A stretch of DNA of 64,000 bases, from NCBI GenBank assembly GCA_965216315.1, contig CBDCFN010000015.1, positions 288,001-352,000 on the forward strand. The letters are read 5' to 3'. Numbering within the stretch: the stretch's first letter is position 1; each line of letters opens with the position of its first letter. The notes under the pieces were generated by a model, which saw only the letters and a list, made by a program, of their open reading frames with translations, had not been told where the DNA came from and made no database searches. The position numbers and the translations under genes were made by a program. Positions 1 through 64,000 of this stretch are shown here, one piece after another. The DNA comes from a bacterium (GTDB lineage Bacteria > UBA10199 > 2-02-FULL-50-16 > JAJFLM01).

Positions 1-1410
1 GATCGCGTCTTTCTCATTCTGCCAATGGGCCTTCAGGCTATTGGACTGCTCTTGCAGTTCGGAAATTTCTTTTTCGAGAGAGGCTAGCCGTTCCTGTGAG
101 GCCAAATCGTTTTCTTTTTTGAGGGCCTGCTGTTCGATCTGCAACTGCGTCACTCTCCGCTCAATCGTATCGATCTCGGTCGGCAGACTATCAATCTCAA
201 TCCGCAGCTTGGACGCCGCCTCATCAATGAGATCAATCGCCTTGTCGGGCAAAAAACGATCCGTGATATAACGATGCGACAGGGTCACCGCCGCAACCAA
301 GGCATCATCCTTGATCTTGACCCCGTGATGGATCTCGTAACGTTCCTTGAGGCCGCGCATAATCGCAATCGCGTCTTCTTCGCTGGGCTCACCCACGTAA
401 ACAGGTTGGAAGCGCCGTTCCAGCGCCGCGTCCTTTTCAACGTACTTGCGGTATTCATTGAGCGTCGTCGCCCCCACGCAACGCAGTTCACCACGCGCCA
501 ACATCGGCTTGAGGAGATTCGACGCATCGACCGCGCCTTCGGCCCCACCGGCCCCAACAATCGTGTGCATCTCATCAATAAACAGGATAATCTCGCCCTC
601 GGATTCCTTAATTTCTTTGAGCACGGCCTTGAGACGATCCTCAAACTCCCCGCGATACTTGGAACCGGCTATCAATGCTCCAATATCGAGCGAGATCAAC
701 CGCTTGTCATGGAGACTGTCGGGAATATCCCCGGAAATAATCCGCTGGGCCAGGCCTTCGACAATCGCCGTCTTACCAACCCCGGGTTCACCGATCATCA
801 CCGGATTATTCTTGGTCCGGCGTGACAAGACTTGAATGACTCGACGAATCTCATCATCCCGACCGATGACGGGATCGAGTTTCCCGCGCCGCGCCGCTTC
901 AGTGAGATCTTGGCCGTACTTGGAAAGGGCCTGATATTTCTCTTCGGGATTTTGATCCGTCACACGATGCGAGCCGCGAATGCCTACTAGGGCCTTCATG
1001 ATCGCCTCACGCGTCGCTCCGGCGCGCTTTAAAACTTTGCTCGCCTCCCCGGGCTTTTCATCCGCCAAGGCAAGGAGGAGATGTTCGGTACTGACGTATT
1101 CGTCTTTGAGTTTGTCTGCCTCTTTTTGAGCGCGTTGAAAAATCTGCTTCATGCGCTGCGAGAGATAAACATCGCTCGAGCCCCCGCTGATCTTGGGAAA
1201 CTTTTCAACTTCTTCTCGGATCTGATGGGAGAGCTGAGTCGGATCGGTCCCAACCTTGCGCATCAACGGTTGGACCACGCCTTCGGTCTGCTGTAATAAA
1301 GTATCAAGCAGATGCTCCGGCATGAGTTGTTGATGGCCGTGCTCGCGCGCGAGCTCTTGTGCGGCCAGGACACCCTCTTGGGCCTTTATGGTAAACTTAT
1401 CTAAGCGCAT
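1..1410 (-). CDS. clpB: ATP-dependent chaperone ClpB, 5' part (runs off window start)
   Basis: Not in the ORF track because it has no stop in the window. Minus strand from ATG at 1410 reads [35 protein letters not shown]; it also contains [14 protein letters not shown] (Walker A) and [17 protein letters not shown]. Confidence 0.95.
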
Positions 1411-1484
1411 CAAATCCCTACTGAATTTACACTATTCTTGCCTTTAAAGAAACTAAACTCAGTTCGGGAATTGTCAAGCCACCA

Positions 1485-2930
1485 CTACTTCTGAAACGCC
1501 AAGAAGATCGTCGCATCCCCACGCTTGATAAAAAAGCGCACCACCTGACCGTCTTTGAGCTTTCTTACCAGCTGACTATAACTGCCGGGTGTATTGATCT
1601 TTTTACCATTAATCGAGATCAAGATATCACCGGGTCGCACATCTGAACGAGCCGCCTGACTTCCTGGCTCGACGCTGCTGATATAGACTCCGCCTTCACC
1701 GGGCGCCAAGCCGAGTTCCTTTTTCTCTTCCGGCGGAATCCCCCTCACATTGAGTCCAAGACCCTTACCGGATCCACCAGTGCCGCTACTGGCAACAACA
1801 TCATCGTCTTTGCGCTCGGCAATCGTAACCGTCATGGTCACACGTTTACCATCGCGAAGCACGGCAATGGGCACCGTTTTACCGATCTCGGTCTTCGCCA
1901 CCTCCGCCGGCAATTCATGGGATTCATCGATTTCCTTACCATTGTACGAGACAATGACATCACCGGACTGCAATCCGCCTTTTTCAGCGGGACTATCGGG
2001 AAACACATTGGCAACCAAACCACCCTTGGTCTCTTTTAAGCCAAAAGACTGGGCCAATTCATCCGTCATATCTTGAATGCCGACACCGAGCCAACCGCGG
2101 GTGACGTGCCCCTTACTGATCAATTGAGGGATCAGACCTTTGGCCAGATCAATAGGGATTGCAAAACCGATCCCTTGTCCGCTCGCCACAATCGCCGTAT
2201 TAATCCCAACGACTTGACCGTTCAAATCAAACAGTGGACCGCCACTGTTGCCGGGATTGATGGAGGCATCGGTCTGGATAAAATCATCATAGGGTCCGGC
2301 ACCAATCACGCGTCCCTTCGCAGATACAATGCCCGCCGTTACGGTATGATCCAGCCCAAAGGGGTTGCCCATGGCGATGACCCATTGGCCAACCTCTAAT
2401 GACTCGGAGTCACCGAGGGAGCAGAAAGTCAGTTTTTTTGAATCGACTTTAAGAACGGCAATATCCGTTTTTTCGTCTTCACCGACGACCTTGGCTTCCA
2501 ATTTTTTGTCTTCGGAGGTATGGACCAGAATCTCATCAGCACCTGCAATCACGTGCCTATTCGTCAAAACATGACCATCGGCATTGATCACAAAGCCAGT
2601 CCCGAGACTCTTCTGCTCACGCTGACGGGGCCCATCAAAAAAGCGATTAAAGAATTCATCAAAGGGATCCACGCGCCCGCCTGGACCACGCTGACCAAAA
2701 GGGGAACGAAAGCGCTGCATCCGCGGCCCGGCTTTTTTCTTCGTGCTAATATTGATAACACACTTACGAACCTTTTTGACGACACTGCGCACATCCGGAA
2801 GTGAATCAAGCAAACCCGCCTGAAGAAATCCCTCCGGTTTTTCACCCTGGTGATAATATTCAACTGCTTGGGCCGGGGCGCTCAAACTAACCAACGCTAC
2901 GGCTACAATAAAATGTTGTTTCAATTTCAT
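1485..2930 (-). CDS. degP: Do/DegQ-family periplasmic serine endoprotease with two PDZ domains
   Basis: Signal peptide; TNRHVI, DIAVLK and IQTDASINPGNSGGPL catalytic motifs; two PDZ-like regions. Confidence 0.93.
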   Translation of the reverse strand: MKLKQHFIVAVALVSLSAPAQAVEYYHQGEKPEGFLQAGLLDSLPDVRSVVKKVRKCVINISTKKKAGPRMQRFRSPFGQRGPGGRVDPFDEFFNRFFDGPRQREQKSLGTGFVINADGHVLTNRHVIAGADEILVHTSEDKKLEAKVVGEDEKTDIAVLKVDSKKLTFCSLGDSESLEVGQWVIAMGNPFGLDHTVTAGIVSAKGRVIGAGPYDDFIQTDASINPGNSGGPLFDLNGQVVGINTAIVASGQGIGFAIPIDLAKGLIPQLISKGHVTRGWLGVGIQDMTDELAQSFGLKETKGGLVANVFPDSPAEKGGLQSGDVIVSYNGKEIDESHELPAEVAKTEIGKTVPIAVLRDGKRVTMTVTIAERKDDDVVASSGTGGSGKGLGLNVRGIPPEEKKELGLAPGEGGVYISSVEPGSQAARSDVRPGDILISINGKKINTPGSYSQLVRKLKDGQVVRFFIKRGDATIFLAFQK

Positions 2931-3391
2931 GATGTCTTTGTCGCCTCGACGTAACGCATCCGCAATTCACTTAATATTTGCGTCATCAAGGCATCCTCCT
3001 CTTTAGTTCGATTTCCTTGTGTCTTGGTCGCTAGCATTCCCAAAATATCAATAGACTGTTTCGCCAGCGGTAAATTTTTTTCGACCTTCTCGCCGTCAGG
3101 CGCGGGGACCAGACCCAAATGCATATAAACGGACGTCGCCAGCGATAATAAAAACTGGGCAAAACCCTGATCGGAATCAAACGCCGCTTGTGCTCCGCCC
3201 GAAGGACCTTTAGCGGGGTCAGGCCTCTCACCACTTCCCTCTTCGCTCGTGCCGATTGAGTCAGCCACGGGCTCCTGTTCCTGCTGCGCTGGCATTTCTT
3301 CTGATTTTACTTCCGCTGCCTCGTCTTCGTCCCGACCTTCGCGGCGCCGATCGACGATTTTAAAACCGCGTTCTTCCGTTTCTCCTGCCAT
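2927..3391 (-). CDS. DUF1844-like protein
   Basis: FLLSLATSVYMHLG...NLPLAKQSIDILGMLATKTQGNRTKEE...LSELRMRYV matches the DUF1844 pattern; ATGA overlap with the protease gene. Confidence 0.8.
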   Translation of the reverse strand: MAGETEERGFKIVDRRREGRDEDEAAEVKSEEMPAQQEQEPVADSIGTSEEGSGERPDPAKGPSGGAQAAFDSDQGFAQFLLSLATSVYMHLGLVPAPDGEKVEKNLPLAKQSIDILGMLATKTQGNRTKEEDALMTQILSELRMRYVEATKTS

Positions 3392-3615
3392 AGCGTTTCC
3401 TTCCTGAATTAGGCCATAAATGCCGTTGTATTATTTGTATGGGGACGCAGGGTTGTCAATACGTGCTCTGTAAATACTTTGTAAAAGCGCCGCTTCTAAC
3501 TAACTGAAATTAAAGTGATATATCCGAATTGGCGGGTCTTGACAGCCCCCAGGAGCGTGCTTAGTATAATAAGACCCTGATGAGACGTTAACAGGAGAGG
3601 AGCATCAAAAAGGAT

Positions 3616-4470
3616 ATGACAACCACAAAGCTGCCAGTACTGAGTAACGGAATTGACGTCTACGCGGCCCAAATAAGCCAATATAAGGTGTTGAGCCGCG
3701 AGGAAGAGCACGCGCTCGCGCTCCGTTATTATCAGACCCAGGATAAGGATGCCGCCCAGCAATTGGTACTGGCCAATCTGCGCTTTGTCGTCAAGATCGC
3801 CCATGAGTATAAGGCCTATGGCTTTCGCCTGGCCGACCTGATCCAAGAAGGCAATGTCGGCCTCTTAATGGCGGTCAAAAAGTTTGATCCCCACAAGGGT
3901 TTTCGACTGATTTCTTACGCGGTCTGGTGGATCCGCGCCTATATCCAAAATTTTATTCTACGCTCCTGGAGTCTGGTGCGGATTGGAACCACGCAGGCAC
4001 AACGCAAATTGTTCTACAAGCTGCGCGCGGCGAAGCGTAAACTTCTCGGCAATGAAGAGGCGGATTTGGACCGTGCCCTCAATGGGGGCGAGGCCCATCA
4101 TCTGGCCGAAAAGATGGCCCTCAAGGAAGAGGATGTTATCGAAATGGACACGCGGCTCGCAGCCCGTGATCTCTCCCTCAATACGCCGATCAGTGACGAT
4201 CGGCAGGTGACGCATCAGGACCTGCTCTGCTCCCCAGAAAATCAGGAAGAAGCCGTAGCCCATCAACAGGAGACGGTTCAACTCACTGAGCAGGTCCGTG
4301 CGGCCCTCACCTCCTTAAACCCCCGGGAGCAATATATCGTCGAAAAGCGCTTGATGGCCGAAGAACCCCTCACCCTGCAAGAAATTGGGAATCATTTCGG
4401 GATTTCGCGGGAGCGTAGCCGCCAGCTCGAGGTTCGTGCCAAGCAGAAGCTCCGCGAAGCCCTGGTTTAA
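3616..4470 (+). CDS. rpoH: RNA polymerase sigma-32 factor
   Basis: DLIQEGNVGLLMAVKKFDP, SYAVWWIRAYI and RpoH box QRKLFYKLR. Confidence 0.93.
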   Translation: MTTTKLPVLSNGIDVYAAQISQYKVLSREEEHALALRYYQTQDKDAAQQLVLANLRFVVKIAHEYKAYGFRLADLIQEGNVGLLMAVKKFDPHKGFRLISYAVWWIRAYIQNFILRSWSLVRIGTTQAQRKLFYKLRAAKRKLLGNEEADLDRALNGGEAHHLAEKMALKEEDVIEMDTRLAARDLSLNTPISDDRQVTHQDLLCSPENQEEAVAHQQETVQLTEQVRAALTSLNPREQYIVEKRLMAEEPLTLQEIGNHFGISRERSRQLEVRAKQKLREALV

Positions 4471-4504
4471 TTATATCCTTGATCCCAGCCACTAATGTCC
4501 TAGA

Positions 4505-5266
4505 ATGCCGGACATGAGACGCCTCTTCCCCCTATTGACCCTGCTCGCGCTCGGCTGCCTTGTTGCTGCCGCCTGTTCCTCAACACCGAAGTACGGCCAG
4601 GAAAAAGACGCCGCCAGCGCAATCAGCAAATGTAATGAGCTGATGGAAAAGGAAAAGTTCGAAAAGGCCAGCAAGTGCTATGAAATGTTGCGTTCCCGTT
4701 TTGCCGGTTCGGGACTCACCGATGATGCGGAACTGCGCATCGCTGACATTGCCTTTGAAAAAGAAGATTACTTGCTCGCCGCCGAATCTTACCGTGCTTT
4801 CGCCAAGCTGCATCCGGCCCACCCTAAACTCGCCTATGTCTATTACAAAGCGGGGCTCTCCTACCTGCGTGAAAGCCCGAAACAAATCGATCGCGATCAA
4901 CAGTACCTGGATGAAGCGATCGGTTATTTTGAGATTGGCATTCGCTACTTTCCGGGAAGCGCCTACCAAGACGTTACTAAAGAGGCCTTAAAAGAAGCCC
5001 GTCGTCGCCTCGCCGCGCGGGAACTTTACGTCGGTCGTTTTTATTTCAAACGCAAAGAATATCGTTCTTCTCTCCTGAGATTTGCGGAAGTTGCCGATCG
5101 CTATCAAGGCTTGGGGTTTGATGAGGAGGCATTGTATTTAATGGCGAAAGCCTATGTCCGATTAGACGAACGCAAAAAGGCTTATGAAGTCGCCGCCGTC
5201 TTAAAAAGTCGACACCCTAATAGTGCGTACTTGGATAGAATTATCAAAGATTTGGACATTGATTAG
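4505..5266 (+). CDS. bamD: Outer membrane protein assembly lipoprotein BamD
   Basis: Lipobox VAAAC, TPR helices, DRDQ motif, LAARELYVGRFYFKR. Confidence 0.9.
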   Translation: MPDMRRLFPLLTLLALGCLVAAACSSTPKYGQEKDAASAISKCNELMEKEKFEKASKCYEMLRSRFAGSGLTDDAELRIADIAFEKEDYLLAAESYRAFAKLHPAHPKLAYVYYKAGLSYLRESPKQIDRDQQYLDEAIGYFEIGIRYFPGSAYQDVTKEALKEARRRLAARELYVGRFYFKRKEYRSSLLRFAEVADRYQGLGFDEEALYLMAKAYVRLDERKKAYEVAAVLKSRHPNSAYLDRIIKDLDID

Positions 5267-5271
5267 GTATC

Positions 5272-6036
5272 ATGGAAGTTCCCATCATTGAACTCATTGA
5301 GATTGGTAAGCGGGCCTTCAACGAGGATGATTTTGACCGTGCGGAGGAATGCATTGGCACTGTCCTGCAGCATGGCCAGCGCTTTGCCGACCTGCTCAAC
5401 ATCATGGGCATTATTTACCATGATCGTGGTGACTTTAATCGCGCAATCGACTCGTTCAAGGAAGCCCTCGTTATCAATCCCCAATATGTCGAGCCCCGGC
5501 TCAACCTTGCGGTTCTCTATAACGACCTCGGCGACTATGCTGCCGCCCGCAAACTTCTCACCCATAAAGGGGTCAAAGGAAGCCAAACGAAATTCAAAGA
5601 CGACCCCATCCTCGATGGCAAACTCGCCAATCAACATGCCATGATGGGAGATATGTACCGACGGTTGGGCCGCTTTGATGAAGCCATAACAGAGTATCGC
5701 AAAGCCCTCAGCTTGGGTTCGGGCTTTGCTGATATTCGCACGCGTCTCGGCACCGCCCTCCGTGAAGCGGGTAACACAAAAGAAGCCCTCAAAGAACTAC
5801 GACGGGCCTGCAAAGACAAACCCAACTTCCTCGAGGCGCGCATCCAACTGGGTGTCACCTTATTTGCCACCGGCCGCCATAGTGATGCGCGCAAGGAATG
5901 GGAGGCCGTCCTCAAAAAGGACAAGGACGACCCCAAGGCGCGGATGTATTTGCTCATGGTCCAGAATGGAAAAACCCCGACCAAGCCACGCAAGGCGGCT
6001 CCCAAACGCAAGCCAACGAAAAAGCCTAAAAAGTAA
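5272..6036 (+). CDS. TPR-repeat protein with basic C-terminal tail
   Basis: Repeated TPR signatures, e.g. AIDSFKEALVINPQYVEPRLNLA. Confidence 0.85.
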   Translation: MEVPIIELIEIGKRAFNEDDFDRAEECIGTVLQHGQRFADLLNIMGIIYHDRGDFNRAIDSFKEALVINPQYVEPRLNLAVLYNDLGDYAAARKLLTHKGVKGSQTKFKDDPILDGKLANQHAMMGDMYRRLGRFDEAITEYRKALSLGSGFADIRTRLGTALREAGNTKEALKELRRACKDKPNFLEARIQLGVTLFATGRHSDARKEWEAVLKKDKDDPKARMYLLMVQNGKTPTKPRKAAPKRKPTKKPKK

Positions 6037-6128
6037 GTTAAATTGCAACCTTTTGCATCCGGCCCCGACGCAACTTGAGCTGCGGATCTAGCCGAAAATA
6101 GGGTATACTTTGTCATGGGAGGCCCGAT

Positions 6129-7610
6129 TTGCACCGTATTGTCTTATTATTAGCGATTCTCACTTTGTCCGGCTTTGCCGCCTGCCCGGCAACGACGGGT
6201 CCCATGGGCGCGACGGCGGATGATCCCGAAATCGCCGCAGCCGACGAGTTGCCTGAACCGGTTCAGAGTCAGCCCCCCTTGGGGGACGGCATCGGTGCCA
6301 AGGGTGATTCAACGACGATCCCGGAATTCAGCACTCTGTTTATGACCTTACCGGGCCAACCAGAGCGATTCACGGACATTCCGCCTCGCACCGTCGATTA
6401 TAATGTTTGGTTCCTGGACGACGGCAACGAACAATACCGGCAAGACGTCACCGCACGATTTTTCCACCAGCAGCTCTTCACGGCGGGAACCACCATTCCG
6501 GAAAACCCACACTGCCCCTTTGTGACCAACACGACAGGTCGAAATCAGCTGCCATGCGCCTGCACTCAAGAAATTCTTGATTCTGAGAAAGTGCAGCTCA
6601 GATGCGAAGGCAAGTTTCCTTTCGCTCACGGCCAAATGCTGCGTCTGATCATCTGTGGCCAACCGAATCCTAACGTTCTGAAACAAACCGTCGGCAACGC
6701 GCGCAATCCGATCGCCGAGTTTATTGACCGCGCCTATGTCCACAGCAATAAAGAACTGTGGGACTTAGAATTCTGTCCTGAACGACGCTATGTCGACTAT
6801 GTCTTCAAGGCCGCGGACATGGAACTGGCGTTTCCATTGGAAAGCGGCAAGCTCTACTTTGTCACCCAGTTCCCGCGCGACTACCTCGGCAAAGAAGCGG
6901 AATATGGCGAACCCGTCCCCAATCACCTCGGGATCCACAACACAATTTATGAAAGCAACCATGAAATGGGTCGCTTCTTATCCGAAGGGCGCATCGTCCA
7001 AGTCGTTACGGGGGTACCAGCGAGTAACGCGGCCCCAAAGGCCCCTTATATCAATTTTAGTTATTCCAGCGCCGATTCGGATGAACCCCGAGCGACCTCT
7101 TTCAGCGCCGAGCTCCCGAACACCCCTTATTGCGATAAGCTCGCCGCTCGGTCGCCCGAACAACTCGCATGGGAAAAGGAATTGTTTGAACTGATCAATG
7201 AAATCAGAGTCGCCGGTGCGGATTGCCGGAGTGAAGGCATTAAGGCAAGCGCCCCACCACTCGACATAAGCCCGGTCCTTTATTGTACGGCATGCCTGCA
7301 CAGCCAGGACATGTATGAGCGCGCCTTTGTCTCCCATACAAATCCCGATGGCTTATCGGTGTTCTGGCGTTCCTTTCTGGCCTCGCAGGTCGAGCTCGGT
7401 CAACCGCTCGTCGAAGTGTTCTCCCGCCTCGGTGAGAATATCGTTCACGGTCCGACAACGCCTGCAGCAGCTCTCAAGCACTGGCTCGCCAATGATCGCC
7501 ACTGCGCCAATCTCATGGACCCCTACTTTACTCACGCGGGAACCGGATCCCATCATGGCAATGATCAAGGGCGCTTCTGGACCCTAGCGCTCGGCACTCA
7601 ATTAAAGTAA
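6129..7610 (+). CDS. Lipoprotein with C-terminal CAP/SCP domain
   Basis: TTG start; lipobox FAAC; C-terminal HSQDMYERAFVSHT...GENI...WLANDRHCANLMDP...WT is CAP-like. Confidence 0.8.
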   Translation: MHRIVLLLAILTLSGFAACPATTGPMGATADDPEIAAADELPEPVQSQPPLGDGIGAKGDSTTIPEFSTLFMTLPGQPERFTDIPPRTVDYNVWFLDDGNEQYRQDVTARFFHQQLFTAGTTIPENPHCPFVTNTTGRNQLPCACTQEILDSEKVQLRCEGKFPFAHGQMLRLIICGQPNPNVLKQTVGNARNPIAEFIDRAYVHSNKELWDLEFCPERRYVDYVFKAADMELAFPLESGKLYFVTQFPRDYLGKEAEYGEPVPNHLGIHNTIYESNHEMGRFLSEGRIVQVVTGVPASNAAPKAPYINFSYSSADSDEPRATSFSAELPNTPYCDKLAARSPEQLAWEKELFELINEIRVAGADCRSEGIKASAPPLDISPVLYCTACLHSQDMYERAFVSHTNPDGLSVFWRSFLASQVELGQPLVEVFSRLGENIVHGPTTPAAALKHWLANDRHCANLMDPYFTHAGTGSHHGNDQGRFWTLALGTQLK

Positions 7611-7634
7611 TGCCTAGTCGCCGCCACAATTAAT

Positions 7635-10600
7635 TTACAAACCGTACTTCACAATCGCGGCTCGAATCGCCTCCGTGTCCCGTGCAATGCCCAGTTGTTC
7701 CATTTTCGTATAAAGATGCCGCCGTGAAATGCCCAAAGCCTCGGCAGCATGCCCCCGATGAAAACCATTATCACGGATCGCCAGCAAGATCTTCGCCGCC
7801 TCCGGATCGACTGGAGCGGTCGCTTTAGCCTTGGCCTTGCTCTTCACTTGGGCACTTCGTTTAGCGGCACTCCCCGATGCCAGCGCCTGCTTGAACTGCA
7901 TGGAATTCGGGACAATGACATTATCTTCCGCAAAGAGAACCGCCGTTTCGAGCGTATTTTGCAGTTCGCGAATATTCCCCGGCCAGTCATAGTTCATTAG
8001 TAAAGCCAAAGTCATCGGGTCCAATTGCGCGACTTCGCTTTTCTGACGTTCAGCTATTTGTTTGAGAAAATGATCCGCGAGTAACGGCAAGTCTTCCATG
8101 CGGTCACGCAAGGGTGGCAACGTCACTGTCACGCCATTGAGACGATAAAACAGGTCTTCACGAAATTCGCCACTCTCGACCAGCTCATGAAGATCCCGAT
8201 TACTGGCTGAAACCACCCTGACATCGACCTTAATGAGCTGATTCGAACCCAACGGACGAATCTCTCCTTCCTGTAAAAAGCGCAGCAACTTCGCCTGGAG
8301 GTTGAGGCTCATATCGGCAATCTCATCGAGAAAAACGGTCCCGCCATCCGCATAATGCAACATGCCTTTTTTATCGGATGTCGCATGCGTAAACGCGCCC
8401 TTCTTATGACCGAATAGTTCCGATTCCATCAGATTCTCGGGCAAAGCTGAGCAGTTCTCCGTTACGAAGGGCTTATTTTTTCGCAAGCTATTAAAGTGCA
8501 GGGCCCGTGCAATCGACTCCTTACCGGTCCCCGATTCACCATGAATCCACACCGGGATCTTCGCCTCCGTGATGCGATCCACCATGGCCAGCACTTGGAC
8601 CATCTTGGGAGAACGCCCGATAATGTCCGAATACTTATTTTGGAGCACGGCCCGAGATTCTTTAAGTTCCCGCGCCATCAACTCGACCTGTGAATTTTGA
8701 TCCGTAACCTGCTCAGTGAGATCGGCATTCTGAGCCTGAAGGGAAGCAATCATGGCTTCTTTCTGGAGCGCAATCGCGGCAATCCCCACAAAGGTTTTTA
8801 AGGCCTCTAAGACAGCTCCTTCAAACAATCCCTGTTCAAAGCGATGATCCAAATAAAAAACACCGAGTATCCCGTCGCGGCTCTTCACGGGAAGAGCGAC
8901 GATCGATTTGAGCTGGTGAAGTTGTGTGCTTTTGGAATCACGGAAGCGCACATCTTCCAGGGCGTTATCCGTGATAACTTCTTCACCGGTTTGCAGCGCG
9001 CGCTTAACCGCCGAAAGGCTAAAGGCAAAGGCATCCGTCTCCAACTCTTCCTTATGGATATTGCGCGCGGCCGCCAAAGTGTATCCCGGCAACGGACCGG
9101 AATTCTGATCCGACCGAACGAGGAGAAAACCTGTCTCGGCCTGGGCTAGCTGCATCGCCGCCTCCATCAAGTCCTCTAAAACGGACTCCATGTTTTCTTC
9201 CATAAGCAACTTTTGATTGAGGTCGGACAGACCTTCCAAGATGTTTTTGAGTTCCATTGTATTCTCCACTGACGGTTCATTGGCATCGGAATCCGCTGCG
9301 ACCCACCTGCGGTAATCGTAGCGATCGACAAAGGATACCTGCAATCCCAATGAAAGTTCTTGATAAATTGTTGTTAATAGGCGGCGCACCGCATCACTCT
9401 CTCGAGTGCGACTCAGCCAGCGCAAAGCCAGCTCCCGATTCCAATAATGTTCCAAATCATCCGTATCAGGCTTGGCATCGGCCAATTGTAAATAGCGACC
9501 GTCACGCCATTCACCGATCAGGTCGCGGACCTCGCTGGCATAAACCGCTGCCGGGGCATAATCCGCTTCTAATCCCGCCAACTCGACAACGAGTTGATCG
9601 GCGACCTTAAAATTACCGACCGCCGCTTCGGCAATAGCACTGTGCCGCAGGTTTTCCGCGAGATCATTCGGGTTAGCGAGTAAGCGCAGGATCTCTTGGG
9701 CCTGCCGGAGCCGGCGCAAGGCCTCGTCAAGTTGACCGCGTTTGCGCGCCAGCACCCCTTGGTTGGTCCAAACGGAGGCTAAGAAAAGACCGTTCTTAAG
9801 TTGCCGCGCCAAATTCTCGGCGCGGGCTTGGGTGGCTTCGGCATCATCAACCGCGCCGTGGGCCTGGGCCAGGAGTCCGCGCTGTAAGAGCGTGGAAAAT
9901 TCTCCTTCGGTAAATCCCGCCTCATGATACAGCTGTTCCGCTTGTTGAAGGTGCTTGAGACTTGTCGCCCAGTCCCTCTCGTGCGCATCCGCTACGGCCA
10001 GGTTGCGGTAAATCTCGGCCCGATGGCGTCCCGCCGCCTCACAGAGGTCTAAGGCCCGATGAAAATGGGTACGGGCTGTCTCGGAATCGCCACGATCCAA
10101 GGCATTCATCGCCAACAGGGTGTGGGCGCGGGTTGCGAACGGCCGTTGTTCCACCTCAGGGCCCGCACTTTCAAGACAACGCTCAAGACGTTGCGTTGAC
10201 TCCGGGATGTCACCGAGATTGCGGTAATTTAAACCCGTCGTGAACCAATACTTTACTTGGCGCTCGCGTTGACTCTCATCAGTGGCATCGAGCTGCAACC
10301 ATTGCTCACAGTATTCGAGGGCCTCAGGATAACGACCGAGCGCATTAAGCAAATTAATCTTCAGCCGCAACAACCGTGATTGTTCAGCAGAATCCTTGAT
10401 GTAGGGAAAGGCGGCGTTGAGCAGCTCCAACCCTTCTTCATGCCGGCCACTTTCCATCATCGCCTGCCCCGTCACGAGCATACCGGCTGCTAGTTCCGTT
10501 TCGTCTCTTAAGCACAGGGCGTGATGCAGTCGCTGCCGGTTGGGATAGGGATTCGCTCGCAGTGCTTTGAGCCAGGCCTGGTGCCATGTGCGCTGTTCAC

Positions 10601-12305
10601 TCGCCTTCATTTCTTGCAGCAGGCCTTCGGCCAAGAACTCAAAGGCCAGTTGATAGCTATGGCGTGTCGGATCGTTGCGGATGAGATCACGCTCCAACAA
10701 AGACTGCAGGGACACATGAAAATCATGGATAGACCGCGGGGCGAGAACACTCAGGAGATCCCGTTGCGAAACCGGCGCCTGGGTCACGGCCAACGCATAA
10801 AGAATGCGCCGCTCTTTTGCAGTAACATGCCCCAAGCGCAGCAACAGCATATCTTGGAGGGACGAGAGCTGACTCAATGCGCGGTGGGCCTCGGGACTCA
10901 TACGTCCGCCGCGAATCGCCTTTTCTTCCTGCAAGATACCGACAACCTCCACCAGCATAAGCGGATTGCCCCCGGTTTTTTCAACGAGCTCCCGAACAAT
11001 GGCCTTTTCGAGATCATCACCCAATGCCGCGGTCAAAAATGACTGGCTCGTTGCCTCATCCAGGTTGTTCAGCTGAATTTCTTGAACATTTTCTTGCTTA
11101 ATAAAATAAGCGAAAAGGTCGCGCGCTTTTTGACTGAGACCGTCATCATTCCACTCGAGCACGATGAGGCGGCCCTGAAGGGGCACGCCCCCCTGGTTGA
11201 GCGAAAGCAAAGTCCCTAATTGGCTTTCAGGTAATTGCTCGAGGTCACGGAAGACATAGACCTGACGGGTTCCGTTGCCAACGCCTAAGTCATGGAGGCC
11301 GTTTCTTAATTCCAGCGCCGGAAATTCTTTGAGCGATACCTTCATCAAGGCGCATTCCACTTGAAACTCTCGCAAAAACCGGCTCTTGCCGACTCCGGTG
11401 ATGCCGTGAAGACAAAAGAGCTGGGAGCTCTCGTCTATTTGCTTCAATGCAGACATGATTTGATCAAAACCACCCTCGGCCCCATACATCTGTGCTGCGT
11501 GATACTCCTGACGAGTCGGTATAGACTCTTCCTTCTTTTCACCCAAGGCCGCCAAGACTTCCGCAGCCTGTGCGAACCGTTGATTCAGCTCCAGCGTGAT
11601 CATCCGATCGATGACGCGACAGGGACGCGGATAGGCCTTGCAGAGTTCCGGGGTTTGCTCAGCTAATAATGCCGGTTGCTTCGTGAGTAGCTCTCGCAAG
11701 TCACGGCAATCGCCACGTGGGTGTTGGCCTGACAAGGCTTCATAAAAAACCGTTCCCAATGAAAAGAGATCGCTCGCCGGCCTATTCAGGCCGCTAAAAC
11801 GTTCCGGAGCCACATAAGGAATCGTTGCCGCCTCCAATGGACGACTTTCAGTCGCGCGGCTTGCCAGTCCAAAATCCAACAGGCGTACATGTCCCGAATC
11901 ATCGATGAGTATGTTTTGTGGAGAAAGGTCCCCATGCAGAATCTCTTGCGCATGTAAGTAATCGAGTGCATCCAGACACTCTTTAAACCAGGTGAAAATA
12001 AGCTCAGGTTCCTGCCCGCGGGCCGCGCTCAAGATGTCACGCCCCTCGACATATTCCATCCAGTAGCAGGCCCCTTTATCTTCGCCAAAAATGGCCGCAC
12101 TCTCCCCCGTCACACCTAGAAAAGAGATGAGGTGGGTGTGCTGCAGCCGGCAAAGAAAGCGGACTTCTGCTTCGATGGACTCAGTATTCAGCGCGCGTTT
12201 GACGACCACCGCTTGCCCTTGCGGCGTATGCGCCAGATAGACCTCTCCCATCCCCCCGGCACCGAGCGGTCGGATCAACTCCCATCCTGATGCAACAGCC
12301 ACCAT
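7635..12305 (-). CDS. Ser/Thr kinase - P-loop NTPase - TPR - GAF - sigma54 AAA+ - Fis-HTH fusion activator
   Basis: Kinase motifs GAGGMGEV, HGDLSPQN, DFG and APE; GITGVGKS; TPRs; GAF-like region; GESGTGKE, GAFTHA, FLDEI and WPGNIRELQN; terminal HTH. Start placed at ATG 12305 (MVAVASGWEL). Confidence 0.9.
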   Translation of the reverse strand: MVAVASGWELIRPLGAGGMGEVYLAHTPQGQAVVVKRALNTESIEAEVRFLCRLQHTHLISFLGVTGESAAIFGEDKGACYWMEYVEGRDILSAARGQEPELIFTWFKECLDALDYLHAQEILHGDLSPQNILIDDSGHVRLLDFGLASRATESRPLEAATIPYVAPERFSGLNRPASDLFSLGTVFYEALSGQHPRGDCRDLRELLTKQPALLAEQTPELCKAYPRPCRVIDRMITLELNQRFAQAAEVLAALGEKKEESIPTRQEYHAAQMYGAEGGFDQIMSALKQIDESSQLFCLHGITGVGKSRFLREFQVECALMKVSLKEFPALELRNGLHDLGVGNGTRQVYVFRDLEQLPESQLGTLLSLNQGGVPLQGRLIVLEWNDDGLSQKARDLFAYFIKQENVQEIQLNNLDEATSQSFLTAALGDDLEKAIVRELVEKTGGNPLMLVEVVGILQEEKAIRGGRMSPEAHRALSQLSSLQDMLLLRLGHVTAKERRILYALAVTQAPVSQRDLLSVLAPRSIHDFHVSLQSLLERDLIRNDPTRHSYQLAFEFLAEGLLQEMKASEQRTWHQAWLKALRANPYPNRQRLHHALCLRDETELAAGMLVTGQAMMESGRHEEGLELLNAAFPYIKDSAEQSRLLRLKINLLNALGRYPEALEYCEQWLQLDATDESQRERQVKYWFTTGLNYRNLGDIPESTQRLERCLESAGPEVEQRPFATRAHTLLAMNALDRGDSETARTHFHRALDLCEAAGRHRAEIYRNLAVADAHERDWATSLKHLQQAEQLYHEAGFTEGEFSTLLQRGLLAQAHGAVDDAEATQARAENLARQLKNGLFLASVWTNQGVLARKRGQLDEALRRLRQAQEILRLLANPNDLAENLRHSAIAEAAVGNFKVADQLVVELAGLEADYAPAAVYASEVRDLIGEWRDGRYLQLADAKPDTDDLEHYWNRELALRWLSRTRESDAVRRLLTTIYQELSLGLQVSFVDRYDYRRWVAADSDANEPSVENTMELKNILEGLSDLNQKLLMEENMESVLEDLMEAAMQLAQAETGFLLVRSDQNSGPLPGYTLAAARNIHKEELETDAFAFSLSAVKRALQTGEEVITDNALEDVRFRDSKSTQLHQLKSIVALPVKSRDGILGVFYLDHRFEQGLFEGAVLEALKTFVGIAAIALQKEAMIASLQAQNADLTEQVTDQNSQVELMARELKESRAVLQNKYSDIIGRSPKMVQVLAMVDRITEAKIPVWIHGESGTGKESIARALHFNSLRKNKPFVTENCSALPENLMESELFGHKKGAFTHATSDKKGMLHYADGGTVFLDEIADMSLNLQAKLLRFLQEGEIRPLGSNQLIKVDVRVVSASNRDLHELVESGEFREDLFYRLNGVTVTLPPLRDRMEDLPLLADHFLKQIAERQKSEVAQLDPMTLALLMNYDWPGNIRELQNTLETAVLFAEDNVIVPNSMQFKQALASGSAAKRSAQVKSKAKAKATAPVDPEAAKILLAIRDNGFHRGHAAEALGISRRHLYTKMEQLGIARDTEAIRAAIVKYGL

Positions 12306-12322
12306 CGTGTTTCCGCGTCCCG

Positions 12323-12360
12323 TTGTGATGGTAGCACAAACTGTGACAAGATAGCACAAA
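12323..12360. promoter_or_regulatory. Candidate upstream activator site for the sigma54 promoter
   Basis: TTGTG-N7-CACAA inverted repeat (12323-12339); TAGCACAAA direct repeat at 12332 and 12352; about 100-135 bp upstream of the predicted start site. Confidence 0.5.
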
Positions 12361-12432
12361 TTGACCCTCACAAGCTGTGCCAGTAACCGCCGGTAATTCG
12401 TTATTTTTTCAATAATTTCAAGGCAGTTCAGC

Positions 12433-12449
12433 TTGGCACACGACTTGCT
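12433..12449 (+). promoter_or_regulatory. Sigma54 -24/-12 promoter
   Basis: TTGGCACACGACTTGCT: GG at 12435-36, 10 nt, GC at 12447-48; divergent from the activator gene. Confidence 0.88.
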
Positions 12450-12459
12450 CTATAGACTC

Positions 12460-12710
12460 GCAACAGATCACACACACACAATGGTAAGCCGGCGGCAACG
12501 CCAAGATTAGTCTGGGGGGCTACCAGACACCCGCGTTACCGCCGGCACTTCCATTGAATTTTTTTGACTCGTGATCTTCTCCTCCGGCCTCGGCCGAGCC
12601 GGGAGACCGCACAGCACCCACGGTCCCCGGCACATTATTTTCCTTGGCTCTCGGTTCTGCCGGTCGACCGACCGCACCCCGGTCGTCCGGTAAACCGGAG
12701 CGAGGACAAC
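12460..12710 (+). ncRNA. Putative structured sigma54-dependent sRNA or 5' leader RNA
   Basis: Long stems at 12479-12556, 12598-12631 and 12641-12706; U7 tract at 12559-12565; no credible CDS. Confidence 0.65.
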
Positions 12711-12727
12711 TAAAAAGGAGCCTCGTC

Positions 12728-13069
12728 ATGGAAATGGAAGAAGTCAGTCAAGTTACTTTGTTATCACATTACACCGAAGGGCGTGTCTCGCTCCAAGATG
12801 TCTGCGATCGACTCGGCATCCATCGCACCACCTTGTGGCGCAAACTCCAGCGGCTCAAGAAAGAAGGGCGGGAAGGCCTCGTTCACAAACTGAAGGGACG
12901 TCCTTCCAACAATGCGCGCCCCAAGGCAATTCAACAAGCGATCCGGGAATTATGGACAGAGAATTATTCTCGCACTGACATGAACATCACGCAATTCTAC
13001 CAACAAGTTGTCCGCGAGCTCGCACCGACATTGAGCTACTCAACCGTCTTGCGCTGGTTAAAAAAGTAA
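12728..13069 (+). CDS. Stand-alone bipartite HTH protein resembling ISNCY/IS481-type transposase N-terminus
   Basis: AAGGAG SD before ATG 12728; VCDRLGIHRTTLWRKLQRLKKEGREGLVHKLKGRPSNN...LSYSTVLRWL; no DDE domain follows. Confidence 0.75.
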   Translation: MEMEEVSQVTLLSHYTEGRVSLQDVCDRLGIHRTTLWRKLQRLKKEGREGLVHKLKGRPSNNARPKAIQQAIRELWTENYSRTDMNITQFYQQVVRELAPTLSYSTVLRWLKK

Positions 13070-13092
13070 ATCGTTGCAATTTTACTAAATCG

Positions 13093-13118
13093 CAACTCTG
13101 TGTGACGCGCACCGATAA
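13093..13118 (+). promoter_or_regulatory. Recurrent promoter motif CAAC-N16-CGATAA
   Basis: Upstream of the orphan at 13156; same spacing at 10 other sites. Confidence 0.75.
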
Positions 13119-13155
13119 CAGGAATGTAAACTTTTTAACAAAAAGGAATTCAATT

Positions 13156-13623
13156 ATGGCTAAACAAGTCTCAAGTAAAAAAGTCTCCCAATGGATGGCC
13201 GATGCCCTGCGCGCGAATCCCAACACGCGACCGGAATGGTTAATCAAACAAGTCGCGATCAGTTGCAAGAGCAGTGAAAGAGAGTGTTTGAGTGCCTATC
13301 AAGAAGTTCGCGACAAGGTTGCAGAATACCGTGCGGCGCCGATAACTAAAAATTACACTGTGCGTTTGCAAATGGAACCGCCGACATCATCATCCCCTGA
13401 GCCTGCCGAAGGACAGCCCCTTGTCGTCAAAGAAGTCACCGTCGTCGGTGATCCCAACAATGCATTCCAGCACATTCAGCCTTTTCTGACACCAACGCCG
13501 GCGGCACCAACAAACAACGAACTCCCAAAGAATCCTTTTAAAATTGAATTAATGCCGCTGGAAACACCGACATCGGCACCAAACGCGTCTCTGCCGCCAC
13601 TTTCGACCGATCTTAATTTCTAA
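13156..13623 (+). CDS. Hypothetical protein with Pro-rich C-terminus
   Basis: AAGGA SD before ATG 13156 (MAKQVSS); no family recognised. Confidence 0.7.
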   Translation: MAKQVSSKKVSQWMADALRANPNTRPEWLIKQVAISCKSSERECLSAYQEVRDKVAEYRAAPITKNYTVRLQMEPPTSSSPEPAEGQPLVVKEVTVVGDPNNAFQHIQPFLTPTPAAPTNNELPKNPFKIELMPLETPTSAPNASLPPLSTDLNF

Positions 13624-13697
13624 TCACACTTAGTTTGGTTGCGTTTTTAATGAACGCAATCAAGTGGTTGTAATTTAACTTCATGGTCGTTTTCGGA

Positions 13698-13723
13698 CAA
13701 CCTCACCTCAATCACACCGATAA
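13698..13723 (+). promoter_or_regulatory. Recurrent promoter motif CAAC-N16-CGATAA
   Basis: Upstream of the 13758 orphan. Confidence 0.75.
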
Positions 13724-13757
13724 GTTTTTGTAAGACGCATCACTAACAGCGAAAGGA

Positions 13758-14381
13758 ATGATCATGGCGGATAAAGTTTCTGCGGGAGTTCAAGTCAACA
13801 AAGAAGGCGTCGTCATCACGACTGACGAGGGAACTGTCGAATCGAGAGTCGATGACAGAGAAAAATCTTGGGCCATGTCGGCGGATGTCATGGGTGGCAT
13901 CGGTCACGGAATTTATGTCGGACCCGGCTTTGATGCCTCGTACTGTGCACGGCTGAGTCGCAAACTCTGTTTGAATATGGGTCTCGGCATGTTCGGAAGT
14001 TTTGGTTCAGGACCGGTCGAACGAACCAAACATGCTGATGGGTCGATTTCGGATAGCGGTTCTGAATTGATGATGGTCCCCAACCTCCATGCCGGCGTCG
14101 TCTACCAATTGTCGCGTGCTATTGGTCTCGGTGGTCAGGCCCGCCTCGGCTATGCCCGCATCAATGGCCATTATGAAAATTTTGAACCGAACCGTTACAG
14201 TTACAAGGAATCCTACGTCGACACGGGGCTCTATCTCGAAGGAGCGGTGCGCTTATTAATCAATCTTTCAAGTTCCACCGGCCTCCACACTGATTTCGGC
14301 GTGAATTCATTCCCAGCCGCCGGTCCCGAAGGACGGCGCGGCGGCTTCATGGGCCGCATCGGGGGCCTATTCCGTTTTTAA
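13758..14381 (+). CDS. Small outer-membrane beta-barrel-like protein with no evident signal peptide
   Basis: Gly/aromatic alternating strands; C-terminus GFMGRIGGLFRF ends in Phe. Confidence 0.6.
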   Translation: MIMADKVSAGVQVNKEGVVITTDEGTVESRVDDREKSWAMSADVMGGIGHGIYVGPGFDASYCARLSRKLCLNMGLGMFGSFGSGPVERTKHADGSISDSGSELMMVPNLHAGVVYQLSRAIGLGGQARLGYARINGHYENFEPNRYSYKESYVDTGLYLEGAVRLLINLSSSTGLHTDFGVNSFPAAGPEGRRGGFMGRIGGLFRF

Positions 14382-14382
14382 G

Positions 14383-15567
14383 TTATCCCTTGCTTTGAGG
14401 AGGTGTGAGCGGAAAGACCGATTCGTCGGGTAAGAAAATATCGTCGAGCTGCAGAAAACGCAGAAACTCTTCGCCGGTGACGTCTATGCCGAGGTCAATG
14501 CAATTGGCCTGCGGCACGCCGAGGCCGGTGGCGGTACTGGCGCATACAGCTTCGAAGGTCGTGGGAGGAATGGGTCCGGTAACTCCCGGTACAATATCAT
14601 CTGGCTCATCGAACTCGACCGTACTGTCGACTGAACCACTCCAAAAGGGATGAGCATCACGAAATCGGCCGATATACTTGATGAACTCTTGTTGAGGCAT
14701 TTCGGATGAAGAAAGGTCTTCGGTGAATTTGATGGTTTTGATCGCTTCGTGCTCCGTTGGACCTCGTTGCGTTAACTCGGTATGAGCCGAAAGTTCCTCA
14801 TTGAGCCGAACAAAGACAGTTGAAATGATATCTGCGGGGTCAACGAAATCATAGCTCCCTGCTATTTCAGTCAGCAAATTCACGAAACCACTGCCTTGTT
14901 CGCGGGCGCGGAATTGGCCGCTACCGCGTTCGCTCTCATCGGTCTCGGTATTGGGATCATCGCGAATCGCGAGACGGTCAAAGCGGCCGGCGACAAAGCG
15001 TTCAAAGTTCCCGTCACCATCGGGATCGCGCCAGATACGGTAACACACCGGTTTCAATTCTTCGACGGCCGCTTGGGTCGGACACTCGGCGAGGTCACAA
15101 CCGACCGGACACGTGCATCCGCTGCACCCTTGATTATCAAAGTCTGCAAAATCGAATTTAAGATGATCCTCGGGTGATTTTGTCTTGCCCTCAAAGCTCT
15201 TCACCTGTGGACTGACGGGAATATCCACCTCATCAAAAATACGGATCAGCACCTCAACAGCTTGCAGATTGATATCTACCACTATCGGACCCAACGCGAT
15301 AAAAAAGCTGAAGTCCTCCCCGACTTGCGCAAGGAGCGTTTGTAGTTCCTCGCCACTACTCGACAGGCTACTGCTATCAATACTGAGACTCTCAGGAAAC
15401 CGTAGGAAAGACGGAAGTTCGGCTGGTGGCGCCGGCGGCGTGGCAGGGATCGTCCCTTCACCACCTCCATCGCCGGGGACAGGAGCACTCGAGGAGGCAC
15501 AAGCCCCGAGCCCAATCAGACTCGTGAGCAGCCCCAAGAACAGGAGAATCCTTAGCCTTTTATGCAT
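14383..15567 (-). CDS. Acidic lipoprotein with Cys cluster, hypothetical
   Basis: Lipobox LGAC, Pro/Gly linker, GCSGCTCPVGCDLAECP. Confidence 0.75.
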   Translation of the reverse strand: MHKRLRILLFLGLLTSLIGLGACASSSAPVPGDGGGEGTIPATPPAPPAELPSFLRFPESLSIDSSSLSSSGEELQTLLAQVGEDFSFFIALGPIVVDINLQAVEVLIRIFDEVDIPVSPQVKSFEGKTKSPEDHLKFDFADFDNQGCSGCTCPVGCDLAECPTQAAVEELKPVCYRIWRDPDGDGNFERFVAGRFDRLAIRDDPNTETDESERGSGQFRAREQGSGFVNLLTEIAGSYDFVDPADIISTVFVRLNEELSAHTELTQRGPTEHEAIKTIKFTEDLSSSEMPQQEFIKYIGRFRDAHPFWSGSVDSTVEFDEPDDIVPGVTGPIPPTTFEAVCASTATGLGVPQANCIDLGIDVTGEEFLRFLQLDDIFLPDESVFPLTPPQSKG

Positions 15568-15653
15568 GGCCCCTAGTACCTTAATGTAATGGTATCAAAT
15601 GCAAGTCCCGGTAGCTATCGCTCGCTTATATCTCTTTGATGCACTGTGATTTG

Positions 15654-16898
15654 CTAATCTGTAAGCACTGGAAAGTCATCTACGGTCGCATCGCCGGCGC
15701 GACTCGCGGCCTGCTGCTCGACTTCTCGCAGGGCTTTTTTAAACGCGTGCGACAAAGGTGAGTCCTCCTGCTGGGCCCCAATACGCAAGGCATGAATCGC
15801 CTCGCTCGCGATCTTTTCCGGCCCGTGGATTGAAATCTGGGCGAGACTATGAGCAACTTTACAGAGCAACAGCGGATGCCGGTTTTGAAACCCCATTTGC
15901 ATCAGGACCTCAACCACTTCAGACGTCACGTTGCCAGGATGATGCTTGGCAACCAACCCCAATATCACAGCTATCCCTGTCGCCACATTCGTTTGTTGAC
16001 GTTGCTTAAGGCCGCGTTCCAGTAGACTCTCGATAGTCCATCGCTTTATGAGTCGTTCGGGCGCCACTTCGGCTATATCTTGAATTGCAGTAATGCTCGC
16101 TTGGGAAATCAGTTCGTCCGCGTGCCCCAAACCAGAAGCATATAACGCTTGAATCGCGCGCTGCGCCTGTTTAACGTCATCGCCGATAGCAAGAGCCAAA
16201 TATGTTGCCACGTCTTCGATAGACGTCGTAATCAAGGTATTTTTAATCGTCTGAAAGGCAATACCGGCAGCCGTTTGCAAACCGTCTGAGAGTTGCACAT
16301 CTTCAGCTAATTGAGCCAGCAGCTCGCTAATATTTTTCGCGTACTCGGTCCTTTGTCGATGCAACCCAACTTGCATCAGCGCCTCAATCGCCATGGAGGC
16401 AATCGGAATCAAGGAAGAAGCCACAGCGATGGCTCCCAATGCTACTATCGCACCGTTCACTTGTGCCGGTGAGGCCCCATTCAAGGCAATATCGTACAAG
16501 GAATCCAAGGCATATTGAATCGTGTGCGGATCGCGGCTTCTAACGACAATATTTGCCAGTGAACCGGTTGCTAGAGTGATCACATGACGATCCGTATGCT
16601 CGCGAGCAATGCGGACAAGAACCTCGGTCGTTTGTAAGCGTACGTCGGCTTCTTCCGCCTCCCGGGCACGCGCCGTCAGCGTCACGACATCCCATTCCGT
16701 CATGACATCAATAGGGGCATCTTCACGCGGTGCGTCCGGCAAAATTATGCCGCGCAAACGCCGATAGTATTCGCTCAAATCACTGGAAGCGAGCACGGGG
16801 ACAGAAGATGACACGCCACCGCTCAGCGGCAGCATCGAAGCCGCGAGCACGCTATTCGCGGTCAATAGACTGGATTGTAAACTCGCACCGTAAATCAT
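15654..16898 (-). CDS. Orphan alpha-solenoid (HEAT-like) protein with charge-free N-terminal leader
   Basis: N-terminus SLQSSLLTANSVLAAS; repeated amphipathic Ala/Leu helices. Confidence 0.7.
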   Translation of the reverse strand: MIYGASLQSSLLTANSVLAASMLPLSGGVSSSVPVLASSDLSEYYRRLRGIILPDAPREDAPIDVMTEWDVVTLTARAREAEEADVRLQTTEVLVRIAREHTDRHVITLATGSLANIVVRSRDPHTIQYALDSLYDIALNGASPAQVNGAIVALGAIAVASSLIPIASMAIEALMQVGLHRQRTEYAKNISELLAQLAEDVQLSDGLQTAAGIAFQTIKNTLITTSIEDVATYLALAIGDDVKQAQRAIQALYASGLGHADELISQASITAIQDIAEVAPERLIKRWTIESLLERGLKQRQQTNVATGIAVILGLVAKHHPGNVTSEVVEVLMQMGFQNRHPLLLCKVAHSLAQISIHGPEKIASEAIHALRIGAQQEDSPLSHAFKKALREVEQQAASRAGDATVDDFPVLTD

Positions 16899-16914
16899 TG
16901 CACACCCACAGCCC

Positions 16915-16940
16915 TTGTCGGTCGGCAGCCGGCAAAGTTT
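16915..16940 (-). promoter_or_regulatory. Recurrent promoter motif variant AAAC-N16-CGACAA
   Basis: Minus strand, upstream of ATG 16898. Confidence 0.65.
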
Positions 16941-16992
16941 CTCCTATTTTCTTTGCCGGTTTTCGTAAGGAATTACAGGGTATTGAGGCCTC

Positions 16993-17706
16993 TTAGTGGC
17001 TCATATACCCCTTGATCTCTTTCGCGGAATGATTGACCCCGATCGAGTAGGCCGCGATGCGACTGAGGTGGGAGTAAGGGAGGCCGCTCTCTTCATGCCA
17101 GGCGTTAAAGACCTCTTGAACCTTAGCGAGATCGCGTTTGGAGCTGGGGGTATCGGCGATATCTACACCGGCATCTTGCAAACACGCCACGACATCACCC
17201 GACAAAATAAAACTATCCTTGCCCATGTTGCGCAAGAAGCGCTGTCCGGTGACGCCGCCTAAACGGCTCCCGCGTTTCTTAAGCAGCCCCCACAACTCGA
17301 CGAGTTCAGTAACGGGCCATTCGGCGACGAACTTACCGAAGCCGCCTTCCGTGCGACTGATTTCGCTGATGAACTTCGCGTTGTCTCGGACTGAGAGGAT
17401 CTTTTGCATGTTGCGGACAATGCGTGTGTCCTTGCCGTAGGCCTCCCACTGTTCCGGAGACAATTTGAGGAGACGCTTCGGATCGAAGCCGTGAAAGGCC
17501 TCTTCAAAACCCGGCCATTTTTGTTTGATGACGCGCCAGACAAAGCCCGCTTGAAAGACGCATTGGGACATCGCCGCCAAGAAGCGATCATCCGGCTTCT
17601 TGGCGACGCTGTTGGGGCGTCCCACTTTGGGGAGAAGCTCTTTGAGGATCTTGGGCCCGCCCTTGCGCTTTTCCGCGCGTTTGAGAACCGAGGCGAATTT
17701 TTTCAC
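16993..17706 (-). CDS. tag: DNA-3-methyladenine glycosylase I family protein
   Basis: VFQAGFVWRVIKQKWPGFEEAFHGFDP...RIVRNMQKILSVRDNA. Confidence 0.85.
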   Translation of the reverse strand: MKKFASVLKRAEKRKGGPKILKELLPKVGRPNSVAKKPDDRFLAAMSQCVFQAGFVWRVIKQKWPGFEEAFHGFDPKRLLKLSPEQWEAYGKDTRIVRNMQKILSVRDNAKFISEISRTEGGFGKFVAEWPVTELVELWGLLKKRGSRLGGVTGQRFLRNMGKDSFILSGDVVACLQDAGVDIADTPSSKRDLAKVQEVFNAWHEESGLPYSHLSRIAAYSIGVNHSAKEIKGYMSH

Positions 17707-17759
17707 TACCTAGACTTAGATATGATCTGTGTTGATTGGTCTCGAAAAAAACTATGACG

Positions 17760-17785
17760 CAACCTTTGGGCCGGTGCGGCGATGA
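17760..17785 (+). promoter_or_regulatory. Recurrent promoter motif CAAC-N16-CGATGA
   Basis: ATG 17792 lies 12 nt after the C of CGA. Confidence 0.7.
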
Positions 17786-17791
17786 GGGGCT

Positions 17792-18313
17792 ATGTCGTCC
17801 CTACTCCTCACGCCCATGCAGGCCCATAATGCGGTCTTTGGTATTGCGACCAGCCTGACGCTCAATCAGCGGCCCCTCGATATCGCCGCCCGCGGTCTCA
17901 CGACCGAGGTCCGCGACTGGCATGCGGCCACAGTTGGCACCGTTCACGAAGAGCTCCCCGTCGCCCACAGTCTTACCCAATATTGTGACGCCACGATCAC
18001 GACGGCCAGTCAATTAGTGCGCGACCACGGGCTCTCCGCCGCCCTGCTGAATGCAAGCGGCCGCTTCATCATTCCGGAGCCGCTTGGTCTGTCTCATCAG
18101 ATCATCTCCGCGAAACTTCAGGGCTTTGACGCTTCAGAAACTGATGATTCCGAGGCCTCCGCCCGGAAGATTTTTGAGCTCGCCCAACTGCTCTACATCA
18201 GCGCCTACAGTGAATTGTTCACAATTGCCCAGCTGGAATCATTTGAATCGTTCTTGGGAATGGAACCTCGGGAACATCTCGCCCTGCTCACGGGCAAGAC
18301 CCAGGCTCGCTAG
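17792..18313 (+). CDS. Hypothetical orphan protein
   Basis: 173-aa ORF filling the tag-alaS gap; charge-poor N-terminus. Confidence 0.65.
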   Translation: MSSLLLTPMQAHNAVFGIATSLTLNQRPLDIAARGLTTEVRDWHAATVGTVHEELPVAHSLTQYCDATITTASQLVRDHGLSAALLNASGRFIIPEPLGLSHQIISAKLQGFDASETDDSEASARKIFELAQLLYISAYSELFTIAQLESFESFLGMEPREHLALLTGKTQAR

Positions 18314-20925
18314 AGAAGCTTCGGCAATTCCTTAAATACCTCGGGGATCTTCGACGCATCATCCCCGCCTGCCTCCGCCATGTCCGGACGGCCGCCGCCC
18401 TTGCCGCCGACGATGGGCGCAAGTTGTTTGATCAAGTCTCCCGCTTTGTATTTCTTGGTGAGATCCTCCGTAACCCTCACGACGAGCCGCGCTTTGCCGT
18501 TGTCTGAAGCGGCAATGACGACAATGCCGGACCCGACCTTCTTCATCAGGTCATCCGAGAGTTTGCGCACGAGTTTTTTGTCGGCCACTTCCGACTGTAG
18601 GGTCATGACCTTGACGCCGTTGATTTCCTGAACTTGTTCGGTACTTTCACCAGCCGAACCCGACATGAGTCGCGACTTAAGAGAGGCGACTTCTTTCTCC
18701 AATACCGTGACCTGATCGAGATATTTTTCGAGTTTGGTCAGGACTTCTTTAGGATTCGTATTCAGACGCGTGGCAATTTCCTCGACCTGATGTTCCATCG
18801 AACGAAAGTAGGCCAGCGCCTCGGGCCCCACGACGGCCTCGATCCGTCGGACCCCGGAACCGACCGCCGACTGACCGACGATCTTAAATAATCCAATTTG
18901 ACCGGTGGCTTCGACGTGAGTCCCCCCACAAAACTCGATGGAGAAATCACCCATACTCAAGACCCGGACCATGTCGCCGTACTTATCGCCGAAAAAAGCC
19001 AGCGCCCCCATCTCGATTGCCTTGTCATAGGGCAAGACCTGACACATCACGGTGAGGTTGTTGCGAATCTGTTCATTGACCAAGTCCTCGATCTGGCTGA
19101 TCTCCTGAGCGGTCAACGGTTGGAAATGTGTAAAGTCAAAACGGGTACGATGGGGTGTCACGAGTGATCCCGCCTGCCGCACATGTTCCCCTAACACTTG
19201 GCGTAACGCGGCGTGAAAGAGATGCGTCGCCGAATGGTGGATCATGCTGCCACTGCGGAATTCCGCATCGACGGCGAGTTCGACCTCATCGCCGGTTTGC
19301 AACTTACCCTCCACAACCCGCGCTGAGTGCATCACAGCATCCCCAAGTTTCTGGGTATCCGTCACCATCAGTCGCGCCTGCGGCGTCACGATCAGACCTT
19401 GGTCGCCGACTTGTCCGCCCGATTCGGCATAGAAAGGCGTCTTCGTCGTGATCAGTTCGACACTCTCGCCTTCCTGAACCTTCGAAACGATTTCACCCCC
19501 ACGAATCAAGCTGGCAACCGGACTTTTTCCACTCAAGTGATCGTAGCCGACAAACTCCGTCTTTACGCCCTGCTCGAGGAGCGCCTCATAGGCCGGCCCC
19601 TTGCTCTTGGGTGTCGCCCCCTTCCAGGCCGCGCGACCGCGTTCTTGTTGCGCCGCCATCTGTTGATCAAAACCGGCCTGGTCGATTTGGTAGCCTTTTT
19701 CTTCAGCGATCAACGCCGTGAGATCGGTCGGAAAGCCAAAGGTGTCATATAAGGTAAAGACAATCTCACCCGGAAGGACTTTATCATCCTGATGATTCTC
19801 GATCTCGGTCTGGATCAACTTGAGTCCGTTCTCCAAGGTTTCGAGAAAGCGTTTTTCCTCCTGCTCGATCAACTGCGTGATCAACTTCTGGTGTTCGAGC
19901 AATTCCGGATAGACCTCACCCATCATCTGCATGAGCGGGGTAAAGAGTCGATAGAAGAACGGTTCATTCATGCCCAACAACTTGCCATAGCGAATCGCCC
20001 GCCGCATGATGCGACGCAAGACATAGCCGCGGCCGTCGTTGGAGGGCTGCACGCCGTCCGCAATCAAAAAAGCCGTTGCCCGAATATGGTCGGCCAGCAC
20101 GTGAATCGAGGCATCCTGCTGGGCATCCTTACCGTAGGTGACACCGGTGAGCTTGCAAGCAGCGTCAATCAGCGGGGTAAATAGGTCGGTCTCATAGTTG
20201 GAATGCACGCCCTGGACCGCTGCGGCCAGGCGTTCGAGGCCCATTCCGGTATCGATAGAAGGCTTAGGTAAGGGTGTCATCTTCCCGGATTCATCGCGAT
20301 CGTACTGCATGAAGACCAGGTTCCAGATCTCCATGTAGCGATCGCCCTCGCCGTTAACGACATCTTCAGGGCTCGTTCCCGCTTCGGGCCCGTGATCGTA
20401 GTGAATCTCACTGCACGGACCGCACGGACCCGTCGGTCCCATCGACCAAAAATTCTCTTCGTCACCGAAGCGCAGGATGCGGTCTTTGGCAACCCCTACC
20501 TCGCTTTCCCATAGCTGTGCCGCTTCATCGTCGGTCTCGTAGACCGTGATCCAGAGTCGGTCCGGATCAAGACCGACTTCTTGGGTGAGAAATTCCCAGG
20601 CAAAACGAATCGCGTCCTTTTTAAAATAATCACCGAAGGAGAAGTTGCCGAGCATCTCGAAAAAGGTGTGATGCCGCGCGGTGTGCCCAACGTTTTCGAG
20701 GTCATTGTGCTTGCCGGAGACCCGCATGCATTTCTGAGAGGACGCCGCCCTACTATAGTCGCGTTTTTCTTCTCCGGTGAAGACCTGTTTAAAGGGGACC
20801 ATGCCGGCATTGCAGAAATAGAGGGTCGCATCTCCATGGGGGATGAGCGAGGCCGAACGCACGCGGGTATGCCCTTGATTCTCAAAGTATTTCAGGAACT
20901 TCTCACGGAGTTCGATCGCCTTCAT
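18310..20925 (-). CDS. alaS: Alanine--tRNA ligase
   Basis: NAGMVPFK, HHTFFEMLGNFSFGDYFK, DTGMGLER, HHSATHL, EFCGGTHV, GGKGGGRPDMAEAGG. Confidence 0.98.
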   Translation of the reverse strand: MKAIELREKFLKYFENQGHTRVRSASLIPHGDATLYFCNAGMVPFKQVFTGEEKRDYSRAASSQKCMRVSGKHNDLENVGHTARHHTFFEMLGNFSFGDYFKKDAIRFAWEFLTQEVGLDPDRLWITVYETDDEAAQLWESEVGVAKDRILRFGDEENFWSMGPTGPCGPCSEIHYDHGPEAGTSPEDVVNGEGDRYMEIWNLVFMQYDRDESGKMTPLPKPSIDTGMGLERLAAAVQGVHSNYETDLFTPLIDAACKLTGVTYGKDAQQDASIHVLADHIRATAFLIADGVQPSNDGRGYVLRRIMRRAIRYGKLLGMNEPFFYRLFTPLMQMMGEVYPELLEHQKLITQLIEQEEKRFLETLENGLKLIQTEIENHQDDKVLPGEIVFTLYDTFGFPTDLTALIAEEKGYQIDQAGFDQQMAAQQERGRAAWKGATPKSKGPAYEALLEQGVKTEFVGYDHLSGKSPVASLIRGGEIVSKVQEGESVELITTKTPFYAESGGQVGDQGLIVTPQARLMVTDTQKLGDAVMHSARVVEGKLQTGDEVELAVDAEFRSGSMIHHSATHLFHAALRQVLGEHVRQAGSLVTPHRTRFDFTHFQPLTAQEISQIEDLVNEQIRNNLTVMCQVLPYDKAIEMGALAFFGDKYGDMVRVLSMGDFSIEFCGGTHVEATGQIGLFKIVGQSAVGSGVRRIEAVVGPEALAYFRSMEHQVEEIATRLNTNPKEVLTKLEKYLDQVTVLEKEVASLKSRLMSGSAGESTEQVQEINGVKVMTLQSEVADKKLVRKLSDDLMKKVGSGIVVIAASDNGKARLVVRVTEDLTKKYKAGDLIKQLAPIVGGKGGGRPDMAEAGGDDASKIPEVFKELPKLL

Positions 20926-20966
20926 AATTGGAAGCTATCAGTTGGCTGAGGGCCTGTCCAGCCTAG

Positions 20967-20992
20967 CAACATCTGGAGGACAGGACCGATAC
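20967..20992 (+). promoter_or_regulatory. Recurrent promoter motif CAAC-N16-CGATAC
   Basis: ATG 21001 lies 14 nt after the C of CGA. Confidence 0.72.
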
Positions 20993-21000
20993 GGGAGGCC

Positions 21001-22095
21001 ATGTCCGGCGCGATCAATCTCAGTCAACTCGTCCAGCTCACCCAATTCAACCTGGGCGGCAGTTTGATTTTCGGCTGTCTTTCCGATACGGGCGAGATCA
21101 CAAACGGCCCTCTCGCCACGGACGTCGTAGGCAGTTTCGCCTATGCGAGTCAGGCCCAAGCAACCGCGCGTGTGTTCCATGAAACGGCGCCTTCACGCGC
21201 GGGGCTGATCCCGATCGAGCCCGATATGACCGATCCTTATGATCTGGAGCTCCATCTTTATATTGATGAAATCCCGTCCTTCGACCGCCAGGGCATTAAA
21301 GGCACCTGGGTCGGACTCGGTCATTATCGCCTGCAACCGAATGCCTACGAAATCCAACATGGCCCGCGCGTCCAGGTACGCACGGAACAAGAGACAAACG
21401 GTGGTCGCCCGATTGAACTCGCCATCGAATATAGCCTGAGCGGTTTCAACATGATGGTCCGTCAGGAAGAAGGCATCCGCTTTCCCCAAAAACGCGGACC
21501 TTCATGGGGCATGTTAGGCACGCAATTGGGATCACGTCTCTTCCTGGAAAGATTATTAGGCGCTCATGCCGTTCCCAACGTCACTCACGTCGACCAAATA
21601 GACGAACCCTTTCACCCACAAGATGTCAGTATGCTGTTTGAGTTGGGACTCCATTTCTATAGCGCCAATCCGGAACGCTGGGCGGAGGGCTTCTACTTTG
21701 ATGACTACCGCGGTGATCATTATGCTGTCATTTATTCGGACGATGGCACGGGTCACCTGGTCAACTCGTCCGGTCAGCGGATTGAATTTGACGACTATGT
21801 CCCACATCAAGGGGCAATGAATCTGCGCTCGGCCGAACGCGTGCAGGGAACGGCCCTTGATGTACCGGCCCTGTGTATCAGCTTGGCCTCCGACGGTATC
21901 AGTATCAGCGAACACCTCCTCAACCCGGCGCAAACTTCTTTCAGCTCGTTCATGCGTCAGTTGATCGCAAGAAGCCAGGAAGAGGTTCAGCGCCAGCTGA
22001 CTTATATCCAGACGCTTTCACCGGAAGAGCGTCTGGCAAGCTTAGCGGAGGCCTTTGGAATCGACGAAGCAACCTTTAGGGCCCGCAACCGATAG
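21001..22095 (+). CDS. Orphan protein, paralog of 22105..23334
   Basis: 364-aa ORF; shares R.(F/Y)LER.LG...PF.P...Y.A.P....EGF...D with its neighbour. Confidence 0.75.
   Translation: MSGAINLSQLVQLTQFNLGGSLIFGCLSDTGEITNGPLATDVVGSFAYASQAQATARVFHETAPSRAGLIPIEPDMTDPYDLELHLYIDEIPSFDRQGIKGTWVGLGHYRLQPNAYEIQHGPRVQVRTEQETNGGRPIELAIEYSLSGFNMMVRQEEGIRFPQKRGPSWGMLGTQLGSRLFLERLLGAHAVPNVTHVDQIDEPFHPQDVSMLFELGLHFYSANPERWAEGFYFDDYRGDHYAVIYSDDGTGHLVNSSGQRIEFDDYVPHQGAMNLRSAERVQGTALDVPALCISLASDGISISEHLLNPAQTSFSSFMRQLIARSQEEVQRQLTYIQTLSPEERLASLAEAFGIDEATFRARNR
22070..22095 (+). promoter_or_regulatory. Recurrent promoter motif CAAC-N16-CGATAG inside the upstream CDS end
   Basis: The TAG of the motif is the stop codon of the upstream gene; ATG 22105 follows. 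Confidence 0.72.
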
Positions 22096-22104
22096 GTCTG
22101 GACT

Positions 22105-23334
22105 ATGAGCGGAGTCCTCTACGCCAACAGCGCGGCTCAGGCCCTTGCCACGAGTTTGACGTCCCTGTATCAATTTAATTCACGCGAGTGTCTACTTGTC
22201 CCGCATCGTTCGATGCTTGCACCTGATAGCAGTGGCGATCCACGTTATCTGTTGCATACCGGCCGCCTGCTCGATGACCTCGCCGGCGCCTATGATGCAA
22301 CCACGGTACTGATGGAGCGCGCCGCCACTTTGCTCGAGGCAACGGGGACCTCGCGTTACCACATTCCCCTGGCCTCCATCCCCAGTCTCCATCCAGAGCA
22401 ACGCACCCCCTATTTAATCCATTATGAAACGCCCGCCATGCGAACCGCGCGCCTGCTCACCCGTTACAAGGAAGCCGCACCGCCCGGTAAGGCAATCGTC
22501 GATCTTCCTCCCTTGTTGCAGACGTCTCTCGAGACACGCGATACCGAATTACATCTCGCTCAACAGCGTCGTCTGAGCAACAGTGCCAATTTTTTGAGCC
22601 ACGGACTCAGCCTTTTTCTGTCGACGCAACTGGAGGGAGTGATATCGGAATTGGTCATCGGTTTGCGCCTCGAGGGTCTGCGTGCCGCAATTACTCAAAG
22701 AGACCGTGTCGTCCTCACGGAAGAAGGACCTGGCGTACTCGACACCTGCGTCTTAAGCTTTAGCAATCGTTCGTATCTCGAAAGAATGCTCGGCCGTGGC
22801 CCATTAAGCTCGCGCCTCGGCATCGCCTACTCACCGGCCCCATTTGGGCCTGAAAACCTTCAAGATATGCTCACGATCACCGAACAGATGTACGCCGCGG
22901 ATCCCGACCTGTTCAGGGAAGGTTTTGCCCTTAGTGACTCACGGGTCGAAACGTATCAACTCCATTTTAATATCCCCGGACAGATCATCGCCACGGATCG
23001 GCAAGGACATCGTGTTGATGCCCGCCAGCTCAGCCTTCGTTCCGAGGTTCCGGATTTCTCCATCCGTTCCATTGCCGGATTGGCCCCGACGTTAAGTCTC
23101 TTTTCGCTCCTGTGGAGCGACGTCGACGTCAAAATGGAATTGAATCGCCCTCATTGGATGGAAAGCGCCGTCACGCATAGTTTTGCCGACTACTTCGACT
23201 TGATGGAGGCCGCAATCCGCCTGGAACTCAAGATCTTTGACGAGATGGACCCGCGAGACCGCCGCAATTTACTCGAGACTGAAATCGCCCGTCTCAACGA
23301 CGATGACAGCGATGACAAGAAATGGCTGAATTAG
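22105..23334 (+). CDS. Orphan protein, paralog of 21001..22095
   Basis: 409-aa ORF; N-terminus YANSAAQALATSLTS; shared C-terminal domain. Confidence 0.75.
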   Translation: MSGVLYANSAAQALATSLTSLYQFNSRECLLVPHRSMLAPDSSGDPRYLLHTGRLLDDLAGAYDATTVLMERAATLLEATGTSRYHIPLASIPSLHPEQRTPYLIHYETPAMRTARLLTRYKEAAPPGKAIVDLPPLLQTSLETRDTELHLAQQRRLSNSANFLSHGLSLFLSTQLEGVISELVIGLRLEGLRAAITQRDRVVLTEEGPGVLDTCVLSFSNRSYLERMLGRGPLSSRLGIAYSPAPFGPENLQDMLTITEQMYAADPDLFREGFALSDSRVETYQLHFNIPGQIIATDRQGHRVDARQLSLRSEVPDFSIRSIAGLAPTLSLFSLLWSDVDVKMELNRPHWMESAVTHSFADYFDLMEAAIRLELKIFDEMDPRDRRNLLETEIARLNDDDSDDKKWLN

Positions 23335-23337
23335 TGC

Positions 23338-23931
23338 TTAGTTCGCCTTCTGAACCAGTTCTTGATGTATCTTCATTAGCGGCCCAAAATTCTGGTCATC
23401 GGCAGCCTTTAGGGCTTGGAGGTAGCGGTTTCTGAAATTACTTTGCTCCAAAAGTGCTTTCTCCGGCCACTGGTATAACGGCAAATTGGACTTACGACGG
23501 TGAATATTCGTGATCAAGCGGGCCCACCGACCGTTACCGTTCTTAAACGGATGGACCCAAACCAGACGATGATGCAAGCGTGCACAAATCTCTTCCGGAT
23601 CAATATCAGAAGTCGGCGTGGTCCAGTACGCGTAGTCATCAGCCAACTTTCTGAGCTCTTCTCGTATTTGTGTCTTATCAATCCCGATATTCAAATTAGA
23701 GTCACGAATTGTCCCAGCCCAATCCCATACATCTCCAAGCATTTCGCAATGAACTTGTAAAAACCAATCATAGGTAAATGGAGCTTTTTTAGGGGAAACG
23801 CGTCCCAATAAATATTTTCGACTCGCCCGTATAATATTCTCAAATTCGACAAGATCACATTCTTGCCGTGTCTGCAGATCGATCTTTAGACCGGAATAAT
23901 CCTCGAGTCGTGTTTTGCCATCATCGATCAC
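23338..23931 (-). CDS. Fic-family 'mobile mystery protein B'
   Basis: MLGDVWDWAGTIR and HHRLVWVHPFKNGNGRWARL; paired with the XRE-HTH gene. Confidence 0.85.
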   Translation of the reverse strand: MIDDGKTRLEDYSGLKIDLQTRQECDLVEFENIIRASRKYLLGRVSPKKAPFTYDWFLQVHCEMLGDVWDWAGTIRDSNLNIGIDKTQIREELRKLADDYAYWTTPTSDIDPEEICARLHHRLVWVHPFKNGNGRWARLITNIHRRKSNLPLYQWPEKALLEQSNFRNRYLQALKAADDQNFGPLMKIHQELVQKAN

Positions 23932-23943
23932 TATGCCGACTCC

Positions 23944-24396
23944 TTAGTCGTCCCATAATAGTGAAGGACGCTTACTCGCCAAGTCCCGAACCAAGTCTTC
24001 TCGTTGTTGCTTAATATACTTCTCTGCCGGCTGCTGCTCTTCGAGTGCTGCGGTTCCTACCGATAATTTAACGAGCTGATCGGCTTTCTGCTCAGCACGC
24101 TGTCGAATACTCTGTTGAATTGGTTGTCTGGGTACCAAACGAACGATGAGTTCACAGTCGAGGCCTTCAGCCGCCTTTTTAAGGCTTGAGAGCCGCGGAT
24201 CGACTTCTTCACTTTCCAATCGCTGGATCATGCGCAGATATTGGCCTGAGCGCCGTGCTAGTTGTGTCTGCGTCATTCCTAGTAGTGCTCGGATTCTCTG
24301 AATTTGCACCCCGATCCGTTCCGGGGATCTTAGCCAATCCGGCAGTGATTTTAAGGGCTTATAGCGTTCTTGTTCGAAGAGGACCTTGAGTTTCAT
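23944..24396 (-). CDS. XRE-HTH 'mobile mystery protein A'
   Basis: IRALLGMTQTQLARR...LKKAAEGLDCELIVRLVPR...ALEEQ...LLWDD. Confidence 0.85.
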   Translation of the reverse strand: MKLKVLFEQERYKPLKSLPDWLRSPERIGVQIQRIRALLGMTQTQLARRSGQYLRMIQRLESEEVDPRLSSLKKAAEGLDCELIVRLVPRQPIQQSIRQRAEQKADQLVKLSVGTAALEEQQPAEKYIKQQREDLVRDLASKRPSLLWDD

Positions 24397-24402
24397 GGCC
24401 CA

Positions 24403-24489
24403 ATTATACTACATATTTGTCGTATTACAAGCATGTTTATACGCTAAATATGTCGTAAATAAACCTGTTTTTACGACATATATGTCATA
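24403..24489 (-). promoter_or_regulatory. Sigma70-type promoter with three 18-bp palindromic operators
   Basis: TTGTAA-N16-TATAAT on the minus strand; operators near TACGACATATATGTCGTA at 24407, 24440 and 24472. Confidence 0.75.
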
Positions 24490-24501
24490 TCAAAAGGGGG
24501 C

Positions 24502-25569
24502 CTAGCTTGCCTTCTTGCGTCCGGGCTTATTGTCCGGCGGCAGATCGGTCGCGACCGGTTGCGCCTTGGCCGGCATAGGGATGCCGAGCTTGGTACGGAC
24601 TTCCTTTTCCAGCTTGTTGGCGATCTTTTTGTTTTCTTTGAGGAAGGTGCGGGCGTTTTCTTTGCCCTGACCCAAGCGATCGTCGCCGTAAGAATACCAG
24701 GTCCCGCTCTTTTCAATCACGCCGGCCTGTTCGCCCATGTCGAGGATTTCGCCTTCGCGCGAGATGCCTTCGCCATAGACAATATCAAACTCGACGTTGC
24801 GAAAGGGCGCCGCCATCTTGTTCTTCACGACCTTGACGCGGGTTCTGTTCCCGACGATTTGATCGGATTGCTTGAGCGCGCTGATGCGACGGATGTCGAG
24901 GCGCACGGAGGAATAGAACTTTAAGGCATTTCCTCCCGTCGTCGTCTCGGGATTGCCGAACATCACGCCAATCTTCATGCGGATTTGGTTGATAAAAATG
25001 AGCAGGGAATTGGACTTGGAAATGGACGCGGTCAGTTTGCGCAGGGCCTGACTCATCAGTCGGGCTTGAACTCCCATCTGAGGATCACCCATGTCGCCTT
25101 CAATCTCGGAGCGCGGGGTCAAAGCCGCAACCGAATCCACGACGATAATATCAACGGCCCCGCTCTTGATCAGCATATCCGCTATCTCCAAGGCCTGCTC
25201 GCCGTTATCCGGTTGGGAGACGAGCAACTCGTCGGTCTTCACCCCGAGTTTAGCCGCGTATGTTGGGTCCATCGCGTGCTCCGCATCGATGAAGGCGGCG
25301 ACACCACCTGCTTTTTGTGCCGAGGCGATCGCGTGGAGTGACAAGGTCGTCTTACCGGAGGACTCCGGACCAAAAATTTCAATGATGCGTCCCTTCGGAT
25401 AACCACCTATCCCTAAAGACTGATCAAGACCAATTGAACCCGTGGGAATGACCTCAACGCCTTGAAATTTGGCATCCGCATCGCCAAGTTTCATGATCGA
25501 TCCCTTGCCATATTGGCGTTCGATACTGGTAAGCGCGGTCTCTAGCGTTTTGGCTTTGATGTCATCCAT
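24502..25569 (-). CDS. recA: Recombinase RecA
   Basis: [43 protein letters not shown]. Confidence 0.99.
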
Positions 25570-25644
25570 GTAGTCCTCCTTAGACTCAATTAAAAAAAGG
25601 CAATCTAGTGCACTGCCTGGTGATGAGTGTGCCCTAATTGCCTC

Positions 25645-26217
25645 TTATCCTCCCAATTCGAATCTAGTGATGGTGCTATATCGCGCCCCCTCCCTTGTCA
25701 ACTCGCTCTTAAATAAGGTCACGGCCTCTAAAGGGAACTCACCGAAATGTTTATCGTTCCCGAGCTTTAAAAAATGTTCGAGGCCACGGGGTCGCTGATT
25801 TTTGCGGACCCGCGCAATCGTGATGTGGGGAAAAAACTTTTGCCGGAGCGCTTGTTGATCGACCGGCAAATCGCGCAACGCCTCGCTTAATTCACGATGC
25901 AAGCGGGTGAGGGTCTGGCCGTCACCTTGAATCCCCGCCCAGAGGATGCGCGGATGCCGCAGGCTCTTGAAGATCCCGACACCCCCGACCTCTAAGCGAC
26001 TCGGTGGAATCTGTTGGGCAATCGCCTGGGCCCGTTGCTCAATCAGCCCCAACACCTCGGCGTCAATCTCGCCCAGAAATTGGAGGGTCACGTGCATTTG
26101 AGCGGCGGGCACCCAGCGCACCCCATTCAGGTTCGGCTCCATCGCCCGGGTCCACAGGTCCAAATTAGCGCGCAGCGCGTCTGCGAGGGAAATTCCTAAA
26201 AAAGTCCGTAATTTCAT
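25645..26217 (-). CDS. thpR: RNA 2',3'-cyclic phosphodiesterase (2H family)
   Basis: Two HxT motifs (HVTL, HITI); start set at MKLRTFLGI. Confidence 0.9.
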   Translation of the reverse strand: MKLRTFLGISLADALRANLDLWTRAMEPNLNGVRWVPAAQMHVTLQFLGEIDAEVLGLIEQRAQAIAQQIPPSRLEVGGVGIFKSLRHPRILWAGIQGDGQTLTRLHRELSEALRDLPVDQQALRQKFFPHITIARVRKNQRPRGLEHFLKLGNDKHFGEFPLEAVTLFKSELTREGARYSTITRFELGG

Positions 26218-26281
26218 AGCCTTAACTATGCTAAAGCCTCGGGGATCTCCTCGCAACTAAATTCCGCGCTTGACCGATAAA

Positions 26282-26300
26282 GATAATGAATATAATTATC
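26282..26300. promoter_or_regulatory. Fur box upstream of bfd
   Basis: GATAATGAATATAATTATC matches 16 of 19 positions of GATAATGATAATCATTATC. Confidence 0.8.
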
Positions 26301-26326
26301 ATTATTAGGAAGGATGAAATCCGCCC

Positions 26327-26551
26327 ATGATCGTCTGTCTGTGTGAAGGCATCCGCGAAAGTGACATTAAAGAGGCCGTGAAGTCCGGGGCCACGGAACT
26401 ACGTGAACTCGGTCGTCATTGCGGCGCGGGCAGCGGCTGTGGTTCCTGCCATGCCGAACTCTCGATGCTGATCCAAAGCTATTCGAAAAAAGCCGCTCAC
26501 AGCGAGCCCGCACTCCCGACCGTCTCTACTCCCCACCGCAAGTCTGAGTAA
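26327..26551 (+). CDS. bfd: Bacterioferritin-associated [2Fe-2S] ferredoxin
   Basis: MIVCLCEGI...GAGSGCGSC; lies upstream of bfr. Confidence 0.9.
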   Translation: MIVCLCEGIRESDIKEAVKSGATELRELGRHCGAGSGCGSCHAELSMLIQSYSKKAAHSEPALPTVSTPHRKSE

Positions 26552-26604
26552 ATTAGTACGAATTGCTTGAATCTTTAGCACGATAAGCCTATCGTGCTTC
26601 AATA

Positions 26605-27084
26605 ATGGCACCACGCGTTCCCCAAGCAATCATCGACGTCCTCAACGAAGTCCTCTGTGCTGAACTCACCGCAATTAATCAGTATTTTTTGCACGCCGAA
26701 ATGTGCGCCGACTGGGGCTATAAGAAGCTCCATCAATTCACCCGCAAGGAATCGATTGAAGAGATGAAGCACGCCGAAGAAGTCATCGAGCGCATCCTCT
26801 ATCTCAAAGGGATTCCCAACGTGCAGAAGCTGGGAAACATCAAGATCGGTGAGACGGTCCCGGAACAATTCGAATCCGATCTCGCTCTGGAAAAGATTGC
26901 GGTCGACCGTCTCAACAAGGGTATCGCGACCTGCCGCGAAGCCGGCGATAACGGCACGCGGACCTTACTCGAAGAAATTCTTGAAGACGAAGAAGAGCAC
27001 CTCGACTGGCTCGAGACCCAGTTAGATCTGATCGAATCCGTTGGTGTTGAGAACTACCTCGCTGAGCAGCTCAAAGACGAATAA
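26605..27084 (+). CDS. bfr: Bacterioferritin
   Basis: ELTAINQYFLHA, ESIEEMKHA, DEEEHLDWLETQL. Confidence 0.97.
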   Translation: MAPRVPQAIIDVLNEVLCAELTAINQYFLHAEMCADWGYKKLHQFTRKESIEEMKHAEEVIERILYLKGIPNVQKLGNIKIGETVPEQFESDLALEKIAVDRLNKGIATCREAGDNGTRTLLEEILEDEEEHLDWLETQLDLIESVGVENYLAEQLKDE

Positions 27085-27090
27085 CTAATA

Positions 27091-27516
27091 CTAGACCAGC
27101 GCCCGGCTTTCGTTCCAATCAATGAGCATTTGAATCCCATAGATCAGATCGTCGAGAAGCCCTTCCCAAGACAACGTTCCACATTCACGGCGATATATAG
27201 ATTCTCGTGCTTGAACAAATTGTTCCAGCTCATCGCTGGTTTTCATTCCTAACGTATCCTTGAGCTCTTGTAGTTGATTCCGCGGCGACATCAGTCCACA
27301 ATCCAAATAACTGACATACTCCCGAATAGACGTGGTATTGTGAAACACATCGATCGGCACGTACGTCTGCCCATTAACCATCTGCAACGGCTCGTCGCCC
27401 TCAACAGCAACACACACCCACACCCGGTCTTCCATATCAAGAATACCGTTTGCGTTGCTATCAACAGGCCACACGAGCGACCCCTGCTGAGCACACAATT
27501 CAAGTTTTGGATCCAT
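27091..27516 (-). CDS. Hypothetical orphan with a possible Ca-binding DxNxNG loop
   Basis: GAGGAG SD; DSNANGILDMED; preceded by the recurrent promoter motif. Confidence 0.65.
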   Translation of the reverse strand: MDPKLELCAQQGSLVWPVDSNANGILDMEDRVWVCVAVEGDEPLQMVNGQTYVPIDVFHNTTSIREYVSYLDCGLMSPRNQLQELKDTLGMKTSDELEQFVQARESIYRRECGTLSWEGLLDDLIYGIQMLIDWNESRALV

Positions 27517-27537
27517 GAGTACTATCTCCTCTGAGCT

Positions 27538-27563
27538 TTATCGTTCAACCGCTACGTGGGTTG
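27538..27563 (-). promoter_or_regulatory. Recurrent promoter motif CAAC-N16-CGATAA
   Basis: Minus strand, upstream of ATG 27516. Confidence 0.75.
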
Positions 27564-27614
27564 TGTACAAACGGAAATAAATGCTTTCTGGAGTAAACAG
27601 CAGATAGGAAATGC

Positions 27615-28847
27615 CTAGCAAACCGTGAGGACACGGCGGAGCTTGTGCAACGCCGCGTGGGTCGTCGTAACCTTGAAGTAATGACGGCCGTAGGGGAAGT
27701 GATACTCCTTCACCTTCACTTCATCGGGTGTCGCCACGGCGATGAAGACCGTACCGACGGGTTTCTGCTCGGTCCCGCCGTCGGGCCCCGCAATACCGGT
27801 GACGGCGATCCCGTAAGTCGTGCCCGCGCGTTCGCGCAGTCCTTGCGCCATTTCGGTCGCGACCTCGGCACTGACCGCACCGAATTTCTCTAAGGTCTCG
27901 GCCTGGACCCCGAGCAGTTGTTGCTTGGCCTCGTTGGCATAGGTCACGAGCCCTTGCACGAAGTATTTGGAACTCCCCGGCACGTCCGTGACCGTGCTCG
28001 CGATCATCCCACCGGTACAGGACTCGGCGACCGCCAGGGTCTCCCCGCGCTCCGTCAAGTGATGTCCGACCACGGCCTCGACCGTATCATCATCGGTCGC
28101 ATAGATAAAACGGCCGATGCGTTCGCGGATGAAGGTTTCGGCCTGCTGCATGGCCTCGGTGACGTGGTCGTCCGCGTCGTGCCAGCAGGCGATCTTGATC
28201 AGGATCTCGGGAAACTTGATGCGATAACTCAAGCGAACCTTTGCAAAGTCAAACTCCTTGAGGGCCTCTTGCAGATTGGCCTCGGGGGCACCGAAGCAGC
28301 GAAAGATCCTTTGCTCGAAGGACTTGGGTTTTTCGTCCAGACTCTGCAAAAAGGGCCAAACGTCACGCTCCCATTGTTCGTGCATCTCCGACGGCACCCC
28401 AACGAGGAAGATAAAGTGGGTGCCCTGCTCCTCCATCCGACAACCGGGCGCCGTCCCTTTAAGGTTAGGGAACATCACGCTCCCTTCCGGGTGCAGGGCC
28501 TGCTTGGCCTGAGAGGCATTCATCTCCCGCCCAATGACTTTGAGTTGTTCTTCAATCGCGTGGAGGGCCGCGTCGTCCTGAATGAGGGGGCGTTGAAACG
28601 TTTCGGCGGCCACTTCGAGCGTTCGATCGTCACTCGTCGGTCCGAGCCCGCCGGTGACAACAACGATGTCCGAGCGCAAGGCTTCCCGGAAGGCTGCGCT
28701 CATGTCTTCAGGTTTGTCGAGGGTGGTCACGTGATGGTGGACATCGTAACCGGCATTCCAGAGTCTTGTGGTCAGCCACTGAAAGTTGGTGTCCAGGACG
28801 TCGCCGGACATTAACTCATCGCCGATCGTGATGATTTCTGCTTTCAT
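27615..28847 (-). CDS. cinA: Competence/damage-inducible CinA (molybdopterin-binding-like plus PncC domains)
   Basis: GDEL...DTN, TGGLGPTSDDRT, AVAESCTGG, GIAVTGIAGPDGG. Confidence 0.95.
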   Translation of the reverse strand: MKAEIITIGDELMSGDVLDTNFQWLTTRLWNAGYDVHHHVTTLDKPEDMSAAFREALRSDIVVVTGGLGPTSDDRTLEVAAETFQRPLIQDDAALHAIEEQLKVIGREMNASQAKQALHPEGSVMFPNLKGTAPGCRMEEQGTHFIFLVGVPSEMHEQWERDVWPFLQSLDEKPKSFEQRIFRCFGAPEANLQEALKEFDFAKVRLSYRIKFPEILIKIACWHDADDHVTEAMQQAETFIRERIGRFIYATDDDTVEAVVGHHLTERGETLAVAESCTGGMIASTVTDVPGSSKYFVQGLVTYANEAKQQLLGVQAETLEKFGAVSAEVATEMAQGLRERAGTTYGIAVTGIAGPDGGTEQKPVGTVFIAVATPDEVKVKEYHFPYGRHYFKVTTTHAALHKLRRVLTVC

Positions 28848-28856
28848 AGTATTTGG

Positions 28857-28938
28857 TTCCCTCCCCTTACAAAGGGGAGGGCTAGGGAGAGGTCTTTCAA
28901 TGACCTCCCCTTAATCCCCTCCTTTGTAAGGAGGGGAG
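28857..28938 (+). repeat. Cruciform intergenic repeat, copy 1
   Basis: CCCTCCCCTTACAAAGGGGAGGG...CCCCTCCTTTGTAAGGAGGGGA; diverged relative of copies 2 and 3. Confidence 0.9.
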
Positions 28939-28939
28939 A

Positions 28940-29401
28940 TCAATTTGCATACATATACCAAAGCGAGAGCCCGATCTGCAGTACGATATTTGCGAAGGCC
29001 CCCGCCACGACATCATCGATGACAACGCCCCAGCCCCCTTTGAGGCGCTGGCTCTGATAGATCGGCGGCGGCTTGGTAATATCAAAGAGGCGAAACAGAA
29101 TAAACCCGGCCAGCGCCGTCATCCAATTGAAGGGGATCGCGATAAAGGTCACGACCATGCCCGCGATCTCGTCGATCACGATCTTCTGACAATCCTTCTC
29201 GCCGAAGACGCCTTCCGCCTGGGCCGAGACCCAGATCGAGAACAGAATAAACGCGAAGGCGAAAACCAGATACTGCAGTATCGTCAACGACTGCACGGCC
29301 CAGATCAACGGCAGGGCCAAGGTCGAGCCGAAGGTCCCGGGCCCCAGCGGGCTATACCCGAGGCCGAGGCCGGTTGCCAATGTCTTAATGAGTATTTTCA
29401 T
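28940..29401 (-). CDS. pgpA: Phosphatidylglycerophosphatase A
   Basis: PGTFGS, IVIDEIAG, FRLFDITKP, GWGVVIDDVVAG. Confidence 0.95.
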   Translation of the reverse strand: MKILIKTLATGLGLGYSPLGPGTFGSTLALPLIWAVQSLTILQYLVFAFAFILFSIWVSAQAEGVFGEKDCQKIVIDEIAGMVVTFIAIPFNWMTALAGFILFRLFDITKPPPIYQSQRLKGGWGVVIDDVVAGAFANIVLQIGLSLWYMYAN

Positions 29402-30524
29402 GGATCTAACATCACCATATCATCGCGGTGAATCACTTCATCCGCGTAACGATAGCCCAAGATCTTCTCGATCTCGCTCGACTTACACCCCTTGATCTTG
29501 TCGAGCTCGGCGGCGCTGTAAGCGACGAGGCCACGGGCGAGGACCTTGCCGCGGCTCGTGACGATATCGACCGGATCACCGATCTTAAAAGCCCCTTCCA
29601 CTTGCTTGATCCCCGAGGCCAAGAGTGACTTGCGGCCTTTCACGACCGCATCGGCGGCCCCACGGTCCAACACGATCTTGCCGGCCGCCTTGAGCGTAAA
29701 GCCAATCCAGTGTTTGCGCGCCTTGAGGCCCTGTTCGCTGGGCAGAAAGAGCGTCCCGATATCCTCGCCCTTGATCGCCTTCAAGGGCGCCTTGGCGTCG
29801 TTCCCGTCGGCAATGATCGTCGGAATGCCGGAACGTCCGGCTATGCGCGCCGCCTCGATCTTAGTCGTCATGCCCCCGACGCGCGTCTCCCACGATGACC
29901 CCTGTGCCATGGCCTGGGTCTTGGTATCGATGTCTTTCACGACGTGGACGCGCTCGGCCGCTGGGTCATGGCGGGGATCGCCGGTGTGCAGCCCGTCGCA
30001 ATCCGTCAACAAGAGGAGCAGGTCCGCCTCAATCAAACTCGCGACGACCGCGGCCAGGGTATCGTTATCACCGACCTTGATCTCATCGACAGAGACCGTA
30101 TCGTTCTCGTTGACGATAGGCACGACCCCGCGCCGGAGCAACTCGCCCAAGGTATGTTTGGTATTGATGTAGCGCTTCCGGTTCTGCAGATCCTCTTGCG
30201 TCAGTAAGACCTGTGCCGTGTGCAGGCCATGACGCGCGAAAATCTTTTCGTAGGTTTGCACAAGACTCGCCTGGCCGCTCGCCGCACAGGCCTGCAGTTC
30301 GGCGATAGCATGGGGCCGCTTTTTAAAGCCGAGCTTCTTCATCCCACAGGCAATCGAACCGGAGGAGACGAGGACGAGCTGTAACTTCTCCCGCTCGCGC
30401 AGCTGCACGAAGGTACGCGCCAGGCCCTTGAAGACCTTGTCTTGGAGCCCGCCCTCCGGATCGGCGAGTACGCTCGAACCGATCTTGATGACGATGCGCT
30501 TGAGTTTTTTAAGATTTCTTTTCA

Positions 30525-30525
<1 letters not shown>
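29398..30525 (-). CDS. proB: Glutamate 5-kinase with PUA domain
   Basis: VIKIGSS, VSSGSI, NENDTV, GDNDTL, GGMTTK. Confidence 0.97.
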
Positions 30526-31732
<1,207 letters not shown>

Positions 31733-31759
31733 ACCAAATAAATTAATTTATTAAGGAGA

Positions 31760-32014
31760 TTAAGCCGATCTGACGTGGACCTTCGTATTGCCCTTGCCGA
31801 ACTTCTGAAATTCGACCTGACCGTCGACCTTGGAAAAGAGCGTATTATCGCCACCCATGCCGACATTTTCACCGGCCTTGAAGGGGGTGCCCCGTTGACG
31901 CAAGATAATTCCGCCGGCGCGGATCGCCTGACCGCCGTAGACTTTGATGCCAAGCCGTTGCGCGTTACTGTCGCGCCCGTTTTTTGAGGATCCACCTGCC
32001 TTTTTATGAGCCAT
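31760..32014 (-). CDS. rpmA: 50S ribosomal protein L27
   Basis: [16 protein letters not shown]. Confidence 0.98.
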
Positions 32015-32024
32015 CTGATAATCC

Positions 32025-32336
32025 TTATGCGATCTTGAGAATTTTGAGGGTCGTCTCCAACTGACGATGCCCCTGCTTCTTGCTATAACCTTTACGACGC
32101 TTCTTTTTAAAAACCGTTATCTTGGGGGCTTTGCCTTGGTCCACGACCTCGGCCTCGACCTTGGCGCCTTCGACTTGTGGGGTCCCAATCGTAGACTTCC
32201 CCTGTTTACTGACCATCAGCACTTCGTCCAGGCTCACCTTAGCGCCCACCTCACCGGCGAGCTTCTCCACGACGATCTGGTCGCCTTCCTGGACCCGGTA
32301 CTGCTTACCACCTGTCTGTATAATTGCGTACGTCAT
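32025..32336 (-). CDS. rplU: 50S ribosomal protein L21
   Basis: [15 protein letters not shown]...GHRQ. Confidence 0.98.
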
Positions 32337-32474
32337 AATTATCTCAATCGCGGCGGGTGACGCGAGCAATCCTTTGGACCGTCACTTCAGACGCAGCCAA
32401 AGGATTGCGAATGCGGCAGGACCCGCCCAAATGCTAAAACCGACGGATCCTGGTACAAGGACTGTGGATAAAAG

Positions 32475-34010
32475 TCAAGGTCGCCAGTCCTCCTCGGCTG
32501 CCACCTCCCCATCGATAATCTCATATTGTTCCTGATGATAGTCCTCACGGACCGTAATTTGGAGCTTTTTGTGGGTTTTTTGCTCCCAATCGACGAGACC
32601 TGCCTGCTCTTCGTTGATCAAGGTGTCGCCGACGGCCGGATTCACGAGTACCGTCACGACATCGTCGAGAAAGTCCGGGGCCTCGCGTTTGAGCTCCCGA
32701 AAGATCTCCTGGCAGACCGAGGTCTTACTCTTGAGATAGCCCCGCTCATCGCAATAAAAGCAGGGCTCCGTCATCATGCGACCCAGACTCTCCCGGGTCC
32801 GTTTGCGCGTCATTTCAACCAGACCCAATTCGGTTATCTTGGTAATCGTCACACGGGAACGATCCTCCCGGAAGACCTCTTTGCAGGCCTGATAAACCTT
32901 TTCCCGGTTGGCCGGCCGCGCCATATCGATAAAATCAATGATGATAATCCCGCCGAGATCGCGCAGCCGCAGCTGATAGGCGATCTCCTTACAGGCCTCG
33001 AGGTTTGTCTTGAGGATCGTGTCTTCAAGGTTGCGTTTGCCGACGAATTTGCCGGTATTAACGTCAATCGAGGTCAGGGCCTCGGTCTGTTCGATGATGA
33101 TGTACCCGCCGCTCTTGAGCCAGACCTTCTTGCCTAAGGCGCGGCTGATCTCGATCTCAATCCCGAAGGCGTCAAAAATCGGCTCCGGATCCTCGTAGAG
33201 ATCGACCCGGTTTTGCATGCGCGGCATGAAGGTCGAAATAAAATCGCGGATGCGCTCAAACTCGTCTGCTGAGTCGATAACGACCTTTTCGATATCGGCC
33301 GTAAAGAGATCCCGCACGGCGCGTAACGAGATATCCAGCTCCTTATGGACCAGCGCGGGAGACGGTTGCTGCTGGGCCTCGGTTCGGATGTCTTCCATGA
33401 GTTTGATCAGATAATCGCGATCGCTGAGCAGCTCTTCTTCCGACACGCCTTCGCTGACGGTCCGGGCAATCAGCCCGCCCCGCTTGGGGCGTCCCTTGTC
33501 GAGTATCTTGCGTAAGCGATAGCGCTCCTCATCTTCGCGAATACGGGAGGAAACCCCGATATGCTCGATGGTGGGCATGTAGACGAGATAACGCCCGGGC
33601 AAGCTGATGTGTCCGGTCAGGCGTGCTCCCTTGGTCCCGATCGGGTCCCGTGCCACCTGGACAAGGATGTCCTGCCCTTCTTTAACGAGGTCCTGGATCT
33701 GCGGCATCCCCCGGCCCCCGCGGCGCCGGACCCGTGGCGGCCGGCCTTGTTCACCGTTCTCGAGCGAGGCGACATCGATCGCATCGCGGGCAATGTCACT
33801 GACATATAAAAAGGCGGTCCGTTCCAGACCGACCTCGAGAAAAGCGGCCTGCATGCCGGGCAGCACACGGACGATCTTCCCCTTGTAAATATTCCCGGTA
33901 TAGCCGGATTCTTTGGATCGCTCGATGAGGAGTTCGGAGATCGCCCCGTTTTCAAGGCGCGCCACCCGAGTCTCCGTCGGGGTGACGTTCATCACGAGTT
34001 CGCTTTTCAT
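32475..34010 (-). CDS. rng: Rne/Rng family ribonuclease (RNase G)
   Basis: GNIYKGKIVRVLPGMQAAF, IDVNTG, GGIIIIDFIDM, EMTRKR, CxxC. Confidence 0.93.
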   Translation of the reverse strand: MKSELVMNVTPTETRVARLENGAISELLIERSKESGYTGNIYKGKIVRVLPGMQAAFLEVGLERTAFLYVSDIARDAIDVASLENGEQGRPPRVRRRGGRGMPQIQDLVKEGQDILVQVARDPIGTKGARLTGHISLPGRYLVYMPTIEHIGVSSRIREDEERYRLRKILDKGRPKRGGLIARTVSEGVSEEELLSDRDYLIKLMEDIRTEAQQQPSPALVHKELDISLRAVRDLFTADIEKVVIDSADEFERIRDFISTFMPRMQNRVDLYEDPEPIFDAFGIEIEISRALGKKVWLKSGGYIIIEQTEALTSIDVNTGKFVGKRNLEDTILKTNLEACKEIAYQLRLRDLGGIIIIDFIDMARPANREKVYQACKEVFREDRSRVTITKITELGLVEMTRKRTRESLGRMMTEPCFYCDERGYLKSKTSVCQEIFRELKREAPDFLDDVVTVLVNPAVGDTLINEEQAGLVDWEQKTHKKLQITVREDYHQEQYEIIDGEVAAEEDWRP

Positions 34011-34143
34011 ACAGCTAACCTGCTTTCACTCTTTTAGGACCAGCGGCTCGTGAAGACGGATTGAATTGAAAAACACTATGTTATGGCGAGTCTTATGCTG
34101 GCGCTTGCTAAATCCGTCGTATTCTCCCTATCTATACCATGTC

Positions 34144-34788
34144 ATGGCTGAGACGCAAGAACGGATCAAAAACCGCGTCGCCACGCACCTGCTCGAGGCC
34201 GGCTGCGTCGTAATCAAGTCCAAACCCAGCTTTCGTTGGGCCTCGGGCCTCCATTCGCCGATTTATACGGATAACCGGCTCCTGCTCAGTGATCCCCGGC
34301 GTCGCCATGCCGTCGCCACCGCCTTTCTGGACGTCATTAAACAAGAAAAACTACGCTGCGATGTCGTCGCCGGCGTTGCCACCTCGGGAATCCCCATGGC
34401 CACGATCTTGGCGGAACGGCTTGGCAAACCGCTCGTCTATGTCCGGCCTCAAGCCAAGGCCCACGGCAAAGGGCGACAGATCGAAGGGGCTGTTAAAAAG
34501 GGCGCCCGTGTCCTCTTGATTGAGGACCTCATCAGTACGGGCGGCTCCAGTCTCAATGCCGCCCGGGCCCTCCGCAAGGCGGGTGCCAAGCTCGATACCG
34601 TCCTAGCGATTTTTGCCTACCTCCCCGCGCTCGCCCAGCGGCGTTTTGCCCGCTCACGCATCCAACTGCAACTGCTGACGGATGTCGCGGCGGTGCTGCG
34701 CGTCGGACGCCGGCGCCAACGGATCAGTGCCAAGGCGCAACAAGCCACCGAAACCTTTCTGGACCAACTCGCGGCGCACTTAAAATAA
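34144..34788 (+). CDS. pyrE: Orotate phosphoribosyltransferase
   Basis: WASGLHSPIYTDNR, LIEDLISTGGS; start set at MAETQERI. Confidence 0.95.
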   Translation: MAETQERIKNRVATHLLEAGCVVIKSKPSFRWASGLHSPIYTDNRLLLSDPRRRHAVATAFLDVIKQEKLRCDVVAGVATSGIPMATILAERLGKPLVYVRPQAKAHGKGRQIEGAVKKGARVLLIEDLISTGGSSLNAARALRKAGAKLDTVLAIFAYLPALAQRRFARSRIQLQLLTDVAAVLRVGRRRQRISAKAQQATETFLDQLAAHLK

Positions 34789-35784
34789 GGGAATTCCATC
34801 GATGGCGGTCGGGCTGACAAATTCATAGGCCATTGTCGGCAACGACTTGAGCTCGCGGGCGAGCAACCAATCCCGCCCCTTCTTTCGATAGAGCTGCAGT
34901 TTGAGCTGCGCCGTATCCGTACGGTAAGCAAAGCGCGAAGAGCCGTCGGTATCGCGCAGCTCTTGGCCACTGATCTGCTGCGGATTGACAAAGACGTCCC
35001 CAATGAAACGACGGCGGCCCGTATCACTTTCAACGTGCCACCGGTCCACGTGCCCCTGACTCAAATTGCGCCGCAACCGCCAGATGCGATTGAGCCGGTA
35101 TTCCTTGCCCGAAATAATGATACGAAACTGGCTCGTACGCGGATAGCGGCCTTTCTTGCGCTGAAAACGATAAGACAGCCCTTCAAAAGAAGTCGCGGCG
35201 TAGCCCTCGAACTGCGCGACTTGTCCCCAGCACCAACTTTCCGGATAGCGCCGGCCCCAATGATGAGACTGATAACCGGGGATGCCGTTAATTTCATAAC
35301 GCACCTCCCCCCAGCGCAGCCAGCCACTCACGTGGATCTCCGGATTGGGGGCGACGAGTTTGAAGAGCGGGGCATTGACGCGGTACAAACTGCGCAGGGG
35401 CAGGTAGCGAAAGACCTTTTCGGACGGTTCCCACTGCAACTGCCACTCCAGGCTCTTGCCATCGATCTCCAAGCGTCCATGACTCCCATTGTGGTAAAAC
35501 TCCCCACCCGCCACGGAAAAGTAAAAAATATCCGACTCGATGCGCGCGTGCTCGAGTGAATAGGTCTGATTGATGCAGAGACTGCGCTGCGGTCCGCTCC
35601 CATCATAGAGGTGAAACCACAGCGCGGCCTGGTCCTCCAACTCGGCCCCGAGTGACACCTCCTGCCGGTACCATAAGGCCAACGGGCGGGTGGGATCGCA
35701 GCATCGTAAGGTATAGCTCTCGAGAAAGTTTTTTTGGCCTTTATTGCGAGGAAGGTTCCAGGATTCCGTACCAGAGAGGATCAT
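34780..35784 (-). CDS. Tocopherol-cyclase-like / AttH-like beta-rich protein
   Basis: GYQSHHWGRRYPESWCWGQ resembles the family's xNWGxxFPxxWxW motif. Confidence 0.55.
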   Translation of the reverse strand: MILSGTESWNLPRNKGQKNFLESYTLRCCDPTRPLALWYRQEVSLGAELEDQAALWFHLYDGSGPQRSLCINQTYSLEHARIESDIFYFSVAGGEFYHNGSHGRLEIDGKSLEWQLQWEPSEKVFRYLPLRSLYRVNAPLFKLVAPNPEIHVSGWLRWGEVRYEINGIPGYQSHHWGRRYPESWCWGQVAQFEGYAATSFEGLSYRFQRKKGRYPRTSQFRIIISGKEYRLNRIWRLRRNLSQGHVDRWHVESDTGRRRFIGDVFVNPQQISGQELRDTDGSSRFAYRTDTAQLKLQLYRKKGRDWLLARELKSLPTMAYEFVSPTAIDGIPLF

Positions 35785-35832
35785 TGTATCTTATTAATAT
35801 CATAAACGAATTCTAAAATCCCCCCTCTGGCC

Positions 35833-36347
35833 TTAAAACAGGAGAAAGGTAATATACACGATGATACCTAAGCCAATACAGGTCTTGGCAAACAGCGCCA
35901 CGACCTGGGAGCACAAGGTCGCGAAGGCAATTTTGATGGCCCCTCCGGCGGTCGTCTTTTCAAAGATCAGGGCATAGAGAAAGGCCCCCATAAAAACACC
36001 GACGAGAAGACCGAGCAGGGAGCCAATCAAAAAGATCGGTACGCCGATGAAAACCCCAATCAGGCCCCCAATAATCGCCGCTATGATCGCCCCGTTAGAA
36101 ACCTTAGCCAGCTTACCGCCGACGATACGGACCCCTAATTCGATCAGCTCGCCCACCCCGGCCATGGCCGCAATAATAATTAATGCCGTCCATTCCGAAC
36201 CATCGGGACTGAGATCGCTAACGAGGGCAAAGACCGCCGCCGCGGCAAACATGATCCAATTGCCGGGAAACCCTAAGGGAACAATAATCAGACCGAGGAA
36301 GAGAACGAGATAAAGAAGACCGATTCCGGAGGCGTAGAGCCAGGCCA

Positions 36348-36348
<1 letters not shown>
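35833..36348 (-). CDS. DUF456-like membrane protein
   Basis: Hydrophobic; PLGFPG and AIIGGLIG motifs. Confidence 0.75.
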
Positions 36349-38825
<2,477 letters not shown>

Positions 38826-38868
38826 TTACTAAAAGCGGGCTGACGCTAGCATAGCCATTCTCACAAGT

Positions 38869-39999
38869 CTAGAGTCTCATCGGCATAATCAGGGCCAGGA
38901 AACCCCGATCAAATTCGGAACGCATCAAGCAAGGGCTCAGTTCATCCCCCATCTCGAGCACGATTTGTTCGTCTTGAATGATGTTTAAGACATCCAGGAA
39001 ATAGCGGGCATTAAATCCCACCTGAAAGGTTTCGCCTTTGTATTCGGCCTCAAGGTCCTCGCGGACCTCACCCAGGTCAGGATTTGAAGAGCTAATTTCC
39101 AAGTGTCCCGGCGAGATGGAGAAGGACACCGGATGAGCCCGATCTTGAGCCATAATATCGGCCCGGCGCAGGGCCCCGATCAAGCTCTTGCGCGGGAGAG
39201 TGAGGGTGCGCTTATTGCCCTTGGGAACCACCTGGTCGTACTTAGGAAATTTGCCCTCAATCAGCCGCACGAAGGCGGTCAATTGGAGCTCATCGGCGTC
39301 GGCTTCCCGCACAACCATGAGCTCACGTTTCCCCAGACCCAACTTGAGACCCGCGCCTGCCTCTTCGGCAAGCTTCTTCAAGAGACTGAGTCCCTTGCGC
39401 GGGACAATGACCCCCTCCTCCAATTTGAACGACTTTTCCACCTCACGATCAATGTACGACAAACGATGCCCATCGGTCGCTACCATCCGCAGGATCGCCT
39501 TTTTATCCGAACCGGTCGGTCGCTCCAGATAAACCCCATTGAGGGCATAACGGGATTCATCCGTGCTCACGGCGTAGGAAGTCTTATCGATCATCTCCAT
39601 CAGTTGAGATCCGGAAAAGCCAACCAGGGTGTGATCCGAACTATCCGGAAAGGCGGGAAATTCCGCGGGCGGCATCCCCAGGACTTTAAATTCACTCTTC
39701 CCGCTCGTTACCTCCACTGCGTCTTTTTGACCGGTCAGCTTGATTTCTTTCTGGGGGGCTTCGCGCACGATATCAAAGATGCCTTTGGCGTTGACGAGAA
39801 CACGGCCTTTTTTAAACACCTGGCACGGGGTATGAATTTTGAGACTCAACTCCAAGTCCGTTGCCAAGATGGCCAACCCTTTATCTTCTGCACTGAGGAG
39901 TACATTGGAGAGAACCGGCATTGCCGATTTCTTTTCGGCAATCCCTTGAGTCCATTTTAATGCCTCCAAAAAATCACTCTGTTTAATTTTGAGTTCCAT
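38869..39999 (-). CDS. dnaN: DNA polymerase III beta clamp
   Basis: ATDLE, VATDGHRL, GFNARY, LIMPMRL. Confidence 0.98.
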   Translation of the reverse strand: MELKIKQSDFLEALKWTQGIAEKKSAMPVLSNVLLSAEDKGLAILATDLELSLKIHTPCQVFKKGRVLVNAKGIFDIVREAPQKEIKLTGQKDAVEVTSGKSEFKVLGMPPAEFPAFPDSSDHTLVGFSGSQLMEMIDKTSYAVSTDESRYALNGVYLERPTGSDKKAILRMVATDGHRLSYIDREVEKSFKLEEGVIVPRKGLSLLKKLAEEAGAGLKLGLGKRELMVVREADADELQLTAFVRLIEGKFPKYDQVVPKGNKRTLTLPRKSLIGALRRADIMAQDRAHPVSFSISPGHLEISSSNPDLGEVREDLEAEYKGETFQVGFNARYFLDVLNIIQDEQIVLEMGDELSPCLMRSEFDRGFLALIMPMRL

Positions 40000-40020
40000 T
40001 CCTTAGTTCCCTCTTAACTC

Positions 40021-40240
40021 TTATATATTATTAATAAAATAGTAGTAGTCGGGTTAGGGCGTGTGAATTGCCGTGATAAGTTTGTAAGTGGCGAATGCAT
40101 CGTGACTTTTGCCTCGTATCGCTTGTGGAAAAAGCGGGGTTAACCCCATGTATGACGCGTGGGTAAACGGGAAGATATCCCAAGCGCTTTTTTATCCCCG
40201 CGTTTCGCCCTGTGTTATCCCAAGGCTGACGGGGATAACA
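40021..40240. other. oriC unwinding region (dnaA-dnaN intergenic)
   Basis: AT-rich 40021-40040; TAGTAGTAG trios at 40040-48; GC-rich spacer; DnaA-box-like 9-mers (TGTGAATTG, TGTGGAAAA 40124, TTATCCCCG 40192, TTATCCCAA 40215). Confidence 0.75.
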
Positions 40241-40280
40241 AATGAAAAAAGTAAATGGCCGAAATGAATTGGCTATTAGC

Positions 40281-40337
40281 TGTAGGGGTGCCCCTGGGCG
40301 CACCCGTCTTGCGGGTGGAGCAAGCACCGCCCCTACA
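40281..40337. repeat. GTAG-type REP-like inverted pair
   Basis: TGTAGGGG...CCCCTACA with internal hairpins, directly after the dnaA stop. Confidence 0.65.
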
Positions 40338-40338
40338 T

Positions 40339-41727
40339 TTATACGTTTAAACGCTGTTCGAGCTGGCTGATCTGTTGCTTGAGGGTCTCGTCTTCTTCGA
40401 GACAATTTTTGACTTTGGAACAGGCGTGGACGACCGTGGAATGGTCCTTGCCGCCAAACTTATTGCCGATCTCCGGGAAGGAGGCCTGGATGTGTTTCCG
40501 GCAGAGGTACATCGCGATCTGCCGTGGAAAGGCGAGGGAACGCGTGCGGCGTCGGCCTAACAGATCCGGAAGGCGGATTTGATAATATTCGGCGACGGTC
40601 TTTTGGACCTGGTCAAAGGTCAGTTGCTGTTGACCTGGTCCAAGGATGGACTGCAAGACTTCCTTGGCCAACTCGACCGTGATCGGTTGCCCGAGCAGCG
40701 AGGCGAAGGCTGAGAGCCGCACCAGTGACCCTTCGAGTTCCCGAATATTGGACTTGATCGAGGCCGCCAAAAAATGGGCGACGTCATCGGGCATGGAGAT
40801 GTGGGCGACATCCGCTTTCTTTTTGACGATGGCGACCCGGGTTTCCATATCCGGGATCTGGATGTCGGCAATGAGCCCCCACTGAAAGCGGGAGCGCAAG
40901 CGTTCCTCCAGGCCCGGGATGTCATTAGGCGAGCGATCACTCGAGAGAATGATCTGTTTGCCGCTATTATAGAGGCGGTCAAAAGTATGAAAGAATTCTT
41001 CTTGGGTCCGCTCCTTGCCGGCGATGAACTGAACATCATCGATGAGCAGCAGGTCACAGGAGTCACGGAAGATCTGGCGAAACTGATTCATGCGATCGAA
41101 GCGGATCGAATGGACCAGCTTATTGATAAACTGTTCGGAACTCACGTAGGCGATCCGGGTCGAGGGCTTGCGCCGCTTGATTTCCAGGCCGACCGCATTG
41201 AGTAAGTGGGTCTTCCCGAGCCCGACCCCCCCGTAGAGGAACAAGGGGTTGTAGTTACGGGCCGGTGATTCGGCGACCGAGCGGCAGGCGGCATGGGCAA
41301 ACTGATTGGAGGCGCCCACGACGAAATTCTGGAACGTATAACGTGGATTGAGCGTATACCCCTCCTGAGCCGATACGGCGGGAGGGGTCTCGAGCTGGGC
41401 CGCGGCCGCCAATTCACGGGTATGATCCGGTTCGGGTGGCTGGATGGACTCATCAATTTCAAAGCGAATGACGCGCGTCATTCCCGTCACTTCTTCGAGG
41501 GCTTTTTTGACCTCGAGCAGGAAGTGATCCTGGATCCAATCACGAATAAATTTATTGGGGATGGCGATCACAATCTCTGCGTCATCATCGCTGAAGCAAA
41601 CCGGCTTCACCTGGCGTTGCCAGGTCGCGTAGTGAACTTCACGGAGCCTTAACTTAAGGTTTTTATTGAGGTTTTCCCAGAGTGTGTCGTCTATAGGTGT
41701 TGGCATTTTGGGCGCAAAGATATCCAT
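40339..41727 (-). CDS. dnaA: Chromosomal replication initiator DnaA
   Basis: YNPLFLYGGVGLGKTHL, LLIDDVQF, RQIAMYL, GGKDHSTV. Start is 41727 or 41706, since the longer track ORF runs through DnaA boxes. Confidence 0.97.
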   Translation of the reverse strand: MDIFAPKMPTPIDDTLWENLNKNLKLRLREVHYATWQRQVKPVCFSDDDAEIVIAIPNKFIRDWIQDHFLLEVKKALEEVTGMTRVIRFEIDESIQPPEPDHTRELAAAAQLETPPAVSAQEGYTLNPRYTFQNFVVGASNQFAHAACRSVAESPARNYNPLFLYGGVGLGKTHLLNAVGLEIKRRKPSTRIAYVSSEQFINKLVHSIRFDRMNQFRQIFRDSCDLLLIDDVQFIAGKERTQEEFFHTFDRLYNSGKQIILSSDRSPNDIPGLEERLRSRFQWGLIADIQIPDMETRVAIVKKKADVAHISMPDDVAHFLAASIKSNIRELEGSLVRLSAFASLLGQPITVELAKEVLQSILGPGQQQLTFDQVQKTVAEYYQIRLPDLLGRRRTRSLAFPRQIAMYLCRKHIQASFPEIGNKFGGKDHSTVVHACSKVKNCLEEDETLKQQISQLEQRLNV

Positions 41728-41731
41728 ATGC

Positions 41732-41751
41732 TTATCCACAACTGTGGATAA
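41732..41751. promoter_or_regulatory. Inverted pair of perfect DnaA boxes upstream of dnaA
   Basis: TTATCCACA at 41732-40 and TGTGGATAA at 41743-51; an 8/9 box CTATCCACA at 41940. Confidence 0.85.
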
Positions 41752-42096
41752 GCGGTCTAAAAATCCCTCATAAGACCCCTGCGCATGACGCGCCTGGGCC
41801 GACCTTGTTTTGGATGTCGTGAGGCATGTCGCCTCCACTCATTCGGGCTCTTTCGGGCCGTCAGGCGAGCACTTCCCCCTCGTCTGGCTACGTGTCTTGC
41901 GACTCGTTTTTTATTACCGCTGAGCGGCTGCGTAGATATCTATCCACAATTTCTTTTGCAAGACGAAATTTCCCGAAAAGACACAACCTGTTGATAAAAA
42001 AAGTGAAAAAAAATCTCGTTGACAAAGAAGGTCTGCGACCCCTATCGTCCGTGCAGTCGAAGCGACGGCGAAAGCCTTATATTTGGAGAGTTTACA

Positions 42097-42246
42097 GTGA
42101 AGCGAACGTATCAACCCAGTAATACCAAGCGCAGACGCAAACACGGTTTTCGGAAACGCATGAGTTCCGCAAATGGTCGTGCGATTATTGCGCGTCGCCG
42201 CCGTAAAGGCCGCAAAAATCTCGCCGTTACGTTGCCCAAAAAATAA
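42097..42246 (+). CDS. rpmH: 50S ribosomal protein L34
   Basis: GTG start; [21 protein letters not shown]. Confidence 0.97.
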
Positions 42247-42261
42247 TCTAAAAGGATTGTC

Positions 42262-42570
42262 GTGGCCGCTCAACACGTGCGGAAATATTCACTCAAGTAT
42301 TTTCGTGTGATTTGGGAAGATAAAAATCCGTCTGGGGCAGCGGAAAAAGGGCCTGAATTGGCACCGCGCGTGAATCGTCAACTGTCGAAGGCGACGGAAC
42401 GCAACCGCATTAAGCGGATCTTGCGCGAATTTTGGCGGGGACATCTCGCCACTTTTAAAAGGGGTCGTTGGGTTTTTATCGCAAAACGCCGAGTGGAGCG
42501 AGTTCCCAATCGAGAGGTCTGGCATGATTTGGAAACAATACTTCAACGCGTGTCTCAAGTTTCTTTTTAA
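42262..42570 (+). CDS. rnpA: Ribonuclease P protein component (divergent)
   Basis: RNR motif KATERNRIKRILRE; lies between rpmH and yidD. Confidence 0.8.
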   Translation: MAAQHVRKYSLKYFRVIWEDKNPSGAAEKGPELAPRVNRQLSKATERNRIKRILREFWRGHLATFKRGRWVFIAKRRVERVPNREVWHDLETILQRVSQVSF

Positions 42571-42778
42571 GGCAGGGATTTGGAGCTATCGTTTCACCCT
42601 GTCGCCTTTGTTGGGAGGACAGTGTCGCTTCCAACCCTCTTGTTCCGAGTATGCCTTACAAGCCCTCGATGTTCATTCACCACTTCATGCACTTATTTTA
42701 ATCATTAAGCGACTCGGTCGTTGCCATCCCTTTCATCAGGGCGGGTGTGATCCGGTCCCGGAAAGGACGCAGTCGTGA
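42524..42778 (+). CDS. yidD: Membrane protein insertion efficiency factor
   Basis: CRFQPSCSEYA...RLGRCHPF..GG.DPVP. Confidence 0.93.
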   Translation: MIWKQYFNACLKFLFKAGIWSYRFTLSPLLGGQCRFQPSCSEYALQALDVHSPLHALILIIKRLGRCHPFHQGGCDPVPERTQS

Positions 42779-44421
42779 AATCCGAACAACGATCATTGCT
42801 CGCCATTGTGCTCTCTGTCGGTGTCCTCGTGCTTTGGTACATGTTTTTTGCGCCGCAACCGGCGGAACAACCGGTAAACGAACCCTCAGCCGTTGAGACG
42901 ACGGATTCAAAGCCTGCGAGCGAGGAAAAAACCGAGCAGGATTCGTTGCAGGGAAGTCAAACGCCGCTCGAAGAGGTGACGCAAACGCCGGCGGGACCGG
43001 AAGAGAAGATTACGCTCAGCAATCAGTTTTTTGATGCGGTTTTTTCAACCCACGGGGGCGGATTGAGTGCACTGTATCTCAAAGGCTATCACGCAACGAC
43101 CGAAACAGACTCTCCCGTCACTAATTTAGTTCAAGCCGATGCAAGCAAGGTCTTAGCCTTGAAATGTCGTAAGTGTAATTTTTCGCTGGCACGTAATGCG
43201 AACTACAAAATTGTAACGTCGAGCGATAACAGTGTCACTTTGCGTTGGGATAACGATTCATATAGCATCGTACGCAAGTACAGTGTCGACGAGTCACGTT
43301 ATCTCATCCAACAAGATATCCAGATCATAAATCGTGGCGATCGTGCCATGGAGGGGCAACTCGGGATAAATTGGACCGCGAAAAATCCTGCCGATGCCGG
43401 CGGCGGTTTTTTCTCAATGCTTAAAGGGCCCAAAGACGTGCAGTCGGTTATTTACCAGATGGCCGGGCAGGTGGAGCGGGTTGCCTCCGAGGATAAGGAT
43501 CAAGAAGCGGTGGAACGCGGCGTGATTTCCTGGGCGGGAATTGAAAGCCGGTATTTTATTGCGGCACTCATTTCACGTCAGCTCTCCGAAGAAGAGGTTT
43601 TGGCCTACAACCTGCGGGGACAAAACCTGGAAACCGCGCTTTATTATCCCAAACAGCTGATCCGTGCGGGTGAAACGGCCACGATCCAGTATTCCATTTA
43701 TATCGGGCCGAAAGAAATCCATTCGCTCGGGGCGATTGGTGTCGGCCTGAAAGATGCGATTGATTATGGTTGGTTTGGCGTCGTTGCCATACCCATCCTG
43801 CATTCATTGAAATTCTTTTATAGTTTCTTAGACAGCTGGGGCCTCGCGATCATCCTTTTGACGATCATCGTCAAGCTCTTGATGAACCCGTTGACCGTCA
43901 AGGGCATGAAGTCAATGAAGGCGATGCAAAAATTACAGCCCAAACTCAAAGAACTCCGCGACAAGTACAAAGACGATAAACAGCGCTTGAACCAAGAGAC
44001 GATGGCGCTGTTTCGGGCGCACAAGGTCAACCCCATGGGCGGGTGTCTGCCAATGGTTTTGCAGATGCCGATCTATATTGCCCTCTACAAGGTCCTGTTT
44101 AACTCGATTGAGCTCTATCATGCCCCCTTTATTTTCTACAAAGATCTCGCCGCGCCGGATCCCTGGATGGTGACGCCCATTTTGCTCGGTATCTTCATGG
44201 TGCTCCAACAGAAGATGACCCCGACGGCCTCGGCCGACCCCATGCAAAAGAAGATGATGATGTTTATGCCCATCATGTTCACGGGATTCATGCTCTTCCT
44301 GCCGATGGGATTGGTCCTCTACATCCTCATCAATACCGTCATGACCGTCGTTCAGCACTACATGTTCAATCACGACATCAGGTGGCGGGATATCATGCGC
44401 GGAAGAATCAAGTTTTCCTGA
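42775..44421 (+). CDS. yidC: Membrane protein insertase YidC
   Basis: YIGPK, IDYGWF, WGLAIILLT, NPMGGCLP. Confidence 0.97.
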   Translation: MKSEQRSLLAIVLSVGVLVLWYMFFAPQPAEQPVNEPSAVETTDSKPASEEKTEQDSLQGSQTPLEEVTQTPAGPEEKITLSNQFFDAVFSTHGGGLSALYLKGYHATTETDSPVTNLVQADASKVLALKCRKCNFSLARNANYKIVTSSDNSVTLRWDNDSYSIVRKYSVDESRYLIQQDIQIINRGDRAMEGQLGINWTAKNPADAGGGFFSMLKGPKDVQSVIYQMAGQVERVASEDKDQEAVERGVISWAGIESRYFIAALISRQLSEEEVLAYNLRGQNLETALYYPKQLIRAGETATIQYSIYIGPKEIHSLGAIGVGLKDAIDYGWFGVVAIPILHSLKFFYSFLDSWGLAIILLTIIVKLLMNPLTVKGMKSMKAMQKLQPKLKELRDKYKDDKQRLNQETMALFRAHKVNPMGGCLPMVLQMPIYIALYKVLFNSIELYHAPFIFYKDLAAPDPWMVTPILLGIFMVLQQKMTPTASADPMQKKMMMFMPIMFTGFMLFLPMGLVLYILINTVMTVVQHYMFNHDIRWRDIMRGRIKFS

Positions 44422-44442
44422 TAGACGCAACTCTTAGCTTGA

Positions 44443-45831
44443 ATGAGCGACTTAGCTGCTATGGATACAATTGCTGCCATTGCGACGCCACCGGGGGAAG
44501 GCGGCGTGGGGATCATCCGGATCTCCGGAGCGGAGGCGCCCGCGATCGCCCAGCGAGTCTGGCGGGGCAAGCGGTCCGTCGCAGACTTTGAATCGCATCG
44601 GTTCTACTACGGAGAAATTAGGTCACCTGCTGCCAGCGAGGACAGGTGTCTCGATAATGCGATGATCGTCTGGATGCAGGCCCCTCACTCCTATACCGGC
44701 GAAGACGTTGTCGAGCTCCAGACCCACGGGGGTCCCACCTTACTCCAAGAAATCCTCAAGCAGGTGATCGCGGCGGGGGCGCGCCTGGCGCGGCCCGGCG
44801 AGTTCACGGAACGCGCCTTTGTCAATGGCCGCCTGGACCTGACCCAGGCCGAGGGGGTCGCGGACCTTATCCACGGCCAGTCCGAGCTTGCTCTCCAGCT
44901 CGCTCAAGACCAGCTTAGTGGAAGACTTACGGAGGAGATTGCCCGCATCCGTCGGGAGCTCGTCGTGATGCGGGCACAGCTCGAAGCGATGATCGATTAC
45001 CCTGATGACGAGGATGTCAATGTCTTGCGCCATGAAGAGGTCGCCGAACGCGCGGAAACCGTGGCTTCGCGGCTGGGGACGTGGCTCACGCACTACGATG
45101 AGGGGCGCTGGCGGCGCGAAGGCCTGCGGGTCGTGCTCGTCGGCCGACCGAACGTCGGCAAATCGTCCCTCTTAAATTGCCTTCTGAGCGACGATCGCGC
45201 CATCGTCCATAGCCGGGCCGGGACAACGCGCGATGTTGTTACCGAATCGGTAAAACTGGGCGGTATCCTGGTAAAGTTGAGTGATACCGCCGGTTTACGT
45301 GAAGGGGAAGGAGAGGTTGAGGCCGAGGGTATTCGCCGCAGCTGGCAGGAAGTCGAGCGCGCGGACCTCGTGATCTTTGTCAGGGACCGCAGCCAAGCCA
45401 CGACGGATGAGGATCAGCGCTTGTACCAGGAGATCGCGGGGAAGCCACATTTAATTGTTTTGAATAAGAATGATTTGCCATCGGCAGCGGGAGTCGATGA
45501 GAATACTCAAGCCTGTCATCGGACCCTCGAACTCTCGGCCAAGACCGAAACAGGTCTCCCGGCGCTGAAGCAGGCCATCATTGATTTTGCGCTCCCGCAT
45601 GGTCGCGCGAGCGATCAAATTTTCATTGCCAACCTGCGTCATAAGACCTGTTTGGAGGCCTGCGTCGCGGCCCTCCAGGAAGTAAAACGTAGTGCTGAGG
45701 CCGAAGCCGGCCTGGAACTGCTGGCCGCCGACCTCCTTGTCGCCGCCAACCACCTAGGTGAGATTACGGGAGAGATCACCAATGATGAGATCCTCTCCGA
45801 GATCTTCTCGCGATTCTGTTTGGGGAAGTAA
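44443..45831 (+). CDS. mnmE: tRNA modification GTPase MnmE
   Basis: DTIAAIATPPG, SYTGED, GRPNVGKSS, DTAG, NKND, IFSRFCLGK. Confidence 0.98.
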   Translation: MSDLAAMDTIAAIATPPGEGGVGIIRISGAEAPAIAQRVWRGKRSVADFESHRFYYGEIRSPAASEDRCLDNAMIVWMQAPHSYTGEDVVELQTHGGPTLLQEILKQVIAAGARLARPGEFTERAFVNGRLDLTQAEGVADLIHGQSELALQLAQDQLSGRLTEEIARIRRELVVMRAQLEAMIDYPDDEDVNVLRHEEVAERAETVASRLGTWLTHYDEGRWRREGLRVVLVGRPNVGKSSLLNCLLSDDRAIVHSRAGTTRDVVTESVKLGGILVKLSDTAGLREGEGEVEAEGIRRSWQEVERADLVIFVRDRSQATTDEDQRLYQEIAGKPHLIVLNKNDLPSAAGVDENTQACHRTLELSAKTETGLPALKQAIIDFALPHGRASDQIFIANLRHKTCLEACVAALQEVKRSAEAEAGLELLAADLLVAANHLGEITGEITNDEILSEIFSRFCLGK

Positions 45832-45926
45832 ATTCTTGTGAGCTTGGATCGGATTCACTCCGTCCAAGCGAACCCATCTGGGGGCATGGGGGTATTGGGC
45901 GAAGCACATACCCCCATTTTGGAAAC

Positions 45927-45999
45927 TGAGATTACGGGAGAGATTACCAATGATGAAGTGCTTGGTGAGATCTTTTCACGTTTTTGCCTCGGCAAGTGA
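45927..45999 (+). repeat. Diverged direct duplicate of the mnmE 3' end (att-like scar)
   Basis: Encodes EITGEITNDEVLGEIFSRFCLGK*; the first 18 bp are identical to 45759-45776. Confidence 0.9.
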
Positions 46000-46024
46000 T
46001 CACGGACTTACACAAAAATAACCG

Positions 46025-46050
46025 CAACTTACGCACTGCGTTGACGATAG
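46025..46050 (+). promoter_or_regulatory. Recurrent promoter motif CAAC-N16-CGATAG
   Basis: ATG 46057 lies 12 nt after the C of CGA. Confidence 0.75.
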
Positions 46051-46056
46051 AGCGGT

Positions 46057-47064
46057 ATGTTTATCGCGGTGTCGGGTCACACCTTCGTGGGGATGGCGTC
46101 CGCCCTGAGTCCGCTTGTCTTGGCGAGTGGGTTGCAAGCAGAGGGTCTCCCCAATCAATTGAATCAAGCGTCGGGTTTTGCCCGTAAGACGCGGCCGGAT
46201 GTTACCTTACATCAACTTGCTGCGCCCACCGAAATGTTGATTCCGGAACCGGTCGCGTCTGAGGCGGGACCGGACGGGAGAATCGAAGTGCTCGCGGCCG
46301 GGTTGAGTCTGTGCTGCAGCGGTTGTGAGACCGGGATGACCCTCGTGCTCCCTGTGTTGACGGGGGCCGTCTTGTTTGGATTGGCGACGCTCGTGATCAA
46401 ATGGCGGTCGCGGGTTCGCCAAGAGCGCGAGGCGATGACCTTTCGTATCGCCCGGGCCCCGAGTCAGATGCGCAAGTTGGATGACTACTCCGACAAGTAC
46501 CGCAAACAGGTGACGGACGCGATTCTGCGCGCGGAGCGAAAAGATCTTGTCGCATGGCCGGTCGTGATGGAGCAGATCCGCGATGGCAACTATGGCAATG
46601 CGATCGAGACGCTGGCGACCCGACTGAAGCCTCAACTTAAAGCCGCGGAGCGCGAACGCTTGCTCCCCTTTGGACTCGCATTGGCGGCGGCTTATAAAGG
46701 CGGCAAAGAAGGGGCGTCGTTACCGTTCGGCACCTTTAATTTACTGAAGGATTTTTTTAATGAGCGTGAGGGGGTTGCGGAGGAACAGGCCCGCCAGAAT
46801 GCCATTGATCGCTTCTGGCTCGACCTGCTCCAATACTTTGTCTTCGGCATTCATATGGAGGGAATCGCCGCTGCGCGCGTCGGTGAAATCAAGACGATGC
46901 GGAGTAAAGGCCGGATCCCCTCGAATGAGAAGATGCATCGGGCCTTCCAGCGCTGGCTGGATGCCCTCGAGCCGGAACCCGATCCCAAGGTGCGCTTGCG
47001 GGACCTGCCCCTCTATCGCGACTTTGCCCAGGCGCTTAAGCGCCATTTGAACGGGCGCGCTTAA
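46057..47064 (+). CDS. Orphan protein with one internal TM segment
   Basis: Charge-poor N-terminus; TM segment LVLPVLTGAVLFGLATLVIKW. Confidence 0.7.
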   Translation: MFIAVSGHTFVGMASALSPLVLASGLQAEGLPNQLNQASGFARKTRPDVTLHQLAAPTEMLIPEPVASEAGPDGRIEVLAAGLSLCCSGCETGMTLVLPVLTGAVLFGLATLVIKWRSRVRQEREAMTFRIARAPSQMRKLDDYSDKYRKQVTDAILRAERKDLVAWPVVMEQIRDGNYGNAIETLATRLKPQLKAAERERLLPFGLALAAAYKGGKEGASLPFGTFNLLKDFFNEREGVAEEQARQNAIDRFWLDLLQYFVFGIHMEGIAAARVGEIKTMRSKGRIPSNEKMHRAFQRWLDALEPEPDPKVRLRDLPLYRDFAQALKRHLNGRA

Positions 47065-48067
47065 GCATAAAGGCGACATTCTCATGGCAGTTGATCGGAT
47101 CGATCTTGATCTCCGGATGCCGGGTGGCAAAGACGCGGAAGATCTCATCGGCAAAGCCCTGGCCGATCGTCGTGACCCCTTGAAAGTCGAGGGTGATTTC
47201 CTTGAATTCATCCAGGGCATGGACCAGCCGCTTGGCCTGGGCGCGGGAGACGTATTCTTCCCCTTCCTGAAAGAGTTTAACCGTGACCTGACTTTTTTCG
47301 AACTGGTAGTCTTCATTGGTGTACGTGCGGAAGATCTCCGTCAGTTGCCGCGTGGCGCGGGTACTCAGTTCAAAAATGACGCGCGTCCCCTGGCGAGCCC
47401 GGATGTCCGTAATAAAAAAATCACCGATGCGATTGTCCTTGATCAGCCCTTTGTGATGGCTCTCGATCGTCAGCCGGTCGGCGACCTTGGAGGTGAAGAA
47501 GATGCCCTCGCCGGAATGTCGTTCCGGTGCCGTCGTCTGCTTGCCCTTGAGCAGGTCCTGCAGGCCTTCCATTTCACTTGCCAGCCCTTTCTTGGCGCGG
47601 ATGTTTTCGAAAATGCCGACCCCCTGGTCGGTGACGTTGAACTGAATCGTCTCGGGGAGCTTGCGGACCGCGACGTCGATGAAGGGCGATTCCGCATGAT
47701 CGATCGCGTTGTTGACCATCTCCGTGAAGGCGTAGTGGAAGAGCGAGCGCGCGTTGTCCGAGAGTTCCCGGAGTAGGTCGGTCTGGGTCTCAAGTTCGCG
47801 ATACACGCGGTCCTCTTGGAGCCCACCCGCACGGTAGCGCTTATGCCATTGCGTCTGCGTGGCGGCAATTTCCCGGATTAGCTGGGGGTCATTGCGCAGA
47901 TAATAGGTCGTCCGCTTACTGGTTCCGAACTGGCGGATGCGCCCTTCCCGTAATAACGCCTGCAAATGCCGGTGGACGGCCTGGCGGCTGATGCCGAGTT
48001 GTTGAACGAGGCCGGAAGTAGTCAGTTTTTTACCTCTTTGAAATTCTTTAAGAATTTTCTCTTTCAT
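47036..48067 (-). CDS. wHTH + HATPase-like + STAS-like (DUF4325) protein
   Basis: GISRQAVHRHL; EMVNNAIDH, DQGVGI, GEGIFF; SRAQAKRL...LDFQGV..IGQGFADEIFRVF. Confidence 0.85.
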   Translation of the reverse strand: MKEKILKEFQRGKKLTTSGLVQQLGISRQAVHRHLQALLREGRIRQFGTSKRTTYYLRNDPQLIREIAATQTQWHKRYRAGGLQEDRVYRELETQTDLLRELSDNARSLFHYAFTEMVNNAIDHAESPFIDVAVRKLPETIQFNVTDQGVGIFENIRAKKGLASEMEGLQDLLKGKQTTAPERHSGEGIFFTSKVADRLTIESHHKGLIKDNRIGDFFITDIRARQGTRVIFELSTRATRQLTEIFRTYTNEDYQFEKSQVTVKLFQEGEEYVSRAQAKRLVHALDEFKEITLDFQGVTTIGQGFADEIFRVFATRHPEIKIDPINCHENVAFMLKRARSNGA

Positions 48068-48138
48068 GTCAACTTTATGTCAACATATCTAATATGTTAT
48101 GTCAACTTAATGTCAATTTATGATAATTTTATGTCAAC
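48066..48138. promoter_or_regulatory. Phased ATGTCAAC direct-repeat operator array
   Basis: Copies at 48066, 48077, 48099, 48110 (ATGTCAAT) and 48131. Confidence 0.75.
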
Positions 48139-48161
48139 CTCCACTCGTCAAGCTTCGCAAG

Positions 48162-48187
48162 CAACCTTTGGCTGCCCTAACCGATAG
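48162..48187 (+). promoter_or_regulatory. Recurrent promoter motif CAAC-N16-CGATAG
   Basis: Lies at the head of the co-oriented gene run 48243-57490. Confidence 0.75.
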
Positions 48188-48204
48188 AGTCCCCTGAAAT
48201 CACA

Positions 48205-48237
48205 ACTCTTTCACTGTCGTGGGGACAGGAGGAGGAG
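48205..48237 (+). repeat. Conserved 5'-UTR hairpin/RBS element, copy 1
   Basis: ACTCTTTCA-CTGTC-GTGGG-GACAG-GAGGAGGAG. Confidence 0.85.
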
Positions 48238-48242
48238 ACCCC

Positions 48243-48701
48243 ATGGGAGATTTTTTCAGTAATCTTGCAGACGTCGTCCACATCGGCGGCGGTTATCGCT
48301 TACAACTCGATGATCCGATTGAGCCGCATCGCGCGACGGCCAACGTCCATGTCGGCGGGACCAGTAATTGGCGGGGGCCGGGCCTGACCTTCGGCCTCGA
48401 TGGCGGCATCGATAGCGCGGGCGAAGGGCGCGTCGGCGCTCGCGTTGGTTTTGGCGGTCCACTTCATCTCATCCTGTGGGGTGATATCGCCGCGCAGGCG
48501 GGGGCCCACCTGCAGGATACTCAGACCGGTTTTGAAGCCGGCGCCTATACCGGCGTCGTCGGTCGCTTGCTCGCTTTGACGCCAGTCGGGCTGATCGGTC
48601 TGCAGGGTGAGGTCAATGCCGGCAACCTCGGCAACGGGGATGCCCAATTGGAACTCGGGGTCCAACTGATCTGGGGAACCTCGTTTAGCCTCTGGCTCTA
48701 A
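48243..48701 (+). CDS. Small Gly-rich beta-barrel-like protein with no signal peptide
   Basis: Alternating Gly/hydrophobic strands; strong SD before ATG 48243. Confidence 0.65.
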   Translation: MGDFFSNLADVVHIGGGYRLQLDDPIEPHRATANVHVGGTSNWRGPGLTFGLDGGIDSAGEGRVGARVGFGGPLHLILWGDIAAQAGAHLQDTQTGFEAGAYTGVVGRLLALTPVGLIGLQGEVNAGNLGNGDAQLELGVQLIWGTSFSLWL

Positions 48702-48709
48702 ACCGTAGA

Positions 48710-48743
48710 ACTCTTTCACTTGTCATGGGGACAAGAGGAGGAG
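48710..48743 (+). repeat. Conserved 5'-UTR hairpin/RBS element, copy 2
   Basis: 34 nt identical to 61942-61975. Confidence 0.9.
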
Positions 48744-48748
48744 AACTC

Positions 48749-49273
48749 ATGTTCAACACGCTTTCCAATCAATTAATGTCCATGGTTCGCGTCAGCGTCT
48801 TGGGCCTGGCCGGTTTGACGGCTTCGGCATGCTCTTGTAGCGCTGTGGAGAACCCGCCACCGGATGCCGCCCTTAGCGACGGGAATGTGTCAGACTCCGG
48901 TCTCCTGATGGGACCATCGACCAACCTAATCGAGGCCGTGTGCGGCAAGCTCTCCGCCTGCTATCCCGAGATGGATCTGGAGGCCTGTCGAACGGCCCTG
49001 GCGGGCGAGCCCGGCCGCCAGATCTGGGATGAATTCGGCGCGCCGGAGAATCGCTATAATGCCATGGAGCTGAATTCCGCAGTGCGCAGCGGGGACTTGC
49101 TGGTCAGTGATAGTAATCTGGGCGCCTGTGTCGATGCGATCGGTGCGCTTACATGTGCAGATCTAATCGGTGAACCGTGGTCGAGCCGCAATCCGGATGA
49201 TTTTGGCAACGTTGAGAATACGCTCGGTAGTGACGTGGTGCCTGCCTGTGGCGACGTTTTCGCGAGCAGATAA
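48749..49273 (+). CDS. Cys-rich putative lipoprotein
   Basis: Lipobox-like VSVLGLAGLTASAC; paired Cys helices (VCGKLSAC, ACVDAIGALTC). Confidence 0.7.
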   Translation: MFNTLSNQLMSMVRVSVLGLAGLTASACSCSAVENPPPDAALSDGNVSDSGLLMGPSTNLIEAVCGKLSACYPEMDLEACRTALAGEPGRQIWDEFGAPENRYNAMELNSAVRSGDLLVSDSNLGACVDAIGALTCADLIGEPWSSRNPDDFGNVENTLGSDVVPACGDVFASR

Positions 49274-49288
49274 AAACAGTGTTCTACG

Positions 49289-50926
49289 ATGTTTCAGTGC
49301 GCCCTCAATAGCCTGTCGACCACCCTCGCCGCGAGTGCGGTGGGCACGATTGGTACGAGTTACCTCAGTCAGTTTATGAACCCGGTGGACCCGATGATCA
49401 TGCCAACTCCAGGGGATTCTTATTATTGCTCGGTCCAGAGTGGCGACGAGGGTGGCGGTTCCAATCCGGCTCAGCGGTCATCTGTTGCCAGCTCTCTGTG
49501 GCTGCTCCGGCCGCGGAGCGAAATGACTTCCCTGTTGCGCGCGATGGCGGCGCAGCATCAAGTCACCTTTGATGTCTGGCTGGCCCGGATCCTGAAAGCG
49601 GCCGATGGCGAGGAAGTGTGCCGTCTGTTCGATCGTATCGAGCTTCGTGCAAATGCCAGCGACTGGCCGGAACCGGTGCGGACCTACGACCGGCAGGGCC
49701 GGGCGGCCGATACCATCCGCGCCTTCAAACTGGCCGGCGGCGTTCCTCTCTTACGGGACATCCTCGCAGACACCTCACACCCCTACCGGTGGCAGGCGAT
49801 TCGCGCCATTATTAGCCTGCAAGAGGCCGGGCTCCTGACAGCGACACAACAGCATGAGTTCATTCGCCCGCTGGCCGCGATGCTCCGTTCATTCTTGGAG
49901 GATCCCCGCGATAGTACGGATGGTCATGGGCTCTCGTTTGCCCTTCGGGCCCTCGGTCTGCTGGGCGCCCGCGAGGCGATTCCGGATCTCCAAGCGCTTT
50001 TCGACCTGCTCGCCGGAGTCGATGATCACACCAACAGTCTTCCGGCCCTTCTCCTACTCGCTCTCGGCACCTTGCGGGCCGCTTCCGCGCGACCGGCACT
50101 GCTGCGCTTGGCGGGAGCCGCGCAGTCACGACTGTATCGCGAAGCCATTATGGGGCTGGCGCATTTCGATGACGATGAAGCGAGCAGCCGTCTCGTCGGT
50201 CTGTTGGCCCATCCCAACCATGACATCCGCGCGCATGCGGCGCAGGCGCTCGGTAGGGCCGGTGCCCGGGAAGCGATCCTCTTATTGCAGACAGCCCTGC
50301 ACGACCGGCATGATTTAGTCCGGCTCTACGCCGCTCAAGCCTTGGTAAGATTAGGCGTATTTGATGCGGCCGTGGCTGTGTTGTGTCACTTAGCAACGAG
50401 TGAATCCACATATCTTCAGTTTCGCCTCGATGCCCTGGATACATTAGGGGCCTCTGCGGACCCCGAGATTGAGGAAACGCTACAACGGGCCTTCTTGAAT
50501 CCCGGCGAGCAACTCAATGCGCGGGCGCAAGAGTATGTTCGCTACCACGCGGCCTGCGCATTATTGCAACACGGCATTCGGGCGCCGCTCCCGTATTTGT
50601 TGGCTTTTCTTCGCGATCCTCAGCTGGATTCAAGTGCCGAGGTGTCATGGCGTTTCGCCGGTCAGACCGTTAGAAGACGCGTTCCGTTGCTGGTCAGCGA
50701 CGGTTTGCGCGTGACGACCATCCAGCATTTGAGTCGCGCGCACGTCCACGCAGCCGTTTCTTCCCTGAGAGGGTTCTTGAACTATCGCGGCCGCCAGATT
50801 GGTCAGGCCTGGGTGGGAGGGCTGGAAGTCAGAGCCGCGGCCGCCGCGGCGCTCGATCGGCTCGACCCGGGCTGGGACAAGCGCATGATGCGCGAATGGC
50901 GGGATTTCAATGGAGGTGTTCGATGA
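49289..50926 (+). CDS. Leader-family protein with HEAT (PBS-lyase-like) repeats
   Basis: N-terminus CALNSLSTTLAASA...YLSQFMNPVDPMIMPTP...YYCS; repeats such as IRAHAAQALG and VRLYAAQAL. Confidence 0.85.
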   Translation: MFQCALNSLSTTLAASAVGTIGTSYLSQFMNPVDPMIMPTPGDSYYCSVQSGDEGGGSNPAQRSSVASSLWLLRPRSEMTSLLRAMAAQHQVTFDVWLARILKAADGEEVCRLFDRIELRANASDWPEPVRTYDRQGRAADTIRAFKLAGGVPLLRDILADTSHPYRWQAIRAIISLQEAGLLTATQQHEFIRPLAAMLRSFLEDPRDSTDGHGLSFALRALGLLGAREAIPDLQALFDLLAGVDDHTNSLPALLLLALGTLRAASARPALLRLAGAAQSRLYREAIMGLAHFDDDEASSRLVGLLAHPNHDIRAHAAQALGRAGAREAILLLQTALHDRHDLVRLYAAQALVRLGVFDAAVAVLCHLATSESTYLQFRLDALDTLGASADPEIEETLQRAFLNPGEQLNARAQEYVRYHAACALLQHGIRAPLPYLLAFLRDPQLDSSAEVSWRFAGQTVRRRVPLLVSDGLRVTTIQHLSRAHVHAAVSSLRGFLNYRGRQIGQAWVGGLEVRAAAAAALDRLDPGWDKRMMREWRDFNGGVR

Positions 50927-52620
50927 CGTTTACTTGTGCCCTGAATACTTTGCCGACCACCCTCGCCGCGAGTGCGAGCATCTTGACGTCTCCGCGCGCC
51001 GTCGATTTCTTGGAGGCCTTTCAGGCCGATCCGGTCAATGGCCAATTAATAGTACCGATTCTTGCGGGAGATGCCAGCACAGCCACTCAAGATCGCTTTC
51101 ATGCGGAACCTTTTGCGGTAGAAAATTTCGCCGCCGTTCATGCGACCGTCACGACGTTGATCGCAGCCCTGCAAAAGCTCTGTGCCGGTCAGCAACGCTG
51201 CAGACTCATATTTGATGAGGTGTACCCGGGGGTTGCCCCACATATTTTTTCGATTCCCGCTAGCCCTGGAGCCTGGGAGGCTCGGCTTTACCAGGATCAC
51301 GGCACACACGCTGAGAGCTATTGGCTAGATTTCTTAAGGTCGGGACGCAAAGTAAGCATCACACTTCAGTATTCTGGTCAGCGGTACTTCGACACGGACA
51401 AGATCATGCTGTTCGGCGACATCTCGTCAGCAAGTATTGAGGTTGACGTCAGCTTTGCCCAGCCCGGGATGCGCGCCGCCCAGAACTCCCGGATGCATTA
51501 CTCCGATTCAAAAAGTAGCTCAGCGTATCTTTTACTATTTCAAGGCTCTCATCTTGATAGCTTGCGCCAGTTTTTGGGGATGGATTTATCACAAGCCTTG
51601 CCGGAACTGTCCGCCGAACTGGTCGAACACTTGGACTATGATCAATATGAAGACTCCGATGATGGCAACCGAAGCTTTTTCTACGATCATTATTCAAGCA
51701 TTGTCACACCCGATCAGCGGGTCACGGTCAGCTGGAATACAGACGATGAACTCGAAGAACCTGATGCCTATGGTCGAGTCCAAACGGAAGAACTCGGCGT
51801 GCAAATAGCTGCAGGAAGCGACGCGGCATCCGCTTTGCGTGACACAGAACGCCAGCTATGGGACTGGGTTCATCACCAAAAGGAGCCAAATCAAGAATTT
51901 CTGGAGTTTCAAGCCCAGTGTCAACGTATCAAGACTCTGCTATTCGCCTCCGGCGTTTTTCCACCAGACCATGCCCTGATAAGCGACCTCAGCGCCCCTA
52001 GCCATCCCGTATGGCATCTGGATGCCGAGAACATGGGGCATGTGCTAGGAGATATATTAAGTCGTATTTACCGTTCTCTCGAAGGATTTGAGTCCGCCGC
52101 CGCGGTTGCGCTCTATTGCCAGTTGCTCCAAGACCCAAAGCTGGGGCTGAGTGATGCTGAAAGTATTGAATATGTCATAGAGCACCTCTTGAATAATCCT
52201 CAAGCAGAGAGTCCTCCGCTGTTTGCAAAGGAAGCTGCACGGTTTCGCATTCTGCGTGCCCTCGTACCGCACCTAGTTCGGAACAACGCGACATACGGCC
52301 TTCTAGATATGCTAAGCGATTTGACATACAGCGCCCTGTTGAAAACCACGTGGTTTCAAGACCACAAAGCCGCTCAGCTCAAACCGCTGGAGGCTTACCC
52401 ACTCAATCCAACAAGAAGCGAAGCCTGGCGCCTGCTGATGGCTGAGATGGATCCGGCAGAACTACTCACGGAGGTCTTAGCCATTTGGACGGAGATAAGC
52501 GAAGAGATATTGCTATACCGTACAGTCGATGAAACCGAACGGGCCCGATTGAACGAAAAATATGAAGCCATGAAAACCTGGCTGACCTTGTGCCTGACAG
52601 GCCAGGGAGGTGAGTCATGA
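50923..52620 (+). CDS. Leader-family protein with shared 'domain X' and helical C-terminus
   Basis: GGAGG SD and ATGA overlap at 50923; MTFTCALNTLPTTLAASA. Confidence 0.82.
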   Translation: MTFTCALNTLPTTLAASASILTSPRAVDFLEAFQADPVNGQLIVPILAGDASTATQDRFHAEPFAVENFAAVHATVTTLIAALQKLCAGQQRCRLIFDEVYPGVAPHIFSIPASPGAWEARLYQDHGTHAESYWLDFLRSGRKVSITLQYSGQRYFDTDKIMLFGDISSASIEVDVSFAQPGMRAAQNSRMHYSDSKSSSAYLLLFQGSHLDSLRQFLGMDLSQALPELSAELVEHLDYDQYEDSDDGNRSFFYDHYSSIVTPDQRVTVSWNTDDELEEPDAYGRVQTEELGVQIAAGSDAASALRDTERQLWDWVHHQKEPNQEFLEFQAQCQRIKTLLFASGVFPPDHALISDLSAPSHPVWHLDAENMGHVLGDILSRIYRSLEGFESAAAVALYCQLLQDPKLGLSDAESIEYVIEHLLNNPQAESPPLFAKEAARFRILRALVPHLVRNNATYGLLDMLSDLTYSALLKTTWFQDHKAAQLKPLEAYPLNPTRSEAWRLLMAEMDPAELLTEVLAIWTEISEEILLYRTVDETERARLNEKYEAMKTWLTLCLTGQGGES

Positions 52621-53780
52621 TCGGTCTGAGTCACATGCTGGCAACACACCTTGCTCTCAACAGTACCCTGCTTGCGAGTACGACCTTTCTCTCGCATTTC
52701 CACAGCACCTTATTGCGCTATGGCATCGACCGTCCCGATGTCTCGATGAGTACAGCGATCAACCGTATGCCTCAGCCACACCGGCTGCTCGGCCGCATCA
52801 CCAAGCCACGACAAAGCGAGGCTGATGCGATCGCCCTCTTCCGCGATCGGCTGCTCGAGAAATTACCGGCCTATGCGGTACCGTTTGGGGATCGCCCGGA
52901 ATGGAATGCCACCATTATCAACGATCTGGCCCAACTAGTACGAAGCAAAATCGACTTGGCGCATGGGCTTCTTGGCCAGCAGAGATTCTTAGTCAGAAGC
53001 TTCACCCCTCGAGCATGGGACGCCGAGAGCTTAGATGAAATCCAGCCGGGTTTTCTCAAGAGTTTTATGGAATACGGTGTTGGACTCGACTACTATGTTA
53101 CTTATTGTTGTGAAGAATTTCGCGAAGCAGATGCCGGTCCTTTCTTCACAGGTGTTTTCGAAAGCGTCGCCACCGCAGCCAGTCGTTCTCGAGCGATCGG
53201 CATCCATAATGTCCTGAGCATGGTGCGCTCACTGGTTTATTTTGGCTTCGCGGACCTTGTGAGTGATCAAGTGAATCCCATCGCCATCATTGAAAAGGAA
53301 CCGGGCACGGGCCCGGAAAGCATCATTGAACTGGTCCGGATTCTAGGCCAGAGCCCATCACCCGACGCCTGCATCGGAGAACTGATCAAAGACTTTACGG
53401 GATATCACTGGCCGGACCGGCCCGGACCACCTGCCAGCCCTTATCGGCCCCAACATGTTTTGGAGCTCGCGCGGGCCATTTCGGCGGCCAAGATCACCGC
53501 ATTTCGACGCGGTTTTTTCCTGGTTGAGTTGCTGAAAATGACGCATTTTCAAGAATGGTGGAAGTCGTGTCAGCAAGGTGTCTATCCGGATCCGATTATC
53601 GCCAGCGTCGACATATTCATTGAGACAGTCATTGAAGCTTCAGGCCGTCGTCAGGCCGGTCCGGTAGTAGAGGAATTATGTCTCCGCTTCAACTCAACGA
53701 TGGAAAGTCTCGTCCAAGCGCGTTGGCAGCATTTTGAAAATGAAAATCCGTCACCTCCAGAAGAGGGGCCTTACCGATGA
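52617..53780 (+). CDS. Leader-family orphan protein
   Basis: ATGA overlap; LALNSTLLAST. Confidence 0.8.
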   Translation: MIGLSHMLATHLALNSTLLASTTFLSHFHSTLLRYGIDRPDVSMSTAINRMPQPHRLLGRITKPRQSEADAIALFRDRLLEKLPAYAVPFGDRPEWNATIINDLAQLVRSKIDLAHGLLGQQRFLVRSFTPRAWDAESLDEIQPGFLKSFMEYGVGLDYYVTYCCEEFREADAGPFFTGVFESVATAASRSRAIGIHNVLSMVRSLVYFGFADLVSDQVNPIAIIEKEPGTGPESIIELVRILGQSPSPDACIGELIKDFTGYHWPDRPGPPASPYRPQHVLELARAISAAKITAFRRGFFLVELLKMTHFQEWWKSCQQGVYPDPIIASVDIFIETVIEASGRRQAGPVVEELCLRFNSTMESLVQARWQHFENENPSPPEEGPYR

Positions 53781-54895
53781 GGTTTATTTATTCCTTGAAT
53801 TGTTTACCTGCCACGCTCGCCGCGTGTATGGCTTCCCCATCAATCGGCTACATAGAGCGCTCACTCAATCCGCCGGATGTCTTGGCCATGCCCGAGCCCG
53901 AGGCGTCGCTTTTTTGTTCAGCCCGATCCGATGATTTGTTGCGGTTAAGTCCCGGCAATCCCATCGGTGCCTGCTATCATGACGGTTCGTTTCGACTGTT
54001 CGGCCTCGACAAATTAACGACCACCGACGTGATCGGAACACTTTGCGATCGAAGGCCGCCTAGCTTCATTTTACGACTCGATGATTTAATTACAATGCGA
54101 CTTGAGAAACGAATCTTTGAGGGACCTGTAAGCGGGCTAGTTCCCATCCTAAAAGAATTCTCACGTAGATCTTGGACAAGTCGATTGGAATATAAAGCGC
54201 TGATGTGGTCGTGCGAGCGGCTCAAGCAGGAAACATCTTTTGATAGCATTGAAGAAATCGAAGTTTTTTTTGAAGCGATCGAAGCGTTTTCAGTAGCTCC
54301 AGTCTTTCCAAGGGGTCAATCACTCGGAGAACTCAAGCTAAGCGTTTACTACGCATTACTAAAAGCAGTGGAACGTTTTCTGCCTATGGGAGATGTTACT
54401 TTGTATAATCGTATCCTTAGAGCCATCCCGGCAAGTTATTATGATCACTTATGCCGGGCAGAAGACGCTATATTCCGCCTGGAGAGCGCCGCCAATTTCG
54501 GTCTCAAGCAGCGACTCCAGATCTTTCAATGTCTACTCGAAATCACAACGGCACATTACCAGGCGCAGAATGTTTTCATGATGGAAGAACAACTCGCTGG
54601 GTTAATGGGACGTACGCGAAGAGGGTTGATAGGCACAAAAAATGCGTCAAGGCTGACTGAGCAAACAGAAATAGTGCACCGTATCTGGCAGATGCTTGCG
54701 AACGTCGATAGTCTTCATGAAATTGTTTCCCAACACCTAAAAGAACTCCTGAATCACATTGAAAACGGTGTCATTACAGCGCCTCATTATTACGCATCTG
54801 GTTCACGCGACAACGTCATTAAGAACCACAAACTACACGCGGCACTGATCCATATACGTGATACCATGGAAACAAAGCGTGGAGACAGCGCATGA
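53777..54895 (+). CDS. Leader-family protein with 'domain Y'
   Basis: ATGA overlap; YSLNCLPATLAAC...YIERSLNPPDVLAMPEP..SLFCS. Confidence 0.82.
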   Translation: MRFIYSLNCLPATLAACMASPSIGYIERSLNPPDVLAMPEPEASLFCSARSDDLLRLSPGNPIGACYHDGSFRLFGLDKLTTTDVIGTLCDRRPPSFILRLDDLITMRLEKRIFEGPVSGLVPILKEFSRRSWTSRLEYKALMWSCERLKQETSFDSIEEIEVFFEAIEAFSVAPVFPRGQSLGELKLSVYYALLKAVERFLPMGDVTLYNRILRAIPASYYDHLCRAEDAIFRLESAANFGLKQRLQIFQCLLEITTAHYQAQNVFMMEEQLAGLMGRTRRGLIGTKNASRLTEQTEIVHRIWQMLANVDSLHEIVSQHLKELLNHIENGVITAPHYYASGSRDNVIKNHKLHAALIHIRDTMETKRGDSA

Positions 54896-55536
54896 CGTTC
54901 CTAGCTGTTAACCCACTTGCCATTACACCCGCGCTCGCCGCGAGTGCGACGAATATGAATTACTTGTCGCGCGCACTGAATCCGGCGGACGTGCTGGCAA
55001 TGCCGGATCCCAACGTTTCGCATTTTTGTCAGGTGAGTGGTGAGGACGGTTCTGGAAATCCACTGTTGGCCTCTTACGCTCCGGGGCACTTCCGAATCTT
55101 TGGCCTTCCACTATCGACCTCCCAAAAGGCAAATCTACTGACTCACAATGACGGATTGTTTAGGCAGCTCAATAATCTCCTCCAGGTTTCGGTCGCAGGC
55201 CGCGGAGTCGACCAGCTAAAGCCACTTTTGCTCGCTCTCTGTGATGCATGGGATGATGCCGACGGCTATCAGAAAAAGTATCTCGATGAAATCGACATAG
55301 CCATTCACGATATCCTCTCATCACCCGCGGCTTATGCAGGGCTTGATGACATGCGCGCGTTACTTCGCTGGGTTCGACGCTTGCCAAGTCAATCACACAC
55401 CTATGAGACACAGTTGATCGTTTATTCGGCCCTGCTTTGCGTACTTGATGACCGAGATGACTTTCTCGACATGGCAGAGGAAGCCGAGGACTTGTATGAA
55501 CTTATTATGGAACTCGTTCCCGATGAGTGGAAATGA
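54892..55536 (+). CDS. Leader-family protein, shorter paralog of 53777..54895
   Basis: ATGA overlap; PALAASA..NYLSRALNPADVLAMPDP..SHFC; GNP..A.Y..G.FR.FGL. Confidence 0.8.
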   Translation: MTFLAVNPLAITPALAASATNMNYLSRALNPADVLAMPDPNVSHFCQVSGEDGSGNPLLASYAPGHFRIFGLPLSTSQKANLLTHNDGLFRQLNNLLQVSVAGRGVDQLKPLLLALCDAWDDADGYQKKYLDEIDIAIHDILSSPAAYAGLDDMRALLRWVRRLPSQSHTYETQLIVYSALLCVLDDRDDFLDMAEEAEDLYELIMELVPDEWK

Positions 55537-56657
55537 TGAACGTCTCCTCCATCAACTATGCCCTCAACAGCACCGTACTTGCGAATACGATGGGGATGTC
55601 TTATCTCGGGCAGTTCATGAACCCGGCGGACCCGACGGTCATGCCGATGCCCAGGGATGTTTTCATTTGTTCGGCCCACAACGGCGATGACAATGACGGC
55701 GGGGGATCCGCCCCGGAACGGGAGACGCCGACTCTGTTTGACCTGATACTAAATAACAATGAGCGTGATATCGCGACGCTCTTGAAACGCACGGTGCAAA
55801 CGCCGCGACAACGGCTGCGCCAATTAGACGCCGAACTCCAACGCGTGCTCGCTTATGGGGAACCCTTGACGGAGAAACAGCGTGGGCTCTTGTTGTTTCG
55901 CGGCCTTCAATCAACGTGCTGGGATGAGTTGTTTGAACCGGATTTCGAGCAGGTACGTCTCTATGTTCCGGCAGTCAGCTGGGACCTGATGGCGCCGCAG
56001 GGCTTTCGTGTTACTAAGGCGCCGCTGGCGGCGGAAAACAGCGCCAACCTGCTGGCAATGGGTCGAATGCTGCTTGCCGCCGCTCGAGTGATGGATCAAC
56101 TGCGCTTGTGGGAGGCGGGACCGCGGCCTGAAGCCGGCCCGGAACGTGGCTGGCATATCGAGGGGTCGCGGCTCTTGCTCGCGGCGCCTAATGACATCAT
56201 GATCGAAATGGTGTTTGCCGCGGACTGTCGCGCCCTGCGTCTCAAAGTGGCTCAGGCCCAGAACGACGGCTTGATTGAGCTCGCATTGACGCATGCCGTG
56301 GCGGCCGGAACCCTGCAACCCCCCTTGTTCGAAGTCGTCATGGCGAGCACGGCGGTCGACCAACTCAAACAGTATTGTGGCCTTAGTCGAGGCGCGGCGC
56401 CTTTCGATCTTGCGGCGGGGCTGTTGGCACGCCTCCAATTCCGAGTGATCAGTGTCTTTCGTGACGATCAGGATTTTTTCGAGGTCATCGGGGAAATACG
56501 AAGCCACCGAATGCGGATTCGTGTCGGAGTGGCAACGGATCCTGATGCGGGTCTTGGAGTCGAGATGGCACTCTGGTCGAATCCCGGCCAGCGGGCGCGT
56601 CTTCATGGCGAGCCCCTGATTTTTTTGAACTGGATCAAAGGATTGCGTGAGTCATGA
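55533..56657 (+). CDS. Leader-family protein with 'domain X'
   Basis: ATGA overlap; YALNSTVLANT...YLGQFMNPADPTVMPMP..VFICS. Confidence 0.82.
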   Translation: MMNVSSINYALNSTVLANTMGMSYLGQFMNPADPTVMPMPRDVFICSAHNGDDNDGGGSAPERETPTLFDLILNNNERDIATLLKRTVQTPRQRLRQLDAELQRVLAYGEPLTEKQRGLLLFRGLQSTCWDELFEPDFEQVRLYVPAVSWDLMAPQGFRVTKAPLAAENSANLLAMGRMLLAAARVMDQLRLWEAGPRPEAGPERGWHIEGSRLLLAAPNDIMIEMVFAADCRALRLKVAQAQNDGLIELALTHAVAAGTLQPPLFEVVMASTAVDQLKQYCGLSRGAAPFDLAAGLLARLQFRVISVFRDDQDFFEVIGEIRSHRMRIRVGVATDPDAGLGVEMALWSNPGQRARLHGEPLIFLNWIKGLRES

Positions 56658-57490
56658 CGTTGCCGACGGCCGCGACGATGGTGCAATGGTTTCAACCCTT
56701 GGCTGCCTTGTATCTGCGCCATGCGGATCAGCTCGGGATCGACCAGCGCTATTTCACGACGACGGAGGAGGCCTTGCAGCACTTTCGCGCGCGCGCGCTG
56801 ACGGGTGAAGGCGCCGTGTCCGATGAACCGCGCCGTATCGCCCATCACCTCGTGCGGCATTTTGATAGCAACGCCTGGGCGGCGCAATTGAGCGGGCGTA
56901 CTGAACCCTGCCGGCGCGCTCTTTGGGACACGGTACAGGATGCGGCACAGGCCTTCAGCGCCTTAGGGGTGCACACCTTGGTGCGGAACAAGTCCGAGCG
57001 CCAGTGGGTCGATGAGATTGCGGCCTGGCGCGGGCGCCGTTTTGGGGACGCGCTGCACACGCCCTTGATACCGGCTCCCGGGCTAGAGAGGACATCTTTC
57101 GTGGACCAGTTGCAGCGTTCTTTAGATGGTGATCGCGATTGGTCCGATCGCTTCGCCATGCAGGTATGGGTCCATTATATCGGGGCGATGGCGGCGGTCG
57201 GTGACGGCGCAGCCGTGAATCTGCTGCTCAGTATCTATCAGGAAAGCGCAGGCCCGACACCCGGCGATGATCACGCGTTTCGTTCGGTCTTGGCCTCGGA
57301 ATTGGAATGGGTTTCCGATCGAAGGGCGGTGTTGGCGTTATTAAACGAAGCGCAGCGCAAGACGGCGCATTGGAGCAATGTCCTGCGCCAGCGCATCGGC
57401 TTGGAGCTCGGCCTGGAGGCCATTATCGCCACTGAACGGGCGGAGCGAGCCCAATGGCGGCTGGAGGCGGCAGGCGAACCGGGTGACTAG
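56654..57490 (+). CDS. Helical orphan protein, last gene of the array
   Basis: ATGA overlap; lacks the clear ALNS leader. Confidence 0.72.
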   Translation: MTLPTAATMVQWFQPLAALYLRHADQLGIDQRYFTTTEEALQHFRARALTGEGAVSDEPRRIAHHLVRHFDSNAWAAQLSGRTEPCRRALWDTVQDAAQAFSALGVHTLVRNKSERQWVDEIAAWRGRRFGDALHTPLIPAPGLERTSFVDQLQRSLDGDRDWSDRFAMQVWVHYIGAMAAVGDGAAVNLLLSIYQESAGPTPGDDHAFRSVLASELEWVSDRRAVLALLNEAQRKTAHWSNVLRQRIGLELGLEAIIATERAERAQWRLEAAGEPGD

Positions 57491-57533
57491 AGTGACTTGC
57501 CTTTAGCCCCACCATTATAGGAGGATTCCGCGC

Positions 57534-58337
57534 ATGCAAATTATCTATCTCATTTTAGGGGTGGCCGCCTTGGCCTTCGGGGGACTAACCATTTATCTGC
57601 GGGTCAAACGGCCGGAGAAACTCTGGAAACTCAAAGCGATGATCGAACGCTGGGGAGAGGTCCCGGGCAAGACGATCCACATCGTCGCCTATTCCTTATT
57701 ACCGATCTGGGTCGGCCTGGTCCTGGTCTTTGCCGGCATCGGGATTTCGCTTCCGAGCGGGACCCAACAAGCCGAGCTCAATCAGATCCTCGACGTCTTT
57801 AACGCCGGTGATCTCGACGCGAGTCGCACCCAACTCGAGGCCTTCTTGGCGAAACATCCGGAGCACGAAATTGCGCTGATCTTGTTGGGTCACGTCAATT
57901 ATGACCAGGGCAAGTTGGAGGCGGCGGAACAAAGCTACCAGCGGGCGATCACGGCCTCGGGCGGGAAGAGTTTTCGAGCCCATAATGCCATCGCTATTCT
58001 GTATGAAGCTGGGAACCAATTAGAACGTGCGGAAACCCATTACAATAAGTCGATTGAACTCAATCCCAAATATGCTCATGCCTATTCGGGGCTCGCCGTC
58101 GTGAAACTAAAAAATTCCGAGGACGAGGCCGCCCTCAAGTTGGCCCAAAAAGCCTATACCCTCAATAAAAAGGATGCCGTTATCGCCTCCAACCTGGCAG
58201 TAGCGTACCACTACAACCAGAACGTGACCGAACGCGACAAGATGGTCAAGCGGGCCGCGGAACTGGGCTATGCAAACGTCAAGGATCTCCAGCAGATCTT
58301 CAGTGGTGAGTTGACCATCCGCCCATCCGCGCCCTAG
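57534..58337 (+). CDS. Membrane-anchored TPR protein
   Basis: AGGAGG SD; two TM segments followed by TPR repeats. Confidence 0.85.
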   Translation: MQIIYLILGVAALAFGGLTIYLRVKRPEKLWKLKAMIERWGEVPGKTIHIVAYSLLPIWVGLVLVFAGIGISLPSGTQQAELNQILDVFNAGDLDASRTQLEAFLAKHPEHEIALILLGHVNYDQGKLEAAEQSYQRAITASGGKSFRAHNAIAILYEAGNQLERAETHYNKSIELNPKYAHAYSGLAVVKLKNSEDEAALKLAQKAYTLNKKDAVIASNLAVAYHYNQNVTERDKMVKRAAELGYANVKDLQQIFSGELTIRPSAP

Positions 58338-61051
58338 CGCGGACTAAAAAAGGGACTCTCCGATTCTATTTCAGGTTCAGGTAACTGCTTCGTGTTGATG
58401 GGTTCGATGGGCACCGATCCGCCTCCCTCGCCTGACGCACCACCACAACGATCCGGGTTGGCGCGACAGAAGGCATCCATTAAAGAGCTCCCGGGATCAC
58501 CTGCCGGACTACCGGCGCCGCCCGCGAGGCCGCCGCTGCAACAGGCTGCCAGCTGCGTCATGCTACTCGTGATGCCGAGTGGGTTGTTGAGCATGGTGGT
58601 CCCATCACACATCACCGTCGAACACGCCATGGTTTGGGTCAGATCATACAGCAAGTGCGGGGCACAGACGGCTCCAATCCCAAAAGCACCGGTGTTCTCC
58701 TCACAGTAGGCACGGGTGCCTCCTGTCGAGCTGCACGGGTCGCGGTTGATTGGGCCGGGCGGTTGTTCAATGCATTGGGTGAGGCGTTTATGGACAACGT
58801 CGGCGTAACTACAGCCGGATAGACCGCAGTGGCTGCTATCAGCACCGCAACTGAACATTGGGCCCGCGCGGGAATAAATGTCGCGAAGGACGCGATCAGT
58901 CCGTGCGGTATTGGTGGGATCGAAAGATCGGCCTCCCTCCGCGTCTATCAGGCTGTCCAATGCAATTACAATGCTTGCAGACATGACAGCACGCTGGATG
59001 GCTGCTGATCCTTGACGGTAGGTCGTTGCGTCAACCCAGACCTCCAGCGTTCCATCGGGATTAGTCCTGATTTGGAACCCGAAGTCACTGCCACTATCAC
59101 CTCCCACGTGGACACGGATATTGCCATGCGACATATCGTAAGCTGCTTTGGAGATGGCTGAAATAGCCTTGTATTCGAGATTGTCAGGAACCCGTTGTCG
59201 GGGGACCCCGTAGCGATCGGCGGCGACGCGCGCTACTTGTTGGGCTAAAGGCGTGTCCTCGCCACCGAAGCCAGCCGCATCCGCCTCTGCATCATCAGCC
59301 CTATCTTGTACGTCACCGGCCGCCTCTCTCACGGTCTCCTCTTGTTCCGCGCGGACTTCCGGGGGCGGCGGGGGATCATCCTCATCATCCGAAGCAATCT
59401 TCACCTGACAATAGGGATTATTCGCCAGCGGTGCGGTGAATATTTCAACGGGGATGGTGCCACCCAGGGCCTCCATCGTGCACTGAAATAAGCGCGCTTC
59501 TTCTTGATTCGCAGAAAACTTGGAGCCTTGCGAGAGGCGTCGCCCGCGGCACTGTCCCGCCGCATCGAAGCCGGCCTGGCTGTTGCCGTCACCGGAGGCA
59601 CAATTGCCCTCGCCTCCGGTCGCAGTCGACGGATCCAATGCGGCGCGTAGGTCCGCACTCCTTTGCGGGCGGGAAGGGGCCGCACCGGACGGAAAGAAGT
59701 TGTTTTGTGGCCCGGATAGTTTACCTAACTGCGAAATATCCCAATTGGATCGAGCCGTGGCGCCAGAGGCGCCTCCGGAGGCACAGGATTGCGGACAGAG
59801 ATTATTGTTGGCGCTCCGCTGAAGTAGAAAACAGGTGGCGTCGGCGTCGATCCGGTTGAGCAGCCCTTTGTCGATGAAGTCCAAGGGGTTCTCAAGTTCG
59901 ACTTTGACGAGGCGGTCTTGACTCAGGTCAAATAGGACAATTCCGTAGTTCTGAGCATCGAGTGAAAATTTATCGCCGAGCGTCTCGGCCAAGGTCCTAA
60001 TAAGGGGCATGTCTGCGTCAGTGGCCATCTCCGGATTGAACAGCGACAGCTTGGCCCGCAAGATCTCCAAGTTTGGCTGTGGACTGACGGCACCCGCCAA
60101 GTCGTTTAACTGCACGGTCAAGGGCAGCACACCATTTAGATGATGCAGGGCCAAGATACGTCGATCCGATTCGATCAGTTGCTGGACTAAATCCAAGGTG
60201 ATGGCATGATGGAGTGAATTGGCTCGGACGATGTCGGAACCGCGAATTTTCATAAAGCGCTCATGAAAGTCAGAGTTAGCCTGCCACGCGGCACCGATAT
60301 TTCCATGATGATAGGCGACCAAGAAGCGAATCAGGGCGTAATCGATGCCGTTATCTCCCTCGGGAAACATCTCACTCTGGATCTCACCAAAAGGGCCTAT
60401 GCCGGCCGCTGGCAGTTCGGAATAGAAGCGAGCGCCTTGCAGCCAGGCCAGGGTCTCGAGCGATGCTTTCAAGTCGGTATCCGGGGTAATCGTCGCGTCG
60501 GTGGGGAGCTGAGCGAAGAGCTGGCGAATCACGGCCCCGAGTTGTTCCGTCAGCTGACGCTGCTTGATATCGTTTATAGACTCCTCCACGCGGGGCCTCT
60601 CCGCCGTTTCTGTCTTTAGTTCGGCCTCTGGTCGTTTGGCGTCGATAGTAACGGAGTTTTGAGTCGACGTGTTCTTATCTCCGCTGCTAAAAAAGTCGAG
60701 CGGCAATCTACTCAGAATATTTTTTAAGAACGACGACGTTTGCGCTGGTGCTGGCGTTGCGGCGACCAGGGGATACATGTCGCGAATTATGCTGGCGAGC
60801 CCTTGTCCGGCGCCAATCACGCGCTGCCGTTCAAAGTGGATATAGGCGTCCAGGTACTGGTGCAGTTGCTGTAGTGACGTGGGGGGTGCCGCCGTTCGGC
60901 TTACGTCACGTAATGCCATGGGCGCAGGCCTGATTTGTTTGAGTGAGGTTTCGGTTTTTGGTGCCGCACTCAGCGGTGTGGCGGTGAGGCCGACGATGAA
61001 GAGGCTAAGGACCGCAATGAGATACCAACTGGATCGATGAATGTGTCGCAT
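58334..61051 (-). CDS. Large secreted Cys-rich hypothetical protein
   Basis: GAGGAG SD before ATG 61051; Sec signal (YLIAVLSLFIVGLTATPLSA); many Cys in the C-terminal half. Confidence 0.8.
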   Translation of the reverse strand: MRHIHRSSWYLIAVLSLFIVGLTATPLSAAPKTETSLKQIRPAPMALRDVSRTAAPPTSLQQLHQYLDAYIHFERQRVIGAGQGLASIIRDMYPLVAATPAPAQTSSFLKNILSRLPLDFFSSGDKNTSTQNSVTIDAKRPEAELKTETAERPRVEESINDIKQRQLTEQLGAVIRQLFAQLPTDATITPDTDLKASLETLAWLQGARFYSELPAAGIGPFGEIQSEMFPEGDNGIDYALIRFLVAYHHGNIGAAWQANSDFHERFMKIRGSDIVRANSLHHAITLDLVQQLIESDRRILALHHLNGVLPLTVQLNDLAGAVSPQPNLEILRAKLSLFNPEMATDADMPLIRTLAETLGDKFSLDAQNYGIVLFDLSQDRLVKVELENPLDFIDKGLLNRIDADATCFLLQRSANNNLCPQSCASGGASGATARSNWDISQLGKLSGPQNNFFPSGAAPSRPQRSADLRAALDPSTATGGEGNCASGDGNSQAGFDAAGQCRGRRLSQGSKFSANQEEARLFQCTMEALGGTIPVEIFTAPLANNPYCQVKIASDDEDDPPPPPEVRAEQEETVREAAGDVQDRADDAEADAAGFGGEDTPLAQQVARVAADRYGVPRQRVPDNLEYKAISAISKAAYDMSHGNIRVHVGGDSGSDFGFQIRTNPDGTLEVWVDATTYRQGSAAIQRAVMSASIVIALDSLIDAEGGRSFDPTNTARTDRVLRDIYSRAGPMFSCGADSSHCGLSGCSYADVVHKRLTQCIEQPPGPINRDPCSSTGGTRAYCEENTGAFGIGAVCAPHLLYDLTQTMACSTVMCDGTTMLNNPLGITSSMTQLAACCSGGLAGGAGSPAGDPGSSLMDAFCRANPDRCGGASGEGGGSVPIEPINTKQLPEPEIESESPFFSPR

Positions 61052-61079
61052 GTTCAAGTTCTCCTCAACGCTAGATCGC

Positions 61080-61095
61080 TGCAATATGAGTGCCA
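61080..61095 (-). promoter_or_regulatory. Sigma54 -24/-12 promoter
   Basis: Minus strand TGGCACTCATATTGCA (GG-N10-GC). Confidence 0.8.
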
Positions 61096-61153
61096 TGGCG
61101 AAATAATATATATATCTGAAAAATATAGAGTTTGTAAGAAATTTAGACAGAAC

Positions 61154-61190
61154 AATATTATCAAATTGATAATATTATCATTATGATAAT
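61154..61190. promoter_or_regulatory. Overlapping palindromes of TGATAAT/ATTATCA heptamers
   Basis: AATATTATCAAATTGATAATATTATCATTATGATAAT. Confidence 0.65.
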
Positions 61191-61237
61191 AAATTAGCGA
61201 AAATCCTGGAAAAGTAGGCTGACATCTACAGACCTGT

Positions 61238-61786
61238 TTAACCCATCATCAAGGCGCTGTTGAGGAGACTCGCGTCACGATCGAAATAGAGCGCAATCGG
61301 ATCGTCCGTAGTCAAGGCGAGCAGGGCGAGGCCGGTGTGCAGGTCCGTAAAATTGGTCAGGGGTGCGAAGGTGGCGCGGGCGGCTGTCTCGGTTGCCTGA
61401 ATTCTTTCCTGTTGCTGCTCTTTTGCCGTCTCGACTTCATAGAGGCTGACCGCTGCGTCATAAGCCGAACGGATCAATTCATCAAAACGAGCGGTTTCTT
61501 GCTGGGCCAGCTCGCCGCGCGTTCCACTGAATTGTTGCGCGTCATTGGCGAGGGACTCCTGAAAACCCCTGAGTCCCGCAAGCTGTTGGATCAGTTCGTT
61601 GCGTCGGTAGACAAAACGGCCTCGTGGATTGGGCAAGGTAAAGACCATCTCCGGCGGCCGCAAGTAGACCTGATTCATTGTCTTGCGGGGCCAGTGGACC
61701 GGGCCGACGTGCAGGCTATGCGCGACGGGGGCCATCGCAGCCATCGTGTTCAAATAGGATAGATAATAGTTAGTCGCTAGGGACAT
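61238..61786 (-). CDS. Orphan protein with coiled-coil-like region and charge-free N-terminus
   Basis: MSLATNYYLSYLNTMAAMA; GAGGAG SD. Confidence 0.7.
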   Translation of the reverse strand: MSLATNYYLSYLNTMAAMAPVAHSLHVGPVHWPRKTMNQVYLRPPEMVFTLPNPRGRFVYRRNELIQQLAGLRGFQESLANDAQQFSGTRGELAQQETARFDELIRSAYDAAVSLYEVETAKEQQQERIQATETAARATFAPLTNFTDLHTGLALLALTTDDPIALYFDRDASLLNSALMMG

Positions 61787-61820
61787 ACCCTCTCCTCAAT
61801 CTCCCCATGAGACATTCTCG

Positions 61821-61846
61821 TTGTCGCAATTCCGGCCCTGGAGTTG
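61821..61846 (-). promoter_or_regulatory. Recurrent promoter motif CAAC-N16-CGACAA
   Basis: Minus strand, upstream of ATG 61786. Confidence 0.72.
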
Positions 61847-61900
61847 TGTAAAAAGGGCCTTTGAGCCCCATTTTGACGAATCTTCGCAAAGAACTTCAGA

Positions 61901-61926
61901 CAACCTTGCGCAATCAGGGTCGATAA
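61901..61926 (+). promoter_or_regulatory. Recurrent promoter motif CAAC-N16-CGATAA
   Basis: Upstream of UTR element copy 3 and ATG 61978. Confidence 0.78.
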
Positions 61927-61941
61927 GGCCCCCGCAAGCCC

Positions 61942-61975
61942 ACTCTTTCACTTGTCATGGGGACAAGAGGAGGAG
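61942..61975 (+). repeat. Conserved 5'-UTR hairpin/RBS element, copy 3
   Basis: ACTCTTTCACTTGTCATGGGGACAAGAGGAGGAG. Confidence 0.9.
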
Positions 61976-61977
61976 TC

Positions 61978-62922
61978 ATGTCTCTGCTAAGCAGTAGTCT
62001 TTCCTTTAATTCGATGGCCTTGGCGAGTGCAGCCGGGTCTCAAAGACTGCTTACGAGCACGGCTCTAGGGCCATGGCTCAACGCCTTTCACTCGCAGCCT
62101 GACGTGGGGCAATTGACAGTTCCAATTGTGACGCCCGATCCAGCTCAAGCCAGTGGATTTCAAATTGCTGCGGTGCCACTGACACGTGGCAATGCAGTGC
62201 AAACGATCAGAATGATTAAGCAAATCTTGGCCGAGTTGCCGCGGGATGCTCATGGGATGCAGTTCAAGTTGACTCAACTGAGCGAAGATTGGGTTGTATC
62301 CTTTAAGATGTTTACATTTTTACCGGTCATGACTTTTAGCCGGCCGGGTCGCCGTATCAAAATTATGTCTAATTCGTGTCGCGATGCAGCCCGTATTGTG
62401 GTGGAGGAGGGTTATGAGGCGGCAAACGTGCGACAATCGGTTTTGATAACTGAGTCTCATCCAAACCGGTTTTTTATTGATAGCTATTGTTTTAGGATTG
62501 AATCCGTGTTGGTGGAAAGTCTATGCACCTATCTCAACCTGCCCACGAATGCTCCTCTTGAAGTCATCGCGCACGCGCTTCCTGCTGAAATCAGCTTTGA
62601 AGCGGGGGTCCAACGAAGCGAAGATCCTGTTCATGAGCCAATGGAGGGAGCCTTAGAGCTCGAAAGTCAACGAGTCGGTCAAACCCTTGGCGTGCATGCG
62701 GGACTTGATCCCAGCGCGCGGCGGCGCGCCGAGTATTCCGAACGCATTCATGTTTGGCTAACCATGGACCCAGAACACGACGGTCGAATGACGCCGGAGC
62801 AACTCAAATTCTGGAACTGGGTCCGATCACGCATTCAGCCTAGTGCTGAGGAGACCGCGGCATATTTGAAGCGTACTGAGGCGCGCTACCGAGCAACGGC
62901 GGGTCATGATCCAAGTGCCTGA
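61978..62922 (+). CDS. Leader-family protein with 'domain X'
   Basis: LSFNSMALASAA; QPDVGQLTVPIV resembles DPVNGQLIVPIL of 50923. Confidence 0.8.
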   Translation: MSLLSSSLSFNSMALASAAGSQRLLTSTALGPWLNAFHSQPDVGQLTVPIVTPDPAQASGFQIAAVPLTRGNAVQTIRMIKQILAELPRDAHGMQFKLTQLSEDWVVSFKMFTFLPVMTFSRPGRRIKIMSNSCRDAARIVVEEGYEAANVRQSVLITESHPNRFFIDSYCFRIESVLVESLCTYLNLPTNAPLEVIAHALPAEISFEAGVQRSEDPVHEPMEGALELESQRVGQTLGVHAGLDPSARRRAEYSERIHVWLTMDPEHDGRMTPEQLKFWNWVRSRIQPSAEETAAYLKRTEARYRATAGHDPSA

Positions 62923-62948
62923 ATAAGGCAAAAAATTCTTTCACGGTC

Positions 62949-64000
62949 CTACATGCTGGGCCACCGGAGTGAATAACTGACGCTCCGGCCTTTAGGCTCG
63001 TTGGGCTGTAAAATTCCCTTGTTGCAAAGGTCGCGTATTTCCCGATAGGCGGTTGCCCGACTGACGCGGGCAATGGAAACATACTTGCGGGTACTCAAGC
63101 CCCCTTCGAAACCACTAGGTCCCACAGCGAGGAGTTTGTTAAGGACCTTGCGCTGTCGTTTGTTGAGCGGCGTTTGAGCATGTTCTTGCCAGAATTTGGC
63201 TTTGAGCAGCACCGTCTCAATGAGCGACTCGGAGTTTTTCATCGCGCGTTCGCAGCATGCTAAGAACCATGAGAGCCACTCCGTAATATCACCGTCACCG
63301 TGCTGGGATTGTTCCAGGACATCATAATAGGTCTTGCGTTCCGTCATGATTTGAGAGGAGAGGCTGTAAAAGCGCTGCGACTGTTGCTCGTCTTGGGCTA
63401 AGGCCATGTCGGTGAGGGCGCGTGCGACCCGGCCATTTCCGTCTTCAAAGGGATGAATCGTGACAAAGTAAAAATGAGCGATACCGGCGCGGATGAAGCC
63501 TTCAATCTTGCCCTGGCTCTGCTTCCACCACGTCAGAAAGCGGCGCATATCGGTTGCCACGCGATCGTGGGGCGGCGCTTCGAAGTGAATTTTCTCGCGA
63601 CCGATCGGACCGGAGACGACCCGCATCGGTGTTGGACCCCGCCATTGACCGACTCGAATGCGGTGCAGACCCGAGTAGCCGGTCGGAAACAGCGCGGCTT
63701 GCCATCCCTTGAGACGCTGGGCGGACAGGGACTTGTCATAATGGACCGTTGCATCGAGGAGGACGTCGACCAAGCCATCCACCTGACGATCCGGTACGGG
63801 TAATCCAGCTGTCGGGAGCCCAAGATGTCTCGCCACCGAGGAGCGGATGGCTTCGGGATTCAGGGATTCGCCTTCGATCGCTGCCGTCTTGAGGGCCTCT
63901 TCGCTTAAGACCGCCGCGCGGGCCTCTTCCGTAAGATCGAGGCCCAGGGCCTCAATTTTGTTGATGAGTTGGCCTTGCCGCAATCGCGTTCGCCCGAGTG
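62949..64000 (-). CDS. Fic family protein (DUF4172-like N-terminus, C-terminal HTH); 5' end outside the window
   Basis: AIEGESL, intact Fic motif HPFEDGNGRVARAL, VSRATAYREI. Confidence 0.9.
   Translation of the reverse strand, partial: LGRTRLRQGQLINKIEALGLDLTEEARAAVLSEEALKTAAIEGESLNPEAIRSSVARHLGLPTAGLPVPDRQVDGLVDVLLDATVHYDKSLSAQRLKGWQAALFPTGYSGLHRIRVGQWRGPTPMRVVSGPIGREKIHFEAPPHDRVATDMRRFLTWWKQSQGKIEGFIRAGIAHFYFVTIHPFEDGNGRVARALTDMALAQDEQQSQRFYSLSSQIMTERKTYYDVLEQSQHGDGDITEWLSWFLACCERAMKNSESLIETVLLKAKFWQEHAQTPLNKRQRKVLNKLLAVGPSGFEGGLSTRKYVSIARVSRATAYREIRDLCNKGILQPNEPKGRSVSYSLRWPSM

What the first reader, a model, noticed from the sequence alone, without database searches (positions are those of the whole stretch)
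13093..61926. A dedicated promoter motif, (C/A)AAC-N16-CGA(T/C)R, marks the orphan genes
Seen: 11 sites have exactly 16-nt spacing and are oriented toward an orphan gene starting 12-61 nt after the C of CGA: 13093(+), 13698(+), 16940(-), 17760(+), 20967(+), 22070(+), 27563(-), 46025(+), 48162(+), 61846(-) and 61901(+). A weaker match lies at 6046. I did not see the 16-nt form before housekeeping genes. Established: the -10 half resembles sigma28/FliA (GCCGATAA); the AAC -35 half resembles ECF sigma promoters (AAC-N16/17-CG) and differs from the TAAA of enteric FliA. Inference: a lineage-specific alternative sigma factor co-expresses a scattered regulon of orphan, probably exported, proteins in one life-cycle phase.
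Basis: partly seen in the sequence, partly recalled or inferred. Interest (0 to 1): 0.85.

Follow-up and report, generated by a model that had tools for sequence, protein, structure and literature searches.

The report
Secretion-linked sigma-28 promoter marks cargo genes
The repeated motif is a real promoter signal, very probably read by a flagellar-type sigma factor that sits inside a protein-injection gene cluster, and it marks about 200 mostly unknown genes, many of which look like cargo for that injection machine in an uncultured bacterial lineage.

Summary
Confirmed. All 11 sites are real (17 matches against 4.8 by chance), and the genome holds about 205 such sites just upstream of genes. 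The consensus RCAACTTT…GCCGATAA has sigma-28 geometry with a changed -35 box. Its likely reader is a FliA-like sigma factor encoded inside a non-flagellar type III secretion (T3SS) cluster. Three relatives with 54-99 sites have only RpoD and this sigma. Its -35-reading helix carries Arg where FliA has Gln. The same motif precedes a T3SS gene beside distant homologues (22 of 31 loci).

Spacer length sorts the targets. 18-nt sites precede the needle-like gene (24 of 26 loci, 23 of them 18 nt), further T3SS-cluster genes and lipoproteins. 16-nt sites precede dispersed genes, 60% with an uncharged non-Sec N-terminus and a third leaderless. Cargo includes bacterial signalling enzymes and barrel-like proteins without signal peptides, so the target may be another bacterium. 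Secretion and transcription starts are inferred, not shown.

The scan found the promoter and sigma before in another genome (e1-7119057). The spacer classes, the N-terminal tag and the reach to distant homologues are not in the lines of that note I saw.

The parts
13093..13117 (+). 16-nt-spacer promoter; orphan gene 13156-13623 starts 43 nt after the C of CGA
13698..13722 (+). 16-nt-spacer promoter before 13764-14381, an outer-membrane-barrel-like orphan with no signal peptide
   Evidence: (Atlas 0.96 to barrel clusters)
16916..16940 (-). 16-nt-spacer promoter before 15654-16898 (uncharged N-terminal tag)
17760..17784 (+). 16-nt-spacer promoter; ATG of 17792-18313 12 nt after the C of CGA (leaderless class)
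20967..20991 (+). 16-nt-spacer promoter; ATG of 21001-22095 at 14 nt (leaderless class)
22070..22094 (+). 16-nt-spacer promoter at the end of the previous gene; ATG of 22105-23334 at 15 nt (leaderless class, tagged)
27539..27563 (-). 16-nt-spacer promoter before orphan 27091-27516
46025..46049 (+). 16-nt-spacer promoter; ATG of 46057-47064 at 12 nt (leaderless class, tagged)
48162..48186 (+). 16-nt-spacer promoter heading the orphan operon
48243..57490 (+). Operon of nine mostly orphan genes: a signal-less barrel-like protein, a 174-aa protein, and seven genes of which several start with the uncharged L-L-A-S-type tag
61822..61846 (-). 16-nt-spacer promoter before 61238-61786 (tagged); divergent from the 61901 site
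61901..61925 (+). 16-nt-spacer promoter before 61978-62922 (tagged)
6071..6097 (+). 18-nt-spacer promoter (22 bits) before the CAP-domain lipoprotein 6129-7610; better than the overlapping 6046 match
26254..26279 (+). 17-nt-spacer promoter (22 bits) before the bfd-bacterioferritin pair 26327-27084
48208..48237 (+). 30-nt 5' leader element (short inverted repeat plus Shine-Dalgarno), one of five copies in the genome
48713..48743 (+). Second copy of the leader element, before 48749-49273
61945..61975 (+). Third copy of the leader element, before 61978-62922

Best explanation
The motif is the promoter of a sigma-28/FliA-derived sigma factor (G000:C16:350583-351410, outside the window) that is encoded in the middle of a non-flagellar T3SS cluster. 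Regions 2-3 still read GCCGATAA; a changed region 4.2 helix (SKSWTSRLH against SESRVSQLH) reads GCAAC. As with flagellar class-3 genes, the basal apparatus and the sigma are made first from other promoters; the sigma then switches on what the machine exports. 18-nt (sometimes 17-nt) sites drive needle-like and other late T3SS-cluster subunits and envelope lipoproteins; 16-nt sites drive about 205 dispersed genes, about a third as leaderless mRNAs, most beginning with an uncharged, Ser/Thr/Leu/Ala-rich first 20 residues that serve as the export tag. Shown here: motif, position, spacer classes, sigma synteny, sigma by elimination, residue changes, tag statistics. Inferred: binding by this sigma (about 0.9), start sites, export of the tagged proteins through the T3SS (about 0.65), order of expression, and that the target is another bacterium (about 0.45, against about 0.25 for a eukaryote).
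For: Sigma: the genome has five sigma-70 proteins: RpoD, RpoH-like, two ECF-size, and one whose best NCBIfam match is FliA/WhiG. Its orthologue is in 31 of 31 genomes searched and beside T3SS genes in 46 of 47 loci. G004, G019 and G026 show only RpoD and this sigma over the TIGR02937 cut-off and hold 99, 70 and 54 exact motifs against 12, 5 and 2 for the reversed control. In P. aeruginosa the -10 is (-15)GCCGATAA(-8), R97 reads the extended -10 and S224/Q228 read the -35 (PMC12784957, passages); by alignment R97 and S224 are kept and Q228 is Arg, in all 46 T3SS-linked orthologues shown. With that numbering the C of CGA is -13, and in-frame ATGs peak at offsets 12-16 (75 among 207 sites, 0-8 per offset at 18-44), with SD-like words in 14 of 64 against 77 of 122 leadered genes. 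Pairing across deep lineages: a matrix trained only on G000 finds the motif before the sctI-like gene next to distant homologues in 22 of 31 metagenome loci, 0 of 31 for control spacers, 9 of them exactly 12 nt before the ATG. T3SS link: sites precede the needle-like gene in 24 of 26 loci and its neighbour g0842 in 28 of 32, against 0 of 40 for the sigma, 0 of 22 sctD, 1 of 32 sctJ, 0 of 39 sctL, 3 of 35 sctN. SctV passes its own cut-off and not FlhA's; no flagellin, rod or FlgM match in G000. Cargo: 123 of 205 16-nt genes have at most one charged residue in residues 2-20 against 187 of 2180 other genes, 1 of 29 18-nt genes; Sec or lipoprotein signals 15 of 205 against 14 of 29 (P 1e-9 and 2e-7). 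The effect fades with distance from the start (125, 42, 21, 12, 17 of 200). 97 of 142 scanned targets lack Pfam hits against 23 of 70 neighbours. Tagged RtcB, phosphofructokinase and cysteine desulfurase each have an untagged paralogue; in RtcB an uncharged start replaces a charged one in a 15-row clade (100/100).
Against: No transcript, binding or secretion data. The three two-sigma genomes are one family and 91-97% complete. No secretin lies in the T3SS cluster; the only strong secretin is in a type II operon, so the route across the outer membrane is unknown. Needle identity is weak (best E 0.002, PrgI/MxiH E 0.4-1.4, no Pfam hit). 67 of 205 16-nt genes have neither tag nor signal, and some are ordinary metabolic genes. 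Composition also separates targets further in (AUC 0.85 for residues 2-30 but 0.79 and 0.77 for 31-60 and 51-80). The tag is weaker in distant relatives: uncharged starts in 18 of 25 (G001), 11 of 29 (G004), 6 of 28 (G023), the L-L-A-S word in 6, 2 and 0, with crude start calls. Outside the lineage the 18-nt rule was not seen (3 of 8 needle-like genes have a site, spacers 16-17, control 1 of 8), and one homologue sits in a type VI cluster.
Confidence: 0.65

Rival explanations
1. Same sigma and promoter, but the regulon is a cell-type or life-stage programme (as WhiG, or chlamydial sigma-28 late genes). T3SS subunits are only part of it, and most tagged proteins stay in the cell or envelope, the N-terminus serving another sorting or turnover purpose.
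For: Histidine kinases, response regulators, GGDEF, RelA-type and metabolic domains among targets could act in the producer. About a third of 16-nt targets have no tag. Chlamydial sigma-28 binds only two late genes (PMC12282069, passages). No secretin in the cluster.
Against: Does not explain why duplicates of housekeeping enzymes gained an uncharged start, why the five most barrel-like small proteins of a crude screen all lie under the promoter and lack signal peptides, or the fast turnover of targets (18 of 82 targets in three relatives have a G000 homologue).
Confidence: 0.2
2. The T3SS exports the tagged proteins only to the cell's own periplasm or surface (a secretin-less export route for envelope proteins), not into another cell.
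For: No T3SS secretin found; signal-less barrel-like proteins need a periplasm; the related myxobacterial system lacks secretin, needle and translocon (PMC3459982, PMC10433427, PMC12075869, passages).
Against: Many tagged domains need cytoplasmic substrates (ATP, GTP, RNA, RNA polymerase). The cluster keeps a needle-like gene and three SycD/LcrH-like chaperones flanking large helical proteins.
Confidence: 0.1
3. An ECF sigma, RpoH or RpoD with an activator reads the motif; the FliA-like sigma is a bystander.
For: AAC-N16-CG resembles recalled ECF promoters; G000 has two ECF-size sigmas and an RpoH-like one.
Against: Motif-rich genomes without ECF- or RpoH-size sigmas over the cut-off; full GCCGATAA -10; motif travels with the sigma in distant loci.
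Confidence: 0.04
4. The motif is a chance or repeat-derived pattern, not a promoter.
For: About five window matches and about a third of genome matrix hits lie inside genes.
Against: Strand, spacing and position specificity; variable spacer with conserved boxes; presence in 31 of 31 genomes at 36-132 against 1-17 controls.
Confidence: 0.01

Closest known systems
Flagellar class-3 promoters read by sigma-28/FliA (P. aeruginosa structure, PMC12784957, passages)
   Same: GCCGATAA -10, the same distance between boxes for the 16-nt form, conserved region 2-3 arginines, sigma gene beside type III export genes, late exported subunits as targets.
   Different: -35 is GCAAC, not TAAAG; Gln228 is Arg; no flagellin, rod or FlgM found in G000; about 280 genes with a site; two spacer classes with different targets; a third of 16-nt targets leaderless.
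hrp promoter and HrpL of Pseudomonas syringae (PMC4149516, abstract and passages)
   Same: An alternative sigma whose promoter marks T3SS genes and dispersed effectors and can be used to list them; the regulon also holds non-effector genes.
   Different: HrpL is an ECF sigma with another -10 box (recalled); 73 sites there against about 280 here; HrpL also drives the apparatus operons (recalled), whereas here the basal apparatus genes lack the site; host is a plant.
Myxococcal needle-less T3SS* (mxan_2434-2464; PMC3459982, PMC10433427, PMC12075869, passages)
   Same: Secretin-less non-flagellar T3SS with SctD, J, I, Q, R-V, N, L and several LcrH-like chaperones, in a deltaproteobacterial setting; effectors unknown.
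   Different: This cluster has a weakly needle-like gene and large helical proteins between the chaperones; G000 shows no Tad or type IV pilus ATPase. That M. xanthus SigF is encoded in its T3SS* cluster is recalled (Ueki et al. 2005, not held); whether it belongs to this subfamily was not tested.
Chlamydia trachomatis sigma-28 (PMC12282069, passages)
   Same: A FliA-type sigma kept in a non-flagellated bacterium that has an injectisome.
   Different: It binds only hctB and tsp, with an E. coli-like promoter, and is not the T3SS cargo sigma.

Membership tests
Sigma-28/FliA promoter and sigma | -10 box GCCGATAA | tested here: met
   Matrix of 220 sites: G .53, C .51, C .95, G .99, A .99, T .71, A .70, A .71; reference.
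Sigma-28/FliA promoter and sigma | -35 box (TC)TAAAG | tested here: not met
   -35 is RCAAC followed by a T run.
Sigma-28/FliA promoter and sigma | Group 3 sigma scoring as FliA/WhiG | tested here: inconclusive
   Best family TIGR02479, 133 bits, below the 189.6 cut-off; best solved relatives are WhiG and FliA.
Sigma-28/FliA promoter and sigma | Region 2-3 residues that read the -10 | tested here: met
   Counterparts of P. aeruginosa R80 and R97 kept, R82 is Lys, R101 is Ala.
Sigma-28/FliA promoter and sigma | Controls flagellin and is held by FlgM | tested here: not met
   No flagellin or FlgM match in G000; both found in the same 3 of 31 genomes.
Sigma-28/FliA promoter and sigma | Sigma-dependent transcription from the site | not testable with these tools
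   Needs in vitro transcription or 5' end mapping.
   No ECF-size sigma over the cut-off in five motif-rich genomes searched.
Non-flagellar T3SS (injectisome) | Export apparatus, rings and ATPase SctRSTUV, J, D, Q, L, N, O | tested here: met
   SctV and SctN over their cut-offs, several others below; SctU lies apart at C16:805005.
Non-flagellar T3SS (injectisome) | Absence of flagellum-specific parts | tested here: met
   No flagellin, no rod match in a 98% complete genome; FliG-, FliM- and FliO-like genes are kept.
Non-flagellar T3SS (injectisome) | Dedicated secretin SctC | tested here: not met
   One secretin in the type II operon and one weak 253-aa hit elsewhere.
Non-flagellar T3SS (injectisome) | Needle SctF and inner rod SctI | tested here: inconclusive
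   Profile of 27 homologues hits needle proteins at E 0.002-1.4; 12 of 34 homologues of the next gene hit PF17001 at E<=0.1, best 3e-5.
Non-flagellar T3SS (injectisome) | Tip and translocators with class II chaperones | tested here: inconclusive
   Three SycD/LcrH-like hits below cut-off; Atlas leads to EspA, IpaD and LcrV clusters at 0.84-0.89 only.
T3SS effectors | Uncleaved N-terminal export signal, no Sec signal | tested here: inconclusive
   Strong compositional tag in 123 of 205; function as a signal untested.
T3SS effectors | T3SS-dependent delivery into a target cell | not testable with these tools
   Uncultured organism; needs a surrogate assay.

The most novel reading that the evidence does not exclude
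When the flagellar export machine became an injector, its late sigma factor came along. In this phylum, and probably in myxobacterial relatives, one sigma uses spacer length as a two-step switch (18 nt for needle and envelope parts, 16 nt for cargo) to run a bacterium-targeting injectisome with well over 100 effectors. These include captured kinases, cyclases, a ppGpp-type enzyme, an RpoD fragment and outer-membrane barrels that reprogramme a bacterial host from inside. The same promoter would list the missing effectors of the Myxococcus T3SS*.
Probability: 0.3. Interest if true: 0.92.

Novelty: new variant of a known kind. Interest (0 to 1): 0.74.

Why it matters
It gives a sequence rule that lists the likely cargo of an early-branching type III secretion system in an uncultured phylum, where about a tenth of the genes fall under one sigma. 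That points to a host-dependent or predatory way of life for a lineage whose biology is barely described. Because the sigma and promoter recur beside T3SS genes far outside the lineage, the rule makes an open question testable in a cultured model: the reviews read here say the effectors of the Myxococcus T3SS* are unknown. A sigma that separates structural genes from cargo by a two-base spacer difference would be an unusual regulatory design, and a single Gln-to-Arg change is a direct test of -35 recognition.

Tried and rejected
ECF reading: rejected. RpoH-like sigma in the window (3616-4470): absent over cut-off from three motif-rich genomes. Non-coding RNA family: no Rfam match in the window. 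Fold of the shared C-terminal domain of the four large proteins after the cluster: helical, pLDDT 71, no Foldseek match at E<=0.001, and no informative hit among solved sequences. Single-sequence fold of the 13764 protein: pLDDT 35, uninformative, not searched. CesT chaperone search: nothing rang, controls included, so no conclusion. One protein query for the tip-like domain found 7 of 31 genomes; not shown missing in the rest. My early reading that the T3SS cluster has no site (16-nt matrix only) was wrong and was corrected when 17/18-nt spacers were scanned. The plasmid FliA-like hit had no annotation and was not pursued. Whole-record motif counts for distant metagenome loci were not possible, so the size of the regulon outside the lineage is open; so is the link to M. 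xanthus SigF, whose paper I did not see. Literature searches: UBA10199 alone, 27 papers, listing only, no title on this topic; UBA10199 with type III secretion, 0; MXAN_2437, 0; searches showed no description of this promoter in their listings. Subscription papers are not searched, and no supplements were read.
Full report
Observation. The 11 sites and the 6046 match are present as stated. The window holds 17 matches to MAAC-N16-CGAYR; 100 shuffles give 4.78 on average and none reaches 17. The five unlisted matches lie inside genes. The window is C15:288001-352000 of a 2.96-Mb, 98% complete genome. I called 2716 genes with a hexamer model that does not use the motif. The 11 downstream starts lie 12-61 nt after the C of CGA. 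Ten of the 11 proteins have no Pfam match and one has a sub-threshold hit.

Genome-wide test. Of 490 regex matches with a 16-nt spacer, 150 lie 5-100 nt upstream of a called start on the same strand; spacings 10-15 and 19-22 give 6-14, spacings 17 and 18 give 29 and 27. This test is not circular. A matrix seeded on the 11 sites converged on 220 sites with conserved boxes and a variable spacer: (C/A)(G/A)CAAC, a T run, then GCCGATAA. At 13 bits there are 330 hits, 217 intergenic and 208 within 120 nt upstream of a start. With the two boxes alone, upstream hits number 207 at 16 nt, 41 at 17, 32 at 18 and 4-16 at the other eight spacings; 279 of 2716 genes have a site. A few are ordinary genes (panD, ribBA, bioB by Pfam).

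Lineage. Orthologues of the sigma described below come from metagenome-assembled 'Deltaproteobacteria', some titled UBA10199, so I infer that phylum. The exact pattern CAACH-N15-CGATA occurs 36-132 times in each of 31 genomes (G000 and 30 relatives, 17 families) against 1-17 for the reversed pattern. Kin are not independent.

Which sigma. G000 has five sigma-70 proteins: RpoD, an RpoH-like one in the window, two of ECF size, and a 275-aa protein whose best family is FliA/WhiG, below cut-off. Its orthologue is in 31 of 31 genomes. Of five genomes searched for all sigma-70 proteins, three (G004, G019, G026; one family; 91-97% complete) show only RpoD and this sigma over the cut-off, and two show one more of RpoH size; the three hold 99, 70 and 54 motifs. 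In P. aeruginosa the fliC promoter is (-36)TCTAAAG(-30) and (-15)GCCGATAA(-8); S224 and Q228 read the -35 and R97 the extended -10 (PMC12784957, passages). Aligning to that protein, R80, R97 and S224 are kept, R82 is Lys, R101 is Ala and Q228 is Arg; the helix reads SKSWTSRLH against SESRVSQLH, and Lys-Ser-Trp and the Arg are constant in the 46 T3SS-linked orthologues shown. Placing the C of CGA at -13 puts GCAAC at -34 to -30, in register with TAAAG. So a kept -10 reader and a changed -35 reader match a kept -10 and a changed -35. That the change causes the new preference is inference.

Start sites. In-frame ATGs peak at offsets 12-16 from the C of CGA (15, 22, 12, 11, 15 among 207 sites; 0-8 per offset at 18-44). 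Offset 13 is the predicted +1. SD-like words occur before 14 of 64 such genes, 77 of 122 leadered targets and 892 of 2144 other genes. About a third of 16-nt targets are therefore probably leaderless; four are in the window.

The cluster. The sigma gene lies inside a T3SS cluster (C16:339083-372364): SctV over its cut-off and below FlhA's, SctD-, J-, L-, N-, O-, P-, Q-, R-, S-, T-like genes, FliG-, FliM- and FliO-like genes and three SycD/LcrH-like chaperones; SctU lies apart. T3SS genes flank the sigma in 46 of 47 fetched loci. G000 shows no flagellin, rod or FlgM match; flagellin and FlgM occur in the same 3 of 31 genomes. The one strong secretin and the one strong secretion ATPase of the PF00437 family are in a type II operon. 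A conserved gene gives weak profile hits to needle proteins (E 0.002 to a needle-complex fragment, 0.4-1.4 to PrgI and MxiH; no Pfam hit in 27 members), and the gene after the sigma is SctI-like (12 of 34 members). This resembles the secretin-less myxococcal system, described as lacking needle and translocon and needed for prey lysis, with unknown effectors (PMC3459982, PMC10433427, PMC12075869, PMC10849154; passages only).

Spacer classes. The same boxes with an 18-nt spacer precede the needle-like gene in 24 of 26 related loci (23 at 18 nt, 1 at 17) and the homologue of g0842 in 28 of 32 (all 18). They precede the sigma in 0 of 40, sctD 0 of 22, the chaperone 0 of 30, sctJ 1 of 32, the sctI-like gene 7 of 44, sctL 0 of 39, sctN 3 of 35 and sctR, S, T 0, 0 and 1 of about 30 (L051 and loci without flank left out). 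Across 31 genomes the exact pattern RCAACT…CGATAA occurs 779 times at 16 nt, 206 at 17 and 281 at 18, each in all 31 genomes, with 0-3 control matches per genome. In G000, of 205 genes with a 16-nt site 123 have an uncharged start and 15 a crude Sec or lipoprotein signal; of 37 with 17 nt, 3 and 7; of 29 with 18 nt, 1 and 14; of 2180 others, 187 and 468. The 18-nt class includes two of the large proteins between the chaperones. How one sigma would tell the classes apart is unknown; supercoiling or a cofactor are guesses.

The cargo. The uncharged segment is limited to the start: 125 of 200 in residues 2-20, then 42, 21, 12 and 17 in later windows, against a flat 272, 198, 177, 135, 182 of 1959; taking the first ATG after the predicted start gives 131 of 205. 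An L-L-A-S-type word sits mostly at residues 12-18 in about a quarter of targets (54 of 207 against 94 of 2144). I scanned 142 of the 207 targets (the 40 richest regions, window and cluster excluded, long proteins cut to 1200 residues): 97 have no Pfam hit at 1e-5, against 23 of 70 random neighbours (P 2e-6). Hits in tagged proteins include hybrid histidine kinases, a response regulator, GGDEF, adenylate cyclase, RelA/SpoT, RtcB, phosphofructokinase, patatins, a helicase joined to a region 39% identical to the cell's own RpoD C-terminus, a family 28 glycosyltransferase and a cysteine desulfurase. RtcB, phosphofructokinase and the desulfurase have untagged paralogues. The tagged RtcB falls in a 15-row clade (100/100; 35 rows, chosen from the best 120 hits) in which a charged start is mostly replaced by an uncharged one and catalytic motifs remain; the organisms of those rows are unknown. 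The five most barrel-like small proteins in a crude screen all have a site and lack a signal peptide; one, in the window, scores 0.96 against barrel clusters. No ankyrin match was found in the genome and none of the 142 hit an ankyrin, LRR, F-box or U-box family. This leans towards a bacterial target but does not exclude a protist. In three relatives (first 30 sites each) only 18 of 82 downstream proteins have a G000 homologue, and the tag weakens with distance: uncharged in 18 of 25, 11 of 29 and 6 of 28 (crude starts).

Beyond the lineage. Among G000's sigma and its 150 best 50%-identity representatives, 140 have the Trp and 144 the Arg of the changed helix; one of ten looked up is named Acidobacteriota. 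Of 80 metagenome loci fetched with this profile, 77 have a sigma 32-45% identical to G000's; 33 of the 49 loci of 3 kb or more hold a T3SS core gene, one sits in a type VI cluster and one has a myxobacterial-type neighbour. The G000 matrix finds a site before the sctI-like gene in 22 of 31 loci (13 at 16 nt, 9 at 17), none for control spacers, nine exactly 12 nt before the start (L255 left out as a close relative). This is the best evidence that sigma and motif belong together. The 18-nt rule was not seen there (3 of 8 needle-like genes).

Verdict. It works like the hrp promoter of P. syringae, a sigma-specific mark on T3SS genes and scattered cargo (PMC4149516, abstract and passages), but the sigma is FliA-derived. 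It is not a canonical sigma-28 promoter: the -35 test fails and there is no flagellum. I class it as a new variant of a known kind. The promoter is shown; its reader is strongly inferred; export of the targets is probable; the target cell is a guess. My searches found no description in print, with the limits of that library.

Noticed in passing
window 48208-48237, 48713-48743, 61945-61975; G000:C15 near 352208; one copy on C16 before g2046: A 30-nt leader element (short inverted repeat plus Shine-Dalgarno) in five copies before unrelated orphan genes, four of them with the promoter; looks like a promoter-leader unit copied onto new genes.
   Followed up: partly
G000:C15:55958-56452, window 13764 and 48243, C16:1901642-1902196, C16:698844-699410; also C16:738472 and C16:1998727: Five small barrel-like proteins and two barrel-plus-domain proteins under the promoter lack a signal peptide and mostly start M-G/A-D/E.
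   Followed up: partly
G000:C16:91474-94470 (L144:9-3002): Tagged, leaderless 998-aa protein joining a helicase domain to a stretch 39% identical to the C-terminus of the cell's own RpoD; could act on RNA polymerase.
   Followed up: no
G000:C16:362938-370038 (L004): Four large proteins after the T3SS cluster share a helical C-terminal domain; weak Atlas leads to EspA, IpaD, LcrV and chlamydial DUF720. Several 18-nt genes start M-E/D-L-x-L/F.
   Followed up: partly
G000:C16:1463790-1472488: A second group of small low-complexity proteins with 17/18-nt sites, apart from the T3SS cluster; possible further secreted subunits.
   Followed up: no
G000:C16:2159181-2201381: About 15 large orphan genes in a row, most with their own 16-nt site, several Cys-rich at the start and paralogous.
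   Followed up: no
G000:C16:97715, 105078 (16 nt), 284396, 2280780 (17 nt): DUF4423-type regulator genes carry the promoter, tying that family, noted earlier in this genome, to this sigma.
   Followed up: no
window 26254-27084: The bfd-bacterioferritin pair has a strong 17-nt site.
   Followed up: no
window 7635-12278: A 1550-aa regulator joining protein kinase, NTPase, TPR, GAF and sigma-54 activator domains.
   Followed up: no
window 36348-45831: gyrB-dnaN-dnaA-rpmH-rnpA-yidC-mnmE: the replication origin region.
   Followed up: no
L273:5283-15286: A sigma of the same subfamily sits inside a type VI secretion cluster.
   Followed up: partly
G014, G022, G029: Three of 31 genomes have flagellin and FlgM as well as the T3SS sigma; G022 and G029 show a second, more distant FliA. 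They offer a natural test of GCAAC against TAAAG promoters in one cell.
   Followed up: no

Follow-up and report, generated by a model that had tools for sequence, protein, structure and literature searches.

A repeated leader hairpin predicted to hide the Shine–Dalgarno sequence of five genes in a putative sigma-28-like regulon

Five genes of a 2.96-Mb bacterial genome are preceded by copies of a 33–34-nt element that is predicted to fold into a hairpin over the Shine–Dalgarno (SD) sequence. Three copies (A, B and C) lie in the window, the whole 64,000-nt stretch of DNA analysed here, and two (D and E) lie outside it. The five genes are mostly unrelated orphans in a regulon tied to a type III secretion system. 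Judging from sequence comparison and predicted folds, we would put at about even the chance that the element is a translation lock, spread by the copying of gene 5' ends and opened either by a trans-acting factor or by an upstream ribosome. The hairpins and genes of the window are as follows.

48205..48237, plus strand: copy A, variant hairpin with the SD paired (one deletion, two substitutions; sequence, predicted fold, covariance model)
48243..48701, plus strand: gene A, 152-aa protein without a Pfam or NCBIfam match (family search)
48710..48743, plus strand: copy B, 34-nt hairpin starting 9 nt past the gene A stop codon, without a promoter of its own (best promoter score −3.9)
48749..49273, plus strand: gene B, 174-aa orphan whose hydrophobic stretch terminates in Cys, lipoprotein-like by eye (sequence)
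49289..57490, plus strand: seven more operon genes, six of the seven without a Pfam match, with six consecutive stop/start overlaps (ORFs, Pfam)
61238..61786, minus strand: gene F, 182-aa protein without a family match, divergent to gene C (family search)
61800..61812, minus strand: partial element F, a TCTC/GAGA inner stem with an AUGGG loop, lacking the anti-SD arm (sequence, opening energy)
61942..61975, plus strand: copy C, 34-nt hairpin with the same sequence as B (sequence, predicted fold)
61978..62922, plus strand: gene C, 314-aa orphan (ORF, family search)

A preliminary description of this DNA had reported a 34-mer repeated without change in front of unrelated genes. The identity of 48710–48743 and 61942–61975 was confirmed, and the genes behind them, 48749 (174 aa) and 61978 (314 aa), gave no mutual BLASTP match. 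The variant described at 48205–48237 likewise retains the fold (−15.8 kcal/mol, z −3.5), although one nucleotide is deleted and two are substituted. The fourth proposed member, TCTC-ATGGG-GAGA before the minus-strand gene at 61786, is present but falls short of a full element: with only the inner stem and with an open SD (opening energy 4.6 kcal/mol, approximate rank 811 of 1074 SD-bearing genes), it can be no more than a degenerate relative. Genome-wide, the 34-mer occurs twice exactly, three times with up to two mismatches and four times with up to four, still four with up to nine, in a search that allowed substitutions only and so missed the indel variant, copy A. A genome-wide search and a covariance model placed all five copies in sense orientation at start codons with the SD inside, and the model, built from the five copies and run over the whole genome, returned no sixth; its next match (E 0.056) was the antisense of a copy. 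The core TC-RTGGG-GA with a stem of at least four pairs was found at 9 non-coding versus 7 coding sites, and nine control loops at 0–1 non-coding sites. Five of the nine non-coding sites are the copies, one is not followed by a gene and one lies outside the regulon. Two candidate family members were dropped, C16:2022259 for having no gene downstream and C16:1718360 for lacking a promoter.

The predicted hairpin has 13 bp and an RUGGG loop, arranged from the base as 7 bp, an A·A mismatch and 6 bp. Pairing between the 5' arm and the SD, as first proposed, was borne out in the predicted fold and is longer than claimed, CUCUUUC with GGAGGAG, 7 bp including two U-G pairs. The 34-mer folds at −15.0 kcal/mol (z −3.5), with 2 of 200 shuffles equally good. 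The SD opening energies of the five copies rank 32, 41, 56, 72 and 270 of 1074 SD genes, approximate values, as are all counts based on gene starts, because the starts come from a simple gene caller made for this analysis. With five of five copies at start codons and SD pairing predicted, the notion of a portable 5'-UTR hairpin able to hide the SD held up. The remaining sigma-28 leaders are hardly more closed than average (n = 56 versus 1014, p 0.05), a marginal general excess of closed SDs across such leaders.

An SD-hiding hairpin might act as a fourU- or ROSE-type RNA thermometer. In the accessible part of one source, the fourU thermometers of Yersinia lcrF, which controls a type III system, and of Salmonella agsA are, like the present element, single hairpins with an internal mismatch, in which U-G wobbles contribute to the pairing of 5' arm and SD (PMC3280987). 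The element differs from them in lacking a fourU motif (its arm is CUCUUUC, without UUUU/AGGA pairing) and in being a near-unchanged repeat before unrelated genes, and no Rfam match covers any copy at E up to 5. Its computed opening energy at 37 °C (14.2, 13.2 and 9.2 kcal/mol) is about twice, and well above, that of E. coli ibpA and ibpB in the same computation (5.7 and 6.7), and for copies B and C it drops to about 7 kcal/mol only at 60 °C. A thermometer is very unlikely.

The preliminary description had set the hairpin within an orphan regulon, and sigma-28-like promoters, upstream or in the operon, support that placement. Four of the five copies start 15–19 nt past a sigma-28-like −10 box, and the fifth (B) lies inside an operon with such a promoter. 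The promoter matrix was built from gene-linked matches, and a tandem repeat at C16:684-691 kb was excluded from the count. The following promoters lie in the window.

48162..48187, plus strand: putative sigma-28-like promoter, CAAC-N16-CGATA, before copy A and the orphan operon (motif, 22.6 bits)
61901..61926, plus strand: sigma-28-like promoter before copy C (motif, 22.3 bits)
61821..61846, minus strand: weaker sigma-28-like promoter of gene F (motif, 14.9 bits; 12.0 bits with the cleaned matrix)

A FliA-like sigma gene (G000:C16:350679) is located within a non-flagellar type III secretion cluster that includes a needle-like subunit, and flagellin was found in none of seven genomes. Through this sigma factor and its presumed promoters, the regulon would be linked to the type III system. 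At most two charged residues at positions 2–31 were counted in 88 of 158 promoter-linked proteins versus 241 of 2244 others. The hairpin itself is carried by only 5 of about 158 regulon genes. In the accessible part of a study of Bdellovibrio bacteriovorus, the FliA attack-phase regulon likewise has a sigma-28-type promoter with an N16 spacer and a CCGATA −10 box and includes many non-flagellar genes, with TTAAG as the −35 box (PMC3627812); here the −35 box is CAAC, flagellin was not found and the sigma gene sits in a type III cluster. That part of the paper makes no mention of a repeated leader (PMC3627812). A literature search for UBA10199 together with type III secretion gave no match.

Low-charge N-termini were seen by eye in four of the five host genes; gene A has a charged N-terminus and gene B is lipoprotein-like, so that some host genes do not resemble type III substrates. 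The seven downstream operon genes mostly share a common low-charge N-terminus, and none carries the hairpin. Protein B matched only itself among proteins of 95–305 aa, and protein C had no family, homologue or Atlas match of 0.9 or more. Small beta-barrel-like look-alikes of gene A are a lead only.

Selection on the RNA fold is likely from a comparison of paralogues. Gene D, which starts just past the window at G000:C15:352245 behind its own hairpin copy, is a paralogue of gene C with 47% amino-acid identity; their four-fold sites agree at only 24 of 82 positions, and their hairpins at 30 of 34 nt. Two of the hairpin changes are unpaired and the other two form one C-G to U-A swap, and it is this compensatory pair, with 30 of 34 nt kept between saturated paralogues, that argues for selection. 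Four random substitutions that spare the SD would keep all pairs 3–14% of the time, and with a double change 1–3%. Covariation support is weak: the preliminary description had looked to covariation as a check, and one compensatory pair was indeed found among the five sequences, but its score was reached by 99 of 500 shuffles.

A competing account, doubtful in our view yet deserving serious weight, is that copying spread a strong-SD leader among young genes and that the hairpin is a by-product or an unregulated damper, giving only fixed low translation or a 5'-end shield with no reader. Short shared 5' patches are indeed common in this genome (copy E and gene 50923, N-terminal codons within the operon, and another shared leader of 26 nt), and the three identical or near-identical copies fit recent copying. 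Moreover, pairing of the 16S anti-SD with the SD (about −12.4 kcal/mol) exceeds what the outer stem adds to the hairpin (roughly −8.5), so that a ribosome may invade unaided. Against this, identity among B, C and E ends within one base of the hairpin ends, and copying alone predicts neither such borders nor the 30/34 identity between saturated paralogues; nor would a damper need its primary sequence kept.

How the element travelled can be read in part from copy E, a mosaic of the hairpin and an SD-to-codon-8 stretch that is identical to gene 50923 at 32 of 35 nt. We suggest that the element reached unrelated genes through such short-patch copying of 5' ends and was then kept by selection. Terminal reassortment, in which 5' modules are shuffled among unrelated type III effector genes, was reportedly described by Stavrinides et al. 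in 2006, as cited in PMC7406222. The present case shares with it 5' DNA common to unrelated genes, the mosaic copy E and the presence of a type III system and regulon; it differs in that the patch is tiny (33–35 nt), contains no promoter and mostly no coding signal.

A role at the level of DNA, be it as an operator (CTTGTC-N5-GACAAG), a REP-like mobile palindrome or a gene-cassette recombination site, is quite improbable. The inner palindrome is perfect in DNA, and several REP-like hairpin families occur in the genome, some of them over SDs. But the four non-coding CTTGTC-N5-GACAAG sites are all copies of the element, with a fixed spacer; orientation is fixed, arm changes are symmetric, and two of the three flaws in the palindrome are U-G wobbles in the sense-strand RNA. 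The flanks show no consistent target duplication, and a REP-like element is further disfavoured by there being only five copies, all sense and all at sigma-28-linked SDs. The preliminary description had offered recombination for cassette assembly as an alternative, and this fared poorly: only two of the nine genes of the 48243–57490 operon carry the hairpin, a strain-variable stretch at about 53.5–56.8 kb has no copies at its borders, and the sense RNA folds better than the antisense (−15.0 versus −8.0 kcal/mol). One contig of sequencing run X3 does join 61941 to 48710 across the repeat; run X1 of the same sample breaks at the repeat, and the X3 joint cannot be phased from short-word-graph contigs because the 34 letters fit both sides. 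A joint of 48742 to 50918 in X2 was rejected as recombination, being accounted for by copy E.

It had also been proposed that the hairpin is a CsrA/RsmA target, and the loop ATG/GTG was noted as in frame with the genes; both readings, such a target and an alternative start from the loop AUG, are barely credible. The accessible part of one source defines a CsrA/RsmA target by an ANGGA exposed in a hairpin loop, and the resemblance is that a sigma-28-transcribed leader carries a GGA-rich hairpin at its SD (PMC4894983). Here, unlike there, the GGAs lie in the stem, and the genome has no csrA match: in the predicted fold at least the GA of all three triplets is within the stem, the loop is RUGGG, not ANGGA, and PF02599 was unmatched in this genome (98.3% complete), in a search whose controls were positive in 3 of 14. 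PF02599 was matched in 2 of 40 relatives, and csrA is present in one same-family genome (8% contaminated). As for the loop codon, it shares the frame of the gene, as first described, in the three plus-strand copies of the window (offsets 24, 24 and 21), but not in the two outside copies (25 and 23) or the minus-strand element (22), hence in three of five copies only. No SD lies upstream of it, and in a minor strain variant with 4 nt inserted behind 61975 the frame is broken.

If the element is a translation lock, the FliA-like sigma factor of the secretion cluster would transcribe these genes, with the hairpin starting about 5–13 nt past the start site. The inner 6-bp stem would fold first, and the outer arm would then close over GGAGGAG and keep translation low until something reads or unwinds the hairpin. 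For copy B the release could come from the ribosome that stops at gene A, by translational coupling; in our computation its outer stem opens when 15 nt beyond the gene A stop are masked. As in the available part of a review of coupling by RNA unfolding (PMC12548453), copy B, 9 nt past the upstream stop, is within reach of a terminating ribosome. The other four copies are not preceded by a gene on their transcripts. These four promoter-proximal copies would need a trans-acting factor for the UC-RUGGG-GA stem-loop, perhaps an RNA-binding protein, a helicase or a nuclease. Two RhlE-like helicase genes have the same sigma-28-like promoter motif upstream and are candidate release factors, linked to the element by promoter motifs alone. 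Hfq was found in none of seven genomes, this one included, and a search for a trans-acting antisense RNA gave no match of more than 14 nt elsewhere in the genome and one suggestive site within a long coding frame.

The lock might instead be removed, by cleavage (RNase III or a loop-specific nuclease) or by an internal promoter that yields a transcript without the 5' arm, thereby freeing the SD; we regard such a switch as unlikely. Release of the SD in this way, through a second promoter inside the hairpin, has been described for T4 late genes. RNase III is present in the genome, processing would explain the conserved sequence, and the loop invariably begins with a purine preceded by a pyrimidine, the pattern of a start site. 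But at 13 bp with a mismatch the stem is short for RNase III; scans for sigma-70 and sigma-28 promoters found no sigma-70-type promoter over copies A or B and no CGATA box in the 5' arm, and the distance to the sigma-28 box varies (15–19 nt).

A more specific form of the translation lock, which we think equally improbable, is that the hairpin is a sequence-specific mRNA tag and that a secretion-linked factor, such as a chaperone or an RhlE-like helicase under the same sigma factor, would recognise UC-RUGGG-GA and open the SD only once the machine is ready. Copying 34 nt would then place a new gene under secretion-coupled translation, and the tag would serve type III substrates as a defined, portable RNA signal. 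According to the accessible part of one source, mRNA secretion signals have been proposed for type III effectors, and a coupling of translation to secretion by RNA features of substrate mRNAs has long been discussed without being settled (PMC10333785). YopD-LcrH acting on yop 5' UTRs is a partial parallel: as far as the available text of one review goes, it shares with our case a common leader feature on a subset of type III regulon mRNAs that could delay translation, but in the Yop case a repressor binds AU-rich stretches, whereas here the predicted GC-rich stem would itself be the block (PMC3493969). A near-unchanged 34-nt element before unrelated genes of one type III regulon amounts to a natural transplant experiment that simple reporters could test, and it illustrates how a control module may be acquired by new orphan genes in an uncultured lineage, with a weight limited by one genome, five copies and weak covariation.

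The element was found in this one genome only. A 23-mer search with up to two mismatches gave nothing in 40 relatives, and the covariance model gave 18 weak matches in 10 of these genomes; all were inspected, none had a paired RUGGG loop at a gene start, and they were set aside as REP-like repeats, unrelated SD hairpins or coding matches. The exact core pattern was absent from GTDB contigs and from viral contigs, and its two matches in metagenome contigs were dismissed as chance. A looser pattern in five sequence sets (two of them the same genome) returned 11 distinct matches, of which none formed a hairpin over an SD. With no homologue in 40 relatives or three public collections, deep conservation is lacking. 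Promoter and core together, searched in 92 other genomes of the class, gave 9 matches in 7 genomes, about the chance level. One of these matches, G002:C102 from the same family, is a sigma-28 leader with a GTC-GTGGG-GAC stem-loop but an open SD, a weak lead.

A preliminary description had reported a 34-nt hairpin over the Shine-Dalgarno (SD) site, identical at 48710 and 61942 and varied at 48205 with the same fold, and this was borne out in the sequence. Searching the 2.96-Mb, 98%-complete host genome (contigs C15, whose positions 288001-352000 form the window, and C16) revealed two further copies outside the window; all five are in sense orientation, at SDs linked to a sigma-28-like promoter. 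A covariance model made from the five copies, whose own matches are by construction, found no sixth in the host genome.

Copies of the hairpin, each heading the gene of the same letter
48205, plus strand: copy A
48710, plus strand: copy B
61942, plus strand: copy C
C15:352205, just past the window end: copy D, 4 substitutions
C16:1699649, minus strand: copy E, 1 substitution

The short stem described upstream of the minus-strand gene at 61786 (TCTC-ATGGG-GAGA, hereafter F) is likewise present. In the computed fold of the full element, a 7-bp outer stem (CUCUUUC with GGAGGAG, including two U-G pairs) is separated by a mismatch from a 6-bp inner stem (5 bp in copy A) closing an RUGGG loop. The predicted fold of the 34-mer has an energy of -15.0 kcal/mol and a z of -3.5 and makes up 93% of the ensemble. 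Its antisense strand reaches just -8.0, since the DNA palindrome has three flaws, two of which form U-G wobbles when the sense strand folds. The stem ends 2-7 nt before the start codon, and the copies rank 32, 41, 56, 72 and 270 in opening energy among 1074 SD-bearing genes, with starts from a simple purpose-made gene caller; F ranks 811 and leaves its SD unhidden. The loop AUG/GUG is in frame with the gene in A, B and C, as first noted, but out of frame in D, E and F, and a minor variant in sequencing run X2 carries a four-base insertion after 61975; the frame is thus not conserved.

Copies A, C, D and E start 15-19 nt downstream of a CAAC-N16-CGATA motif, and copy B, without a promoter motif of its own, lies 9 nt past the stop of gene A in the same operon. 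The motif occurs 151 times in the host genome versus ~35 at other spacings (promoter matrix, 299 matches versus 36 on reversed sequence), and is enriched in every one of the 41 genomes searched from the class, at 37-151 exact matches per genome versus 2-22 for the reversed control. A similar sequence, TTAAG-N16-CCGATA, is the mapped FliA consensus of Bdellovibrio (PMC3627812). Roughly half of the promoters linked to genes in the host genome look leaderless, the ATG lying 5-12 nt past the -10 box in 80/158 genes; this places the transcription start, so that the hairpin would begin about 5-13 nt into the transcript. Among sigma-28 leaders without the element, any excess of closed structure over other leaders is marginal (p 0.05). 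A GGTGCG-like word is enriched among sigma-28 leaders, for example at C16:2160000-2190000 (GTGCG in 13/74 versus 44/1014 other upstream regions), and some leaders of this type carry SD-hiding hairpins of other sequence (C16:2181422, 2164674, 2168825).

Several known identities were considered. The proposed CsrA/RsmA target did not hold up: no CsrA homologue was found in the host genome (2/40 relatives have one), and CsrA sites display ANGGA in loops (PMC4894983), whereas the GGAs here are paired in the predicted stem. Against an RNA thermometer, the computed opening energies are 9-14 kcal/mol at 37 °C, versus 5.7-6.7 for ibpA and ibpB, and the fourU motif (PMC3280987) is absent from the element; a thermometer may apply if the organism is thermophilic. 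A DNA operator was rejected because CTTGTC-N5-GACAAG has four non-coding sites, each of them a copy of the element, and a REP-like repeat because of the low copy number, single orientation and position at regulon SDs. A T4-type internal promoter seems unlikely, as a scan for sigma-70 found no consensus over copies A or B. REP-like hairpins of several families do occur directly before housekeeping genes (for example C16:132325, C16:1919508, C15:316847), some overlapping the SD. The suggested recombination site for cassette assembly likewise lacks support, as only 2/9 operon genes carry the element and the stretch where depth drops in X2 (~53.5-56.8 kb) is not bounded by copies. Depth there (~53500-56800) falls from ~17 to 0-5 and contigs of divergent sequence show up, suggesting that the orphan genes in this stretch vary between strains. 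One contig of run X3 joins 61941 to 48710, the junction expected from excision, with the 34 letters fitting both sides; it counts neither way, since short-word contigs cannot phase a 34-letter repeat. An X2 contig joint, 48742-50918, is copy E.

We favour, with middling confidence, a translation lock. In computed folds of the growing transcript, the inner stem forms while the SD is still incomplete, and the outer arm closes on the SD afterwards. Masking 15 nt beyond the gene A stop opens the outer stem of copy B in the computed fold, making it plausible that B is opened by translational coupling with gene A through RNA unfolding (PMC12548453). Six stop/start overlaps follow further down the operon, so the pair of locks at its start could control several genes in series. 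For copies A, C, D and E, regulated opening would need a factor in trans. Hfq was not found in the genomes searched for it, and no antisense partner RNA stands out in the host genome, which does encode RNase III. Of four DEAD-box helicase genes, two are preceded by the promoter motif (19.9 and 25.9 bits) and two are not; the former encode RhlE-like proteins and are candidates only.

RhlE-like helicase genes with strong sigma-28-like motifs upstream
C16:1048092
~C16:1487900

The main rival, a fixed damper of translation with no reader, seems to us rather unlikely, although pairing of the anti-SD with the SD is computed to be stronger (-12.4) than the outer stem (about -8.5).

A FliA-like sigma gene (score below the family cut-off) lies within a non-flagellar type III cluster whose SctV exceeds the hrcV cut-off and whose subunits by Pfam include J, L, N, O, P, Q, R, S, T and a D-like one; flagellin was found in 0/7 genomes searched. 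A needle subunit is probably present, because a C-terminal profile of one cluster protein from 17 genomes has needle-type PDB entries among its top 11 (PrgI, MxiH and one titled needle co-chaperone complex; E 0.003-0.31) and TIGR02105 matches 2/17 members; PF09392 alone gave nothing significant.

Putative needle protein
L040:4386-4937, in the C16 type III cluster: needle-like protein, 183 aa, with a long Gly/Ala/Ser-rich N-terminus ahead of a needle-resembling C-terminal segment

At most two charged residues occupy positions 2-31 in 88/158 promoter-linked proteins versus 241/2244 others, as would be expected of type III substrates, whose signals are described as Ser/Thr-rich and unstructured (PMC10333785). 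Among 5.8 billion sequences, within the length range searched, proteins B and C had no match but themselves. In function, the closest precedent is YopD-LcrH, which withholds yop translation until secretion (PMC3493969); there the block is a repressor bound to AU-rich sites and not a stem. That the element is a portable RNA signal coupling translation to type III secretion strikes us as quite improbable. A literature search by name returned no paper linking UBA10199 with type III secretion.

By sequence, the element is a real, lineage-restricted, repeated SD-hiding leader. Neither sequence pattern nor covariance model found it in 40 relatives, the exact core pattern led to no homologue in GTDB, metagenome or viral contigs, and no Rfam family matches; even the nearest relatives compared belong to different genera, a distance over which short leaders could have drifted. 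The genes behind copies C and D are paralogues, 47% identical in amino acids, whose four-fold sites are saturated (24/82 alike), yet the hairpins agree at 30/34 positions, two differences being unpaired and two together swapping C-G for U-A. Four random SD-keeping changes would spare all pairs in 3-14% of cases, or 1-3% with a double change included, a suggestive rather than strong sign of selection on the fold. Copies B and C have the same sequence, and E departs from C at one position, the unpaired first base; the genes behind B and E are unrelated, and identity stops within one base of the hairpin ends. Copy E is a mosaic: from its SD through codon 8 it matches gene 50923, in the window operon, at 32/35 nt; short 5' patches therefore appear to move between regulon genes, much like the terminal reassortment of type III effectors (cited in PMC7406222).

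The TC-RTGGG-GA core with a stem of at least 4 pairs occurs at 9 non-coding and 7 coding sites in the host genome, versus 0-1 non-coding sites for nine control loops. Five of the nine are copies A-E; F (TCTC/GAGA, inner stem only) and C16:1639930 (CCTC/GAGG) lie in sigma-28 leaders with different stems, another is not followed by a gene, and the last lies outside the regulon. Resting on two extra sites, this hints that the loop sequence is read. At C16:1718360 (minus strand), a lipoprotein-like gene that begins with residues reminiscent of gene B is preceded by another type of hairpin overlapping the SD, with the core GTC-ATGGG-GA; no sigma-28 promoter was detected there.

Within the window, operon proteins at 49289-56657 have N-terminal motifs in common (ALNSL..TLAAS and SYL.QFMNP.D...MP.P), and DNA patches of up to 21 nt are identical between their genes. 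The orphan operon adjoins the likely replication origin: dnaA, yidC-like and mnmE-like genes, identified by eye in translations, lie at 40339-45831 and GC skew turns near 40 kb. Between the operon promoter and a divergent HTH-ATPase-STAS gene (47036-48067) are five TGTCAA boxes with ~11-bp phasing (48067, 48078, 48100, 48111 and 48132; 48067-48137), possibly sites of that regulator or minus-strand -35 boxes.

Follow-up and report, generated by a model that had tools for sequence, protein, structure and literature searches.

The question raised by this locus is what is encoded by seven consecutive genes of an uncultured bacterium (49289-57490) that are translationally coupled, and several of which begin with the same N-terminal segment and then continue into different bodies. 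They lie in a stretch of 64,000 nucleotides of one contig, hereafter the window, and an earlier note on this DNA had proposed them as a candidate arsenal of exported proteins carrying a common leader. All seven open reading frames are present as described, and the six ATGA overlaps that couple g1 to g7 are found where that note had placed them (50923, 52617, 53777, 54892, 55533 and 56654). The array makes up the downstream end of an operon spanning 48243-57490, located behind a promoter of the form CAACYW-N13-YCGATAR, an arrangement recognized here for the first time. The operon and its upstream region are organized as follows.

47036..48067, minus strand: divergent regulator with Pfam HTH, HATPase_c_2 (anti-sigma-kinase-like) and DUF4325 (STAS-like) domains
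48066..48138, plus strand: repeat boxes, four exact ATGTCAAC and one ATGTCAAT, between regulator and promoter
48162..48187, plus strand: operon promoter of sequence CAACCT-N13-CCGATAG, -10 element sigma-28-like
48205..48242, plus strand: 5'UTR hairpin element, variant copy, pairing the Shine-Dalgarno sequence
48243..48701, plus strand: first operon gene, 152 aa, Gly-rich, beta-strand-like pattern, no family match
48711..48743, plus strand: 33-nt hairpin element, exact copy, preceding g0
48749..49273, plus strand: g0, 174 aa, Cys-rich, lipoprotein-like signal
49289..50926, plus strand: g1, leader and HEAT-repeat body (Pfam HEAT_2, 7.3e-19)
50923..52620, plus strand: g2, hybrid leader, orphan body
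52617..53780, plus strand: g3, degenerate leader, orphan body
53777..54895, plus strand: g4, leader and orphan body
54892..55536, plus strand: g5, leader and 150-aa orphan body
55533..56657, plus strand: g6, leader and orphan body
56654..57490, plus strand: g7, first 21 aa uncharged, leader present only as a trace, orphan body

The four exact copies of ATGTCAAC in the 64-kb window all lie inside 48066..48138, similar xxCAAC boxes are present in a locus of a related genus (L022), and the box region is likely an operator. A homolog of the divergent regulator adjoins the leader gene of this related genus (synteny, L010/L022). The hairpin of the 5'UTR is of unremarkable stability (z -1.75, 8/200 shuffles being equally good), and no Rfam family was found in the window. 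Contigs assembled from public runs break at the hairpin at 48711..48743, continuing into two other copies; the public-run contigs of the locus belong to one study, possibly the source sample, and no meaning can be read into the coverage gaps of runs X2 and X4. None of the public runs recorded as RNA contained the array locus.

The module shared by g1, g4, g5 and g6 is about 55 residues long and includes, in these four proteins as the earlier note had it, the motif Y[LI]xxx[ML]NPxDxxxMPxPxxxx[FYI]C. Their pairwise BLAST E values range from 1.8e-5 to 6.5e-15, with the exception of g4-g6 (0.003). That note had counted six shared uncharged leaders, of which these four stand, with the qualification that g4 has a charged residue at R2; the copy in g2 is partial, overlapping g1 over the first ~17 residues only (81% over 16 aa), and that in g3 is degenerate and scores only against a profile built with g3 included. 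The leader of g2 is a hybrid, being g1-like in its first ~17 residues and similar to the ORF at 61978 over residues 15-91. The first charged residue is found at position 34 in g1, 25 in g2, 34 in g3, 27 in g5, 33 in g6 and 22 in g7, and none of the seven proteins has an acidic residue before position 25; this Ser/Thr-rich, acid-free N-terminal signature is compositional and not specific. Conservation of the leader as DNA was confirmed, since one 19-mer has identical copies at 49321 and 50958 and a copy with two mismatches at 54930, three such matches being reached in 0/100 shuffles. The protein encoded by g7 looks like a degenerate paralog.

The bodies behind the module are unrelated. Comparison of g1, g3-g7 and three foreign members from residue 61 to the end gave no similarity at E<=0.01, and no family in Pfam, NCBIfam or PADLOC was found for g2-g7, the foreign leader proteins and the other orphans. 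The body of g1 matches the HEAT-repeat profile (HEAT_2, 68.3 bits vs. a cut-off of 27.7). At the N-terminus, g4 and g5 have about 80 residues in common. The GC content per gene, which ranges from 0.47 to 0.63 inside this single operon, and the divergence of g4 from its ortholog P0003 (92% identical overall, about 62% across leader residues 17-45, where most of the differences fall) point to mosaic evolution; variant contigs of g4 were also seen. AlphaFold2 without an alignment gave models of low confidence for g5 (pLDDT 41.4) and g1 (pLDDT 49.4, a helical repeat), which therefore say little on disorder of the leader, and no usable ESM Atlas match was obtained for g6.

The module is rare. It matches 7 of 1,835,955,588 representative proteins, every match covering residues 1-56 and sitting on different bodies, in agreement with the earlier proposal of a conserved N-terminus on unrelated C-termini. 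The expectation of many matches was not borne out: in its own genome the leader is restricted to the array locus, and among 93 genomes of the class it occurs in one gene of a single further genus, which belongs to the same family, where it precedes a different, small body. Measured by the refuting condition that the earlier note had set, a leader profile with matches at this locus only, its proposal half fails. A scan of metagenome contigs returned partial motif matches only, one inside a polymerase-like ORF and the other in L028, and four matches in Ligilactobacillus genome contigs, covering leader residues 24-48 only, were rejected as chance. Several other known N-terminal signals were also discarded: an encapsulin or microcompartment targeting peptide (no shell genes in the window), a type IV pilin leader (the G/F-T-L-I-E pattern is absent) and a phage capsid-targeting sequence (the locus is not flanked by phage genes).

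A search for secretion machinery, which the earlier note had suggested, revealed one type III secretion system (T3SS) encoded by this genome, which is 98% complete. It is non-flagellar, with a single FHIPEP gene, and Flagellin_N and Flg_bb_rod have no match in the genome. Its cluster encodes an SctD-like FHA protein, SctJ, SctL, SctN/FliI, FliJ, SctQ, SctR and SctT together with LcrH/SycD-like (TPR) chaperones, none of them linked to the array, and a FliA/WhiG-like sigma factor (133.5 bits, below the curated cut-off of 189.6), whose gene is at G000:C16:350511-351410. FHIPEP is present in 91/93 genomes of the class. Cargo of a T6SS or of contractile injection systems was rejected because VipB and Phage_sheath_1 have no match in the genome, as were double-glycine leader substrates of C39 ABC exporters, Peptidase_C39 being likewise without a match. 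No CesT-family chaperone was found in the genome, leaving the conserved segment of the leader without a named partner. No T3SS secretin was detected in the genome, the secretin matches comprising a GspD-type gene and one weak match of 27.6 bits; T3SS_needle_F had no match, and neither the RcpC marker of a Tad/Kil partner nor a FlgM-like anti-sigma factor was identified.

The -35 element of sigma-28 promoters is TAAA and differs from the CAACYW (CAACTT) found here. The -10 element YCGATAR, at its fixed spacing, fits the sigma-28 consensus GCCGATAA (PMC12784957). CAACYW-N13-YCGATAR occurs 39 times in the genome vs. 0-9 times at 13 other spacings tested, and was found in 93/93 genomes of the class (4-62 matches each vs. 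0-4 for the reversed control). It also precedes the leader gene of the related genus and genes flanking the T3SS cluster, so that the array operon appears to be co-regulated with apparatus-linked genes through a common promoter motif. The motif is linked to the N-termini of the proteins encoded behind it: 35/97 of the ORFs that follow it have no charge at positions 2-21, compared with 0/23 for an N14 one-mismatch control and 136/2354 background genes, and for a genome from a different family within the class (G042) the proportion is 7/19. For 21 of the 35 uncharged cases the distance from the motif to the start codon is 6-10 nt, which implies leaderless mRNA; judging from these distances, the motif would often yield a leaderless message for an orphan with an uncharged Ser/Ala/Thr/Leu-rich N-terminus. 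The gene directly after sctT, of 717 aa, has the same promoter and 39 uncharged N-terminal residues. The regulon also takes in proteins with ordinary signal peptides or charged N-termini. The general feature is a compositional N-terminal signature together with a shared promoter, not the leader sequence. A literature search for a sigma-28/T3SS effector regulon, or for the lineage, gave nothing relevant, and a report in print is possible.

Taken together, the favored explanation, to which a probability of roughly 0.55 is assigned, is that g1-g7 form a lineage-specific family of putative T3SS substrates sharing a signal-plus-docking module. The proteins would be exported by the single non-flagellar, flagellum-like T3SS of the cell; the first ~20 uncharged Ser/Thr/Ala/Leu/Asn-rich residues would serve as the export signal, and the segment Y-L-x-x-x-L-N-P-x-D-V-L-A-M-P-x-P ... 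C as a shared docking site whose partner is probably a chaperone or the sorting platform. Duplication and recombination may have joined new bodies to the module. Since its sigma-28-type promoter would most likely be read by the FliA-like sigma factor from the T3SS cluster, we infer that the operon is part of a regulon comprising dozens of putative substrates. Points against the substrate reading are the missing chaperone, secretin and needle matches, the six consecutive translational couplings, the -35 element, the sigma score and the mixed N-termini of the regulon.

Some of these points favor an unlikely alternative, namely that g1-g7 are cytoplasmic and unexported, and that the N-terminal peptide serves as a tag for assembly or docking, holding paralogous, mostly helical subunits on a scaffold, with translational coupling setting their stoichiometry. 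Six consecutive ATGA couplings are more usual for proteins that assemble into one complex than for effectors, g1 is a HEAT-repeat protein of the scaffold type, and the lack of chaperone, secretin and needle matches and the confinement of the leader to one locus of the genome would be expected; however, this arrangement leaves unexplained why dozens of unrelated orphans, including T3SS-adjacent ones, have the same promoter and uncharged N-termini, and why the related genus has a lone leader gene, whose body is small and of another kind. Localization in the envelope is also to be considered, in view of the lipoprotein-like gene at the start of the operon, a membrane-anchored TPR protein after it and, in g1, g2 and g5, an ASA motif preceded by a stretch of mild hydrophobicity. 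An ordinary Sec or lipoprotein signal peptide was rejected, the leader not having the combination of a basic n-region and a hydrophobic h-region; an unusual Sec-type signal cut after A-S-A, placing the proteins in the periplasm or outer membrane with g0 and the beta-rich first gene, has a low probability. The hydrophobic maxima of the leaders are 0.86-1.55, less than the median (2.57) and also the 5th percentile (1.60) of 43 lipoprotein-like signals from this genome, 5/6 leaders have no basic n-region, the best-conserved part would come after the cleavage site, and HEAT-repeat bodies are, as general knowledge, unusual for periplasmic proteins; on this matter the earlier note was right. The TPR protein downstream of the array has two N-terminal hydrophobic segments and is periplasmic-looking.

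A further proposal accepts T3SS export and assigns another role to the segment after residue ~20, which would be a linear motif for localization in a putative target cell or for binding to a host protein and not an export docking site. The segment is Pro-rich and resembles short motifs (NPxD, MPxP) followed by a Gly/Asp linker, and no cognate chaperone was found; yet it is the fastest-varying part between orthologs, which would be unexpected if it fitted a conserved host protein. This makes the proposal improbable, and docking in the exporting cell is preferred.

Export as the favored fate of g1-g7 can be compared with systems already described. In Salmonella, the SPI-2 effectors SifA, SifB, SseJ, SspH1/2 and SlrP, among others, reportedly share an N-terminal translocation domain, as Miao and Miller are said to have found in 2000. 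The likeness lies in a conserved N-terminal region on unrelated C-terminal bodies in several proteins of one organism; unlike those effectors, the module here is about 55 aa vs. about 140, includes the very first residues and is carried by translationally coupled genes of a single array, the sequences show no similarity and the substrates are putative. Terminal reassortment of type III effectors, which Stavrinides, Ma and Guttman reportedly described in 2006 for plant pathogens with canonical injectisomes, is a route to new effectors by N-terminal fusion that would fit the GC mosaic and the hybrid leader of g2, whereas the process here would be deduced from anatomy alone. That study is cited in PMC3136466.

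The closest machines may be the 'intermediate' or needle-less T3SS of Myxococcales (Abby and Rocha, 2012, PMC3459982; reviewed in PMC12428579). Both systems are non-flagellar, belong to lineages labelled deltaproteobacterial, have no detected secretin or needle and have FHA proteins nearby, and they differ in the LcrH/SycD-like chaperones and FliA-like sigma factor of the cluster and in the RcpC result. Late control by sigma-28 in flagellar systems has its -10 element in common with the promoter here, and also a sigma factor of the FliA family encoded with the export apparatus, so that the exported proteins would represent the late class; differences are the absence of filament and rod genes, the CAACTT -35 element and the many putatively leaderless transcripts. 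This points to sigma-28 control having survived the loss of the flagellum in the lineage. According to the review PMC12428579, the substrates of early-branching needle-less T3SS are unknown, which hampers the understanding of the role of these machines. The locus, the class-wide promoter and the N-terminal signature provide a concrete, testable list of candidate substrates, and the compact leader is a candidate export tag. A class-wide reading is advanced tentatively, in which a whole class of uncultured bacteria with small genomes would have kept a flagellum-derived export machine and with it flagellar 'late gene' logic: a FliA-like sigma factor would act at CAACTT-N13-GCCGATAA, the resulting mRNAs, most of them leaderless, would encode dozens of fast-evolving substrates with uncharged Ser/Ala/Thr/Leu N-termini, and the leader array would be a case in which signal and docking segment were fused to give a portable, cargo-accepting cassette. 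If true, promoter and N-terminus would allow all substrates of an 'intermediate' T3SS to be predicted, the cargo of which is, on this reading, so far unknown in any organism.

Other genes of the window have the promoter or a leader-like start:

22070-22095, plus strand: promoter, no mismatch, followed at 22105-23334 by a leaderless orphan of 409 aa, N-terminus uncharged
46025-46050, plus strand: promoter, 1 mismatch, followed at 46057-47064 by a leaderless orphan of 335 aa, N-terminus uncharged
61901-61926, plus strand: second promoter copy, with the exact 33-nt hairpin element at 61943-61975
61978..62922, plus strand: g2-type protein, 314 aa (BLAST 1e-6 to g2)

Weaker versions of the leader had been suggested at four orphans. 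Those at 16898, 22105 and 61786 have a leader-like composition and no alignable sequence, and the promoter before 16898 has 2 mismatches and that before 61786, a weak one, 3. The suggestion holds for the ORF at 61978, which has the promoter and 5'UTR of the array operon and a paralog, 45% identical, just beyond the end of the window (G000:C15:352246-353193).

The seven consecutive genes described in the earlier note were borne out by a check of reading frames and overlaps, the start of each gene from g2 to g7 overlapping the preceding stop in one of six ATGA junctions, and most starts are preceded by a purine-rich Shine-Dalgarno stretch.

49289-57490, + strand: g1 to g7, open reading frames of 545, 565, 387, 372, 214, 374 and 278 aa, respectively

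The N-terminal leader attributed to six of these proteins is common to g1, g4, g5 and g6 over about 55 residues (pairwise BLAST, E 1.8e-5 to 6.5e-15; 0.003 for g4-g6) and is partial or degenerate in g2 and g3. The first ~17 residues of g2 are like those of g1 and its residues 15-91 are similar to the 314-aa protein encoded at 61978-62922 (E 1e-6), g3 carries a degenerate copy and g7 only a trace. The divergence of the bodies was confirmed: past residue 60 they are unrelated in an all-against-all BLAST of 13 bodies, the only matches being g5-g6, which is marginal (E 0.011), and the g2/61978 family. HEAT repeats in g1 are the sole known-family match in the array. Giant genes occur in the class, and HEAT-like repeats were seen in open frames of 13,507, 3,880 and 3,599 aa (class genomes G008, G034 and G027). 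The 19-nt DNA identity reported within the leader is real; seven codons running (T-T-L-A-A-S-A) agree between g1 (49327-49339) and g2 (50964-50976) at all synonymous sites while the flanking codons differ, a pattern suggesting gene conversion or a constraint acting on the RNA.

The leader module is rare, contrary to the many matches expected of it: it is confined to the array in this genome, to one other genus in the class and to 7 of 1,835,955,588 representative proteins (E<=0.001). A five-sequence HMM, used to search the 2.96-Mb genome as 36,659 ORFs from six-frame translation, recovered its own five sequences only (next E 0.36), and a ten-sequence HMM including g3 recovered g1-g6 and then the 61978 ORF at E 0.082. 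Among 93 class genomes the single other convincing case belongs to a different genus of the same family (E 3.6e-16), two further genomes giving weak matches (E about 0.005). The seven representatives are g1, g2, g5, g6, the 92% g4 ortholog and two proteins with new bodies; the leader occupies residues 1-56 in every one, so that the predicted N-terminal position on unrelated C-termini held. Scans of genome and metagenome contigs gave no further genuine leader match. In the related genus the lone leader protein (161 aa) is encoded beside a homolog of the HTH, HATPase and STAS-like regulator whose gene lies at 47036-48067.

An origin of the array by duplication and recombination would fit the range of gene GC within one operon (0.47-0.63), the hybrid leader of g2 and the differences between g4 orthologs, which cluster at leader residues 17-45. 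Contigs of a second sample (public runs X4 and X2) show many single-base differences over g4 (window 53968-54859); these variants fit a co-occurring diverged strain, matching the 92%-identical ortholog P0003.

A CAACYW-N13-YCGATAR motif lies at 48162-48187 and is absent before g1, where the best site has six mismatches; the array is therefore most simply read as the tail of an operon starting at 48243. With spacing 13 the motif has 39 copies in the genome, versus 0-9 at each of 13 other spacings, and it is present in 93/93 class genomes (4-62 copies each; reversed control 0-4). Copies also stand upstream of the related genus's leader gene, of genes adjoining sctT and, with up to two mismatches allowed, of about nine orphan genes of the window. 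Its 3' half agrees with the sigma-28 -10 consensus GCCGATAA given in PMC12784957. The only FliA-like sigma factor of the genome, which scores under the curated cut-off, is that of the T3SS cluster, and we infer that it reads this promoter. The interval separating the HTH-HATPase-STAS regulator from the promoter (48066-48138) contains four exact ATGTCAAC boxes plus a fifth, imperfect copy; boxes like these are also present in the related genus (L022:640-720).

Sites were counted when followed within 110 nt by the start of an ORF of 100 aa or more, and ORFs were scored as uncharged when positions 2-21 held no charged residue. Because start codons were assigned mechanically, with several ORFs evidently extended by a few codons, the fractions are approximate.

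Uncharged N-termini behind the promoter motif (rough fractions)
Spacing 13, exact motif: 34/39 sites usable; 10/34 ORFs uncharged
Spacing 13, one mismatch: 63/87 sites usable; 25/63 ORFs uncharged
Spacing 14, exact motif: 1/4 ORFs uncharged
Spacing 14, one mismatch (control): 23/53 sites usable; 0/23 ORFs uncharged
Background genes, crude set: 136/2354 ORFs uncharged

Of the 35 ORFs scored as uncharged at spacing 13, 21 have their start codon 6-10 nt past the motif, so that their mRNA would be leaderless. The first 25 residues of the uncharged set contain 15% Ser, 16% Ala, 9% Thr and 14% Leu. Likewise, 7/19 ORFs were uncharged in a genome of another family (first 20 sites listed). A 40-kb stretch elsewhere in the source genome (G000:C16:2161605-2201514) has more than 12 motif copies, followed by paralogs starting M-x-C-D-L-Y-G-A-S...C-R-A-N-P-G-T-A-Y-G and by large Cys-rich proteins, a second multigene family of the same putative regulon.

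The genome, 98% complete, encodes one FHIPEP gene; FHIPEP is found in 91/93 class genomes. The cluster of this gene also encodes an SctD-like FHA protein, SctJ, SctL, FliJ, SctQ, SctR, SctT, an ATPase clearing both the FliI and SctN cut-offs, several LcrH/SycD-like TPR proteins and the FliA/WhiG-like sigma. Of the machineries that had been considered (T3SS, flagellar, T6SS or eCIS), one T3SS was thus found, and Flagellin_N, Flg_bb_rod, VipB and Phage_sheath_1 had no match in the genome, nor had Peptidase_C39, CesT, RcpC and T3SS_needle_F. The strong secretin match is GspD-type and a second is weak (27.6 bits); profile searches of the genome found no chaperone for the leader proteins, needle or T3SS secretin. 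From this inventory and the missing flagellar markers, the export system looks like a non-flagellar T3SS retaining flagellum-like features, and by gene content it recalls the intermediate Myxococcales T3SS outlined in PMC3459982. After sctT (G000:C16:360591-372365) there are five proteins without assignment (717, 491, 460, 624 and 601 aa) and two LcrH/SycD-like chaperones, a layout typical of translocator modules; a hydrophobic segment was not detected there.

The leader does not have the character of a Sec signal, as the earlier note had held and sequence tests bore out. It sits on unrelated bodies and belongs to a promoter-defined set in which genes adjoining the T3SS are also present, and no specialised export route other than type III was found; g1-g7 are therefore read as putative T3SS substrates with a shared signal and a presumed docking segment. 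Tight translational coupling, as seen in the array, would be in keeping with a cytoplasmic complex as well. The initial observation of a common leader on diverse cargo thus stands, and its interpretation as an export module is partly supported. Salmonella reportedly has type III substrates with a shared N-terminus, and terminal reassortment is said to occur in type III effectors; the concept is already known. The novelty lies in the setting of the putative type III substrates: the lineage is uncultured, and they appear to be marked by a sigma-28-type regulon with largely leaderless mRNAs.

Three exact copies of a 33-nt hairpin, in which the Shine-Dalgarno sequence is base-paired, are present in the genome, along with one copy that has 4 mismatches.

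Exact copy: before g0, the gene of a 174-aa Cys-rich protein at 48749-49273, directly before g1
Exact copy: before the 61978 ORF
Exact copy: before the gene of a 352-aa protein on contig C16
4-mismatch copy: before the paralog of the 61978 ORF, just beyond the window end
Variant hairpin: before 48243

The 352-aa protein resembles g1 and g2 at its N-terminus. In public runs, contigs break off at the hairpin and run on into its other copies, which confirms the repeat.

As to the surroundings, dnaN, dnaA, yidC and mnmE (38869-45831) mark a replication-origin neighbourhood, the GC skew switches sign near 40 kb of the window, and dnaA is about 8 kb from the leader operon. A 920-aa orphan (58334-61096, - strand), Cys- and Gly/Ser-rich with a signal-anchor-like N-terminus, converges on the operon end. 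The window also encodes a 1578-aa fusion of Ser/Thr kinase, TPR repeats, GAF domain and sigma-54 activator (7635-12371), and two Fic/DOC-domain genes (23338-24396 and 62949-63983), one paired with an HTH_3 protein and the other with a DUF4172 domain.
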